A stretch of DNA of 64,000 nucleotides, taken from Phoronis australis. Its lineage: Eukaryota > Animalia > Phoronida. The number at the start of each line of letters is the position of its first letter. Positions within the stretch are counted from its first letter, which is position 1. Shown piece by piece: positions 1-64,000 of this stretch. Below the pieces are notes generated by a model. That model ran no database searches. It saw nothing but the letters and a program-made list of their open reading frames with translations, and was not told the DNA's origin. The translations under genes and the position numbers were made by a program. The stretch spans positions 1,141,126-1,205,125 of the forward strand of contig NMRA01000046.1 in the NCBI GenBank assembly GCA_002633005.1, read 5' to 3'.

Positions 1-217
1 GTCAAATAAAGTAGACACTCCATGAACTACGCAGTGAAACGAACAGAATTGAACTGAACACTGAACTGATTTATTCTACATATCATAACAATATATATAC
101 ACACAACTACATAACAACATATGATGCGTTACCTATGACACACTTCCTATACCAGGAATCGCATGACATAATACCAATTAAACTACTGAACTCATAAACA
201 ATAACAACCTTCAAACA
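1..217 (-). mobile_element. possible LTR fragment, truncated by the window edge
   Basis: Minus strand begins TGTTTGAAGG at 217, is TG-rich and has an internal AATAAA, as is typical of LTRs. The other end is not visible. Confidence 0.3.
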
Positions 218-2928
218 TCCTGTTATTGTGTGACTAAGTACACAACACTGACCAGGCGCGCTCTTTTATTTAGGTAGAGAGCACACCAAGCGTAATTCAA
301 CACGCCCGTTATTTCTTGCGTTAGCGTTGTACCAACCTGGGAGAACAAGCCATGCTGGTTTGGAATTCTTTTTTGTCGGATATTTTTACTATCGCTTTCG
401 AAATGCTGTTAGTTTTGCCTTGGATGCAATCGGCATGACCATTCTCAAAACATTTTTGTTTCCTCTCGCCCTAAACTAACTGCTATGAGATGTGTCACTC
501 GGTACGTAATGCAAATTATTTTCCAATTTTCATTGTCGGAGCTGAGCTGTGCACATGTTTACGGCTGGTTACTTTCTGAAAAACAAATACAATTTTGACA
601 TACACCTTATAAGATGGTCGTCAAATTGACTGACGGGTCAATACGAATATCTGATAGTAAACTACTAAAACAAGTAAACGCCATTCTGTTTTGTTAAGAC
701 ATTAAGGAAATAAACAATTTTATAAAAAATCTAAACAGCAGTAAATTGTAGACATTTTAATGCATATTTTATAATGTGTGAGAAAATGGTTTAATAAAAC
801 ACTAGTTTATGAAAGTCACAAAATGGATGGTTTAGAGCAGTTAAATGTTTCAGAAAATGATTTTAGCTTTGCATTTTAGAGATACTTTGCACACCCTTAT
901 ATTACGACTTTCAACTTTTTAGAGTCTCATTAGTATATGACGAATTATGAAGTTATAATAAACTCATATTTCCAGAGTGACTGCTCAACCGCTGCAGTTT
1001 TGATTCCGTTTACAAGCGTTTTTGCGAAATAACGTTGGGTGGTATTTTGTAAACGCAAGAATCACTCTAAGGAAGCTAGTGTGATCACGTGCTTTGCTTG
1101 TAGTACATGGCGGTATGCGTGTCCTTTCGTTTTCACAAGATTCTCTCCTCTGCGGAGCACTACTATATCCCCACTGCGCCACCAGCACGTCACCGAATTC
1201 AATTTTTTCCTTTGTATGTCATCCGGATTCTGACTTCATCTTTGTTGATATATACATTATTATTGCTATAACTGTTTGTATAATATGTATGTCTATTGTT
1301 AATTTTTACCTCTTATTTCTCTTATCTGTTATTAATCTCTTATTTTGTTTAAGTTTTACATCTAATCTTCGTTAGTGCATACATTTATATATTATTTATG
1401 TATTTGTAAATTCATTTATGTATTTATTTATTTACTTAGTATTTTATGTATTTATGTTTATATTTATTTACCTATTTTGTAACAGATTTACTTTTTTACT
1501 GCTGGTTGTCTTTTGTCTTTCACCTGTTATCATTTTGTTGCTCATCTTTTTACGGAGCATAATGGAAATGTCTTTTACTCTTTATGTTATCCGGGTCTTG
1601 CGCTTGTACTTTTGTTATTTTTTGTTTTGTGTATTTATGTTTTTCTTTCATTTCTGTGCACTTGTGTGATTCTAATAAATTTATTATTATTTTTTTCACA
1701 ATGTTCATTTTTTGCCGAGATTCTGAAAAAATTCATAAAAATGAAAAATTTCACCATGTAAAAGAATCCAATACAATATTTTGTGTTACCATGTAACAAC
1801 AGGTGTTCCCATTAACATTGTCTCTTTGTTATGAAGATTGTTTTTGTCCAGCGTCCAGTTTCTTTAGTAATTTAACAAACGTAAAAATGTAATTGTTCCA
1901 TACAACCCATACAGTGAGATATTCGCATTGTATTTCAAAGTTAGATAACATATGTTTGCGCATTGTTATCTGTCAGAATAGCCCTACCTGCAAATTTCGC
2001 ATAGATAGTTGGAGTAATTAGTTTGTCACAATTTTTGTACATGTCCTTGCTACCTGAATTTTTGCTGAGGAATGTATTTACATCGAACGTTACTAAAATC
2101 TTTGCAACAGCCATGAGAAACTCGTATTCTAAAATCCTGTAGCAATCTTAAATCATTGAGACTGGTTCCTTGTTAGTTTAGTCATTTGCATTATCGATAC
2201 TCGATACTCGATGAAATTAATTAGTTGACTGATTAGTTGATTAATCAACCAGTTAATTCATAAAGGGTTTCGTTATTACACTTCTTGATATATTTTTCAC
2301 ATTTTGGTAACATTGTTCATTTTTGAATGAAAAATATTTGTATAACCTGTTAGTTATGCAGAATAACTCCTTTGAACTATATTACTCAAGCCCTGGAATT
2401 CCAACTCCTGCACGTGTCCTATGTATTCTAGTATTAAAGTTTGCGACCACGAGACTACCCCGAAAATTTGCATTGAGAACTTCCGGCTGCGTGCTCGACA
2501 GAGTTTTGATTGAGAATTGCAGTTATCGAATCAAGCCTAATTTCATTGCTTCATTTTCATCTTATGATTGTTTATTAAACAAGACTCTTGAGGGACGGTT
2601 CCATACATCAGCGATTCTTGGCAAAATAAGTCAACAAATCTGACAATTACTCTGGTCATTCTTTATAAGCATCGACTTGTGGCCCTGGGAGGATGCCGGT
2701 AGTAGTTTGGTCTCTGATATCTTTTCAGCTCCAGTCGTAGAACCACTTGGCGACAACCTATCACACTACATACCAGGAGTATTTCAACAAGACATTTTTG
2801 GGTGATAAAATCATGTTACAGTATTTTACGGAAAGGAGTTAGATTTGGCTTGAATGATAAGTTTAGGCCTTAAAAACAGGTGCGTTTATGTAACTTTTGA
2901 AAAATTACTCGTAATAGCTTAGCTAAGC

Positions 2929-3020
2929 GTGTGTGTAGTGTGTGTGTGCGTATGTGTGTGCGTGTGTGTGCGTGTGTGTGTGCGTGTGTGTGTCTGCGTG
3001 TGTGTGCTCGCGTGTGTTTG
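2929..3020. repeat. (TG)n/(TGCG) microsatellite
   Basis: Visible imperfect gtgtgtgcgt run. Confidence 0.95.
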
Positions 3021-3879
3021 GGTGTTATTATTTCTTTTTTATAATTTTCTACTATAATGCGTTTCTACAATGTTTACCTGTTGCCCAGATGCCGTTTTTT
3101 GTTAATTAGATTTCTGAGAAGTAGGCTTACCATTATCCATAGTATTTACCTTTATCCATGAAAAAATGAAAAGTTTACCTTGTAAAAGAACTAAGCAACG
3201 AGCATTAATTATTAATTGGCGAATCGATTGTAGCGGGTTAGTCACAGTGTGGCTTAGACTCGCTTAGGCGTTGCAGTAACAGAACATCAAATACTGCGTA
3301 GGATTCGTCCCATGTGGATTGCTTTACGTTACGCATATCAACTAAAAATAGATTATATGACGTATGTTGAAATATGGGTAGTGATTTGGTCTCGCTATCA
3401 TCAGTGTGGTGTAATTTTACTTGATCGAAACCTGTTTATACCACACATTTTGGCATTTTTCATCGTGTTTCTTTTGCAAAACAAGCTGCACAAACTCGCT
3501 GTTCACGTCGTAGTCCACGGCTTTTACTCCTTGAACAGAAAACCGACAAACTATGAGCTGAAAATTGGTAAAGTTGGGAATGAATTAGTCCACGCATTCG
3601 CTGGACATTCAAGACACACTCTGAGTCGTTCCATGTAATTGCTATAATTCATGCTGATCAGAAGCTTGATTACACCTATTTTTGTATCTACGTGCTGCAT
3701 ATGACTCTCAGAAAACAGTGATAACATTTGATACGACTTATCTTCACACGCTTTTGATTTTGACCACTTTTTTGCCGGCTCAAGAACAGCTACTGAAATC
3801 GGGCTCTGACGTCACTTGGCGCGCCAATCAGCGTGAGTCTTTTCAACGCAGGCTCAACTCGATACAGTTATCTACTTCG

Positions 3880-4135
3880 TTAGATAAAGTATTAAATGGG
3901 CTTTCATAAAATGTTTTTAATTTTTCGCTAAGACGTCTCCTTTTTGAATTATTTGAGATTTTCTGGTAAGGCTGTTCCTTTGTTGACTGATTTTGCTGCA
4001 CTTTTGTTGATTTACCTTCTGTTGAAGAAGACCGTAGTCTATTTCTTACTCATTTCTGACATCTTCGTTCGTCATATGAATGTTGTCATCATGTTCATCA
4101 TCGCCACCACCACCATCATCCTCCTGAACATGTAC
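3880..4135 (+). repeat. fragment of a dispersed repeat shared with 61845-62100
   Basis: Colinear matches: tttgagattttctg, gctgttcctttgttga, tatttcttact, tatgaatgtt, catcatcgccacc. Confidence 0.7.
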
Positions 4136-4201
4136 ATTCTCAATCTATTTATTCAATCGTGTAATATTACTGTCCTTGTGTGTAATGAAATTGTTTTTCA
4201 G

Positions 4202-4381
4202 TTCACGGAGCTTGGGGTGAATGGTCCTTAATAGGGGAATGTTCCGCCTCTTGTGCGAACACGACTGGCGTAAAGCCATATAACAGATCGTGTAACAATC
4301 CTGTGCCAGCCTATGGAGGAAATGGTTGCCAAGGAAATGCTGTGAGAGATGAAGTGTGCAAGTTGAAAACAGTATGCATAG
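4202..4381 (+). CDS. internal exon encoding a thrombospondin type-1 (TSP1/TSR) repeat
   Basis: ttttcag|...ATAG|gtaagt, phase 1-1. Translates (V)HGAWGEWSLIGECSASCANTTGVKPYNRSCNNPVPAYGGNGCQGNAVRDEVCKLKTVCI, with WxxW, CSxSC and RSCNNPxPxYGGxxC TSR motifs. Not in the ORF track. Confidence 0.9.
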
Positions 4382-4882
4382 GTAAGTTAAATTCACTGTG
4401 CTTAGCAGAGTAAAAGCGATTCCATTTCGGTTACCAATTCAAGCCACAGACAATGCGTATATGCGCATACTGCGGGGTTGGTTAACTCCAGTAAAATCGT
4501 TTTCTTGAGTCGCTGTTGGTTTCTAAGTTATTATGAGCAACGGCAATAGAATGTTGTCCCTATCAGGACTATTACGAGACAGATTTTATAAGAGTAAAAG
4601 ACTTAATTCGATTTTGATTTTAGACAGTTTAGCAGGGCGAAATGTATCAAGTCCATGACCCTTGCGCAACACTCTGGAGGGACAGGGGAAGGGAATTTTG
4701 TCCCAAAACTTAGTGCTATGGACAGAAGTTAAAAGTGATATGACCAGACTGCTATGGGGAACTACTGAACGTTCTGATTAGAAGGTTAAGCGCGATGACA
4801 TGACAAGCGGAAACGGTGGTTGTGGACGCTATCGGTAATATTACAACGAGTTTCTTTATTTCCATATTTACATTTATTACAG

Positions 4883-6696
4883 GCAAAGGTCGTGCAACGG
4901 TTTCCGCAGCGGCTGTAGCTCTTCCGCTTGTAGCGTTGTTTCTACTGGCTGTTGCTTTTGTGTGTTGGTACTACCGCCGTAGAAAACAAAAATCTGTCAA
5001 CCCTCATCAAGAAGAACTTATGCACCTGGAAAAGGAACATGCAACGCTCTTGGGCGACTTGAAAACTGCCAACGAGGCAGGTGAGGACAAAGGAATAAAA
5101 ACAGCGCTTCTCAAATACAGCCACTTCATCGGTCGTAACAGGCACGTTATCAAGCCAGACCGGGAGCTGCTGAAGCAGTCGAAGATGATTCTTGCCCACA
5201 AACGTATAATAGCTATGGCCAGTGGACGAGTGGCTGACGAACTGGAACTTGTCACGGACAACCTTAAGGAGGCTGTCAAAAACCACTACCAGAGTGACAT
5301 AGAGGAAGCATTGATTGAGTACAAATTTTTCTTTGAGGACAACAGCGACAAGTACGAGCCAGATAAAGAGCTTCTAGAACAGGCGGAGTCATTGTTGAAA
5401 GATGCTGACCAATTGGTGAGTGACACTCTTCGGGAGAGGTTGGAAGCCGCTAGGGTGGTTCTCATGTCAAGCATAGAGGCTTGCAACCCCACGGAGATCA
5501 AAGAAGCTCTGGCTAACTATGAGAGCATAATACTGGCGTTCCAGGGAAAGGTCGTGCCCGATGAGCACTTGATTCGTGAGGCGCATGCCATTCTTAATTC
5601 TAAGAAACTGCCCTATAAGTTGTTCAAAGAAAATGAGCTGCTAAAAAGAGAGTTGAACAAGGCAAATACGTCTAACGACGTGGCCACCATAATAGAGAAG
5701 TTGCATGCGTATGAGGTGTTCATACGAGAACATGACTATCACGAAGCTATAAAACTGGACGAGACCATCACACAAGAATCAAAGAAAATTCTTGCAGCGA
5801 AAGAGGTCATCAACGATACCATTCGCAACAGGAATCAGCAGCTACAGGAAGGATTAGAGAAAGCTTGTGATTCCAAAAATGAAAACGAAATTCAACAAGC
5901 CCTCTTGGACTATGAAAACTTCGCTAAAGAAGCGACAGTTTATACAATTGTCAATCATGACCTTATTACTAGAGCGATACGTATTGTAACTGCACACATA
6001 GAAAAACGCAATCTGCTGACCGCCGTGAAAAGCAGAGACCTGGGACGCATTCGGCTATGCTCTGCTATTATTGAAAAATGTGACATGGAAGAAGCCTTCA
6101 AGCAGGACATTTCTGTTGCTGAAGCAGTCGGTAAAGCATTGCAACATGTGGAAGAATTGAGAACAAACTTGATTAACGTTCGAGAGTCCGCAGTCGATAA
6201 CCTTATTGGAAACGAAAATCCTTCGAAGACTTTACAGGACATCGTACGTGCCACTCTGTTAATTCTAGGCAGCTCTGAGGAGGAATTGAGTAACTGGGAC
6301 ACATGTCGGAGACTGCTTCAGCCAAAGTGGAGTGATGAGTACCCTGGTTTCCTCATGCGTGTCGGAGAGTTCATTGTAAAATATCTTCACCCGGAGGTAG
6401 CCGTGCGTGTTCTTGAACTCTTGGAGTCATACACAGATGAGTTGGCGAAAGCGGAAGGGCGCAGCGTCTTCCCACTATACGCATGGTCTCGCGCCGTTGC
6501 TGAGCAGAGCCTCCTGGATCTCGAAACACGTCCCCCTGCGGCCACCGGCAGCAGGCAAGTTAGTCTTCTTCAAACAATGGCCGCGAAGATAGCAGAGGAA
6601 AAGGAGCGCACTTTAGCCGCCGTGCAAGCGCACCAAACGAGACGACGTAGTTCTGCTGCTCCCAGGTCATCTCGCCGAAGCACGCTCGTTGTTTAA
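4883..6696 (+). CDS. terminal exon of a type I membrane protein: TM helix, ~67-aa helical repeats, dynein-stalk MTBD-like C-terminal region
   Basis: Acceptor tttattacag|GC at 4883 is phase 1, joining the TSP1 exon in frame to ORF 4816-6696. Hydrophobic AAAVALPLVALFLLAVAFVCWYY is followed by RRRKQK. Stop at 6694-6696, AATAAA at 6942. Confidence 0.85.
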
Positions 6697-7929
6697 CGCA
6701 AGACTATATTTAGGAGAATTCGCATGAGAGGCAAACCTCGCTAGTGGACGGATACGCAAATCGATATGCTTATGACCCGTCGAAAACGACGTTGGTTTTT
6801 CGCAACAATTTTAGTGTGCCAATAACGGCATTCTGACCCGTTGTTAAACATCCATGGACAAACGACACTTCACTTCCGAACTCTCCCGAAACCTTTTCAG
6901 TGTTCTCACGAAACTGCATACAAGACCATATTTGTGTTTTGAATAAAACCGTTGAGAACTGCAAAGGCTTCATAGTTACTTCGAGTTGTTTCCTGTGAGG
7001 TAGATGGGGGTCAGGCGACATCCTGAAAGCTAGTGGCGGCACGTTTTCTTCGTGGATGGAATTGGTAACCTTAGAGGCATCATTTTACCAGCCACAGGGG
7101 TTTGGGGTCCAACAAGGGAAAAACATAGTGGGTGCTAGAGATTCCTAATTACAACAGTGTAAAAGTGATCGAGCTGGGGGTCCGATCCGGCTATGGACCG
7201 GGTACACACCTGTTTATTTATGAGATGACGATCAAGAACGTGCAGATAAAAATACTAAGCCTGGTAGAAGTCGCGGTCGCAGGTTATTGCAGACTTTCAA
7301 AGCAAAAGTAAGAGCAACGCGAAGCGATGTTACGCACCCACAAGCGATTTGTTGCTAGGGGTATCTGAAATAGGGAGAACTGACAAAAGTGTCGATACTT
7401 CGCCTTTTAAAACTAACATGAAATCAAAAATTAAGTAATTTTTTTTTATTTGCAACAAAGAGACACAATTAAGAATTCAAAATTAGCAGGTCTAGTCTAC
7501 TTTTCATCAGCAACAATCACGAGGTTTAGTAGATACAAAGATGGACAAGAAATGACATTAAGGGCACATAACATGCTATACTCTGCTCAAAAGTAGTAGT
7601 TGTAATCACTCCCAAAAGCGAACAAACACAAGCGGGAGCTGCAGTAGTCAAACTCACTCGAAAATCGACAGGCTTCGGTGCACTGCACCATATACCTCTG
7701 CTTCAACATTTCATTGAGATCCATCAATCGATTCTAGATCTAGATATCGTCCGAAAACGCTCTTCCTCCCAAGTAAAAATGCCAATACCATAATAGCCAC
7801 TAGCGTGTGCTACAGAGGTCAAATTCACCCAAAGTGGAATTGTGCCGGCGCATTGCTGTCATATCATTGAGTTTGTTTAACTGAAATCTATCAGTGAAAT
7901 TCCGTAGATCGTATCCGGAAACCTCTCCC

Positions 7930-10103
7930 TTCTAAATACTGAAAAGTCGCGTCCCTGGACCTATTCAACATTACCACGACGACGGCATCAAAACCAGTTA
8001 CGAAAGAAGATTTCGTAAAAGCGATCCCAGATATATTCAGTGACAAGGTGGGAAAGCTTGAAGGGGGCACCGCATCAGACTGGGTGACTGTGTGCCAGCT
8101 GTACAACATGCACCACGCAGGGTACCAGTGCCCCTCTGGTAACTCTTGAAAGCGAATCTGGAGGTTCTTGACAAGGATGGGATCATTGCCCCGGGTTGAA
8201 GAGCCCACGGAGTGGATCAACTCTATGGTTGTTGTCCGTAAAAAAGACAATGACCTGCGCATCTGTTTGGACCCCAAACACCAGAATGAGGCCATTCTAC
8301 GAGAGCACTACGAGATGCCAACTGTGGAAGACATAGCTAAAAGATTACACAGCGCAAAAGTATTTTCCGAGCTCGACGTGACCAAAGGATTTTGTCATGT
8401 ACCTTTAACTGAAGGTTCATCCCCGTTGACAACCTTCCACACACCCTTTGGGAGATATAGATGGCTCCGTCTCCCCTTTGGAATAAAGTCAGCTCCAGAA
8501 GTATTTCAAGGGAAAACACACGACCTTATACAAGGTGGCGTTGAGGTTCAGGCGGACGACTTCCTGGCAGTCGGTTTTGGGGACAATAGAGAAGGAGCTG
8601 TACGTGATGACGACAACACTTTCTCTACATTTTTACAACGATGCAAGGACAAGCATGTGGTACTGAACCATAAGAAATTCAAGTTTAGGCAATCCTCAGT
8701 GGAATTCATCGGTCACATAGCCTCGGACAAAGGTATTCAGTAAACTCCAAGCTGTTTTGAAAATGCCGTCTCCAGAAGACGTCAAGGGTGTCCAGAGACT
8801 CTTAGGCATGGCACTTGGGTAAGTTTTTGCCCAACCTCTCCGTATTGTGGAACCTTTGAGAGCACTTACAAGAAAGTAAGTTCCTTGGTACTGGGATGTG
8901 CAAAATGGCAGGCGTTCGATAAACTCAAGCAGGCTATCGCAATTACACCCGTTTTGCGATACTACAACCTGGATGAAAAGCTGGCGATAAAGTGCGATGC
9001 ATCCCAGTCCGGACTTGGCGCAGCGCTGTTACAGAATGGACAACCGCGCGGCCTACGCATTTCGAGCACTTACTTCTTCGGAGCAAAACTATGCTCAAAT
9101 CGAGAAAGAGCTAAATTAGCCATTGTCTTTGCCTGTGAGCTGTTCAATACGTACGTCTATAGAAGAGATCATGTGACAGTCAACACAGGTCACAAACCCT
9201 GGGAAATGATTGAGAAGAAGCTCCTGTATCAGCGACCGAAAAGGCTACAGCGCATGTTCCTAAGGCTGCAGAAATATGCATTAACCATTACGTACGTTAA
9301 AGGAGAGAGCATATTCTTAGCGGATACTCTACGTAGAGCATGTCTGAAAGATACCTGTGAGGTGAAAGAGGCAGTGACTATCAACCATGTAGAAGAATCT
9401 GATGCTTGACAACTGACCTTTGGAGACAGCAGAGTCAGCCGGAGACCCAGTTCTTTGGTAGTTAAACAAGATGGTTCATGCTGGCAGGCCAAGCACACGC
9501 AGCGCAGATTCGCAGGTTCTACGTCAATACTTTGGTATGCGCGACCAGCTGGTGAGCGAAGGACCCTTGATGTTTTGAGGATGCAAAGTGACCATTCCCA
9601 GGAGTATGAGGAGGCAAATGTCGCAACTGCACTCAACACACATTGAAATAGATTGGTCTATTCGACGGGCTAGAGAGTCCATGTACTGACTGAGCAGTGA
9701 CACATGTCTGATCGATCGAATCAACCAAGGGAGACTATGATGAGAGATCCAATGATATCCTTACCATGGGCGAAGATTGCGGCTGACCTGTGCGAGTTCA
9801 ATGGGAGACCTTTACTAGTTGTCTTGGTGAATTTCTACAGCAATTACATAGAAGTCGCCAATTTGTCTTCAACGACATCCAGAGCTGACATCAAAGAGAT
9901 GATAAGGATCTTCGATGTGCATGGTGTTTCCCAAGCGGTCTTTGGCAATAATGGGCCTCAGTTCAATACAGCCGAATTTGCAGTGTTTGCAGCAAATTTG
10001 GAATTTTGTGCATAACACCTCATCTCTTCGTTATGCACAATCCAACGGCAATGCAGAAAATGCAGCGGTTGTTCAAGAAACGTCAGTCGGACAAAACCTC
10101 AAA
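7930..10103 (+). mobile_element. Ty3/Gypsy LTR retrotransposon pol remnant (RT, RNase H, integrase N-part), frameshifted
   Basis: LRICLDPK, TTFHTPFGRYRWLRLPFGIKSAPEVFQ, ADDFL (RT); CDASQSGLGAALLQNG (RNase H); PWAKIAADLCE, NNGPQF (integrase). Confidence 0.92.
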
Positions 10104-10274
10104 ATTTTTTTCCTTCCTTCCTTTATTTGTACACATGGCCATCGGCCCAAAGTACAACAAACAAGCAAACAAGATCATTGGAGTGCTATGCACACTGGTC
10201 AGAAATACACAAGCTGTTCCGTTTTTTAGATGCGTAGTATTCATATTTCACAACTGAGATATCGGGATTACATA

Positions 10275-10396
10275 CGCCAGATAAACTAGACAAAAAGTTT
10301 TAAGTTTAACGAGTTTAATTCTCAGCCGACAACACAACGAGGTCGAACCGGAAGGGTTCCCCGCAACACAGTCCTACGAATAACAATGCAATGGCG
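10275..10396 (-). repeat. 3' LTR of the inner Gypsy element
   Basis: Direct repeat of 13632-13754; a purine tract (agaagagg) lies just upstream on the minus strand. Confidence 0.85.
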
Positions 10397-13300
10397 TGAT
10401 TGCCTCTTCTGTCACAGAAAATGAGGTAAACTTACACTAAGAACGGGTAGTAGAAAACAAATATATATAGTAAACACAGTGCTAATAAGTTACTATGGCG
10501 TTAACAAAGTAGCTAAAATCAGTCATAAAGCCAATCGTCCGTTTGCCAATGAGGTTTGTGGCGCAGCCGTTGCCGTAGAACCAAGCTGGCGGGATGCATC
10601 AGGGGGAGGAACGATGGTGGATGGCACAGTTGGGGCGGCAAGTGGGCCACGTGAAGGTAGTACATCGTTGTTGCACCATGGAGCTGGATCGCAGGACGAG
10701 TTCAATGATGAAACGGATACTGGAACAGCGGACGGTGGGAACTCGTCGTCGTGATCGTGGCCACAAGGGGCAGTGACAGGTGATGCAGCTGGAATGTCAG
10801 TAATCTCTGACGGAACACAGTAACACTCGCTGCGTTTGACACTGTAAGAAGCATTACGTAACTGATCTCCAGAAAATTTACGAACACTCAACCACACGCC
10901 ATCGGAAGCAACCACGAGGTATCGTGGACGGGCTCTGCTTTTGTCCCTATCAGAGTAGAGGTAAACGATATCGCCGATGGATGCGTCGCATTCTACTTCC
11001 TGGTTGGCCAAAGGAGCCTTGGATCGTGCACTGGGTCCATGGTTGATGGAGCGCCGTTGTCGTTAGGAAGAGATCAACAAGTTGTCATGAACTGGTATTT
11101 GGCAATTGGTGAACTGGTCGCGCTGAAACCACATCTCTCTGGCAGACAATCCGGTGGAGCGAAGGCGGCTGTTCAATCGAGCAGCAGCTGTAAGAAACTG
11201 ACATTGCCGGCTCCATGCTGATCACGCAGTAACTCGTGTGACAACTCCGCCGTCTAACGAGCGCAGTTCGAGACACATTTGGAGACCATTTCGAAGTTCC
11301 TCGTGGCGTTCAGTAGCAATGATACAAGCCGCTGTGTAAGAAGAGACACAATCTCGGAGTACCAAAATCAGCTGTCGCTCGCGCTTCATGACGTCAGCTG
11401 CAGACGACGTCCCAACGGTCGCAGGTGTATCAGAGGTACTCTGCAGGGTCGTGGTTTTGGGGAAAGAGCGCATTGATGTGAGCTAGCTTGTAAAGTACCC
11501 ATCTCCCAAATCCAGCCGAGGACTTCTGTGCGTCGTGGGGCTATGACTCTTTGTAGAAGATAGACGGAGATCAGCCGTGGACAATGCATATAGCACCCTT
11601 TTCCAGTAGGTAATCAAATCTGTGATAGTCTGACCACCACAGTATAGGTCGCCAGCGAGCTTGGTGACGGCTCTTTCATCCAAAAGCTCTCCCAATACAC
11701 GACACTTCAACTCTTCCAAAGCAGTTTCCAAACCGGGCATACCCATGGCGCAACGTGCGTAGACACGGATACCTCGGAAAGGTGTGGATACGCCACAATA
11801 TTTCATGGACTCTCGTGACAAAGTAATTTGATAGAATGCACTCGTAAGATCAGTCTTGATGATGAACTTCCATTGAGCAATCTTCCGAAGCACGGAATCT
11901 ACGTCAGGCATGATAGATGGTTGGGGCTTGGCGTACCGGCCGACGTCTGAAAATGCTGTAACTAAACGAAAACCTCCGTGGGGTTTCTTGACTAGAAACG
12001 AGGGATTAAGATATTCTACTGTAATACCGACATCCTCTGGACGGACGAATACTCCCAGGAGCTCCAGCTCGTTGAATTTTTGTTGCAATTACAGGAGCTT
12101 GTCCTTGGAGTATTGGGGGAGGCGACCTTTCCTCTGTGGAGGTTGCGTAGGACCCATGTTGACAACGGCCTCAAACAGGCCTGCGGCGCCGTTGTACCCG
12201 GGGTATTGCGGATCAAATACGTGAGCAAACTCTCGATGCAGGGCGTGGAATCTGTCCCGATCAGCAGCATGCAGGATATTGTCGGGATCAACGGCAACAA
12301 AGCGATGATGATCCAAAGTAGTTTTAGGGGATGAGATACATTGGGTGGCTGTCGGGGATTCAGATGGAACCTCTGAAGGAGTGAGCACGGCGTGTACCTG
12401 GAAAAACTGCCCATCTCGTCGCAAAAATCGTGGTTCATCGGTGTTGTTGAACAGGCTAATTTTGCCATTAGTCGGAGCAAGAATGGCGGGTTGTGGCCAT
12501 AGCTGTGAAACACCCGTGGAGCGGAGGCTAATGCTGTCGCAGCGAGGTTCGATTGCAAGATGTTCTTCAGGATCGGTAAAATCGGACGGGGCCTCCAACT
12601 CAAGACAATCACCAGGTCAGATGGCTGTCGCGTGAGGTGGAGCACGTAATACCTGGGACAGTCGTGCTGTGAGTCGTGGGTATTGGTTTACGGGTTGGCC
12701 ATAAGTGTATGTAGATCCGTCGGCCAATGTGATAACCTTACGAGCAGGTCGTACTGAAATGTCGCTGTAAGTCATAAATGGGGTTGCTGCCAAGACGTCT
12801 ACCTCAAGAGACTTGATAACAAGACCGTGAAAAACGAAGGAATGCTTGTCACGTGTGAAGACAAGTCGAGTTTCCCCCACAACCTGTACAGTAGATGTAC
12901 CATCGGCCTGGAAGGCGGTTTGGGAATTTTTACGAACTTTCGCGCCCAACGAACGCCGGTGCACACGATGCGCTCATAATCATGTTTCCTGTGGCACCAC
13001 AAACAAATGTCAAACGCACGGGGGTTTGACCAACAAATGTGTCGAAATAAGGACACTGGACTATGTGGACGCGAAGTCAGGGCAGAACTGCCCGCAAAAT
13101 ATAGTGTCTTGAGCGAAGTCCTCCTCGGTGGCCTCGTCAACGTCGGTGAACCGGGCCTTGAGAAAGGCGCGCTTGTCGTCAGGTGGGAGGAAGAGGCACC
13201 GAAACAAGAAGTGATCTGAGGAAGTGCGGCGGGCGGTGGTGCATAAGACGCACGACGGGGTTCTACGGCGGCGAGGGGGGGGGGTTGTCTTCGAGCTGGT

Positions 13301-13631
13301 TATGCGCATGGAGCGAGTGTCCTCGATGCACCTAAGCTCATCAAGTAGTGAGTTCATAGCTTGAGAAATTTCAGTCTTGATGGAGGCAAGGGACTTTTTT
13401 GCGCAACATATCGTTGGGGTGTCATCGGGGTCGTCGGTCAGACCACGCAGTGGAGCAGCGGTTGTCTTTTTTAGCCAACTAACGCTGTCGACAAGAAATG
13501 GCGCAAAGTGAGGCTCCAAGGAAAGGATGTATAATAAATTCTGCCTCCAGCTATCAAATGAAGTAATGGTCTCATTTTTAGTGAGCGGCCACTGTTTTGG
13601 AGCTCGGGTTGTAGCCATGTCACTGCCACCA

Positions 13632-13754
13632 CGCCAGATAAACTAGAAAAAGTGTTGTAAGTTTAACAAGTTTAATTCGCAGCCGACAACACAACGAGGT
13701 CGAACCGGAAAGGCTCTCCCCAAACACAGTCGTACGAATAACAATGCAATGGCG
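13632..13754 (-). repeat. 5' LTR of the inner Gypsy element
   Basis: Direct repeat of 10275-10396, followed on the minus strand by PBS-like TGGTGGCAGTG and then the gag ATG. Confidence 0.85.
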
Positions 13755-15369
13755 ATAATAGTTTATGAAATATAAAAAAAGAGGGACTTGTCCAGAGGCT
13801 CTCACTTATAAACTTAACTCTGATTTCGGAAAAAGCGTCGCAAACTAACAAAAAGTGATATTCACACAATTCCTCGAGCAAATGTACACACTCTGCCTTT
13901 ATATATCACATTTACGTGACGACCAGCTTGTACTGCCAGTCTGTGGTTTGCACATCGAAAACATGTAAAACTTTGCACGAACACTCTTGGAAGATTTTCA
14001 ATTTCTAAACAGTTTTCATATTTAAATGCAACCTTAATTTTTTGTAATGGTTTAACTTAGAATTGGAATCAACATCGGGCTGCCATCTTTGCAAGGCACA
14101 GTCCTTAACCCGTTGCGAAAAAATATTTACAAACTAATTTTGACGGGCGACTCCTTGGTTTATCCAAAAATCATAGAAACCATACATTGACAATAAATAG
14201 AGGACTGAGGTTGCCCAATTATACATATGTCTACCATTTTCATCTAGTCTGTACAACATGTTGTAAGCGCCCTTGGATAACGTTCCTGTGGCATATTCAA
14301 AATTTTAAACCAGTAGTTAATACAGCTAACAAAGTATCTCGTAAACATAGGGTATCTGCCAAATTCACCCATTACTGCAGCGTTAGAGCAAGAACTGCTA
14401 AGTCCCAGGGTCCATTTACAAAGTTTAAAATGAATTTTTTCAAAACACTCGTATCAAATAACTGAAAGGCACGTGATGCAGCTTTATTTGCTTGACAAGA
14501 AAGAGTTTTTGTCGCTTTCGACCATGACAATTTAGGTGTGATAAAAACACCAAGATATTTATGAGATACAGCATCAACTTGCTGCTTGTTAAAAAACATT
14601 TCTCATAGTGTCTTAAGGGACCTCCATTTCTAAATACAATTATTGTGGTTTTCTTTAAATTCACAGCCATACCCCATGAATCACAATAATCATTGAGATA
14701 ATTCCACATACGTTGCAAGTTTGACACTGTTAGAGAGAACAAAACCATGTCACCTGCATATAATAGTGAATTAATATTTGTAGCATGTTCATCTAAGTAG
14801 ATGCTATTTATATCACAACGTGAATTTAGTTTTTCTAAAAACTCATTGAGATACAAAACAAATAGTAGAGGGCTTATCATACAGCCTTGTCGAGTACCAA
14901 TAGTGTAATTAAATAAGTCTGTTAAACCATCACGTGTTTTAACACATGATCTCAACTTGCTATACATTGATCACAGAATTGATAACACATTACCATGAAC
15001 ATTAATTTGCATAAGTTTATGAAAAAGTAAAATATGTAGTTCTCGATCAAAAGGTTTTGAAAAGTCAATAAATGCACAATACAATCTGCCAAACTTTTTG
15101 CTTCTGTGTTTCTGACATATCGCATACAAAGAAAATATATGATCCATTGTTGCGTAACCTTTGCGGAACCCTGCATGGACTCAAAAAGTTGACCATTACT
15201 TTCTGCCCAGTTGTACAATCGGTTGTTCAGTATTCTGGTAAATAGCTTCCCAACAGCCGAAAAATACCTCTATAATTATTCTCATCGTCCACGTTTCCTT
15301 GTTTAAACAACGGAATTAACATCGCATCACACCAAGCCTGGGGATAGGAACCTGACTGGAAAATTACGT

Positions 15370-15770
15370 CCAAGCTTTGCTTGACTGGCGAAACACACCA
15401 ACTGAAGGTATGTCCACGAGCCCCGCTGAACGTCTCATGGGACGAAGATGTCGCACCTTGTTGAAAGATCGCCTACTGGTGCAACGACACCCCAAGGAAG
15501 GTGACATTCGAGATCTAAAAGGACGCAAGGAGCGACAGCGTTTCTACTGCGATAAAGGCGTAGTTCAGAGACTTTAGATAAGCTTTCAGTTCAGAAAGGA
15601 AGGATGTGACGTGATGTTCGATTACGCGTTTTATTCGGAGTTTTGGACTTAAGTTGTAATGATAGTTTAGTGACCAGATTTATTTCCTGTTGTCATCCAC
15701 TTCCTGTCTAAGACCATGAGGTCATGATATGATAAAGTGACGTTTTATCTACGAGTTAACTGCAATTCGT
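15370..15770 (+). mobile_element. outer Gypsy element continued: integrase C-part, PPT and start of 3' LTR
   Basis: QALLDWRNTPTEGMSTSPAERLMGRRCRT continues the integrase broken at ~10103. PPT agaaaggaagga (15593-15604) is followed by TG at 15605. LTR end not defined. Confidence 0.8.
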
Positions 15771-15779
15771 TATACCCAG

Positions 15780-16260
15780 CCCCTAATCGGGTGCGCGCCG
15801 CCCATACCCATGGGCGGGGCAGCACTGAACTTAAGTGGGGGCTATAGCCCCCAACCCCCAATGGGGCGTCAACCATGTGGGACTGGGAATAATGCATGCG
15901 CACACCCAGCCTGACTTAGGGAGCTGATAATGACGTCTGTAACCGGATTCAGGTCCGCGGTGCCGGACGACTAGCAACTAAGCTAAAATTCCGGTAGTCA
16001 AGACGGCTTTTCACGATCGTAGCCTACGCCAGATGTCCGGTACCGGATGCCTAGCAGGCCACGCCGAGAGTCAATCTGATGCACTGCCCGTCCGGTACCG
16101 GACGACCAGCAACGTAAGTCCGGTACCGGACGGGTAGTCAAGATCGGGAGCCTTTGTTAAACGTCCGGTTGGATGCCGGCCTAGCCATGAGAGTCCGATG
16201 CACTGCCCGAGCGTCCGGTACCGGTATCAAAGGGCCAGTAACTAAAAATAATTTTTCTCA
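15780..16260. repeat. GC-rich repeat with multiple GTCCGGTACCGGAC palindromes (probable DNA-transposon subterminal region)
   Basis: Palindrome copies at ~16035, 16089-16104, 16118-16131 and ~16213. Confidence 0.5.
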
Positions 16261-17693
16261 AAAACAAAAAAAAAATTGGGAACACATCTAAGAACTTGAA
16301 GTACCTCAAATTTCACAATTTGAAAGGTACAAAGACAGCATTATTCCTTATCTGGCTACAATGAGTGATGGTGCAGTGCAAATGCCACTACAGGATATAC
16401 GCAAGCGAGTTCTCTACTACGGCATTGTTGCTGCTTATATCATGATTCCCACAAAAGCAATACCGAGGAAATCAGGAAAACGAGTACCCAAGTCATCAAC
16501 TATTAAAAATCAAGCTCGAGCAAGGTAACATCTCGGTTGGCCCCTCTTTGATGCCTCCTTCCATTTAAATTCTAGTTATGAAGAAACAATTCGAGGTGGA
16601 GGGTAAACCCGGATGTACTTCTCCCGACTCGCAGTCAATGACGTGTACGGGATGTGCCGCTAAGACCGATGGGCTAATCGAGGTATTGATCATTCTAGCT
16701 TTTTTGAACGTTAGGAAACCCAGTTTACTCAGTGGTACATGAACACCAAGAGAGTCGAGTGTCCTCAGGGGCCGTGTTACAAGCAAATGAGGTAGTTATA
16801 ATGTATCGCAGAAACTTTTAACTAGCTACCAAGAAATTCATGTTCCTTGTTACTGAATTCACCATGCAAAGGCAATTACAATGCAAAGTAAGTTATAATG
16901 AATGTGCTTTTCAAAACGAACAATTTCAACGATAGTCTACAATCATAGGTTTGTGGAGGAGTTATAAACCTTCGTTGCATACAAAGAAAACTAATTAGTA
17001 GAGCCAATGAAGTAATAACGAGCTGCCACTTCTTTCGAAATCCTGAAATAAACTCCAATTTGACTAAGGAACAATTTGAGACCAATTACTATTTTTAATA
17101 GAAATCGAATAGTTATCTCTTTAAAGTTCTCGATTCCTCGTTTTTGACCACTTTTGAATTGCAGTTTGCATCGAGTTTTGATTTTTTAACGAACACGTCC
17201 ATTTTTAAGCGGCAAAGGTAGGCGACCAGGTCTTCCGATCAAGGCTAAATAACTACCGATTCTGCAGCCCATTCATGATCCTCTATAATACATGCATATA
17301 GTGATAACACTGCAAAAGCCAAGGACCAGCAACTGCCAGCCAGACCAGGAATGGATGCGGTACAAGGGACCCCAGGAAGGCCAAGGAAGAAAAAGCGGCC
17401 TTGAAATATTGTTGAGCTTGACATGGATGTAAATGTCATTACATATCCAAAAACGCACTAGTTGGTTTTGGTTTTCAATACAGTTTGTTCTAAAATTGCC
17501 ACAGCCAAAGCATTCCACATTTCATCTTGGTTCCATCGCCTTGGTACCCAAGCTAGAAACACGCTCACACTAACCCCGTCCAGGGGAGAACCCTCTGAAG
17601 CAACGCCCACCCAATCCAGAACAACTAATCTGCTTGCCAGTAGCTGACATACAGACTATAAAAGCCAAAACAATATTAAAAAGCATCTAATTG

Positions 17694-17699
17694 TTTATT
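17694..17699 (-). promoter_or_regulatory. candidate RNGTT polyadenylation signal
   Basis: AATAAA on the minus strand ~490 nt downstream of the RNGTT stop. Confidence 0.4.
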
Positions 17700-18185
17700 T
17701 ACACAATATATACAAAGAAACCATTTATTATACAAAAGGGAAGAAAAGAACATATGTGTGGTCTAAGCCTTAGAAGTCGCACTTATGTTAAGAATTTAAT
17801 ACCATTTCACATCTTCTTTTAACTTAAAAGTTAGACTCAAAAGTCACAAAATTGATTCTTATGGATGCAACTAATCAACTTTGTGTGAAAGGAGCTCACA
17901 TTTGATTTAGATAATTTGCCCTCATCAAAACTGGTCTCAACATCCCAACTCAGAAATGATCCCTATACTGTAATCCTCTATTGTTTAACAAGATGCTCAA
18001 CACTTAAATTTAAAATGACCAGTTTTTCTCAAGTAATAACAGACTGACAGTTCTTCCCAAGTTCCAAAGACACTTATTGAAACGAGCAAGTGGTCTAAAG
18101 CCATAAAAGCCATCTTTCACTGAAGTTGGGTTTAGGGCAGCTTTATTAACTGGGCATCTTATTTTTGACTGTCACATTTCGTAAT

Positions 18186-18322
18186 TCAGATTGTGGGAGG
18201 AGGCATCAACTCCCGGTCATTCTTTGGTTGTGATGTTGTAGCTGCTCTTTTGTTCTTTGACTTCTCTATACATTGAAATAAGATGTCCTTTGTAACTGGT
18301 TTCTGTATGCTGTTACAAACAC
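18186..18322 (-). CDS. RNGTT: RNGTT last coding exon
   Basis: ttttctag|(G)[44 protein letters not shown]. Confidence 0.92.
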
Positions 18323-21300
18323 CTAGAAAACAAAGATATTACACTTTAAAGTAGATGCGGAGTTGAAGCTGCAACGGTTCCATAGACAATGCTGTTGTAA
18401 GAAAAGAGACTGAGATCACCACTGCACACCATCAAAAGCTTAAGGAATTTCCCCACACAGGCAATTAAGAACTAAACTACTATACACAGCAACGGAAATT
18501 GCTTTCGCATTATATCCAGGTTCTCATTCACTTCTTTGCATACTATCATTCACAAGTAAGACTGAGCTCAGATGAGTAGGGGACACCTTTGTGATATGCT
18601 CGATAGACAGCCAGTAGAGCCAGGATTCGAACCCACGTCTCCCAAACAGGAGTGCAGAGCTCAAACCTCTAAGACACACTGTCTACTCCTCCTCACTACT
18701 ATAGTGATAAAACGCATTCAAGGAAATCCCGTCAACAAGACCTAAATTAATATTTGATACCACATCAGATATTGTAGCGTTAATTGGACGTCATTTGTAC
18801 GTAATAGATAATTTAATGTTAAGGACATCAGGTAATGTCTTCCTGATGACCTTTGCTGAATGGTGATTTAAAAAACTTTTGGACTTAATGCCTCCTCTCT
18901 GCTTAAAACATAACAGAAAAATATAATCCCAATTCTCACGATCAAATGATATGCAACATTATTTAAAACATACCCATAGCAGTATCATAAGCATTTGGAA
19001 ACGATTTGTCTGTCCGTTCTCTCATGAACTTCCATTGATTGCAACTAGGATCCCAATGACATTCTATGATTTTGTTGTCATATTCCTTTAATTCTTTGGT
19101 GAGCTACAAGCCAAATCCATAGAAATACAGGTTAAAACAAAACAAGGAAATGGCTCACATGCTCATGGTAAGGTATATAATGTCAACAAAATTAATAGGA
19201 ATAATATAAACATCTCATGAACATGCAATATAAACTGAATTATCTAACAGGTGTTGCCTTGTTAACAAGTCAAGGAAGACTTCCTTACTGGTTACAGTGA
19301 AGAAATGTAAAAGGTCCCTTTTACTCAATACGGCATACAGTAGGGCCGATTGTACGGAAAAGAAATTGATGGAAAAGCAATTGATAGATCACATAGTGAA
19401 AAGATAAAGAACGCATTTTCCACTGAAGACAAGACAAAAGGGTGTGTAGAAATAAGATCACCTTTATTTCTGAGAATGGTGTTGCCAAACTTCCAACATA
19501 CAAGTAGCCCTTGGTTTGAGGAAGCATTCTGAAAATGGACAAGAGATGGTATTCATATGAACTGTTTTATTTACTCTCTACAGCTTGAGCAATCAAATCA
19601 CGTTTATTTTTGGCCAAACCATGATTACGAACTTTAAAATCAGTGCTTATGTAAGCACAGACAATTGAATTAGTTTTTTGATGTATTAATTCACCATCAG
19701 AAAGACTTGCTATACACATCAGTGTATAGAGAACCCACTTTCTCAGATATGTACCTCAAGTGGGATAGTTTTGTTCTCAAAAAGCACAAAACTGGTCTAG
19801 TCGATGGTCTGATTAATGGGGCCTTTAAAGTTTGACTTTTTTAACTGTGAACTTGAGTTTTAAACAATCTCTTGATTCAAAATGGATATCCAAAAACACT
19901 TATATAATCTTGCATTGACGGGTTTTACGAAACCACCCTAAGACACCTGCTGATGTTTGTTATGGTCCTGAATTAAAGAAAGTATTTCTTAATCTTCCCT
20001 GGGTAACAGTAGTTGTGTGGTTGACAGACAGGCTAAGAGCATGCTTAGAGCTATTGTTCCATGTTTGAAACTTGTAACAATCTTTGAACCTGTAAACAGA
20101 CTTTTGTCATTGTCTAGGCTCAAAACACCACTGGGTAATTCTCAAAAGTGTCATGCTGTGTACCGCCTCAACTATAAGGAATGTGAACAGTTTTACATTG
20201 AAATGACCAACAAGATTCTCAGCGTCAGAGACAAAGAACGTTGTAAGGACACACACCATGCTGTTCTTAATCATTCATTCACCACTGGTCACAGGATAGA
20301 TTACTACAGTGTTCAGATCTTCAACAAGGACATCTGACTAGACTTAGAGCAGAGGACACTTCTTCAGTGTGGGGGCATTCATATGATCAGGGACCTACAT
20401 GATTTACGTCAATACTGGCATTTCTGCAGGAAGGTCCCAGCTTTGCAAGCGGCACCTGGTGAATTTCGAGTACCGCGTAGGAGCCATTCATAGATGTCTA
20501 ATCTAGAATCAGCACAAGTAATGTCATCGTATTGTGTAGAGAGTGCAGAGCACTGACAGTCACCTTTATTCCCAGGGCTCAGACAAAAGTATATGGTCTT
20601 AAAAAGTAAATACAGTTCGGATTTATGCTATTCAGATCCAAACCACTATCATGAATCATTCATTCTGAATAACTGGTAGAAATATTAATTGGTGCACCTG
20701 AGGTATATTTATATTGTAAAACAAAGCAGTTTTCAAATTTTCTCCAAACCTTTGAGGTTGACGAGGGTTCCAAAGCATTATTTTATTTTAGAGAGCTGGA
20801 TAGGAACAACATTGACATCTGTGAAAACCAGCTACAGTATCTAAATAAAATGTAACATGTGGCAAGCGTTAGCAAAAATCAACATATCCACTTTATTCAT
20901 AGGAATGAAGAGTGGTGCAATTTCACTATGGGTTGGTGAGTACGTTTAATGAGTATTTAAGGAAAAGTAAGGATTAATTAGTATGACCTACCCTGGTTTG
21001 TTTTCTTTGACAATTTTTAACCTGAAGTCGACTGAATTGAGACTTGGAGGTTTCCACTTGAGTACATCTGGACAACGCCCTGTCTTGTACGCCTAAAGTA
21101 GGAGAGTTACAAGAGACAAAAATACAACAAAACTCCAATCCAAGTTATTCACCTAAGATGACCACATTGGCAGATGCAATTCGCATACTTGGTGACAAAA
21201 CCCTTTGGAGAAGGGCCAACATGCTAAAGATTAATGCCAAAGAAAGTTAATTTGTTTTATCAACAGAAGTTTATATACAGGACTACTTGATGCTACTGCA

Positions 21301-24300
21301 ACAGCAATTACAACGAGTATCAAATGTCATGTTTCAACAACACAGATTATTTCTCAACTGAATCTTTCAACACATGATACATTGGGCGACTATAATTGGA
21401 TGACAACTGTTGTAATGTGAGATGTTGAGCAAGACCTCCCACAAGACTGTGCTGGCACTCCTTATAACACAGGCTTGGCATTAACACCATTCTACTTATA
21501 TTTGTTCTGAATCTTCAATGCAGGAGTCCAGGAAGTAACCTTGGAGGTGTAACATTATTAACACTGACAATTATAATAACAGATCAAACTTTTGCATTAG
21601 AAACTTAATAACGTGACTTTTACGACTATGAATACAACTGAAAACTCACGTCTTTTCCAGGTTGGAAAATTAACCCATCAGTTTCATGACTGACTTGATC
21701 AGCAAATCGTCCATGCAGTAACTGTGAAAAAATCATAAACAACTTGCTTTCAACATACATTGACAATAAGTAAACATACAACAATAAGAATGAAAGTACG
21801 ATGTTAGCCATCAAGAATAAAAAATTATAAGTGAAAACATTTTAAGATTATATTGAACTCTACAAAAATGCCCAAATTTGGCGAACTGCAGAATATCATA
21901 ACTCAGAAACAGCTGATCCGGTTCTTAGGAAACTATCAGATACTATGCTTTATGCACGTTAGGAAGTGTTTTTAAAGGTAATTACACATAAAGGGCTATC
22001 AAATAGTAGGACTTGATTGTTTTGAAAAAAATTCATGTTGCATAAAATGAAAACAAAATCAAAACTTAGAATACTCTACTATCATTTTCGAGATTTCATC
22101 TTGACTATCTTTATCAAACGAAATTTGGTGGTCAATATTGATTTCTAAGAATGTACATTTTTTATTAAATTTTACTACAAAAACTAGGTCACATGAATCA
22201 ATTAATGACAGATGAAGTCAAAATAAAATTCCACAGGCTTTCTACTTTTACCACATACACACTTTTACTGAGTTAAAATCAACACTTTTGCAGATATTTG
22301 GCTGAATGCAGACTTGTCGACAAGGTCCTTCATAACCCTAACAAGACAACAATACTAGAATTAGGAATAAGCAGATTTCTTTCTGTCTTCAAAAAGTCGG
22401 CCAAATGTAGATAACTGTAACTTGCTTACTCTGCTACACATCAACCAAACTGACAGTAAATCAGTGATAAACAAAGATGTATCTAGAAAATGACACTGGT
22501 CCTACACCAAACCATCATGTGCCATCTGTTGATGTCAAAAAGAATCAAACTTTAAAGAGTTCACACCATGCATTTTTTATGCCAAATAGTCACGATTTTT
22601 TAATTTTGAAGAAAAGTTAGTTATTTCGAAATTTCCCGCCAAATGATGTAATGGGCGGAAGACATTTGGTCACTTGACAATCAATTGTAGTGACAGAACA
22701 CAATAGATCAGAAGACGAGGACAATTTTGAGCGAGAACTGGACAATTATTATGCAGACAGAGAGAAGAGTGGATGCGAGCATCACACTCAAGTACTTGAA
22801 GAATCAGACAATGAATTTGACTTTATACTTAGTGAACTTTCGTTGGCTTTGAGGCCGTATGAACTTGACCCACTTAAACGAGAAATGCTAAAGACATATG
22901 TGAGCCACAACCAACTGAACCAAGGGGTGGTCAATATTCACAAAATAGACACTTGATAATGATTGACAAAGGCCACAGTACACCTGGGTCACTCGCATTC
23001 ACTATTGCCATGATGGAATGAGCAGTCTAAACACAATGTTGTAGCACTCAATCTTTGGATGGGTTTAAGAGCCTGGCATTACTAGCCCTAGAATGATTCC
23101 TTGACATGTGCCCCAACAAAGTGTGGCTTTCGACTGAATCGCATGTTCCAAACTGACATTCCATAATCTAGTGTGGTGCACAAACTGATATAGACCGGTA
23201 GCCCAGAGCACTTAGCATAGATGAACGAGGTACCAACATCTGATCACGGGAGCATTTAGAGTCCACCTCAGTATGTACAGAAATGAACGTCTGCCGTTGT
23301 CTGCACTCTGGGTGTGACCCCTGGGGGCCTTACAAAGGGCCCAAAAATGAGCTAGACTAGATATTCGAGGTACCAACCAAAACTGATTTAAAATGAACAA
23401 TAGCACCGCACTGAACACCGAATGACCCATGACAGACAAATCTCTTAAGATGCATTAATAAAATTCTTCTTGAGACACAAGGTCACGGTGACTTCGACAA
23501 AAGTGACAGGCCGGTGGTAGGCCTACTTTTCGGAGCATAAAATGACTGTTAAGATCTCGCCTACTTGTTAAGCCTGGTCATCAAGCAATGCTAAAATGTC
23601 AGTTCACGTCTTTCTGTTATACAACACAATTTCACGTCAGAATATTTTGCGATTGGGCGCGGGTGTTGACACGGGGATCCGATGTCTCCATATCTCTACA
23701 TACTGTGCGCAGAGATCATGGCAATTATGGTCCATCAGAATTCGAAAATTAAAGGCATTTGTATTGGGAGCAGATCTCATAAAATAATGCAGTATGCCGA
23801 TGATACAGTCTTAACTCTTAATGGGTCTAGCGACTCTCTGAATGAAACCCTGAATCTTTTAGACCAATTTTCAAGTTCTCTGGACTAAAACCTAATTTAG
23901 AAAAAACAGAATGTGTGGATAGGGTCTATGAAATACAGTGAGGTTATGCCCTGAGAGAGAGCTACTTTGGAGAAAAAAATACTTCACCACACTTGGTATT
24001 AAATTTAGTCTTGAGCTGTCTGAAATAACCACATTAAATTATGAAGAAAAGATCAGTGAAATTGAAGGTGGTCTCAGGACATGGGCCAAAAGAATCTTGA
24101 CTCCCCTGGGAAAAATAACTGTAATTAAATCATTTATGATTTCCAAGCTAACTCATTTGTTTATTGCATTACCTTCCCCGTTACAGGAAACGATTCAAAG
24201 ACTAGAAAAACTTTTCTATAATTTTGTATGGGATGGTAAAAACGATAAAATCGGTCGAACTACGTTAATTCAAAATTTCACGCATGGAGGCTGTAAAATG

Positions 24301-27300
24301 ATACACATTAGCTCTTTCATCAAATCTTTAAAGGTTTCACGGTTTCGTAAAATAAATTCATGTAGTGAAGAGTTGTGGATGGATATTTTGACTCAAAATA
24401 ACTTTTTTAATACCCATCGTAACTACTTGTGCTTTGGCACAACATTTTATGAGATCTGGTCCAAAATATTTCAAATTTGTTCTGGAAAGAGATATTCTCT
24501 TACATTAAAGAATTTTTGAGTAAATTTCCGGTAAAAAGAGAAAATATTATATATGAACCTTTGTGGTACAATTCTAATATTTTGGCAGGTAAAAGACATT
24601 TATACGTATTATAGAAGGTGGTATGAGAAAAATATTGTATTTATTTATGACTTTTTAGACTCTAATGGGACGTTTATGAATTATGAAACTTTCTGTAACG
24701 TACATGATTTTTCTCCACCCTTCACTGAATACCTTGGTCTTAGGAGTATATTACGACCATATCTAAAAGATAGTAAAGGTCACGTCTTTCAAGTTACTTT
24801 ACCTAATTTTCCTCATGTATTCTCTAACACCCTATTTTGCCAAAAGCCAAATAAATTTATCTATGATACTTTAGTCTATCAGCTATACAGAAAACCAAAA
24901 TTTGAGTTAAAATGGGAGATGGTGTTGAATTTGCAATTATCTGAAGAATGGTGGAGAAAAACCTACTGTTGCTCTGTAGACTTCACATCTGATACAAAAC
25001 TAAAATGGTTTCAAATTAGATTGACCCACAGAATTTTAAGTACAAACACTTTTCTCCATAAAGTTGGAGTTACTAACTCGCAATTGTGCACCTTTTGTAA
25101 AAAGGAACCAGAGGACTTAATTCATCTCTACTGGTCATGTCATGTTGTGTGTTCCTTTTGGTCGGCATTATTTCGATGGATCGACCAAAAATTAAATATA
25201 ACCTTAAATCCTGCCATCATCGATATCCTTTTTGGTAAGCATTCTTAATCAAAAGTAATAAATCTAGTATTGATATTGGGTAAATATCATATATATCATC
25301 GTAGGTTAGAAAAACGCTTGCCCTGTATTGATCATCTCAAGGCAGAGATATATGAATATTTCAAAATTGAAAAATACATTTTTGCCAAAAATTGTGAACT
25401 TTTGGAATTTCATAAGAGATGGTCTCCTATGGTTCTTTTGTTTCATTGACTGGGGTTACAACTAAGATTTAGGCTCCCGGAGTGAATGAGTGTATGAATG
25501 TGTATATTCCCTTTAAATTTAGTATATGTTTCACGCTACTTATGGATGAATAAATGTTCAAAAAAAAGTCAGTTCTTCCCAAGCCACAGAAATCACTTCT
25601 TATCTCAGTAAGAAAAATATTGACGACTGTGAAGCATATTTATAATGGAAAGCTGTTTAAACGAGAAGTTAGTTTTTTGAGTAGGGTTTGATTAAAGTTT
25701 GACACAATGAGCCAAAGAAAAAGCTGAACAGAAAAACAATAAGAGGTGTTAGTACACTGAGTAGAACCTACACTTTTGGCAGCTGAAATGTCCCAAAATG
25801 GTTTGGCGCGAACACTGAATGGTTCTTTAGTTTTGTCAAGATTCCCTTTGATGATCTTCTCGTGCCTCGGACCAATGATTTCTTTGTTTATACAAGTAAG
25901 CCTTGTACCAAAGTCAGTTCCACCTACGTCAATTCCCTGTAAATAAATGCATGCTTGTAGTTTATTAAACAACAGAGACATAGTAAAAAGCAATACCCAC
26001 GGACTTAAGCTGTTTGCTTGAATAGCATAAATATAGATTATTACATGTTCTCAGTTGCTATACCCCTTATGTAGAGCCCTCGTAGATTTTGGAGAATTAT
26101 TGCCCTCGGAGCGTTAATTCATACCACATACTGAAGAGAAATACTGCAATGAATCGATCTACCTTTCTCGACTTGCGTCGGCTTTGTAACTACTTTCTAT
26201 GTCAGAGGTCCGGGGTCGGTGGTCGTGACCTTTTAAAATAGCCGAGCTATTTTTGTCAAATAATGCTTTTACTCAAAACCAATCGAAATTTTAAACATAA
26301 CGGAAAGAAAGTGAATCTATAAAACTATTCTAGCTTACTACACATTTTATCACGCTAAGCTTTGCCCAAGAAAGTATCGTCTGCTAAAGTAGGTTACCAC
26401 TGGTAACTGAGTATAATGCTCGAGTCGAAGGATCTCGACGACACGATACCCGCATTCAAATTGAAGATCGGTAATTTACAAGTGAGAGAAAATGAGAGAT
26501 AAATTTCACTGAATTAAAATATCTTTCTTATAGAAATTATGTATCTTATTTTTCATAGCGTATAAATGTAGATACAATGCGCTTTGTTGAACATGCAATT
26601 GTAGCGCACGCTCATTTAAGTATTCTATTTTCACATTCGATGACGTCAGCCCATGAGTGAGGCAGTGGTAAAGTCGACGACTCGAAACTCTTGTGGACCG
26701 GGTTCAAAACCAGCCTCGATTCCCGCCAAAATGTTATTTCACAAGTGAGATAACTAAATGGGTTATTACATGGTTGTATTGGCCATTAGAGGCAGATTTT
26801 GTGGCATAATGATCAATTATACATCATATCTACATCTGGATTAAAACACAAAAAGTTCAAGAAGAATTTGGCAGGATTTGCAACAAGTACTTCTGAAGTA
26901 TTACAATCCATCTGAAAAACAAGAGCACCATGGAACGTTGAAATTCACCCATGACAGTAGTGCAAATGTCATGCTTCAAAGAGTTTTAAACATAAGATTC
27001 CAAATTAGATGGAGCAGAATACGTGAACCCATCCAACAAGACTAATAGGGAGCGCTGAAATGCACCTACGGCAGCACCACCAATGATGTACTTCTATAGG
27101 CATGTTTCTTTATCATAAATATGGTTATTACATGGCGCAAAATATGTTAAACCTGTCCGAAATTTGGAAGGTAGCATTGTCATCTGCTGCCATCTCCATA
27201 GGAGCACATCAAAGTACTTGAACCCATCTGAAAATCAACATCAGGTGTGGCTTTCATATCAGGAACACAACTACCAATTTTCGTAATGATCCAGCGGTAT

Positions 27301-30300
27301 GGCAGCTTGAGTGACGAACATTAAAAACACATGCAATAACTCTCAAATGGCCAGCAGCTGGCGCAGAAAACATCAAATCTATCTGAAATTGGGCAGGCGT
27401 TGTTGTCTACTATTTGTCAAATTTCATGATAATACATTAATAACCTCTGAAGACACAGAGGCAAGCATAAAAACTTTTTGCCACTAAATGGCAGTGGCAT
27501 TCTGATCAGTCGACATTCATTGCCGCTTCTTATCGCCTCCATAGGAACACATCTTTCAAATTTCACAAAGCTCCCTCAAAGGGTTAAGGAGATTCGACCA
27601 CAAAGGCAAAAAACAAAACTGAAAAGGGGGGGGGGTTTGGCGACACAGTATTCAGACCGGTTGGAAATCAACGTCAGTCATGGCCTTCCCATCAGGTATA
27701 CATCTGTAAATTTTCATAATGATCCTTTGAGCAGTTTTTTGCCAGACAGAGAGGCGGATGCCAGAAAATGGACGCAAAAATAGCCCCAATGTTGTGTAAA
27801 CTAAATCAAATCCATCCAAAAATGAAATAGTATTGTCACCTCTTCAATAAAAGCCTATTTGCCAAATATCCAGAAAATCCATGAAGGAACTCTGAAGATA
27901 CAGAGGCAAATGTAAAAAACTAAAATTTCCACCAGGGTGCCCAGTGCCAATTGGTTCAGTCTGTAATTCAATGTCATTTGTCATCAGCTTCATAGAAGCA
28001 CACCTACGAAATTCCAAGAAGATCCTGCAAGTAGTTATGGAGATACAACAGTAACCATTGAACAGCTGTACGCTCAGACAGAGATGACGACGTTCATTGG
28101 ATCTGCCTGTAAGTTGTCGTTGTCTGTAGCTAGCTTCAAATAAATACATTTACTAAATTCAATAAAGATCCTGCAGTAGGTTTAGGAGATACAGCTATGG
28201 GCGCAATGCCAAACAAAACAAACAAAACAAAACAACTACAGTACCCCTGGGAGGCGCCACAGTATTCATAATCAACCGTCTTCTTTACACTGAGAACACG
28301 TGCCAATTTTCAAAATCATCCTTAGAATGATTTGGTTGATAGAGGGGTGGACACCAAAAACAGACTCAAAAACAGCAAAAATGGCCACTAGGTGGCGCAA
28401 AATACATTGATTCCATCCGAAAACGGGACGATAGCGTCATCTTACCAATAGATGCGTATATTCCAAATTTTATAAAAATCCGTTGAGGACTTTTGAAGAT
28501 GCAGAGGTAAATGTAAAAAATTAAAATTGCCACTAGGGAGTACACCGGTAGTCAGATCCGTTCGAAAGTCGTCGTCGTTTGTTGTCAACATCATATACAC
28601 CTGCTAAATTTAGTAAAAATCTTGGAAACGGTTTAGAAGATACAGCTATGGGTCCAAAAAAAAAACAAATCTGCCACTAGGAGGCGCCACAATAGCCGAA
28701 CTCATCGGAAAATCATTGTCAGCCGTTTTCTTCATAGTAAGAATAATACATGACAATTTTCAAAATCATAAGAGCGATTTGGTTGACAGAGCAGTGGACG
28801 TCAAAAAATTCGAAAACAGTAAAAATGGCCACTAGGTAGCGCAAACTATGACAAATCCATCTGAAAACAGGATAATGTCAACTCACTAATAGATGCCTAT
28901 GTGCCAAATTTCATGAAAATCTGTTGAGAACCTCCGAAGATACAGAGGTGAAAGTAAAACACTAAAATTGCCACTAAGGGGCACACCTGTAGTCAGATAG
29001 GTCCGAAATTCATCATCATCCATCATCAGCTTCATAGGAACACGTGCCAAACTTCATCAAGATCCTGTGAGGGGAGATACAGCTGTGGATGCTGGACACC
29101 AGACGCCCAGACAGAGATGACAGCAATATGCACACACAAAGGTTCCAGATGTCACAGCACTAGAAATTCTTGCGAGCTAATGCTCATAATTAAGGTACCT
29201 AAACTACACGGTTAACAGACTCCTACACACGGTCACGGACGCATGAACACGACTCACGTACCTGTAAACACCGTTCACTGACTCACAAACACGGGAACGG
29301 ACTCACAACACGATCCATTTACCCAAATACACGGAACATGGACTCACATTCACGAAGAAACACGGTTTATGGACAAAATGTAGATGTCAGCTGACCCAGG
29401 AAGCCGACGAGTCCGTGACCCGTGTTTATGGCATGCTTTATTGGAGTGAACCGTGTTTGGCGGTCCGTTAACCCGTGTTTCTTCGTGAATGTGAGTACGT
29501 GTCCCGTGTATTTGGGTGAATGGACCGTGTTTTGTGAGTCCGTTCCCATGTTTGTGAGTCAGTGAATGGTGTTTGCAAGTACGTGAGTCGTGTTCATGCG
29601 TCTGTGACCGTGTTTAAGAGTCCGGTGACCATGTAGTTTAGGTACCTTGATAATGCAAACTTCATAAACCTCAAAATCTTAAAGGAGAATACCACCCAAT
29701 TTAATTAGTCTTTTTTACCGTCTTAATCGGTCTATATCCACATCACTTTTTTATACGGTCGATCTCCGAGAGGTGTCGCGTTAACCTGTGACAAAGGTGA
29801 GAAACGACGCAGCGACGTCAGTGGTTCGTTTGCAGAGTGAATGCCGCTATATTGCGGTGCATCATTCCTGCGTGTCCGAACTATGAAGCTGTGAAAAAAG
29901 CGGGTATATTGTTTTTTCGTTTCCTCAAGAGCCCGAAATGCTTAGGAAGTGGTTCGCGGTAGTGAAGAATAAAAGGTACGCTGTTAATAGCAAGCATGAG
30001 GCCGTGAAACATCTCTGTGTCTGTGGTCGGCTTTTCGTCAACAATGAATTCTCTGATGAATTCCGGCTTACCAAAGAACTATCCATACGTTCCGTTGCCT
30101 GTGAATGTTCACGACGCCTCTCTAGTATTTCTTGATCAGTGTATTCTGGTTCAAACTGATAACCTGTGAAACCTAACGATCCGACCCGTGCAGTCTTCAT
30201 CGGATGGGCTCTTGAATAAGTCGGGATTGGTGCTGGGCGAGTTGCCATGTAGACGTTTATTATTCTGCGTTCTGTTTCAAAATGAATTATTCTCATCCTA

Positions 30301-33300
30301 ACCAATGCTTATATAAAACTGAAACGAAGTCTGTCTCATTATATACAATTTGTAATGCCTTTGCAGTATTCGTGAGTGCAAATGTTGAGAAGCCAGCAAT
30401 GAATAAACCACTGCGTTACCGGCTCTTGATGCCGGTAATAAAGGTAAATGACCGGGCACCGAGGCCATGTGAGCGCATGCTAATTCAGTGTTTGCTGACA
30501 GAAAGCTGTTGAGAAACAATTACTCGATTTTATATGCTATGGTCACATGTAAGGGGAATCTTTATTTAGAAATACAAACATTATTCAAATCATTGTTACT
30601 GTACAGCCTTTGCCTTGACGGTCTGTGGAAGGGAACTCGACTTCGTGTCCCCTGACAAGTAAGTAGATTTTCAGTTTCGTGGCTAATTCACATATAAGTA
30701 ATTACGTGCACATTATTTCTTTGGCTCACTATTATAGTCTTTTCGTAACTAGAGGTTTAGTTTCCAACTCAAGCTGGTTTATGTTCGTGCCAGTCCCGGT
30801 GGCCGCAAGGGGCCTGATCGGGTTCCGAGCCACTGGCCGGGATAACAAGCGTTTTGTGTGTTTAGAACTCAAAAAATCACAAGTTTGAATAACACAGATC
30901 TAAGTTCTCCTGTCTGTATTTCGCAGAAGAATACTTCGAATTTATCTCCAAACAGACCCCAAACTCCTGCTACGGACCTTGGTAACTTGGCCTGCCTAAC
31001 TTTGTAGGCTACGGTGTGTCCAAATACCAATAATTCCGTAACAGCAAAATAAAACAACACGTTTTTATAAGAACGGTGTATTTTTAAGGGTTTTACATCG
31101 AAGTTTGATGATTTATCAGTGTTAAACGATGAATTCAAGCAATAAGCTGACACCAGTAACCCGTGTTGTGAACTGCTGAACAGAGTGATTGTGAAACCAA
31201 CGACGTCATTTGATAATTTCAACACCTCCGTCCGCCGTCAGGTGTCAGGTAACGTAACCGAACGTGTCGTTATCGAGTAGACCTACTCGACCTAAATTGA
31301 TACAAAATAGGTTTTTGGGAGGCATTCTCCTTTAACTTAATCAAACAATTCACTGCTGGTAATTGCGAGCCTCCAACGGTCTTGAATATGTTCAGAGTTC
31401 TATTTTGAAGTGATTCAGTACTAGACAGCCTTGTCAGCACGCAACATGAAAAGTGCATATTGTAATAAAAAAGTATACTCACTTCAAACTTGATAATGTC
31501 GTACACAAGATACCTTGGCACAGGTTTACCATCGACTTTGTCTATTATCAACTCCTAAAACAAGAACAATGCAGATCAGTTCGACACTCGTTGCTGGTTG
31601 TCATCGGAATACATCTTTCAAATTTCACAAAAGCTCCTTCAAAGGGTTAAGGAGATTCAGCCGCAGATGCAAAGAAAAAACAAAATCGCCCAAAGTCAAC
31701 CGCAGAAACAAACATCTGCAAATTTTTATTATGAAGCTTTGAGCGGTGTGGCAGACAGACAGGTTGATACCAGAAAACAGACACAAAAATAACAAAAATG
31801 GCCAAAAGATGGCATAAAAATCCATCGTATTTGTCCAGAAATTGAAAGGTATCATCGCCTACTTATTAAAAACTAATCTGCCGAAATTGATGAAAATCCA
31901 TCTAAGAACTCCAAAGATACAGGAGACAAATGCAAAACATTAAAATTGCCAATAGGGGACACAGCGGTAGTCGGATCGGTCAGAAACTAGTCATCTGAGC
32001 TTTTCACGAAAAGTCTTGATTTTTGACAGTTGAGATCTCGGGCTCTGACACTAAAGCTAATAGACCAAGTAAACTTACTATTCTCTTAGGAAAAAACAAC
32101 ACCAATGAAACTTATGGCAGTCTTCATGGAAAACTGTGATTTTTTATGAAAGAATGTGGCACGTGATTGCTAACATTCGAGCAACACACATAATATGTAT
32201 CAACCAATAAATGTTTGTAACTCGAGATCAGCTAATTGTCAGATAATGTTTGTGGGTGTTCTAATTTGCTAGCCGATCCACTGGCGGGTTGCTTTTGATA
32301 TGAAATTGGTGATTTTAAGCACGTTAATTAGCTAACAATCTAAATCTACATTTCAAGATAATCAAGAACTCCCCAACACAAACTTCAACAGTGGAGGAAC
32401 AATATTAGAGATACATTACACTAATGTAACCTCACCCCATCAATGAGAGTATTCATAAGGTGAGCATTAAGATCCTTCTTACGAGGGAACGTTAAGAGTG
32501 GAACATGGAAGACAGAGTTGTCACGGTCAATCATAAAGATTTGTCTGGCACCATCAATCAACATCATATACCTGAAATGTACAACATGACATCCCGGGTT
32601 AAAGTTTATGAGTTGAACACTTACACCATCAGCCAATAGATGGTGCTAAGGCACAAAACAGCGACAAGAACGATGAACAAAAATGAACTCTAAAATTGGC
32701 GTAGTTATGCATCACAAATATTGACTTTTAACAGCTATAGTTACTGCATACCTATGACGTGAAATCTCAAAATTTTCTGACCAAAATAATAATAATTTAA
32801 CAAGAGCAATGCAGAGCGTTGAAATGCGCCCACAATTGCACCATATACGGTATCCTTCTAGGATTGTTTATTGGTACCATAAAGTGGCCAGTAGATGGCA
32901 TGTATGTAGTATGTTGTACTTTACAAAAGGGAAAGGCATGGTCATTGTCTCCTCAATAGGCTAGCGGCAAAATGTGAGTGATCTTCATAATACAAGCACA
33001 TCCTATACATCAGTTGCTTAAAGCACCACAGAAACATAGAATTAAAAACAAATTTACCAACATACGAGATTAGCAAAGCATTAGAATACCAGAAACAAAT
33101 TTCTGCTTGGAACTTTTCCTTCATAGTCACGAAGTAACACAAAGTATACACCTGAAGACCTATGAAAATACAGAGGTCAATGTAAAATTACTAAAATTGC
33201 CACTAGAGGCATACCGGTGGTCAGAATCATCCTAAAGTCGTCATCGTCCGTTGTCAACATCACATAAATACACTTGCTAAATTTAGTAAAGATCCTGCCA

Positions 33301-36300
33301 GCGGTTTGGGAGATACAGCCATGGGCGCAAAAAAAAACTACCACTAGGAGGCGCTAAAGTAATCACAGTCATGGGAAATTCAGCGTCAACCGTCCTCTTC
33401 ATAGTAAGAACATACATGCCAATTTTCACAATCATACTTATAGCGGTTTGGTTGATAGAGGGGTGGACGCCAAAAAACAGACTCAAAAACAGTAAAAATG
33501 GCCACTGGGTGTCGCAAACTAGCTCGAATCCATCCGAAAACGGGAGGATAGCGTCACCGCACTAATAGGAGCCTACATACCAAATTTCATGAAAATCCGT
33601 TAAGGACTTGTGAAGATACAGAGGTAAACTAAAAAAATAAAATTGCCACTAGGGGGCCCACTGGTAGGCGGATCCATCCAAAAGTCGTCATCGTCTGTTG
33701 TTAACATAATATAAATAAACTTANGGAGATACAGCCATAGGCGCAAAAAAAACTGCCACTAGGAGGCGCCATAGTAGTCAAAATCGTCGGAAAATCATCG
33801 GAAACCGTCCTCTACATAGTAAGCATATACATGCCAATTTTCACAATCATCCTTTGAGCGGTTTGGTTGATAGACGGGTGGACGCACAAAAACAGACTCA
33901 AAAACACTAAAAATGGCCACTAGGTGGTGCAAACTATGTCGAATCCACCTGAAAACTGGAGGATAGCGTCATCTCACTAATAGGTGCCTACATACCAAAT
34001 TTCACGAAAATCCGTTCAGGACTTTTGAAGATACAAAGGTAAGCGCAAAAACTTAAATTGCCACTAGGGGGCACACCGGTAGTTGGATCCGTCTGATAGT
34101 TCGCACATGCCGTCCCATTCATGAATGGAACATATGTGCCAAATTTCATGAACGTATGTCAAAGGGTTTTGGAGATAAAGCAGCGGACGCTGGACGCCGA
34201 ACGGACGCCGCCCGGACGGACGGAGATGACGGCATAATGCGTCCACATATAAATATGTGGGCGCATAAAAATGGTAACAGATTTATTTGAAGTCACTTAT
34301 CAATAAAAAAAATGGAAAAAGTAAAATTCCTCTAGTCTGCCATGTTCGTGTCCTAAATAGGTGAGATTCTACTGTAAATCATCTTGAAGCCAAATTGCCC
34401 AATGTACTGTGCGACAATTAAGTTGGAACTTCTAAATACAAATGTACTTCAGAAGTCAGTTTTCTTTTAATTTTGGAATTCTCAAAAAAATAATTTAAGA
34501 AGGTGGGTTCCAAATACTTGCAAATTTCCAGCATTGTGTAATATCTAGCATGGAAAGTAATAACGTAAGGGTACCGAACTATAAAACCAGTTTTATTCAC
34601 AGACTCCCAGTCAACGGTCTTAAACTTACTAAACTGCTCAACAGACCTACCTTTCCTCAAATTTCTCAACTAAACTTAAGGTTTACAAGAATTAACAACT
34701 CCATAAAATGGCTTGTAATGTACAGTAATCAAAAATAAAAATAGGATTTTTTAAATATATTTTAACAATGAAATGTGCTTTTGACTACCGGACAAATTAA
34801 CTAATACTATATTGGCAGTTATTTTTTAGCCAACTTGAAGACAGATTATCAGTACCCTTTTCAATCACAAAAATGGATTGTGTGAATGAGAATGATGCAG
34901 ACACATGACCCTGTGTTTCTCTGTCAAAATTGTCAGCTGTGACAGAAATCACCATTACCTCCATATGAGAAAATTTTACACCAAAATACTCACAAGAAAT
35001 TGCTCTGGGGCAAAAGTGGGAATTGAAATTGTGCGTGTAGATGTATTTAGCTCATAATACTTTGTAAACAAACATAACATGAAATAGCTGCAATATTAGG
35101 ACAGTTGGCAGCTAGCAGTACAAAGAGAAAAATGAATATTTAGTCACCATATACTTTTGTGTAAAGTAACTGGAGAACGACTATACTAAACATGAGTAAA
35201 ACACAATCAAAACTGATAGAATTTACTTTTACATGAGCAACGCATAGCGTTGAAATACACCTGTGACTGCAATGCAATCGGTGTGCTTCTAGGGGTGTTT
35301 TATAGAACCACAAAATAGCTATTAGGTGTGCTTCTAGGGGTGTTTTATAAAACCACAAAATAGCTATGGTGCAGAATACAGCAAATGTGTCGTCACCTCC
35401 TGAATACAAAGATATTTGCTAAATTTTATGATAGTCACTGATTACATAGGTGAAAGTGAAAAAAGCAAATTGCCATTAAGAGGTGAAGCAGTAGACCAAA
35501 CGGTCCCCGTTCCTTTGTTAAGTTAATAGGAACACTTGCAAATTTCCAAAATATCTCTTTGCAAGGGAGCTTACGACATACAGCCACAGATTTAAAAAAA
35601 AAACTCCCCACTAGAAGATGCCAAAGTAAACAAATTGTCAAAAAATCAACGTCAGCTGTGATCTCCTCATCTGGAACACATCTGTCAAAACTCTTTACGA
35701 TCCTATACGAAGTTTAGGCCATACAGCATGTGGATGCATAAAAACTTTGACAAACAAGTGATATTAAAAGTATTGTTCACAACAATTTTAAATTAAACAT
35801 GGAATAAAAAAGGTCAGTTTTGGCAATTGCTTTGTCTGGAATTTACCATAACAACAAATTTAAAATATGTCAAGTAACAACAGGTGTCCGAGTTGGCAAA
35901 GCACCACACATGAGATCCGGTCTGGACACTCTGTAACAGGATTTAATTTCAAGTTTTGTAAACAGCCAGCAGACTAGGTCAAGTCAGTATACTGCATCAA
36001 GATGGCTAAAGTTGAGCTGCTTCTGGTTATTGTCATGGTCTGTCCGCAATACACAAAGACACAAGTAAGTGGAAACATAGAGACCTAACCAATATTTAAA
36101 TACATAGATTGATAGATAGATGGATGGATGTAGCCAAATAGACAGAAACACCACACAGGCTGCTGGCACAATGAAGGCTAGGATACCAATTAGGCCATGG
36201 GAGTGGCTTTAGACTTGTATGAAAAGCCTCCATTGAAAGTCACTTATGGAACAACACTGCTAAAGCTAAAAAAGCATGAGAACTTAGAAAGTCACTTATG

Positions 36301-39300
36301 GAACAACACCGGTAAGGCTAAAAAAGCGCGAGAACTTAAAGTGGAAGTTGCAGGCTAATTCTTTATCTCTGTGATTACTTAGCCAAATCATATAATAAGG
36401 ATGTGAAAATGATCCCCTATGTTGAAAATTGCCAAACATCTTAAAGAATGAGTTTTGTGGTGAAAATGATCTGTTGCATATCACTCAACCGTGTCCAGTA
36501 AGTATTGTGAGGTGGTGTTGGGAATAACACTGCATGATGAGGGCTATGTGAGCCAGCGCAAGGTACGTCATTAGTGCAAAGGTCACCTACGGTATTTGCA
36601 AAATTTTTGATTTTCTCATTTACAAGTTGTTTTTTTACAACTGGTTAATGAAGTCAACTGCACTTTGTTTAGCATAGATTATAGCACTGTTATTTAGTTC
36701 CTGACCTACATTAGCACACTTAGAAACATGCAAATATATCTTTCAACAATAAAACCTGAAGAATTTTACTTTTGATTTTTTAGAATCTGTCTAGAACTAG
36801 TAGAATTTTAACAGAAATGAAAGACTGACTGATGGCAAGAAGTTGATTATAACAAAGTAGCAGATTTAGGGGTGGGGAAAAACTGAAAAAAATAGCAAAA
36901 ATGACATGAAAATAAACGTTTCACCTAATTGTGGGCGTTTACTTTTAGACAGTGTGGGTGGGTGCGTGTGTTGGGGGGTGCTGGTATTGGAACTAAACAG
37001 ACCACAGTAATTTGATCAAATTTAATTTGATGGGAATGTTTAAGGACAGATGTCAAACATCCTGTTGCATTTTTATAAAACATTTTGCACTTCGTTTATG
37101 CTGCTTTAATGATAATTGTCAAAGCCGAGAATGGAACATTTTACGAACAATTCCTATTAGCAGCATGGAGAACATTACACACAGCATAGTATATTTCTAT
37201 TTCTCAGATGTGACGTTCCGAATTATATAAATTTGGAGTTTTTCTAGAGTCAATTTCTACAAGAAAGTTTTGTGAGCATTAGGTGTATGAACCTTTTTGA
37301 TCCGAAGTGGTAATGAAACGCATTCTTTTACCTGATTTGTGAACATTTGGATGACACTTAAAGAGAATCAGCATCAAGTAACATAATCAACTAAAGGTGA
37401 CTGCATTTATGGCTTGTTTTGCTTTCAACACACCTTATTTTTGATGGAAAGATCGATGATTTTTTAATTGATAAAAAGTATTGGAGAATATCGGGACAGG
37501 GTATCATTGGCTAGGGAACTGTGGGATGGGAATGTTGGGAATACAGGTACATACCCATATTACTCCTTAGGACTAACTAAAGACAGCTCAGTTAACTAGG
37601 TAAAGATGATAGTCTACTGGCAAAACTCAAGGTTCCTGTACGTAATCTGATTGTGAGCAATACACACATACGAACACGCACAACAAATTCAATGAACTCA
37701 TCCAATGAGATATATGATGAATGCCCACATGGCTCATGTCACAAGAATCAAGAAAATTCAATTTCTGACACAATATTGGAGTCCTAAATTTTAGACATTG
37801 TAACAAATGTTAGACACAGCATCATATTGAATATATGTAACCATATGTAATGTTCTCCATAAAACTCTTAGGAAAAGCTTGACTTTGCAAAAATGGTAAT
37901 TCTGTGATTTTTACTAAAAAATTGAAAAGTGCATAAAACAACCACCCACGAAACCAGAATTAAGCTTACCTTTTTTACCGAGATTGAAAAACACATTGTA
38001 TAACTGACCTATAATTTTCATAAGACACTTGTTAGCTGAGACTTACTAATGAAGAAATATTTATCAAGATTGTAAATTGCTTTATTTCTGCACTGCAACT
38101 CACTCTCCAAGAGGAGTCAGAATGACGAATGACAAACTGATCTTGATGTTAAATACTGATTGGCACAGTATCCGTCAGGGCAAGTGTCCCAATGATGCAC
38201 GACATTTTGGGTAGATGTCACAAAATCAGAGGGTGCTAAGGTATTCCAGGAAGTGAGTATTGGGATAAGTGTGACAGATCTTTATGTAATGATTACAGTT
38301 GACAGGAAGCTGCTCTGTGTGCATGCCTGGTAGAGATGGTCGTGATGGTGTACCGGGCAGAGACGGTCGTGATGGACAGAAGGGAGACAGGGGCGTAACT
38401 GGATTTGCTGGACCAAAAGGAAGTCCCGGGCTCAAAGGTTCATCTGGTGCAAAGGGGATGCAAGGGCAGAAGGGTTCCCCTGGTCGTGGGATGCCTGGTA
38501 TTCATGGAGAGCCAGGACCGCCTGGATTAGATGGTCGCAAAGGAGACAGAGGATTAAAAGGAGAAACTGGCATGATAGGCAGAAAAGGAGACAAAGGATA
38601 TCCTGGTCCACAAGGTAAAAGGAAAGCACAGGCAATAAATATAGTTTACAAATACATTATTGAAACCAGATAATAACACATACTGTATCAAATGATATTT
38701 TTATTTTTTGCTGTTCTCCTTAATATTTCTTTAAAGGCATTATGTGTGTGTGCGTGCATGTGTGTGTATGTGTGTGCGTGCATGTGTGTGCGTGTGTTTG
38801 GAATCATATATACAATGTATAACACTATATATTATATAAGGTAAGTAATGACAACTATGGGTAATTATATTGAGATATACGATGTGCAAGCCGAAAAATG
38901 AGAAAAAAATCGTGTTGAATGCAAACTACTATCTTTATTTCAGGTACAACATCCAGCTGCCCACCGAGAAACATCAAGCAGTTCACATGGAATGAAGAAC
39001 ACAGTGATGACACTGGTAAACTCAAGGTAACATAATAATTTTACAAATTGAACAGTCTTACAACTCTTACAAGGGTAAAAGGTGGTAAAAGACTAAACAT
39101 TTAGATTTGGTACTGTGAACATGGGTTTGTTGGCACAGCCACATGTGCAACCAACAGTGAGATAAAACAACCTACACAGTCCTTAAGATAAATATAGATT
39201 ATTACATGTTCTCAGTTGTTATCCCCCGTATTCTAGATCCTGAGTGGATTTTAAAGAATTATCGCCCGAGGTGCGTGAGCCCGAGGGCGATAATTCTCCA

Positions 39301-42300
39301 AAATCCACGAGAAGCATTGCAATGAATCGATCTACCTTTCTCAACTCGGCTCGGCTTTGTAACTACTTTCTATGTCAGAGGCCTAGGGTCGGAAGACATG
39401 ACCTTTGAGTCGAAGGATCCCGATGACACGATACCCGCATTCAAATTGGAGATCGGTGATTTACAAGTGAGAGAAAATGAGAGATAAATTTCATTGAATT
39501 AAAATATCTTTCTTATAGAAATTATGCGTCTTATTTTTCATACCGTATAAATATTGATACAATGCGCTTTGTTGAACATGCGATTGCAGCGCGCGCTCAT
39601 TTAAGTATTCTATTTTCACGTTCAATGACGTCAGCCGCTGAGTGGTGCAGTGGTAAAGTCGACGACTCGAAACTCTTGCGGACCGGGTTCAAAACCAGCC
39701 TCAATTCCTGCCAAAATGTTATTTCACAAGTGAGATAACTAAATGGGTTATTACACGGTTGTATTGGCCATTGGAGGCTGATATTGGGGTATAATTGTTA
39801 GTATCAGTGCACAATAAATTGGGGATGCAACAAGTTTCAGAGCTGCCATAAATTAGACACTTAGCACTTGTTTTGTTTTTTACATACAATGTTTACACAA
39901 CAGAACATGCATTTTAAGTTGGTTATGAATAAAGTCTTATTTTTTCCCTTTTTTAAAAAAGTGTTTTTCCAATGTTAATTTCTATCGGCTAATGCGCGTT
40001 TGACTTCACTGAAGCTGCAGCATGGGTGAGGACCTCTGAACGATTTAAGCGCCGACTGCTCGATTAACCGCCCCTTTATGATTTTTGAAGATTTCCAGTT
40101 AAGCGCCCACCTCTCCATTAAGCGCACATCTCCAACTTTTTAAGATTGAAGATGTAGCGCCCAGTGCTAAGGAAAAGCACGGTTCCCGACTTTTAGATAC
40201 AGATGATAATCACAATGAACGCAACAATGCTGGGCCTCTGGTATGGCAGTTTGGCAATGTGAATTACAACACAAGTAACGAATTATTGTCCCGGGTCATG
40301 GACTTACTTCAAAATATAATACTTGAACATTTTTGTCATTTCATTTTCTTCCCACATTCACAAAGTTTAAGAAGCCTGCCAGCGTCAATACCTCAGCTTT
40401 CTGTGACGCTGTCTGCCGCGCTGAGTTTCCGTCTGCAGTGCACTAGATAAAACATATTCGAAAAAATCGGGCCAGAGAAATGTAACAATGGTTTCGCCAA
40501 CCCTCCAAATTCTCTTTAGGTGGGAAGCTCTCATATTTATAAGAATTCCCATCTCATGGAAAGATGTCAAATTCTGTCTCAGACTGACTGAAAATTGGCG
40601 ACGGTAGGAGGTGCATGCAGCTAGCTACCGGCATGGCACATCGGGCCTACTAGAAGGGAACATCGAGCCGGGAAATATCAGAATAGACTTGACATCGCAG
40701 TTTTGGGGGACATAGGCAACGGAGGAATATCATAAAGCATTGGGTCTTTCGTAACAACAGCTTAAAACTACAGTGTCACGCCGGTTTCTTTTACTTAGGA
40801 CAGTCGATGTTCTCTTTTGATGTGCGACTTTGTAGTGGTGCAAGTGCGAAAGTTTCTACACTTTGGAGTGCATGTTACCTTGACACCAACATGTGGCTGA
40901 CAGGTTACTCATACGTAGGCCATACGTGCGTGCTGAATCCTGTCGCTATCTTTGGCCATAAAAAACAGACGCATATTGAAGGAAGCCGTTATATTACTTG
41001 ACAGCCTTTCCATGTCAAAATTGTCTGCCAGGGCATTGCACGCAAACAGGTGGTCATTTAAGAATGAATTGAATGAATTGAGACATTGCTGTTTTGTGAG
41101 GTTTTATCACCTACTCATGCAGTGGTTCGAAATTTTCTTCTTGATTGACGACTGGCTCATGTCCGCTTACCCCCATTCTTGTCTTACTTCTTTGCCAATC
41201 ATGTTTCGCGCAACGAGAAGTGAGCAGTGCCGGGTGGTCGAGATAAAACAGCTAGCTGCAGAACCATACGTAGAAAATGTTATTAAGTCATGGAGTGTCG
41301 ACTATAAACAGCCAAAACACAAAAAACACCTGAATTATTTTTTCAAACTTTATTATAACTAATTTTAAAACTGCTCTCTGACTCAGAACTTGACTGTAAC
41401 CTTGATGTCAGTTGTGACCTCTGCAACACGTGAAACTTGCACGCGGGAACTTTTGCAGTGTCACCGCTTGAGAATAGTTACAATCCAAGAGGAGTGCTGC
41501 GTGGTCGCTGGTAATCAGCGCACTACATATCTCATAAAGTAACAAGACCGCAGGACGGCACGAGTGTATTACTCAGCAATTTTGTAAATTTAATTATGAA
41601 TGACTAATCTGAGGGCAACAGAATCTTTGTTGGGATCATCCACTGTTATGAAGTTTTTACCATCATTTAGCGACATGACGATACAGCTCTTTGAAAAGTG
41701 CTACGCGTTCTGAGTACGTGTGTCGTGTGGGGACTTAGATCACGAGGTAAGATTAACCGCCCAGAGCAGTTGTCTGTCGTAATAAGTACCCATGTTTGGT
41801 TAACCGCCACCCCAGGATTTCTTAAAATTTCACGTTTAAGTGCCCATGTCTGGTTAACCACCATCTCCAAATTTTTGGGTTTTCCAATTTTACCACCCAG
41901 GGCGTTAACCCGAACGTTTAGGGTACATTAACCTAGTTAAAAATATCATATGAGAAACTTTGAGCGAGTATGCAGCATTTCCTATAATAGAGAAATTATA
42001 CCTTAAATTCCTCAAAATTAAATAAAATATACAATTGATGTTTTTGAGATCAAACTATTCATTTTTGCAAAAGAAAATTTACTGAAGTAAGAATTTTATC
42101 AAGAATTTAGAGGACGAAAGAGCCTTATTATTTACTGTGTCACAAGAGGACCAATCCCAATTTCTAGATGTACTTCTAGACCAGACAAATAGAGAATTAG
42201 AAAATTATAGGGAAGAACAACTGAAAGGATACATTATAGTTTCCCGTGCAAAATGTATAGAGTATGGTGAGATAGTTTTCCAACTTAGAAAAGCCAAATT

Positions 42301-45300
42301 ATGTAAACATAAATATTACTAAACTATATACTGGCCAAGGCAATTTCATTCCAAATCAATCAGAATTGTTTACTGAAATACAGAATTTTTATAAATTGTT
42401 ATATACCTGTAAAGACAACTCTTTACAAAATTTTGGCTTCGATTTTGCTCACTATAATTATAAAAAACTCATTAACTTTGAAATTAAAAAAATGATAATC
42501 CTGTCTCAATTGATGAAGCTCTAAATGTTTTAAACAATATGAAGAATTATAATAAAATGCTTGGCCATGATGGTTTCTCAACAGAGGTCTTTAAATTCTT
42601 CTTTATAGTGAGATCTTTCAATAATAGTTATGATCAGTCAGCAACAAGAAGTTACTACTATTATAACCAAATAAGACCAGAGAATTCCTCATCAGCTAGC
42701 GACCAATATCATGTTACATGTATAAAGTATTGTCTAGCTACATTGCCGAACACATTAGATCAGTAATCAGTTATTTCATTGATCATAATCAGACTGGTTT
42801 TATAAAAGATAGATTCATTGGCGAAAACACATGAACTAATTGTGATTTAATTCAATTTACTGAAGAAAATAACATTCCGGGGCTCCTTGTTACTGTCGAT
42901 TTTGGAAAAGCATTTGACTGTTTCTTGGAAATGTATGTAATATGGTACTTTACGCCTCTTTTGGGTCAGACTTTATCAAATGGGCCCATCTTTTAAACAA
43001 TGGAGCTAAATTATGCATTACTCAGCATGGTAACACTTCGATTTTATTTTGAGATTGGCCATGGTTGCTGGCAAGGAGTCCCTCTTTCTACGTATTTATT
43101 TATTTTATGTGCCGAAATTATGGCTATAATGTTTTAGCAAAATGACAATATAAAAGGATTAAATGTTGGTCAACTAGAACTGAAAATTATTCAATATGCA
43201 GATGTTTCCAATGAATCATTGAGAAATTCTCACAGTCTTTTAGATCAGTTTCATAAATATTTGGGTTTAAAACCGAATCTAGACAAAACCCATTGTATCT
43301 GGATTAGATCTATAACACTCGACAACAGACGTTTATGAGAGGCCAAAAAACTTTCTTCGATAATTATTCTTGGGATCAAGTTCCATATCAATTTATCAAA
43401 CATGATTCATTTAACCTACAATGAAAAAATCAGGGAGATTAGTTTAACACCTTGGTCTAAGAGGTCCTTGACCCCTCTTGGACATAGTACTGTACGTAAG
43501 TCCTCGGTACTTACTAAATTGATTCATCTTCTCTCTGCTCTCCCGACACTGCCGGATGAAATCATTGACCAACTAGAGATTGTTTTGCAATTTCATTTGG
43601 GAAAATAAACCAGACAACATAAAAAGGATAACTTTTACTCAAGATTTTTCACATGGTTGTTGTCGGATGGTCCATTGTTTTGTGTATCTTTATTAAATCT
43701 CTTAAAATAACTTGATTAAAAATTATTATTAACTGATTATATTGCCTGGAAAGTTTTTCTGACGACAAATAACATATTTTCAAGTAATTTGTTTCATTTA
43801 GTACGTATATCCTTTTACCGAAGTTTATCCAAACAAACAAAAAATTTGTTTTGGCAAGAAGTTTTTAGAGCCCTTGAAGATTTAACAGTTAATTTTGAGA
43901 TTAATGAAGACTTGATTCATTATGAATCTCTTTGGTTTAATCCAAAACTATTAATAGATATACACTAATATTTTATACATGATGGTGAAGAAAGGGCATA
44001 ATGCATATTTATGATCTCTTAAATTTCAATGGTGAACTGATGACTTATGACAAGTTTTGCTCCTTCTATGGTTGCTCTCCTCCGTTCACTGTTTTCCTGA
44101 GTGTACAATATCTTGTCTGGAATCTATTGAGAAGTCTTCCCTGTTTCAATGCATTTCGAGTTATTCTTTCTCATTGTTTTGATTTTGCTTCGACTGTTGT
44201 TAATGGCAATAATGTAAGCAAAACTGTTTATAATCGTTACATCATCTCTTTGTATAAAAAACCTAACTATGTAATTAAATGGGAAAGTTGTTTAAATACT
44301 GCGTAGTCAGAAGAATGGTGGCATAAATGTAATATATTGGCAGTTAATTTTACTATGGACACAAAATTGAAGTGGTTTCAAATAAGATTTAATTACAGGC
44401 TTATTAGTACTAATATCTTTTTACAGAAAAAATTGGTGCAACAAATTCACGTTTGTGTACTTTTTGTAATAGTGAGTCTGAGGATGTTGTTCACTTGTAT
44501 TGGTCTTGTACAATGGTTCAAAATTTTTGGATGGCTGTAAACAATGGATCACATCAAAAACTGGTGAATCTCTCGAACTGAACTTGTACAAGGTTTTATT
44601 TGGAAGGCATGATGTGGAACATGTTATTAATTTGGTAATATTTGGTCAAATATCATATTTATAAAGCGAGATTGAACTCTAGTGTTCCGTGTTTGAAGCT
44701 ACTAATTAAAAAATAATTCTTGCGTTATTATCTGTCTTTTGTAACAATGAAAAGTATGTCATTTTGAAAACAGCATGCAAGAGGCAAGGGCACATGGCAT
44801 TTCCTAACTTTTTGCGACATCTCTTGGGAGATTGTGGAACTTCAGAGCAGCAAAATTTGTTCTGAAATTTGATTTGCTGGTATGAAAATACTAAAATCTT
44901 GTAACGAAATAAAACCAGTTCCGATAATTTGTCGTGACATGTGCGTAACCTCGTGGAAGAGAACAGTAGATTGAAGAATCAGGGAAAAAGAAACTGGCTA
45001 ATAGGCGACATGATATTTCAAGGTGCCAAAAGCCGATACAAAAGATGGCACCACAATTTTAGCAGCAGAATAATGGTAGAATGCCAATTTTCCAACACCT
45101 GTTAATAATTTAGTTTAGTGAAGGAAGAGTGCAATTTTTAATGACGCTGATTTTGTGACAATTTTTAATTGGTCAGCTTTTTACCCACATCATCACACAG
45201 CTTTATATATTTAGTATACAGCTTTGCACCAAGGCTAAGTGGTACCTAGCTGTATTTTTACCCACATGAGCACACAGCTATATATATTTAGTATACAGCT

Positions 45301-48300
45301 TTGCACCAAGGCTAAGTGGTGCCTAGCTGTATTTTTACCCACATGAGCACACAGCTTTATATATTTAGTATACAGCTTTGCACCAAGGCTAAGTGGTGCC
45401 TAGCTGTATTTTTACCCACATGAGCACACAGCTTTATATATTTAGTATACAGCTTTGCACCAAGGCTAAGTGGTGCCTAGCTGTATTTTTACCCACGAGC
45501 ACACAGCTTTATATATTTAGTATACAGCTTTGCACCAAGGATAAGTGGTACCTAGCTGTATTTTTACCATAGTCTTCCTACTTTTGACTGGCTAGACCCC
45601 CGGATGAACTAACGTCACAGGGAAGAAAAGGGTTGCTAGTATGCACAAGTTGATCTGTTGACTGGAATATGTACTTGCACCACAAATGACCAATATCTCT
45701 TTGTGCTGTGCAGCCTCAGTGATGTCATGAAAAACAGCACTTACACTGGGGCTTTACGGAACTAAAGTAAAAATAAAAATACTATGAACTATTTAAGAAA
45801 ATATGATTGTCAGAAATCAACTTGTGTACATTGAAACTTCATTCTAAAATGCTGAAATATGTATTTGAGGCCTCTTTTCAGTATGGACACATGTTCTATT
45901 TCATAGTCTTTTCCAAGGTTGGTTGATGTGTTTATTAATCCAAACAGGATTTCAACTTTGAGAAAAAAGCTGCAAACACTGTCCTTCGTGTTGCCTTCTC
46001 AGGCAATGCACGAATGTCCAGTAGTAGCAGATGCAATCGCTGGTACATTACCTTTAATGGTACAGAGTGTGTAAATCCTGGAAAGATTGAAGCAGCCTTC
46101 TACCAGAGTTCTAGTGACAATATGCTGAAGCCCATGTATTGTAAGTACTTGATGTAAACATTCCAGTAGTTTAAGGATAAGTTAGCGCATTTAGCCAAAT
46201 TTCTACAAAACTATACATTTACTCAGTAAAAGTACACAATTTCTGAAAGTCAGATTTGTCATTTTTACCAATCTTTCATTAAATATGTCATGTGACCACG
46301 TCTTTTATTGTAAATTTAAGTCTAAGGCCACAGTTTGGGCCTTTGCAGCTCTTCTCAAAAATGAAGAAAATAGAGTGAGTTTTACTACAATAGTGTAGAT
46401 TAAATGGAGTGGGTCAGGTTTGACGGCAATGTTGTAGACTAAATGGAGTGGGTCAGGTTTGACGGCAATGTTGTAGACTGAATGGAGTGGGTCAGGTTTG
46501 ACGGCAATGTTGTAGACTAAATGGAGTGGGTCAGGTTTGACAGCAATGTTGTAGACTAAATGTTAAGTGACTGATGCAACTGGCACTCAGTAGCTCTTTG
46601 AAGTTGTTTGAATAGACAAAAAAATTGGCCTTTCCTCCCATCTATCTGGATAAGGAAGTTCTACCATTTTCAGAGCACACCCTTGTTCAAAGGTGAATTT
46701 TTAGCACAAATACAGGTACCCTGCAGACCAGTGGAAATTGGCAAAAACCTGGTTGGTAATAACACGTTTTAACCTAAATTTCAGGAATCTAGAGTGAAAG
46801 AGCATCTGTATTCTTATCTGCTCTCTTGTAATGGGGCGGTTGTGAATAAGGGATTTTAGGCACAAAAAAAAACCCCGCCAAAATCACAACTTTTTGGTCC
46901 AATTTAGTATTTTCCATTTTTTCTGCTGGATGTAGCAAGTCAAGACTTTGTTGAATTTGTTGTGTTTGAGGGTATCCATGGTAAAAACTAAAACATGGAA
47001 AATCATTTAACCGTACTATGTATGCTTAATGGAGGACAAGACGTTCTCCAACTTCTTAACTTTTAAGTACCATTTTCTACAAAAATGCCAATCACTAAAA
47101 ACTGTGAAGTAAAAATCATAAAAGGAAAGCAGAAAAATTAAATTTGTAAGTCGCGAATATCAGTAAAAAATAATTATTCATGTTTCACCACTTTACCTGC
47201 AAACAAACTTTAACCAGTCTTGTAATTTTATTTCAAAAAGTGTCCTACAATAAAAGTGCTGTGATTTTAACACAGATGTACACAATCAATTAAAGAGCCA
47301 TCTATTTTTGCAGTTGAAGGACTTTGCTCTAATTTAACCCAAGGTCAAGTGACAGTGGCTCTTCACATTGGACCCTGCACTGGGACATACAGAACAGGTG
47401 ACGCTTACACAGGCTGGAATTCCTTGTCCAGGATCATTGTTGAAGAGATTAACACCAGTTAAAAACAACGAAATGCACCAGGTAGAACCAGCAAATAAAG
47501 ACAAGAGATGAAAAAACACAGACAGAAAGTTGCCTATCTTGTCTTAAAACCAAACCTAGCCCAAAAAGTTAACGGCTGGAAATATGATTTCAGTAACAAT
47601 AACCAAATATGTGTAATATATACAATCACTGTTCATTTAGTGTATGATGATCAGTCATTTAAAGAAAGGACCGACTACAAGTAACATTACTACTCTCGTT
47701 AAATTACTAAATAGCAAAACATGACACAGGGCAGTGTAGATTTTAAAAGGCTACATGCTAAAACTATTAAACTCATGTAATTCATCTAGACATGTGATTC
47801 AGACCATCCTGTGTCATGTTGATATCACAGCAGAACACTTGCTCTAAATCCTCCATGCATACAGTGCCTTACTGATTATGTTTCGATAACCAAAATGTCT
47901 TCCTGTGATAACTAAAACCTAATTCTATTAACTTTGGCATGTATTAACTGACATTAGTGTATTTCTACTTATAAACGTGTCCAGTCCTTCAAATACATAA
48001 TCAAGATGTCTATAAACAATTGTATTGTGTATGAGAGTACTGTGCTTTGTGGAAATATAAACTAAAAAAATAATAAATGCTGGGTAATCATTGATTCAAT
48101 CAAGACAAGACATTAGCAAAATTACACATTCACCTATAGTATGTATAAATTCAATTTTCTTGTTATTAATGTGTAGATACAATTTGACACAATTCATTGT
48201 TGCAAACAACAGAAATACCAAGGCCTCAAAAGTCTGACTGCCAGGCGGGCAACTGAGTCAGAAAATAAAATCGCTTAGCCACAAGTTAGGTAGTTAAGTT

Positions 48301-51300
48301 TCTTCAAAGAGTGTTATTTATATGTGAATATGCTGTTACAAACCAGTCCGTTAATTTTGCATAAGTAAGAATTATTAGTTTTTCACATCAACTATACTTA
48401 AGTCTGAAAAGATCTTAGTTGAACTGGGAATTGAACACAGAATTTTCTGCTAACCATGCGGACTTTCTACTCCACTGACCTCTCGGGACCGCAGGTCAAC
48501 TACAGAGTAAATTATACTATGTTTTTCTGGCTTTAAATGTCCTGTTTCACATAGGCACAGCCAATAACCTTGCTGCCAAACATTGACCAAAAATCATTTG
48601 TTTTTTGGGCAGATGTCGCCAACTGTAGCTAATTTCATAAAAATGAGAATTCTTATCCCATCAAGGAAATGCACTTTTTGCACACCAAGTGATTCCCTAC
48701 AATGCAGACGATACATCGACCTTTGCATCACTAACTGACCTAAATTCCAAAACCCAGGGCTTGGAATGACCAATGACAAAAAACGCGGAAACTTTGAAGG
48801 CCCAAATCATGCCCGATAACCAGCCTTGAAATGGTCAATGTGAACCTTTCCCCGACAAAAATCGGGAGGACTGCAAAAAAAAAAAAGTTGCCACCATCAG
48901 TAGCATGCATCTGCGTCCTTTTAGCTCGCCCGTCCACTCCCAACCCACACATTTTTGGCTGCAGAGCGGTAGTATTTGTCGCCGCGCTTAACAATAACAC
49001 GAGACGCCATTGAAAATCCCACCACGCTGTCCTAGTTGCCATGGCAATGTTGACAATTTACGTTCCTCCGAAACATAAAGAGCAACTTCCGCTTTTCGAG
49101 GTGAACGTCGTCTGCAACGCCGCGGTAAAAAAGAAATTTGTCGCGGAAATTTTATATCAAATCCGATTTTTTTTTTACGCGGAAATATTATAAAAAAAGC
49201 GGAAAGCACATTTGAAAAAAGAGGAAATCCGCGTTTCCGCGGAAAATTCCAAGCCCTGAAAACCATTCAAGATCTCTGCATTCATACTGTGGCTGAGCTG
49301 ATGTGGGCGCAGTGTATATGTTGATGTTTGATCTAGTTTAACTGACATGGCTTAGAAAAGTCCAATCATAAATAGTGACTATACACTTGGAGTGACGAAG
49401 TAGGACAGGTGCATGGCATGTGTTGAAATTGTGGGTAAATAGTTAAGAATGAATGTGGTGGTGTAATATTTCATGGGGGAAGGGACCTATTGTTTGGTAG
49501 ACAAAAAGCACATGGTAACAATGGAACCAAAACACTAAATTGCCATTAGAAGATGAACATGTGGGAGCTGCGCAGTGTTTTCTCATAAGCATTCCAATCA
49601 TTTTTTAATGACTTTGGATGGGCAGTATCCGAAATTCTATGCAACCGATAGGTTTTTGGTTCAAGTCAAGTGTCTCGCATAAGAAATAAGTGGTTTTTAT
49701 CTGATGAGATTTTATGACAGAAATTGACTACTTTATAGGCAAAGGAACTCGCCCATCAACAGTACCATCATAAATTGGTCAGCCCTCCTATTGTTTTGAA
49801 ATTGATTCCTTACGTAATCCCACTTATGTCTAGTTAAAGACATTTGTCATCTTGCCAGAAATTATCTAATAATCTGCCTTAAAAAGGGTATTTTAAACAA
49901 TTGTAAACATGGACGACTATGAAAAGAAGTAGAAAGCTATGGAAGATAACACCGAACTGTAGTTGAGGAAAGTCATCAGAGAAGTAAAACAAGAGCAACG
50001 CGGAGCTTTGAAATGCGCCCACGAATGCTTCGCTAACGTTGTGCTTCTAGGTGCGTTTATTTGGAACATAAAAATTTGTAACTGGATAGCACAAAATATG
50101 TCGAATCCATCTGAGAACTTGTATGTGTCATCAAAGCTATTTACCAAATTCCATAAAAATCTGTCAAGGAAAATAAAAAAATGAAATTGCCACTAAGAGG
50201 ATATAACCGCAAAAAACAACTGCCACAAAGAGGCACCGAAGTAAATAATGTTGTCAGAAAATCATCGTCAGACTTCCTCTTCCCATTAGGAACATAAATA
50301 CCAATTTCCACAACCATCCTTGAGAGTGGTTTGGTTGACAGAAAGGCAGACGTCAAATAACAAGACTCGAAAACAGTAAACATGGCCACAAGGTGGCGCA
50401 AAATATCTCGGATTTTACCAAAAACCGGATGATAGCGTCACCTCACTAATAGATGCCTAACTGCCAAATTTTATGAAAATCCATTGACGAACCTTTAAGA
50501 TACAGAGGTATATAAAAAATTAAAATTGCCACTAGGGGGGCACACTGGTAGCCCGATCCGTCTGAAAGTCGTCATCCTCTATAGTCAACTTCATATAAAT
50601 ACACCAGCAATAAAGATCCTGTAGAGCATTTAGGAGATACAGCCATGGGCGCAAAAACAAACAAAACTGCCACTAGGAGGCGCCATAGTATTCCAAGTCA
50701 TCGTAAAATCATCATCAGCCGCCCTATTCATAGTAAGAATATTTATGATCGACATATGTCCCGGATAATAGATAAATAATACGTGCGTCGCAAGCTCGTT
50801 ACCAGAGATGAAAGGAGACTGATGTAGGCGATATAAGGTCATTTATTATGACTAGTAAATTACAATAAAATGAATACAGGTAAATAAGTATAATAGGTAA
50901 TCTCTGGTAAGATGGGCAATAAAAAGCGCCACAGAGATGTTGTAAGACAGCTCATGCCCATCGCCAACTTTCAAAATCATACCTAGAGCGGTACGAGAGA
51001 ATGACGAAAACTGGGAGGAAGAGGGTGGGAAAATTGAATGAGTTTTTGACGTACGACAATGTGGCCGGAACAAAGTGAATTGAAAGCTAGGTTACAATAA
51101 CAAAGAAAAACGCCCCTAAAGACACGTGACAATCATCAGCCTATAAGAGCCAAGAGCTGACCAAACTCGAGGCACGTGATAACAACAGACCAATGCGAAG
51201 GCTGGAAAAACGTCGTGTAGTCCTACACAAGGGAATAATGGAATAGACCAAGATGAGGGGGAAAAGGAGTAAGGCGAGTCCATATGCTCACATAAATATA

Positions 51301-54300
51301 TTTAACGAGTGAAATACCATTTATGGTCGACATATGTCCCGGATAATAGATAAATGATACGTGCGTCGCAAGCTCGTTACCAGAGATGAAAGGAGACCGA
51401 TGTAGGCGATATAAGGTCATTTATTATGACTAGTAAATTACAATAAAATGAATACAGGTAAATAAGTATAATAGGTAATCTCTGGTAAGATGTGCAATAA
51501 AAAGCGCCACAGAGATGTTGTAAGACAGCTCATGCCCATCGCCAACTTTCAAAATCATACCTAGAGCGGTTTGGTTGATAGAACTGCTGACGCCAAAAAA
51601 GACTTGAAAACAGTAAAAAAGGCCACTAGGTGGCGCAAAGTACCCTGAATCTGTCCGAAAATGGGAGGATGGCATCATCTCACTAATAGATGTCTAACTG
51701 ACAAATTTTATGAAAATCCGTTGAGTACCTCCAAATCTAGAGGTAAGCGTAAAAAATTAAAACTGCCACTAGGGTGCACAGCAGTAGTCGGAGAGGTCCG
51801 AAATTTGTTGTCATCTGTTGTCACCTTCATGGCAACACATCTGCCAAATCGTATTAAGATCCAGTAAAAGGTTTAGGAGATACAGCCATGCGCGCAAAAA
51901 CAAACAAAAATGCTTATAGGCGCCACAGTTGTCGAAGTCGTCGGAAAATCATCATCAGTCGCCCTCTTCACAGTTAGACCATATATGCTAATTTTCAAAA
52001 TCATTCCTAGAGCGGATTGGTTGATAGAACGGCGGACGCCAAAAAACGGACTTGAAAACAGTAAAAATGGCCACTAGGTGGCGCAAAGTACCTTGAATCC
52101 GTCCCAAAACGAGAGGATGTCATCATCTCACTAATAGATGCTTAACTTTCAAATTTTATGAAAATCCCTTGAGGATACAGCGTAAAAAAATAAAATTGCC
52201 ACTAGGGGGCACACCGGTAGTCGAAGAGATCTGAAATTCGTTATCGTCCAATGTCAGCTTCACAGGAACACATCTGCCAAATCTGATCAAGGTCCTGTGA
52301 GGGGTTTAAGAGATACAGCTGCGGACGCCGGACAAACAGAGATGGCGGCAATATGCGACCACATCTAAAAATGTGGGCGCATAAAAAAGGAACTGGAGTC
52401 CGTGAAAATAGAAAATCAGTGCTCCGATGACCAAGATAAGTTATGTACAGCAGTATTCCCAAAGAATTAAATTTGTACTTACAGTGTGGAAGAAAGTACG
52501 GATGAAAATTGTAATCTGACCGTTCAGAAGGTATTCCAGGAAAAAATGAATGCAACTATTGGCCCTGGTAACAGATCAAACCCACATAGATGGAAAATCC
52601 AGAGGTGAAAATGTAAGATCAACCACCAGTACAAACAGCAGCAGTTCCACCAACCACCAGCAAAAGCCACTACCATATTCTATTGAAGTTCATCAGGCAT
52701 TTTTATCAGCAAGTAGTATTTTAACAGAAGAAAAATCTAAAGAACACTCAGATTTTCATATCAGAAGATCTTACTGTGGAAAATTACTATCTCATGAGTT
52801 CAACGTGAGTGTGTGTGTTGCTTAAGACCTACATTTCATAAATCCATAGATCTCTAGAATATTCCGATAGTTAACATCAAATTTACATCCTTGAACATCT
52901 GAGGTATAAATTCAGTAACAAAATGTTTATAACTTTTTATGAAAAGTGGTTGAAAGATATCATGTCACATATTTACAATAAACATACAACACCACAGAGT
53001 CTATTATAAGATGTGAATATGAACAAGGTGATACCATTATTACAAGCCATCGGAAAAACTATAGCAAAGAACTGTTACTTTACTGGACACTCTTGGATTT
53101 TCAACAGATTTCATCCATAAATGACAGTCAGGAACTGTAATTTTGTTAATTTCAGAACTTTACAAGAGAATGTTGTTTTGCTCAATGTATTATTCCCAAA
53201 TGAAACCAAAAAATAACTTGATTTTATAGAAAATTTTTTAAATGTACCTTTTGAAGTTAAGTCAGCTTGGTAAGCTAATTCTTATTCTGCCATACTCAAC
53301 CCATCAAGAAAGATATGTGTGGAAATCTTAGTCACTGGTACTACACCACACAAACACAAAACCATAAAACCAAAACACTACATCACGTAAAAACTGTGGA
53401 ACACTCACCTTGTTCCATCTGCCTTCCAACTGCACTTGTATGGCTTCTCAGTGAGGAACTTCAAGTTTTTCAAGTCCATTGACACAGGCTGACACCCTGG
53501 AAAGCCACCTCTGGAATGACAAGGGTTGTAGGTTACGCTAATAAATAGCACGTCATGAGGTTAGACACTAAAGGGAGCAAGGTTCTTCCATTAACTCGGG
53601 AAAATTTATATTTTCTCAAAGTAGAAAGTTGGGAAATTTTTGACCTTCCACTAATCTGCCATTAATTGGTTAATGAGACCGACCATTTTTATTAAAATTT
53701 AGTAAAAAATGTGGAAACAATGGTGTCAATCTCATGATCAAACTTTAGTTAACATAAATGTGCAAGATGAATTTTCTAAAACATCATTTTGTTTTCATTT
53801 ATTGCAAAACCATACAAGTCCTATTTTTGGAAGGCGTTCATAAAGAAGTGGAGCAGTTTACCAAAAATTCCTAAAAACATTTTGCATGTATCCAGAAGTT
53901 TCACATGAATCCAATTAGCTATTTCCGAGATGCAATGTTCTGAATTTAGCCAAATTTGGAATTTTTCTAGGGTCCTATTATGAATGAATTCCACAATGCC
54001 ATCCTATTGTCAAGCTCCACTACTATGTCAAACCCAGGTAGTGCAGATTTTAGCAGAGAGAAGTGGTGCTTCAAACCAGCCTCTTAATAAGAGAGCATAT
54101 TAGCACTTTGTGTTCAGTAGGTATTTGTTCAGTTTCCTAGTGTTTAAACAACTTGGAACATGTCATTAATCAATTTTCATTAACTGGTAAGATCTAGAGC
54201 CACTATTTATACCCTATCCCAACACATGATAAAAACTGACATAAGTTTGAAAACATACGGCTATAAATGCAGTTGTCACTAAGAAATTAGCACACCTATC

Positions 54301-57300
54301 CCTACTGCAGGAAAATTCACCATTTTCTCAGGATAACCCACCAAAAACATTCAAATTCTACCTCCAGAAAAAACCAATTTCAATACTATGCTCAGCCATT
54401 TTGACAAGATACGTTTGTTGGAAAAGGCAAAGGAGGAAAAAGGTGAGCAAACCAACAATCATATATTAAGTTGTTTTTTAACAGATAAGGTTTGATGGCA
54501 GTGAATATCTTTAGAAATGATCTTGTGATTTGCTAATTGCAAATGAAAGTGAAAGATGGCTGTTAAACCAAAGTACACCACTGTGCCGAATTGAGTTATT
54601 TTTATTTAGATTAATGAAGCAAACATAATTTTTAAATTAGTTATCAAAAAAGATCTTCTTCTTCCATTTCAACAATACACTCATCACCAAGATCTACATT
54701 AAGCAGTAGTTAAAGGAACAAATGTGTCACCTAACTTGTTTTTACTTGGGTTTTTGTCAATGAGCACCTCCGTACTCATCAAGTTTCCGTACAAATATGC
54801 AAGTGTCACATATTTTACACAGGTTTGTGGCACCCACTTTTTAAACCTACACATGATGTTGGACCTGTTTTCATGCAGAACATTTGAAAATTAATGGGAG
54901 ATTCATGTAAAATTATGACACCATTCCTCATGCAGAACATTTGAAAATGAATGGGAGATTCATGTAAAATTATGACACCATTCCTCATGCAGAACATTTG
55001 AAAATGAATGGGAGATTCATGTACAATTATGACACCATTCCTCATGCAGAACATTTGAAAATGAATGGGAGATTCATGTAAAATTATGACACCATTCCTC
55101 ATGCAGAACATTTGAAAATTAATGGGAGATTCATGTTAAATTATGACACCATTCCTCATGCAGAACATTTGCAAATTAATGGGAGATTCATGGTAAATTA
55201 TGACACCATTCCTCATGCAGAACACTTGAAAATGAATGGGAGATTCATGTAAAATTATGACACCATTCCTCATGCAGAACATTTGCAAATTAATGGGAGA
55301 TTCATGGTAAATTATGACACCATTCCTCAACCTCTGTTAAACTCACCCTTTCCAGCCACACAAATCTTGACACTTGCGTTGCACTTGACTTAAACGAGGT
55401 TCATCTGTGACTGTGCTTACACCTACAACACCTTCCATGAAGGTTGGATTCTGTAAAACAAACAAACATCTATCCGTTGATATTTGTCATAATAATATTT
55501 AATTTTAATTGTAGTAATTCAGTACACTCAGTCACAAGGGTCATTCTTCAAGCAACTATAGGAAACCAACCATTACGTTAGACATTGGAATGCTACTATC
55601 AATGGAAGGCACACTCCATAGCCGAATCAGTGGCAAGACATACCAGCGACATTTCAAGTAGCGTTTATCAACTAGATTGACACTAGTTGTTTCAAACTAG
55701 CTTAGTTAGATAGGTACAAATGACCTATTGCATGTATACAAAACATTAATTGCGTTGCTGTGCTTACTCTAACTTTCCTATTCCACCTGAACATTACTCA
55801 TATCTTTTAAGAATGGTCGCAAACTATTTCACTAACATTACACAAGCCAAATACCTGTGAACATCAAAAAAATAAATGGGGTGCACTCATTTCTGGACCA
55901 CCACCATCAAGCTTGATTCCTCTAAATTAGTTTGCATATAGCTGCATGTGCCTGAATACACGCATATATGGTAAGCTTAACATATTCACTTAAAGGCACA
56001 TAGGGTCAATTTCATGCACATGGACAAGTTTTCAACTGGATGCTTTTGTCTTCCTACTTTTTACTTGAATAGTTCGATGATAAATTGCAACCATATCAAC
56101 ATCCAATGTTTTGATTTCGCTAAAAGTGTTTTGCACAATGTCCCAAAAGTCTAACTACAACATTAATGCAGTTTGCATGCAGCATAAGTAACTACTTTAT
56201 TTAGACTCCGGTGACCTAAAGTCGTGAATATAAGCATAAAAAGCAGCTGATTGTACTACTACCCAATGTCCGTTAGCAACTGCTCATGCGATGTCATGGA
56301 CATGTATCAGCCTTCACAAATATACATGTTTTTCCAGTCTTAACCCGTGTTTGTCTCCGTAAGCAGAGTTTTGAAACGGTTGCTCATATCGCCAGCCATT
56401 TTGAATGAGGCCCCAAAGTCGTGACCGTTTCGTTTAGACGGAAATGCACGAAGTAAGGCCACACGAATCAACTACAGTGCTTACAGTTACTCTAGACGAC
56501 ATAAAAATGTATTGCAGTGTTTATTAATTCAGTTTCAATTGAAATAAATGTTATGTGTTTTGCACCCAACTTTGATGTGCACAGACGTTTTCAATGAGAA
56601 TGTTTACATAAAACGTTAAGAACCCAGCTTCAATTATCTCTCTGTATTTTATTGCTTTGGCTTTACAAAACTTGATTGACCCTGAGACATTTTGATACAT
56701 TGTTCAAGCTACCCCTGGAGCATCAGGGCTTGGACTGACCAATGACAAAGAACGTGGAAACTTTTACGGCCCAGAACATGGGCGCTACCCAGCCTTGAAA
56801 TAGTCGATGCGAGCCTTTCGCCGACAAAATCGGTCGGACTAAAAATAAAAAAAAAATAAAAAAAAATGTTACCACCATCAGTAGCATGCGTCTGCGTCTT
56901 TTTATCTCGTCCATCCACTCCTCCACTCCGACCCCCACACATTTTTGGCTGCAGAGTCTTAGTATTTGTCACCGCGGTTTACAATCACACGAGACGCCAT
57001 TGAAAATCCCACCATGCTATCCCAGATGCCCCGGCAATGTTGACGATTTACGTTCCTCCGAAACATAAAGAGCAACTTCCGCTTTTCGAGGTGAACGTCG
57101 TCGGCAATGCCGCAGTAAGAAAGGAATTTGCCGCAGAAATTTTATATCAAATCAGATTTTTTTACGCGGAAATATAATAAAATGCGCAGAAAGAACATTT
57201 GAAAAAAGCGGAGATCCGCGTTTCCGCGGAAAATTCCAAGCCCTGGAGCATGTTTTTGAGCAAATCTGAATGATGTATATTTTCGAAAATATATTCTGAA

Positions 57301-60300
57301 CATGCACAAAAAAGTTGATTAGTGAAATATGCTGTTTTTAAGATACATTTGAAAAAAGAAGCCACTCACTCACTGTTTATTATCATGTTGTGAATATCAA
57401 CATGTCCGGGTATTCCGTTGACGTTAGTAAGCAGACGAACGCTGGAAACTACAACGCTAGATGTCGCGGGACCACGCAGACAAGGAAATACGATCGTTCA
57501 TGACTTTAGGGCACTCATGAGTTTAGGACCTCTGACGGTATTAAAATTTCTAACTGATTACTCAGTGCACTGTCAGCTAACGGATCAAAAGCAGGTGACA
57601 GAAACACCACTTAAAGAAAGTACCTTTTTATTTATCTCTTTCCTCCGCCGTTTCCTCTCAGGCTCACCACTCTCCTCTGATTGACCAACCTGACCATCAT
57701 CATCATCATCTGCTTCTTCCTCTTCTACAGAACAGACAAAAATGTGCCAATTAATAATGACATGACACCATAATGACAAAATACAAACCACATCTCTTGA
57801 AGCATCCATTCTTCATGTGGCAGCTACCTTAGCTATTTTTGAACAAGGCACACTGTCAAACATTGACAAAGGAAAACAGGATTAAATGTAGTTCAACAAG
57901 AATTTTGAAAAAAATGGCTAAAAACACCTAACGCCAAACCCATTCTCAGAATGTTACAAAATCTTGATGAGAAAGGCTATTACAGGCAACTTTGGCCAAA
58001 GCATGCATTGAATCTGACACTGTACATGGGGTTCTTACTCTGGTTGTAACAACATTAAGTCATTTCCCGCTCAGTTTCAGCCTGTTGTGCCAAAATTCCT
58101 GAGAACGTCATTGATAACTACCACGGTGTAACTCTGTGAAATTATGACATGCAACCAACCCATCACATATCAATTAGAAGAAAAAATTGTTGGTCAAACA
58201 ATCTTGGATATTCTTGAAGATGTGGAAGACAAAAAAGTGGCAGAAAATTTACATGTAAATATCAAGAGCATGCACTACATTCAAGAAATACGAAGCTAGT
58301 GGCATACAGTTGCAGTTATTGACATGCTGACTTTATAAAATATATGAAAGAACATTTAAAATAGAAACGCTACATTTATCACACAGCTGCCAGAAACACT
58401 TCCATGGATTTAGCACCAGATAGAAGTCACAGTCATGACTACAAATCAACTGTATTGCTGTGAATGAAAACATACCTAGACACCACTCAGGTAATGGGGG
58501 CGCTAATGGTGTGTCATCCCTGTCGCCGTACCTGGAGAACAACTCTGTCAGGTAATCCTGTTTGTATATACCAGGTGGTCGAGTCTGGGCAAATACATTC
58601 ACTGCAGCTTCAATACTGGAATCAGAGAACAGTTTTTAATAGATGAGCTCACACAAAGATGAAGTATAAATAGTGCAAAGAATGTGGACACCAGCTACCT
58701 TAAAACAATATGCCATGGAGATACCTGATCACTGCATGTGGTTCTAAGCTAGGTTTTCAATAACTGAACATCATATAGTCTGTCTCAGGTAGCCAGCAAA
58801 ATTACTCGGGATTGTCAAAATTACTCACTGCATCAAAACTTGGATATTCCAATTAAAGCATCACACGTATTCACTAACAAGAGCAACGCATAGCCTTGAA
58901 ATGCGCCCACGAATGCACCGCAAACGGTATGCTTCTAGAGGTGTTTATTTGGAACATAAAAATGGCCACTAGATGGTGCATAATTCATCAAATCCATCCG
59001 GAAACTGGTATGTGTCATCAAAGATATTTACCAAATGTTATAAAAATCTGTCAGGGAGCTTCTGAGAAACCGAGGAAAACGAAAAAAAAAATGAAATTGC
59101 TAATAGGAGGCTACAAGCGCAAAAAACATAACATACCCTAAGAGGCATCACAGCAGATGAAATCATCAGAAAACCATCATCAGACTTCTTCTTCACATTA
59201 GAAACAAACATGCCAATATACACAACCATCCTTAGAGTGGTTTGGTTGACAGAGGGGCAGACGCCAAATAACAAGACTCCAAAACAGTAAAAATGGCCAC
59301 TAGGTGGTACAAAATATGAGTCAAAATGAAAGCCGGAGGATATTGACAATTCAATAATGGATGCCTATTTTGCAAAAATTTATGAAAATCCGTTGAGGTC
59401 CTTTGAAGATAGAGGTAAAATTAAAAAAACTAAAGTTGTTTGTTTGACAGAGGGAAGATGCTACTAGACTAAAAAATAGTAAAAATGGCCACGACGTGGC
59501 GCAAAATGCCTCAAATTCAACCGAAAACCGGATTATACAGAGGTAAACGTAAAAAAATAAAATTGCCACTAGGGGGCACACTGGTAGGCGGATCCGTCCA
59601 AAAGTCGTCATCGTCTGTTGTTAACATAATATAAATACACTTATTAAATTTCGTAAAGATCCTGCGAACGGTTTAGGAGATACAGCCATAGGCGCAAAAA
59701 AAAAACAAAACTGCCACTAGGAGGAGCCACAGTAGTCCAAATCGTCTGAAAATCATTGTCAGCTGTCCACTTTATAGTAAGCACATACACGCCAATTTTC
59801 ACAATCATCCTTTGAGCGGTTTGGTTGATAGAGGGGTGGACGCACCAAAACAGACTCAAAAACACTAAAAATGGCCACTAGGTGGCGCAAACTATGTCAA
59901 ATCCATCTACAAACGGGAGGATAGCGTCATCTCACTAATAGGTGCCTACATACCAAATTTCATGAAAATCCGTTCAGGACTTTTGAAGATACAAAGGTAA
60001 GCGTAAAAAACTAAAATTGCCACTAGGGGGCACACCGGAAGTCAGATCCGTCCGAAAGTTCGTACATGCCGTCCCATTCATGAATGGAACATATGTGCCA
60101 AATTTCATGAACGTATGTCAAAGGGTTTTGGAGATAAAGCAGCGGACGCCAGACGGACGCCGCCCGGACGGACGAACGGACGGAGATGACGGCATAATGT
60201 GTCCACATATAAATACGTGGGCGCGTAAATATGGGGGCGCATGAAAAACTGTATTTTCCCATGCATCACTGCTGCCATACAGCACGAGTGGATATATTCA

Positions 60301-63300
60301 AAATAGTGATAACAACATGTTAGTTGTAGTTCCAGAAATCCCCAAGATTGCCTGATTACCATTTTACTCCTATTGGCCCTATCTACTCTGCATAAAGACT
60401 ACACTTTTTCCCCAGTGGGACACACTTCTGCATGGCAATAATTCAATAGTCAATTGTGTTTACCATGTCACCCATCTATCACTAGACACAACAGATCCAG
60501 ACACGGATACTCTACAATAATTAAAATGTTTGATTGCACTTTACATCATGGCTAAACAGCTTTTTGAGTTTCAGACTGAATTGAATGATTGATACTGGAT
60601 ACAAAACCTTACCAATTTTTGACATCATAAAAGATGGAATCTTAGAAAGCTGAAAAACAGCACATGGCTTAGTATCCCCAGACAGTTCTAATAGTCTTAT
60701 CATTTTAAGAGATTGACTAATATTCACCTATCAACAAACTGCAGTCTGTAATAAAACAGCCTAATAAAAATATTTACAACTGGACACTGCTCAATACAAA
60801 AGGCATCTCCTGCAGCTTGGTGCCCACACGGACAACTACTGCAACAGCCAAGGCACAACACAAAACTCCTAGGTCAGCTTGACCTGCCAACAAACATACC
60901 TCCAGTCCAACTTCTCAACTAGGTATGCACAGATGAGGAACCCGGTTCTGTTGAAACCATGGGTGCAGTGAATTCCTACAGCGCATAAATACATTCAAGT
61001 GAAAATTATGAAGTGAGCATTATAAATGAGCAGCACTTGTCTATGAACTGGAAAAAATTATACCTATTGAACACTTAGATGCAATTTACAGACCTACAGC
61101 AGCATTTTTACTTGGCGGAATTCTGGGAATTCTGCCAAGTATGTTGGTCTGACATCAAGTTTTTTTGTTTGTTTGTTCGCTCTCTACAGGTCGCAATTTT
61201 CGTCTGATTTTCACCAAATTTGCACACGACGTGTAGATTGCAAAGTCCTGTATGCCTATTGTTTTTGGTAATGATCGGATTCAAAATGGCAGACTTGGTG
61301 GCCATTTTGTTTCTGATTTCACATTCAAATGCTCATAGAGGCCGCATTTTTTGATATACAGAGCTGAAACTTGGTACGATTATTATAGAACACATGTACT
61401 ACAACTGTGCCAAAAACGTTGACTTCCGGTTAAAGATAGCGGAAATATTGACAATGGCGCATGCGCACCTCGATATCTGGCCAAAAACGTTTTCTCCTGT
61501 AAAGGGCGCATTGGCGAACCAATCATTTTCAAACTGGTCATGAGTTTGTTGCTATTGATTGGCTTTTATAAAATTTTGTTAAACCGGAAGTCACTTTCAA
61601 GATGGCGGTTCTGGCGCATTTTCACCTGTTTTCAATCGTTCTGCGGTCGCATTTTTAACGGGAAGAGCAAATGACGTGAATTTTTGCATCTGGATTCCTT
61701 GAAGTATGCTCTTTCGAAAGTTCTGCGAATAACGTTTTTCTCAGACTTACCGTTTTCGAGTTATTTGACTTAAAATTTCAAAAACAAAACCCTGCAAAAT
61801 TTCAATTTTTTAGAAAAAATTAAGAAATGTTGCGAAATTACCAATTTAGATAGAGTTTGGAATGGGCTTTCGGAAGATGTTTTCCATTTTTCGCTATGAC
61901 GTCTACTTTTCGAATTATTTGAGATTTTCTGATAGCGCTGTTCCTTTGTTGAGCGCTCTTACTGCATTGATGTTGGTTTAGTTTATTTGAACAAGACTGT
62001 AGCTTATTTCTTACTAACTTATGACATCTGAGTTCGTCGTATGAATGTTATGATGTTGTTCATCATCGCCACCTTCATCATCACAATCATCATTGTCGTT
62101 AATTTTGCCTATTGTCGCTGAAGACTGTAGGTAGCACTAAAAAGCCAGGCCGCGGCCATGGAGCATTTTCTAGTCCCTAGAATTTATGTTGAGGGCGTGT
62201 GTCAGGTTTGGCGGGTGGTTTGAGGAAATTGTTAACAATTGCAAGGAAACTTATTTACTTGTGTTTTTGAATGAGAAAAACCAAGTTTTACCTACTTTTG
62301 ATACAAACTGGTAGCTGTCATTTGCTATCAACCCCTGTCGTCTGCTGTCCGAAAAACCAAGTGCGATTTCAGGTGGCTGTCAGACATATCAAATTTGCCA
62401 AAAAAGTAGCTGATAAGAGGCTTACTATGACCACACAGTTAGAATCTAGTGAGGACGAGCATTCTGAATCTGTAGTCAGATTTTTTCTAGCACTTGCAGG
62501 GAAGTGGTTATTTCAGGGAGAAAATTGTCAAATTTGGCATTTTTTGCAAATAGCATTCTGTGCCGGGATTTTCTTGCCATGTATATTAACCGATCAGAAA
62601 TCTGTACAGTTCGATAGTTTTAAACGGGCTTTCATATTAAGATATTCTTCATTTTTCACTAGGACATCTTAACCGATAAACTAATGCAACAGCAATTCAG
62701 TTGGTCAGACACGCAGTGTTTATTTGTTTACAATATTTGCTCGCAAAGAAACAACTTCTGGTTTGAAGCATAGCCATTGTAAAAATATATTTAAATATAA
62801 AAATTGACTCAAGAAGATTCAAAATAACTTTCCCAGCAAAAAATAAAATATACATAATTACACTATCATACTTCATGTGCAAGAGTCTAGTCAGTAAAGC
62901 ATTCATTGCAGAGGGTTTGAAGACATGCCGGACACTTTAACAAATTTAAAGTCCGACTGTAAAAATTAGGAGAAAATAAATTAATCTGCAAATGAGAATG
63001 AGTGAGCATAAAGTTAAATGTCGGCATCACACGGAATGAATAACGTAAATTTAAGGGGCACTTCACTGATGTCTAGCTGCCATTTTGCCAATAATAAATT
63101 CTTCAAAAAAGTGGTTTAGGGTATAAAAATATTAACAAACTCAACCGATTTCAAACTGTTTCTGAATGAGCAAGCACCTCAAACCACAGAAAATGCGTGT
63201 TATTGGTCAGCTAAACAGTGTAAAATGCAGCTTAGTAATTTCTAAAACACAACGTTTTAGAGGAGTAAGCAAATCCAGTGGCCCAGTGACATGCTTGTTA

Positions 63301-63960
63301 AATTGTGCGCTATAATAATTACCAATTATCTCTAGAGGTTTTTGACGAACAAATCTGTCCACAAGATTAATAAAAGCTTCAGTCTGTTCAGGCGAGGGTG
63401 TTTCACCATGTCTGAAATCATATAAACAGCAAAGTGTTAAATTTGCACCAAGCATTCGGTATAACATTCTTAGGATTGAGACAATGAGAACTCACACAGA
63501 AAATGCAAAAGGTTGTTTACCTTAAGCATATTAAGAAGAATTTCAAGTAAACAAAATCCCAATCTGCAATAAAGCATGTAAATTGCACAGACTTCTAAAT
63601 ATTGTTTGAAAGCTTCACTAATGAATCAGACAAGATCATAGGAAACAAAGACTTATTCAATAAGGCTCTAACTTATATCAAAAAGAAATAACCCAGATGT
63701 CACTTCTCACTTCACCCATCACCGCTTTATCTTTTTTCCTGAGCAATAGAATCCTTTACTGAATGTAATCATTAACAAAAACAACGGTTTAACAGCATAA
63801 CTGCTCAACAGTTTTCTTAATATTTACAACATAGACCAATACAGCCAGATACGAACCCTCGACATTGAAGCTTGGTGTATCGACACTCCAACTTGTCTAA
63901 CTCACGACTGTCGTAAAACCTCCTAGTGTTGGTTAAATCAATGAGCAAGCCCATCTTCAG
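18186..63960 (-). CDS. RNGTT: mRNA capping enzyme (RNA triphosphatase + guanylyltransferase), 14 coding exons in window, 5' exons outside
   Basis: All exons have GT-AG boundaries and compatible phases, and join into one frame with HCTHGFNR (triphosphatase P-loop), KADG (GTase motif I), IDGE, YDII, DGLIF and KWKP motifs. Confidence 0.97.
18500..18685 (-). mobile_element. tRNA-derived SINE-like sequence
   Basis: Minus strand has A-box-like gtgtcttagaggt and B-box gggttcgaatcc, with no intact cloverleaf. Confidence 0.55.
18974..19103 (-). CDS. RNGTT: RNGTT exon
   Basis: [43 protein letters not shown]; ag/gt flanks. Confidence 0.95.
19462..19528 (-). CDS. RNGTT: RNGTT exon
   Basis: [22 protein letters not shown]; ag/gt flanks. 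Confidence 0.93.
19560..20340 (+). mobile_element. Penelope-like element remnant (RT C-terminus + GIY-YIG endonuclease)
   Basis: Degenerate [16 protein letters not shown] and [29 protein letters not shown] (VY-x-C-x-YIG-x-T pattern). Confidence 0.7.
20992..21092 (-). CDS. RNGTT: RNGTT exon (GTase motif V)
   Basis: [34 protein letters not shown]. Confidence 0.96.
21650..21721 (-). CDS. RNGTT: RNGTT exon (GTase motif IV)
   Basis: [24 protein letters not shown]. Confidence 0.96.
23606..25567 (+). mobile_element. 5'-truncated L1/Tx1-like LINE with poly(A) tail and TSD
   Basis: [47 protein letters not shown]; AATAAA plus A-tail; TSD GTCAGTTC at 23598-23605 and 25568-25575. Confidence 0.92.
25772..25936 (-). 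CDS. RNGTT: RNGTT exon
   Basis: [55 protein letters not shown]. Confidence 0.96.
26027..26812 (+). mobile_element. dispersed non-autonomous repeat (Crypton-like?) with internal tRNA-like cassette, copy 1
   Basis: Highly similar to 39188-39797; ttattacatg near both ends; A/B-box-like segment at ~26650-26720. Confidence 0.7.
26918..29140 (-). mobile_element. Helentron-type non-autonomous element (HINE/DINE-1-like) with ~150-bp internal repeats, older copy
   Basis: AACAAGAG terminus, internal ccactaggNggc repeats, degenerate cagacg tail. Confidence 0.7.
29192..29648. mobile_element. foldback MITE with ~185-bp terminal inverted repeats
   Basis: aaggtacctaaactacacgg... is mirrored by ...ccatgtagtttaggtacctt; the arms match over ~185 bp. 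Confidence 0.88.
29683..31331 (+). mobile_element. internally deleted Kolobok-type DNA transposon
   Basis: TTAA at 29679-29682 and 31332-31335; TIR aggagaataccacccaa / ttgggaggcattctcct; THAP-like remnant [20 protein letters not shown] on +; GYQFEPEY fragment on -. Confidence 0.82.
31483..31554 (-). CDS. RNGTT: RNGTT exon (GTase motif III/IIIa)
   Basis: [24 protein letters not shown]. Confidence 0.96.
31559..32005 (-). mobile_element. HINE-family fragment
   Basis: aacaagaacaatgcaga head plus internal-repeat similarity to 27500-27960. Confidence 0.6.
32436..32571 (-). CDS. RNGTT: RNGTT exon
   Basis: (R)[45 protein letters not shown]. Confidence 0.97.
32799..34271 (-). mobile_element. Helentron-type non-autonomous element (HINE-like)
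   Basis: Ends AACAAGAG..tgcgcccac and gtgggcgcataaaa (sub-terminal inverted repeats), (GGAC)n microsatellite, terminal hairpin, ~150-bp internal repeats. Confidence 0.8.
35230..35750 (-). mobile_element. degenerate HINE-family fragment with a local ~45-bp tandem duplication
   Basis: gagcaacgcatagcgttgaaat head; ggtgtgcttctaggggtgttttata occurs twice. Confidence 0.5.
38299..38614 (+). CDS. CTHRC1: CTHRC1-like collagen exon (alternative acceptor at 38306)
   Basis: CSVCMP then 31 Gly-X-Y triplets with one interruption; donor CAAG|gtaaaa. Confidence 0.9.
38299..47462 (+). CDS. CTHRC1: collagen triple helix repeat-containing protein 1-like gene nested in RNGTT intron (4 exons resolved, first coding exon uncertain)
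   Basis: Collagen exon plus exons encoding [30 protein letters not shown] and [21 protein letters not shown], matching the CTHRC1 C-terminal domain; splice phases are compatible. Confidence 0.9.
38743..38800. repeat. (TG)n-like microsatellite
   Basis: tgtgtgtgtgcgtgcatg run. Confidence 0.9.
38944..39026 (+). CDS. CTHRC1: CTHRC1-like exon
   Basis: tttcag|(G)[27 protein letters not shown]|gtaaca. Confidence 0.88.
39188..39797 (+). mobile_element. dispersed non-autonomous repeat (Crypton-like?) with internal tRNA-like cassette, copy 2
   Basis: Matches 26027-26812 minus a ~190-bp block; hairpin aattatcgccc..gggcgataatt; tRNA-like 39637-39704. Confidence 0.7.
40030..41925. mobile_element. possible degenerate DNA transposon with taagcgccc/ttaaccgccc subterminal repeats
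   Basis: Clusters of the motif at 40045-40145 and 41750-41910; right end gggcgttaacccgaacgtttagggta; left terminus unclear. Confidence 0.35.
41990..44760 (+). mobile_element. old, degraded L1/Tx1-like LINE related to 23606-25567
   Basis: [40 protein letters not shown], with many stops and frameshifts. Confidence 0.85.
45175..45568. repeat. 77-bp minisatellite, ~5 copies
   Basis: ggt(a/g)cctagc recurs at 45241, 45318, 45395, 45472 and 45547. Confidence 0.95.
45948..46140 (+). CDS. CTHRC1: CTHRC1-like exon
   Basis: aacag|[64 protein letters not shown]|gtaagt. Confidence 0.93.
46394..46562. repeat. 39-bp minisatellite, ~4.3 copies
   Basis: Unit tgtagactaaatggagtgggtcaggtttgacggcaatgt. Confidence 0.95.
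47314..47462 (+). CDS. CTHRC1: CTHRC1-like last exon
   Basis: tttgcag|(F)[48 protein letters not shown]; AATAAA at 47494 and 48072. Confidence 0.94.
48755..49258. mobile_element. hAT-like MITE, copy 1, 6-bp TSD
   Basis: TIR CAGGGCTTGGA/TCCAAGCCCTG; AAAACC on both flanks. Confidence 0.9.
49988..52388 (-). mobile_element. Helentron-type non-autonomous element (HINE-like) with nested insertion
   Basis: aacaagagcaacgcggagctttgaaatgcgcccac head, gtgggcgcataaaaaa tail, internal repeats. Confidence 0.8.
50741..51570. repeat. nested insertion bounded by 252-bp direct repeats (50741-50992, 51319-51570)
   Basis: The two copies differ at ~4 positions and each ends in ~30 bp of host HINE sequence. Confidence 0.9.
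53409..53510 (-). CDS. RNGTT: RNGTT exon (GTase motif I, catalytic Lys)
   Basis: [33 protein letters not shown](R). Confidence 0.97.
54871..55329. repeat. 57-bp minisatellite, 8 copies
   Basis: Unit tcatgcagaacatttgaaaatgaatgggagattcatgtaaaattatgacaccattcc. Confidence 0.97.
55347..55450 (-). CDS. RNGTT: RNGTT exon
   Basis: [35 protein letters not shown]. Confidence 0.95.
56724..57245. mobile_element. hAT-like MITE, copy 2, 6-bp TSD
   Basis: Same TIRs and interior as 48755-49258; GAGCAT on both flanks. Confidence 0.9.
57624..57724 (-). CDS. RNGTT: RNGTT exon (acidic linker + basic NLS-like patch)
   Basis: [34 protein letters not shown]. Confidence 0.92.
58476..58615 (-). CDS. RNGTT: RNGTT exon
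   Basis: [46 protein letters not shown]. Confidence 0.96.
58876..60249 (-). mobile_element. Helentron-type non-autonomous element (HINE-like)
   Basis: Same termini as the other copies; right half nearly identical to 33620-34270. Confidence 0.8.
60900..60975 (-). CDS. RNGTT: RNGTT exon (triphosphatase active site)
   Basis: [25 protein letters not shown]. Confidence 0.97.
61105..62174 (+). mobile_element. second family of Helitron/Helentron-type non-autonomous element
   Basis: 5' T-run plus hairpin tacttggcggaattc-tgg-gaattctgccaagta, (tttg)n, aaaatggc motifs, GC-rich 3' end finishing ttttCTAGT. Confidence 0.65.
63323..63411 (-). CDS. RNGTT: RNGTT exon
   Basis: [29 protein letters not shown](G). 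Confidence 0.95.
63857..63960 (-). CDS. RNGTT: RNGTT exon (5'-most in window)
   Basis: gcag|[35 protein letters not shown]|gttcgt. Confidence 0.95.
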
Positions 63961-64000
63961 CTGCAAAAGAACGCAGACAAGTGAATACTCCATGTGTGTG

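Follow-up and report, generated by a model that had tools for sequence, protein, structure and literature searches.

A probable TSP1-bearing membrane receptor gene of Phoronis australis with a tail predicted to end in a degenerate dynein MTBD-fold domain

Introduction

The microtubule-binding domain (MTBD) of dynein is usually treated as part of one motor. The locus described here, from the phoronid Phoronis australis, raises the question of whether a cell-surface protein may carry such a domain without the motor, and whether that domain could still grip a microtubule. The window analysed is a stretch of 64,000 nucleotides of intron-rich and repeat-rich animal DNA (contig NMRA01000046.1), and an earlier note on it had proposed that a TSP1 repeat is joined to a membrane helix and a long cytoplasmic tail ending in an MTBD. 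The reading favoured here, with a little more than even confidence, is that of a spliced, expressed single-pass TSP1 receptor whose tail ends in a degenerate docking domain of the MTBD fold.

Gene structure and transcription

Four RNA-labelled runs with the same species label were aligned to positions 1-8000 of the window. X5, X6 and X7 come as raw reads from a single study, about one fifth of them being taken in, and X8 consists of contigs that were taken as RNA by guess. The gene has the following parts in the window.

2729..2879, plus strand: minor cassette exon, 151 nt (AG/GT ends and translation; TGA in frame after 24 codons)
4202..4381, plus strand: TSP1 repeat exon, 180 nt (Pfam TSP_1 and RNA depth)
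4382..4882, plus strand: intron, GT..AG, 501 nt (junction reads; zero depth in bins 4417-4732)
4883..6696, plus strand: coding part of the last exon, with the membrane helix and entire cytoplasmic tail, ending in TAA (603 open codons, RNA depth)
6697..6947, plus strand: 3' UTR to the AATAAA at 6942 (signal and fall in RNA depth)

The TSP1 exon is in phase 1 at both ends, and its joint to the last exon (4381->4883) is crossed by 19 reads (14 starts) in X5 and by 8 reads (8 starts) in X6. The proposed in-phase splice of the TSP1 exon to the membrane exon was borne out by these reads and by the GT..AG ends, and the junction that the earlier note had named for an RNA-seq check was found in both runs. 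RNA depth is 25-33 over the TSP1 exon (two bins mostly or wholly inside it) and 12-52 over the last exon in X5 and X6, and falls from 20-27 to 0-1 past the AATAAA. First mates on the last exon lie almost all on the minus strand in both runs which, as in usual stranded libraries, corresponds to a plus-strand transcript. Exons, splice and expression were observed in two of the three raw-read runs; X7 has no depth on the last exon (4883-6696), so expression differs between samples of one study and the gene looks tissue- or stage-specific. X8 contributes a single short piece (6542-6758).

In most reads the TSP1 exon is preceded by an exon that lies beyond the window (16 in X5 and 21 in X6), and the cassette at 2729-2879 is skipped. 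This upstream exon is in the same frame as the TSP1 exon, with its last ten codons open as judged by eye in the phase-1 frame, and its end reads, also by eye, Cys-Pro and then Val-His-Gly. Cys-Pro before Val-His-Gly is the usual link in tandem TSP1 repeats, and the exon appears to end like another such repeat. As it is joined in frame, the ectodomain is longer than the part within the window.

The cassette is linked to the same upstream exon by 7 X5 reads. Its joint to the TSP1 exon (2879->4202) is crossed by 4 reads in X5 and 3 in X6, with a further 4 short reads in X5, and the cassette is included in 11 of 48 informative reads, roughly a fifth. Its inclusion would truncate the protein upstream of both the TSP1 repeat at 4202-4381 and the membrane helix, and the product could be decay of the transcript or a secreted ectodomain. 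The cassette sits in repeat-like sequence. It had been missed previously, as had the upstream exon or exons and five repeats in the tail that are described below.

Other features of the window are as follows, the first of them lying just downstream of the receptor gene.

8150-9406, plus strand: broken LTR-retrotransposon pol (Pfam RVT_1 and RT_RNaseH in separate frames)
10500-13650, minus strand: several open frames that resemble, by eye, a second broken retroelement (two scanned, no Pfam match)
14443-14970, minus strand, and 23932-25245, plus strand: LINE-like fragments (RVT_1, E 7e-15; zf-RVT, E 1e-6)
38293-38670, plus strand: collagen triple-helix exon of another gene (Pfam, E 6.5e-18)

Ectodomain, membrane helix and tail

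The last exon encodes the following segments.

4906..4974, plus strand: single predicted transmembrane helix (Kyte-Doolittle scan)
4975..4992, plus strand: basic stop-transfer cluster RRRKQK (sequence)
5026..6000, plus strand: five tandem helical repeats of about 66 aa (self-diagonals against shuffles)
5998..6168, plus strand: sixth helical hairpin, conserved in the family, leading into a helix at the place of the dynein CC1 entry (profile and model)
6169..6513, plus strand: predicted degenerate domain of the dynein MTBD fold (family profile, hhalign and model)
6535..6558, plus strand: short motif PA-x(3-5)-RQ past the MTBD-like domain (pattern search)
6640..6693, plus strand: basic, Ser-rich C-terminal end (RRRSS, RRST) with a hydrophobic last triplet (sequence)

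The TSP1 exon matches Pfam TSP_1 at E 1.6e-6 (28.7 bits, cut-off 21.6) and its repeat has six cysteines, a WxxW motif and two N-glycosylation sequons. In the last exon the Kyte-Doolittle 19-mer peak is 2.79, and this is the sole segment above 1.5. By the positive-inside rule a basic flank marks the cytoplasmic side of a membrane helix, and because RRRKQK follows the helix the C-terminus should lie inside. The hydropathy peak and the 603 open codons agree with the helix, stop-transfer cluster and cytoplasmic tail that had been proposed, and a TSP1 repeat in frame with one membrane helix and a basic inner flank fits a TSP1-containing type I receptor. We infer type I topology, with the N-terminus beyond the window, and the TSP1 part would be expected to bind a ligand or matrix.

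It is very improbable that the main product is no surface receptor at all, but either a soluble tail whose translation starts at nt 5020, the first Met past the membrane helix, or an internal-membrane protein. Such a product would fit the location of the start codon and signal peptide beyond the window and the lack of any Met between 4202 and 5020, but the reads that enter the TSP1 exon mostly do so from the same-frame upstream exon with its TSP1-like end, and a six-cysteine TSP1 domain is known to need an oxidising compartment.

For the tail, the best ungapped self-diagonals lie at offsets 131, 68, 66, 134 and 197. In 200 shuffles the best score averaged 35 and never exceeded 62, against a top score of 73 for the tail itself; the five repeats give pairwise z of 1.6-10.8. 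Units 2 and 5 also match a profile of the repeat of the relatives described below (E 5e-6 and 1.6e-4, for one sequence), and the sixth hairpin matches the family profile at E 2.3e-10, with helices at 43-68, 71-83 and 91-115 of the model. No known signalling domain was found in the tail by Pfam (best E 0.03), and neither the transglutaminase-like core nor the Ig-like KY domains were found by Pfam in the two exons of the window. The Pfam scan of the 603-aa gene-ending exon likewise gave no AAA family, in agreement with the earlier statement that AAA motor sequence is absent. The C-terminal end at 6640..6693 may offer kinase sites and a PDZ-type ligand.

Homology to the dynein MTBD

Direct searches with the P. 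australis protein did not find dynein: there was no match to Pfam MT (PF12777) at E<=1, no dynein among PDB entries by phmmer, and a BLASTP E of 0.96 against a dynein fragment. The Pfam MT match that had been suggested as a check therefore failed. HMMER against 1.84 billion representatives returned 29 relatives (E 1.8e-18 to 8e-4, 20-28% identity), all of which (E<=0.001) have their best stretches on the C-terminal half of the P. australis exon. One of these, P0001 (Pinctada, 1437 aa), is a KY-like model with three tandem MTBD-like modules, possibly the result of tandem genes fused into one. Because of the three copies it was kept out of the tree; alignments A1 and A2 also lack it, and counts below are therefore given out of 28.

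A profile of the P. australis protein with 12 short relatives of the 29 (alignment A2) found the yeast MTBD as its best PDB match (E 1.6e-11). By name or length, dynein heavy chains and MTBD constructs fill the first 55 PDB rows, 45 of which have E<=0.001; among them are several labelled just AAA+ protein and one, of dynein length, that bears the label of a radial-spoke protein. The 29-row profile gives the same result, with E 1e-9 to PDB dynein. Against a set of 5.8 billion sequences the sole match of the family profile (one of 7,987 candidates) was the dynein fragment, to which hhalign aligned 105 columns with a probability of 94.8% and E 5e-8. Five of the 29 relatives match PF12777 at E<=0.01, one of them above the cut-off. 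Scored against a profile built without it, the P. australis protein reaches 60-62 bits (E 1e-20 for one comparison) and the dynein fragment 32; in the leave-one-out comparison the P. australis protein is lowest at 62 bits, the other members scoring 80-144. Its domain keeps the core residues, namely two invariant Trp, and the Pro, Leu-Leu/Ile and Gly.

These profile comparisons demonstrate that the family of helical hairpins with an MTBD-like module is homologous to the dynein MTBD. The homology is solid at the level of the family and is carried to the P. australis protein by its membership, and the resemblance at 6169-6510 is beyond chance by way of the relatives, although a direct search fails to show it. 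The claim that this region follows the MTBD pattern stands for family-profile homology and for the predicted fold described next, and falls for a direct match by Pfam MT or phmmer.

Predicted structure

The AlphaFold2 model made with the 29-row alignment has a pLDDT of 93.5 and a pTM of 0.83, and leans on that family alignment. When compared with 48,161 chains, its top five matches were dynein stalk or MTBD entries (Z 16.9-12.1), and it matched the six-helix MTBD fold of eleven dynein entries at Z 12.1-16.9. The fit to yeast MTBD 6KIO has Z 12.9 and an rmsd of 2.4 A over 126 residues, that to mouse 6RZB Z 13.4 and 2.9 A over 137 residues, and six isolated MTBD entries fit at 2.4-3.1 A over 124-138 residues. 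Foldseek also ranked dynein first, at E 0.014 or weaker, whereas a single-sequence model (pLDDT 73) brought no dynein row in the structure search. The structural match to dynein MTBDs for which the earlier note had proposed a search was thus obtained with the alignment-based model, while the Foldseek ranking did not reach a significant E-value. Integrase core-binding domains, the best match of the single-sequence model (Z<=6), were rejected as generic helical matches.

The model places a 25-residue helix before the domain and a 16-residue helix after it, with hairpins preceding. It has no long antiparallel CC1/CC2 stalk, and its rmsd to whole stalks is 10-17 A.

Tubulin-contact residues

In the available part of PMC7042235, yeast dynein makes salt bridges to tubulin through K3117, E3122, R3124, R3152, R3159 and R3201, and mutating the basic residues among them lowers affinity more than two-fold. 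With the register taken from the profiles and confirmed by hhalign, the P. australis domain keeps none of the six and has two of them charge-reversed, the corresponding residues being E (nt 6184), N (6199), I (6205), D (6298), Q (6319) and A (6451). The 28 aligned relatives keep two (15 proteins), three (eight), four (four) or five (one). Direct microtubule binding, as had been inferred from the MTBD pattern, is on this comparison not supported so far.

All three helix-1 contacts are missing from the P. australis domain. The helix-1 glutamate, which the accessible text of PMC4298687 describes as the switch of the dynein-microtubule interface, is present in 28/28 relatives and the Tyr that follows it in 27/28; P. 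australis has Asn in both places. Its helix 1 has also lost the charge type at three of the four positions that, as far as PMC4046564 could be consulted, were jointly mutated to alanine in a 'weak' yeast dynein. The net charge of the domain, -5, is joint lowest of 29 (relatives -5 to +10, dynein fragment +5).

At five other positions, which were picked after the sequence had been seen (yeast 3116, 3155, 3156, 3200 and 3204), P. australis has basic residues in 5/5 and the 28 relatives in 0-3. All five are neighbours of the lost contacts, within or adjacent to helices 1, 3 and 6. Positions 3155/3156 match the H3 pair R3423/K3424, given in the part seen of PMC7042235 as alternative tubulin partners in Dictyostelium, and 3204 is K3472 in the Dictyostelium numbering of the section seen of PMC4298687, the offset of 268 being taken from the numbering in these portions of the two papers. 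In yeast dynein K3116 and K3204 are dispensable, according to the same part of PMC7042235. On sequence grounds the five basic residues make weak microtubule binding possible. In addition, R3159 and R3201 are each kept in only 2/28 relatives, and since the relatives mostly lack them the yeast contact list may be the wrong yardstick for this family.

The tail could then tether microtubules directly at adhesion sites, with the rearranged basic residues of the MTBD helped by avidity from receptor clustering. The fold and core residues are kept, the five basic residues at helices 1, 3 and 6 include the Dictyostelium-type H3 pair, and the last 59 residues, with a net charge of +6, could add contacts to tubulin tails. 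The three lost helix-1 contacts, including the universally kept glutamate, the two reversed contacts and the net charge of -5 argue the other way, as does the lack of a motor or long stalk to set a high-affinity state, and direct tethering is in our judgement possible but rather doubtful. Among the relatives, the best candidates for true microtubule binding may be P0002 and P0005 (Ridgeia), small proteins consisting of the module only, with 5/6 and 4/6 yeast contacts.

Distribution and divergence of the module

The relatives with named taxa come from molluscs, annelids, a flatworm, a brachiopod, lancelets, tunicates and a hemichordate. Eleven of the 29 are KY/hillarin-like with the module at the end. 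Membrane helices are found in three, of which two are CD20-like and come from lancelets and the third is a hemichordate protein with EGF repeats. The sequences point to a mobile invertebrate module that is not unique to the P. australis gene. TSP1 had no Pfam match in any of the 29, and orthologues with the same TSP1 domain order, which had been proposed as a test, are absent among them. The earlier remark that the architecture belongs to no named family needs qualification in that the hemichordate EGF-repeat protein shares the order of outside part, membrane helix and module, whereas the TSP1 version was not found among the 29 relatives. The PA-x(3-5)-RQ motif is common to 8/28 relatives, of which the six named ones are annelid, mollusc or flatworm, and hints at the source subfamily.

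Word-based searches over 7,994 candidates with the whole exon and over 2,234 with the domain gave no homologue in either case, and no close orthologue appeared in these or in the set of 1.84 billion. The P. australis protein is the most diverged member found (branch 1.9 against a median of 0.65), and is unplaced in a mostly unresolved tree with 3/27 branches starred. There is no second copy of the module within the window. Such divergence, and the absence of a close orthologue from the searches, would suit a passenger domain that drifts under relaxed selection in a receptor working through its ectodomain, repeats or C-terminal peptide. Against this, the frame is intact over 603 codons, core residues are kept, and three allelic differences in the last exon from the raw-read runs, among those listed, are all synonymous, with a chance of about 1-2%; a fourth, in one contig, alters the last residue. 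We consider drift of this kind quite unlikely.

Interpretation

The favoured reading remains a docking receptor. TSP1 repeats would lie outside the cell, the chain would pass the membrane once, and a cytoplasmic arm of helical repeats would be capped by a domain with the predicted MTBD fold. Because the helix-1 contacts are gone, stereospecific tubulin binding has probably been lost, and with the gripping residues lost the domain likely docks other cytoplasmic partners or grips microtubules weakly; at most a weak affinity would be expected. Such a gene may have arisen when a ready-made tail bearing the module was joined to extracellular exons, and the placing of the membrane helix and whole tail in one exon with a phase-1 intron flank would fit exon shuffling. 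A broader proposal, which we put forward only tentatively, is that invertebrate adhesion-type receptors (TSP1, EGF) took over the dynein grip without the motor and keep microtubules bound directly at the membrane, the interface in P. australis being rewired, centred on helix 3 and helix 6 and placed at the tip of the helical-repeat arm.

The MTBD is seen here as a mobile module that forms the end of invertebrate proteins of several kinds: KY/hillarin-like ones, small stand-alone ones and at least four in the membrane. If the receptor-borne copies bind microtubules, they would make a direct link from the surface to microtubules that needs no adaptor; if the degenerate copy does not bind, it forms with its intact relatives a natural pair for testing which contacts are needed and which other partners are bound. 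For hillarin-like proteins, the module offers a way to test a link to the cytoskeleton.

Comparison with known systems

A literature search, covering few subscription journals, found no report on this receptor architecture or on a non-motor MTBD, and nothing usable on the radial-spoke and Toxoplasma chains discussed below. Papers found under the term 'MTBD-like' concerned a TTLL11 motif, which was set aside as unrelated to the dynein MTBD. Our verdict is that the TSP1-receptor architecture with a degenerate MTBD is new.

With the dynein heavy-chain MTBD (PF12777 middle; 6KIO, 6KJN, 6RZB, 3ERR, 5AYH) the P. australis domain shares the predicted six-helix fold and stubs of both stalk helices; unlike dynein it has no AAA ring, long coiled coil, Pfam MT match or yeast contacts, and is attached to a membrane protein. 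The KY-like/hillarin-like proteins (XP_069137733.1, CAH1267568.1) have the same terminal helical hairpins and MTBD-like module, together with a transglutaminase-like core and Ig-like KY domains that are not in the P. australis exons. In contrast to P. australis, the 11 KY-like proteins have no membrane helix and keep the helix-1 glutamate. Leech hillarin is, in the part available of PMC3081291, an axon-hillock protein that acts with septins.

Similar designs are those of Saccoglossus XP_077867321.1 (P0022), in which outside EGF repeats come first, and of the Branchiostoma CD20-like P0013 and P0019, in which membrane helices come first; as in P. australis, the module is at the cytoplasmic end. 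These three have EGF or CD20-like parts instead of TSP1 and keep the helix-1 glutamate. No five-repeat arm was detected in them, and they are not grouped with P. australis in the mostly unresolved tree.

Single-pass receptors with TSP1 (UNC5, semaphorin 5 and THSD7, and apicomplexan TRAP/MIC2) have tails that are thought to be coupled to the cytoskeleton. From their generally known features, P. australis shares with them TSP1 outside and one membrane helix, and to our knowledge none of them carries an MTBD fold.

The model also matches non-motor chains, namely Chlamydomonas radial-spoke 7JTK chain C (Z 11.5) and 7JRJ chain I (Z 7.7), both of which we take to be RSP2, and the Toxoplasma intraconoidal-microtubule chain 9YA2 chain L (Z 9.8). 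Residues 1326-1494 of 9FQR chain Xl, which is axonemal and by its numbering apparently not dynein, match at Z 10.0. Radial-spoke heads stand clear of the tubulin lattice. The radial-spoke and Toxoplasma chains are parts of ciliary or apical complexes and not receptors like the P. australis protein, and on the strength of the model the reuse of the MTBD fold outside motors appears to have a structural precedent in them.

What the first reader, a model, noticed from the sequence alone, without database searches (positions are those of the whole stretch)
26918..60249. Rolling-circle-type elements carrying phased, co-oriented arrays of CTCF-like motifs
Four HINE-like copies (26918-29140, 32799-34271, 49988-52388, 58876-60249) contain ~145-160-bp internal repeats in a three-monomer higher-order unit (~445 bp). 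The best-kept part of each monomer is GCCACTAG(G/A)(T/G/A)GGC(G/A)C, e.g. tggccactaggtggcgcaa at 28382 and 59872. This closely matches the established CTCF consensus TGGCCACCAGGGGGCGC. Examples start at 28385, 28530, 28674, 28829, 28971 and 59566, 59714, 59875, 60020. Over 20 instances occur, all in one orientation, and the arrays flank the nested CTHRC1-like gene on both sides. Inference: a mobile insulator or nucleosome-phasing cassette.
Basis: partly seen in the sequence, partly recalled or inferred. Interest (0 to 1): 0.75.

Follow-up and report, generated by a model that had tools for sequence, protein, structure and literature searches.

The report
Rolling-circle transposon spreading CTCF-motif arrays
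A very abundant non-coding rolling-circle transposon of an unidentified animal carries tandem repeats of about 150 bases, each holding a near-perfect copy of the DNA site recognised by the genome-folding protein CTCF, so it likely scatters clusters of such docking sites through the genome; binding itself is untested.

Summary
The window has four copies and two fragments of one repeat family, all in one orientation. A relaxed motif, GCCACTAGGNGGCRC with up to 2 mismatches, occurs 26 times. All 26 are on the + strand and inside these pieces, 141-163 bases apart, in a three-monomer higher-order unit.

The elements meet the structural criteria of HINEs (non-autonomous Helentrons): subterminal inverted repeats, an adjacent short inverted repeat, a (GTCC)n-type microsatellite, a 3' palindrome and T-run ends. 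By HINE convention they lie on the minus strand.

Monomer type A reproduces the first 17 bases of a published CTCF 'super motif'. Type B reproduces 14 of 16 bases of a published CTCF reference site.

In DNA contigs of the same species the family reaches about 10^2 to 3.6x10^4 times single-copy depth. Only 1 of 30 motif positions is polymorphic, against 29 of 161 other positions (p=0.03). RNA reads cover it with about 40:1 strand bias.

Old copies lose the motif along with the rest, so any selection likely acts on source elements. Not tested: whether the species has CTCF (taxon unresolved), occupancy, and insulation. The insulator or nucleosome-phasing reading therefore stays open.

The parts
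26918..29140 (-). HINE copy 1, with degenerate termini. It holds 13 monomer bodies at 27215-29090; the left ones are strongly diverged.
   Evidence: Self-BLAST. End alignments. Body-only profile hits. Motifs with up to 2 mismatches start at 28384, 28529, 28673, 28828 and 28970 on the + strand.
31540..31995 (-). Fragment of the same family with three diverged monomer bodies.
   Evidence: BLAST 31741-31995 against 50324-50576 at 71%. Profile hits at 31572, 31705 and 31825. One motif with 2 mismatches at 31948.
32799..34271 (-). HINE copy 2. It holds 7 monomer bodies at 33218-34189 and a single N at 33724 inside the array.
   Evidence: Motifs at 33340, 33501, 33645, 33755, 33916 and 34060 on the + strand.
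32824..32834 (.). Subterminal inverted repeat of copy 2 (ATGCGCCCACA). Its partner is at 34256-34266.
   Evidence: the repeat finder pair I6: 11 nt, 100% complementary.
32807..32821 (.). Terminal palindrome of copy 2 (CAATGC-AGA-GCGTTG, one mismatch). It ends 8 bases from the element end, which is the 3' end in HINE orientation.
   Evidence: Read. The palindrome is perfect (CAACGC-ATA-GCGTTG) in the fragment at 35231.
34183..34223 (-). Microsatellite-like (GGAC/GGACG)n stretch, which reads (GTCC)n on the element strand. It lies between the array and the left-flank hairpin.
   Evidence: Sequence. The same class of microsatellite (GTCY/GTCC) is listed for Cg_HINE in Table S2 of PMC7492417. TRF did not call it.
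34237..34266 (.). Short inverted repeat plus subTIR of copy 2 (ATGCGTCCACATAT / ATATGTGGGCGCAT). This is the 5' end in HINE orientation and is followed by an A-run (a T-run on the element strand).
   Evidence: the repeat finder pair I3: 14 nt, 93% complementary, 2 nt apart.
35231..35727 (-). Fragment consisting of the terminal module plus one monomer body.
   Evidence: BLAST 35231-35328 against 58877-58975 at 76.8%. Alignment. Profile hit at 35634.
49988..52390 (-). HINE copy 3. Its arrays are at 50099-50780 and 51541-52327. They are interrupted by 50741-51570, which is bounded by two 252-base direct repeats.
   Evidence: SubTIR pair 50006-50022 / 52373-52389. Motifs at 50222, 50385, 50669, 51622, 51765, 52070 and 52198 on the + strand.
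58876..60249 (-). HINE copy 4, with monomer bodies at 58987-60148.
   Evidence: SubTIR pair 58903-58914 / 60213-60224. Summed depth in DNA contigs jumps within the bin 58855-58925 and falls back to single-copy level after the bin 60204-60274. Hundreds of different loose ends begin at 58876. Motifs at 58965, 59296, 59488, 59565, 59713, 59874 and 60019 on the + strand.
59872..59888 (+). Type A motif TGGCCACTAGGTGGCGC. It equals the first 17 of the 19 bases of a published CTCF 'super motif'.
   Evidence: Sequence compared with bioRxiv 10.64898/2026.09.16.752217. The invariant run 59867-59885 among genomic copies covers it.
60019..60033 (+). Type B motif GCCACTAGGGGGCAC. Its CCACTAGGGGGCAC matches the first 14 of the 16 bases of the non-CpG CTCF reference site of PMC5694663.
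   Evidence: The invariant run 60012-60035 covers it.
59713..59727 (+). Type C motif GCCACTAGGAGGAGC. The genomic majority has C at 59725, which gives GGCGC.
   Evidence: Place 59725 A>C holds 1,038,348 of 1,307,912 summed depth in X1.
38293..47462 (+). Context: CTHRC1-like gene lying between copies 2 and 3. Recognised exons are 38293-38673, about 45939-46157 and 47271-47462.
   Evidence: Pfam Collagen E=6.5e-18; CTHRC1_C E=6.2e-15 and E=4e-15. Named relatives are CTHRC1-like proteins.

Best explanation
These are four copies and two fragments, all co-oriented, of one very abundant non-autonomous Helentron-type (HINE) rolling-circle transposon whose internal 141-163-base tandem monomers each carry, on the same strand, a copy of the CTCF core consensus that varies less than the rest of the monomer, so the element likely spreads phased clusters of binding sites for the host's CTCF (predicted, not shown).

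Shown:
- The HINE layout.
- The three-monomer higher-order unit.
- The identity of the motif to published CTCF sites.
- The very high abundance of the family.
- The lower variability of the motif among genomic copies.
- Strongly one-stranded RNA from the family.

Inferred:
- The motif is kept by selection among the source elements that keep transposing, not at each inserted copy, because old monomers lose it together with the rest.
- A CTCF orthologue would bind a subset of accessible sites. This could keep arrays open or shielded from silencing, and perhaps help their one-stranded transcription.
- Most inserted arrays, including those around the CTHRC1-like gene, are probably neutral by-products for the host.
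- Co-orientation of motifs within an array is a by-product of tandem duplication.
For: HINE layout:
- SubTIR pairs of 11-17 nt at both ends of copies 2, 3 and 4.
- A short inverted repeat adjacent to the subTIR (pair I3 of copy 2).
- A (GTCC)n-type microsatellite and a 6-bp-stem palindrome ending 8 bases from the other end, with T-run boundaries.
- These match the criteria read in PMC4067079 and PMC7492417.

Motif:
- 26 of 26 hits lie on the + strand and inside the elements.
- Type A equals TGGCCACTAGGTGGCGC of the 'super motif' TGGCCACTAGGTGGCGCCA.
- Type B shares CCACTAGGGGGCAC with the reference site CCACTAGGGGGCACTA, which mouse CTCF ZF1-9 binds.
- The two positions that differ between types A and B (T/G and G/A) are the positions at which these published sites differ from each other.

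Conservation:
- Between monomer types, body identity is 0.47-0.52 but motif identity is 0.67-0.79. This uses 26 of the 27 monomers chosen by body score; 27951 was left unassigned.
- Among genomic copies, 1 of 30 motif positions against 29 of 161 other positions carries an alternative letter at 10% or more (one-sided Fisher p=0.029).
- The two longest invariant runs are the two motifs, and the one variable motif position is a CpG C>T.
- DNA depth peaks over the motifs, at 2.1-2.7 million against 0.8-1.6 million in the body between them.

Abundance: summed depth is 3.7x10^3 to 1.5x10^6 inside the element, against 41-56 in the unique flanks of run X1.

RNA: 11,485 of 12.75 million records read were laid on 191 bases, with first-mate strand ratios of about 34-48 to 1.

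Literature:
- The CTCF motif is shared across bilaterians, and orthologues are reported in molluscs and annelids.
- Invertebrate orthologues favour a motif with a 3' terminal cytosine. All three types end in C. Mapping that cytosine onto this motif is my inference, because the figure was not visible.
Against: - No genome is held and the taxon is unresolved. The only named hits to a retroelement RT are cnidarian. CTHRC1 exon relatives at 57% identity or less come from coral, sponge, brachiopod, annelid, hemichordate, amphioxus and vertebrates. A Mollusca hint scores only 0.77. CTCF arose in the bilaterian ancestor, so a cnidarian or sponge host would lack it.
- No occupancy, accessibility or Hi-C data could be examined.
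- Of 42 monomers picked without regard to the motif, only 20 keep it with up to 2 mismatches and 27 with up to 4. It is degenerate in the old monomers, so there is no sign of selection at inserted copies.
- Over all 42 monomers another box (CCAAATTTCAT) is at least as well kept.
- Type C has A at the variable position, which none of the cited sites covers.
- The type A motif is also a small palindrome.
- The genomic conservation test is modest (p=0.03). It rests on contigs of one sample and one RNA run.
- Inference: sites 141-163 bases apart leave too little room for CTCF at every site plus a full nucleosome per monomer.
- Inference: 10^4-10^5 sites would exceed the roughly 23,000 motifs predicted in lancelet, so most could not be functional.
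Confidence: 0.5

Rival explanations
1. The conserved block serves the transposon itself. It could be a recognition or processing site for the Helentron Rep/helicase/endonuclease, a signal for array growth during rolling-circle copying, or an internal promoter element for the one-stranded transcripts. On this reading the likeness to the CTCF site is a coincidence.
For: - The pattern looks like selection on source elements: the motif is kept between diverged monomer types but lost in old copies.
- A motif copy also sits about 90 bases from the element terminus in copies 2, 3 and 4, so the array looks grown from the terminal module.
- The type A motif is a 5-bp-stem palindrome that appears in the centroid fold.
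- The conserved block extends 6-7 bases upstream of the CTCF core into an A-run.
- RNA is one-stranded.
- Oyster HINE monomers also share conserved boxes of unknown role.
Against: - A 17-base identity to an optimal CTCF site is very unlikely by chance.
- Types B and C break the palindrome at exactly the position that varies between types.
- No monomer folds better than its shuffles (z from -0.11 to +1.06 in 6 folds).
- The motif is unlike the element's own terminal palindrome or subTIR.
- Oyster Cg_HINE arrays do not share it: GCCACTAG occurs twice in 3.4 million characters of supplement.
Confidence: 0.25
2. There is no function. The block is a hitch-hiking remnant that looks conserved because of recent amplification, gene conversion within arrays and subfamily structure. 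The CTCF match is chance.
For: - The motif decays with the rest in old monomers.
- CpG-type changes are seen in the motif: 59886 C>T, and GGTGC and GGTAC variants.
- Over all 42 monomers the motif ranks only 17 of 122 windows.
- The conservation test is p=0.03 from one sample.
Against: - The three monomer types are only 47-52% alike in the body yet 67-79% alike in the motif.
- The two longest invariant runs among genomic copies coincide with the two motifs tested.
- The block is identical to published high-affinity CTCF sites over 14-17 bases.
Confidence: 0.12
3. The arrays are host-used insulator or nucleosome-phasing cassettes that bracket and shield the CTHRC1-like gene.
For: - Arrays lie on both sides of the gene.
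- The monomer length is near nucleosome size.
- There are precedents for transposon-borne insulators. The gypsy Su(Hw) array is recalled from memory. Helitron minisatellites acting as barriers in C. elegans come from the abstract read.
Against: - The family's depth is about 10^2 to 3.6x10^4 times single copy, so flanking copies are expected by chance.
- Both flanks have the same motif orientation.
- Copy 1 and both fragments are decayed.
- There is no locus-level constraint.
- Inference: the spacing is too tight for CTCF plus a nucleosome in every monomer.
- No chromatin data were available.
Confidence: 0.08

Closest known systems
HINEs: non-autonomous Helentrons such as Drosophila DINE-1, mite HINE-Mo and oyster Cg_HINE (PMC4067079, passages read; PMC7492417, passages and supplement 1 read)
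   Same: - SubTIRs of 11-17 nt near both ends.
- A short inverted repeat beside the 5' subTIR.
- A GTCC-type microsatellite.
- A central array of satellite-like monomers. Oyster monomers are 138-181 bases; these are 141-163.
- A small palindrome near the 3' end.
- T-run boundaries and very high copy number.
   Different: - The subTIR, palindrome and monomer sequences differ from all 11 Cg_HINE families in Table S2.
- The CTCF-type motif is not a feature of the oyster arrays.
- The array here is a three-monomer higher-order repeat.
- The 3' subTIR lies about 25-35 bases from the end, against 38-60 in the mite.
Retrotransposon-borne CTCF site expansions in mammals, such as SINE B2 (recalled from memory: Bourque 2008, Schmidt 2012; not read here)
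   Same: A high-copy mobile element whose own sequence contains a consensus CTCF site and so multiplies such sites.
   Different: - That case is a retrotransposon with one site per element in mammals, with binding shown by ChIP.
- This case is a rolling-circle DNA element with 3-13 phased sites per copy, in an unidentified and probably invertebrate animal, with binding untested.
gypsy insulator of Drosophila, a cluster of 12 Su(Hw) sites inside a retrotransposon (recalled from memory; not read here)
   Same: A mobile element carrying a tandem cluster of sites for an architectural zinc-finger protein.
   Different: The protein, motif, element class and spacing all differ. Enhancer-blocking is proven for gypsy and untested here.
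CTCF-binding macrosatellites such as DXZ4 and FIRRE (recalled from memory; not read here)
   Same: Tandem arrays in which each monomer holds a CTCF site in one orientation.
   Different: Those have kilobase monomers at single loci and are not mobile. This case has 150-base monomers dispersed by a transposon.
Helitron minisatellite-derived PATC barriers in C. elegans (bioRxiv 10.64898/2026.08.08.743475; abstract and outline read)
   Same: Tandem repeats carried by Helitron-type elements that act on chromatin state.
   Different: That barrier is DNA-mechanical (10-bp periodicity), works without a protein motif, and occurs in a species without CTCF. This case is a discrete protein-type motif once per 150 bases.

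Membership tests
HINE (non-autonomous Helentron) | Subterminal inverted repeats of about 11-15 bp near both termini | tested here: met
   Copy 2: 32824-32834 / 34256-34266, 11 nt, 100%. Copy 4: 58903-58914 / 60213-60224, 12 nt, 92%. Copy 3: 50006-50022 / 52373-52389, 17 nt, 82%. Copy 1 is degenerate.
HINE (non-autonomous Helentron) | Short inverted repeat complementary to the 5' subTIR a few bases away (DINE-1 / Cg_HINE type) | tested here: met
   34237-34250 / 34253-34266: 14 nt, 93% complementary, 2 nt apart. The same layout is seen in copies 3 and 4.
HINE (non-autonomous Helentron) | Microsatellite in the left flank | tested here: met
   (GGAC/GGACG)n stands at about 34183-34223 and 60142-60183, which reads (GTCC)n on the element strand. 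It is short and impure, and TRF did not report it.
HINE (non-autonomous Helentron) | Small palindrome 8-35 bp from the 3' terminus | tested here: met
   CAACGC-NNN-GCGTTG ends 8 bases from the terminus. It is perfect in the 35231 fragment and has one mismatch in copies 2, 3 and 4. It was read by eye and not folded separately.
HINE (non-autonomous Helentron) | Insertion into T-rich sequence, T runs at the boundaries, no target-site duplication | tested here: inconclusive
   T/A runs stand at both ends. Hundreds of different A/T-rich loose ends begin at 58876. No empty site could be examined, so absence of a duplication is not shown.
HINE (non-autonomous Helentron) | An autonomous Helentron partner (Rep/helicase/endonuclease) sharing the termini | not testable with these tools
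   No genome is held. The ORF list of the window and the 12 ORFs scanned against Pfam showed no Rep/helicase gene.
Functional CTCF binding site | Sequence match to the CTCF core motif | tested here: met
   17 of 17 bases of type A match the published 'super motif'. 14 of 16 bases of type B match the reference site of PMC5694663. No position-weight-matrix score could be computed, because no JASPAR matrix was on hand.
Functional CTCF binding site | The species encodes a CTCF orthologue | not testable with these tools
   No genome is held. The taxon is unresolved.
Functional CTCF binding site | Occupancy in vivo or binding in vitro | not testable with these tools
   The listed runs are one DNA sample, transcriptome runs and one small run of uncertain kind.
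Functional CTCF binding site | Motif evolves under more constraint than neighbouring sequence | tested here: met
   1 of 30 against 29 of 161 variable positions, p=0.029. Motif identity between types is 0.67-0.79 against 0.47-0.52 for the body. The motif is nevertheless lost in old copies, so the constraint is at family level and not at each locus.
Chromatin insulator / nucleosome-phasing element | Boundary, enhancer-blocking or phasing activity | not testable with these tools
   No Hi-C, MNase or ATAC data could be reached.
Cg170 / HindIII-type bivalve satellite family carried by Cg_HINE | Monomer sequence similarity | tested here: not met
   GCCACTAG occurs only 2 times and CTAGTGGC once in the C. 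gigas array tables. None of four 9-11-base words from these monomers occurs in the C. gigas satellitome supplement. Only word searches were done, not alignments.

The most novel reading that the evidence does not exclude
A rolling-circle DNA transposon has seeded on the order of 10^4-10^5 phased, consensus-grade CTCF sites through an invertebrate genome and is transcribed from one strand. It would then be the main source of that species' CTCF sites. It would also be the first case of a transposon-driven CTCF-site expansion outside vertebrates, arriving as ready-made multi-site arrays.
Probability: 0.3. Interest if true: 0.8.

Novelty: new variant of a known kind. Interest (0 to 1): 0.6.

Why it matters
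Transposon waves that multiply CTCF sites are held to have reshaped mammalian genome folding. Whether anything similar happened outside vertebrates is open. There, CTCF keeps its motif but works mostly near promoters and without orientation rules.

A HINE family with arrays of optimal sites gives a direct test system. One protein, one motif and thousands of insertions of different ages can be compared for binding, accessibility, transcription and boundary strength.

There is also a practical warning. Any motif scan for CTCF in this species would be swamped by this repeat.

My searches found no paper linking Helentron or HINE arrays with CTCF. In one search the listed HINE and satellite-DNA papers show zero occurrences of 'CTCF'. 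Subscription journals, and supplements I could not open, are not covered.

Tried and rejected
- Tandem Repeats Finder did not call the arrays. Self-BLAST and a profile were used instead.
- Rfam: no family in the window.
- Own genome: none is held, so a CTCF gene, an autonomous Helentron and empty sites could not be sought.
- Taxon:
  - The 630-aa ORF gave no word-based relatives and only a 0.77 Atlas lead to a mostly molluscan cluster.
  - The CTHRC1 exon gave no word-based hit. HMMER relatives reach 57% identity at most, across many phyla.
  - Among the 120 retroelement RT relatives listed, the only two named after an organism are cnidarian; a third carries just a generic JGI transposase label. 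The best ten clusters carry no names.
- Metagenome scan with a 19-base word from the monomer body: 108 loci, all matching only around the word itself, so chance hits. One marginal 86-base match in L021 was not followed.
- My recalled IUPAC consensus CCASYAGRKGGCRSY gave only one-mismatch hits and is found in no paper. I therefore relied on published sites instead.
- Hairpin reading of the motif: only type A forms the 5-bp stem, and none of the 6 monomer strands folds better than its shuffles.
- My first conservation counts used monomers anchored on the motif and are biased. They were replaced by a motif-blind set.
- Sequence words of the termini were found in no relevant paper. The single hit is a yeast primer.
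- Sequencing-run search: no RNA holder was listed by the index. The RNA run was laid anyway.
- The supplement of PMC11136912 could not be read.

Full report
**What is there**

The window is eukaryotic, and no genome is held for it. Self-BLAST shows four co-oriented copies of one repeat, at 26918-29140, 32799-34271, 49988-52390 and 58876-60249. They are 70-87% alike. Two further fragments lie at 31540-31995 and 35231-35727.

The quoted motif is real and far beyond chance:
- GCCACTAGRDGGCRC has 11 exact hits, with 0 expected.
- GCCACTAGGTGGCGC with up to 3 mismatches has 25 hits, with 0.37 expected.
- GCCACTAGGNGGCRC with up to 2 mismatches has 26 hits.

Every hit is on the + strand and inside the six pieces. 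Successive motifs are 141-163 bases apart.

Monomers fall into three types, A, B and C. Body identity is 0.63-0.78 at lag 3 and 0.44-0.56 at lags 1 and 2, so the three-monomer unit of about 450 bases is confirmed. Tandem Repeats Finder missed the arrays.

**What kind of element**

Alignments of the ends, the inverted-repeat scan and the printed ends show the layout. I describe it on the minus strand.
- A T-run.
- A subTIR, TTATGCGCCCACAT.
- A short inverted repeat two bases away.
- A (GTCC/GTCCG)n microsatellite.
- The monomer array.
- Then about 90 bases holding a partial monomer, the second subTIR (GTGGGCGCAT) and a 6-bp-stem palindrome that ends 8 bases from a terminal TT.

This is the architecture given for HINEs, the non-autonomous Helentrons, in PMC4067079. 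It also matches the oyster Cg_HINE families in PMC7492417. The sequences of the subTIR, palindrome and monomers differ from all 11 oyster families. The oyster arrays do not hold the motif.

By convention, therefore, the elements lie on the minus strand. The CTCF-forward motif is on the opposite strand.

**Abundance and edges**

Contigs of four DNA runs of one sample of the same species were laid on 58500-60600 at 80% likeness. In run X1 the unique flanks have summed depth 41-56. Inside the element it is 3.7x10^3 to 1.5x10^6.

The rise falls in the bin 58855-58925, and hundreds of different A/T-rich loose ends begin at 58876. The fall comes after the bin 60204-60274. The tool warns that this figure is not a copy number. 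I read it only as 'on the order of 10^4 copies'.

At 59725 the window's A is C in 79% of the summed depth. That restores GGCGC in the type C motif.

**Is the motif a CTCF site by sequence?**

Type A, TGGCCACTAGGTGGCGCaa, equals the first 17 of the 19 bases of a CTCF 'super motif' used in bioRxiv 10.64898/2026.09.16.752217 (passage read).

Type B, GCCACTAGGGGGCACac, holds the first 14 of the 16 bases of the non-CpG reference site CCACTAGGGGGCACTA. The CpG form CCACTAGGGGGCGCTA is called canonical. Mouse CTCF ZF1-9 was assayed on these sites in PMC5694663 (section read).

The two positions that separate types A and B, T/G and G/A, are the positions at which these published sites differ from each other. 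Type C has A at the first of these positions, which no site I read covers.

A preprint reports that fly, sea urchin and sea squirt CTCF depend on a 3' terminal cytosine (10.64898/2026.10.19.759930, passages read). All three types end in C. Mapping that cytosine onto this motif is my inference, because the figures are not held. I could not compute a matrix score.

**Is it better kept than the rest?**

My first counts used monomers anchored on the motif and are biased. I therefore built a profile from the monomer body only. It finds 42 monomers, all on the + strand. I aligned them with their upstream parts.
- 20 of 42 have the motif with up to 2 mismatches, and 27 of 42 with up to 4. The degenerate ones are the low-scoring, old monomers.
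- Over all 42, the motif window ranks 17 of 122 (0.70 against 0.63 for the body). A CCAAATTTCAT box ranks first.
- In the 27 monomers with body score of 50 bits or more, the motif window ranks 2 of 122 (0.83 against 0.68).
- Between types, the body is 47-52% identical and the motif 67-79%. This uses 26 of the 27 monomers; 27951 was left unassigned.

Across genomic copies I laid run X1 (DNA contigs) and run X5 (RNA reads) on 59855-60045. This gave a complete table of 30 positions with an alternative letter at 10% or more.
- 1 of 30 motif positions is variable, against 29 of 161 other positions (one-sided Fisher p=0.029).
- The one variable motif position is a CpG C>T.
- The two longest invariant runs, 60012-60035 and 59867-59885, are the two motifs with their upstream A-runs.
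- DNA depth peaks over the motifs.

The motif is therefore constrained at the level of the family. Individual old insertions lose it.

**Transcription**

In RNA run X5, 11,485 of 12.75 million records read lie on these 191 bases. First mates fall on the + strand 34-48 times as often as on the - strand. Copies scattered at random in genes would give about 1:1. The family is therefore likely transcribed from one of its own strands.

Which strand depends on the library protocol, which is not on record. This is one run, and no DNA-free control was possible.

**Alternatives**

A hairpin role is weak. Only type A forms the 5-bp stem, and none of the six monomer strands folds better than its shuffles.

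A role in the transposon's own copying or transcription remains possible. A motif copy also sits about 90 bases from the terminus, and the conserved block extends into the upstream A-run.

Pure chance is unlikely, given 14-17 bases of identity to published sites and the between-type conservation.

The insulator reading at this locus has nothing specific for it:
- The family is everywhere.
- Both flanks have the same motif orientation.
- Copy 1 and the fragments are decayed.
- By inference, 141-163-base spacing cannot hold CTCF at each site plus a full nucleosome per monomer.

**Host**

CTCF arose in the bilaterian ancestor. It is reported in molluscs and annelids and is missing in flatworms and some nematodes. 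I could not place the species:
- No relatives were found for a 630-aa ORF.
- CTHRC1 exon relatives reach 57% identity at most, and come from coral, sponge, brachiopod, annelid, hemichordate, amphioxus and vertebrates.
- The named relatives of a retroelement RT are cnidarian.
- A weak Atlas lead points to Mollusca.

The GTCC-microsatellite HINE layout is best known from bivalves. I take a bilaterian invertebrate as most likely, but this is not shown.

**Novelty**

HINEs with satellite-like arrays are known. Transposon-borne CTCF sites and transposon-borne insulator clusters are also known; I recall these from memory and did not read them here.

I found no paper joining Helentron or HINE arrays with CTCF. 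The nearest is the Helitron-minisatellite barrier of C. elegans, which needs no protein motif.

CTCF binding is likely but untested, and insulation is open.

Noticed in passing
window 59855-60045 (family-wide): RNA-seq reads of run X5 cover the monomers heavily: 11,485 of 12.75 million records read. The first-mate strand bias is about 34-48 to 1, which suggests transcription from one strand of the element family rather than read-through.
   Followed up: partly
window 59984: 343 RNA reads share one loose end before 59984, with 0.96 agreement. This looks like a single abundant transcript that joins unrelated sequence to part of a monomer.
   Followed up: no
window 50741-51570: The array of copy 3 is interrupted by a stretch bounded by two 252-base direct repeats, 50741-50992 and 51319-51570, that are 98.4% alike. 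Short inverted repeats TTACCAGAGAT/ATCTCTGGTAA lie inside. It may be a nested small element or a recent duplication.
   Followed up: no
window 33724: The only N of the window lies inside the array of copy 2. It is probably an assembly gap, so that array may be longer than shown.
   Followed up: no
window 4804-6696 (+): A 630-aa open frame without introns has one hydrophobic segment and a long helical repeat region. It has no Pfam family and no word-based relatives. There is only a 0.77 Atlas lead to a mostly molluscan unnamed cluster.
   Followed up: partly
window 8150-9409 (+), 10523-13642 (-), 14440-14970 (-), 23932-25248 (+), about 42086-44581 (+): Decayed retroelements. They include Gypsy-type RT/RNase H pieces and non-LTR RT and zf-RVT pieces. 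By reading of the ORF list, one non-LTR piece lies inside an intron of the CTHRC1-like gene.
   Followed up: partly
window 45178-45568, 46394-46562, 54871-55329: Three young tandem arrays unrelated to the HINE monomers: 77 bp x 5.1 at 97% matches, 39 bp x 4.3 at 96%, and 57 bp x 8.1 at 95%. The first two lie within the CTHRC1-like gene span.
   Followed up: no
window 26422-26810 / 39407-39795 and 48755-49258 / 56724-57245: Two other dispersed repeats, 92.8% and 84% alike. Both pairs have a member just upstream of a HINE copy.
   Followed up: no
monomer body, e.g. window 59945-59965: A second conserved box, (T/A)CCAAATTTCATGAAAATCC, is the best-kept window when all 42 monomers are counted. Its role is unknown.
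   Followed up: no
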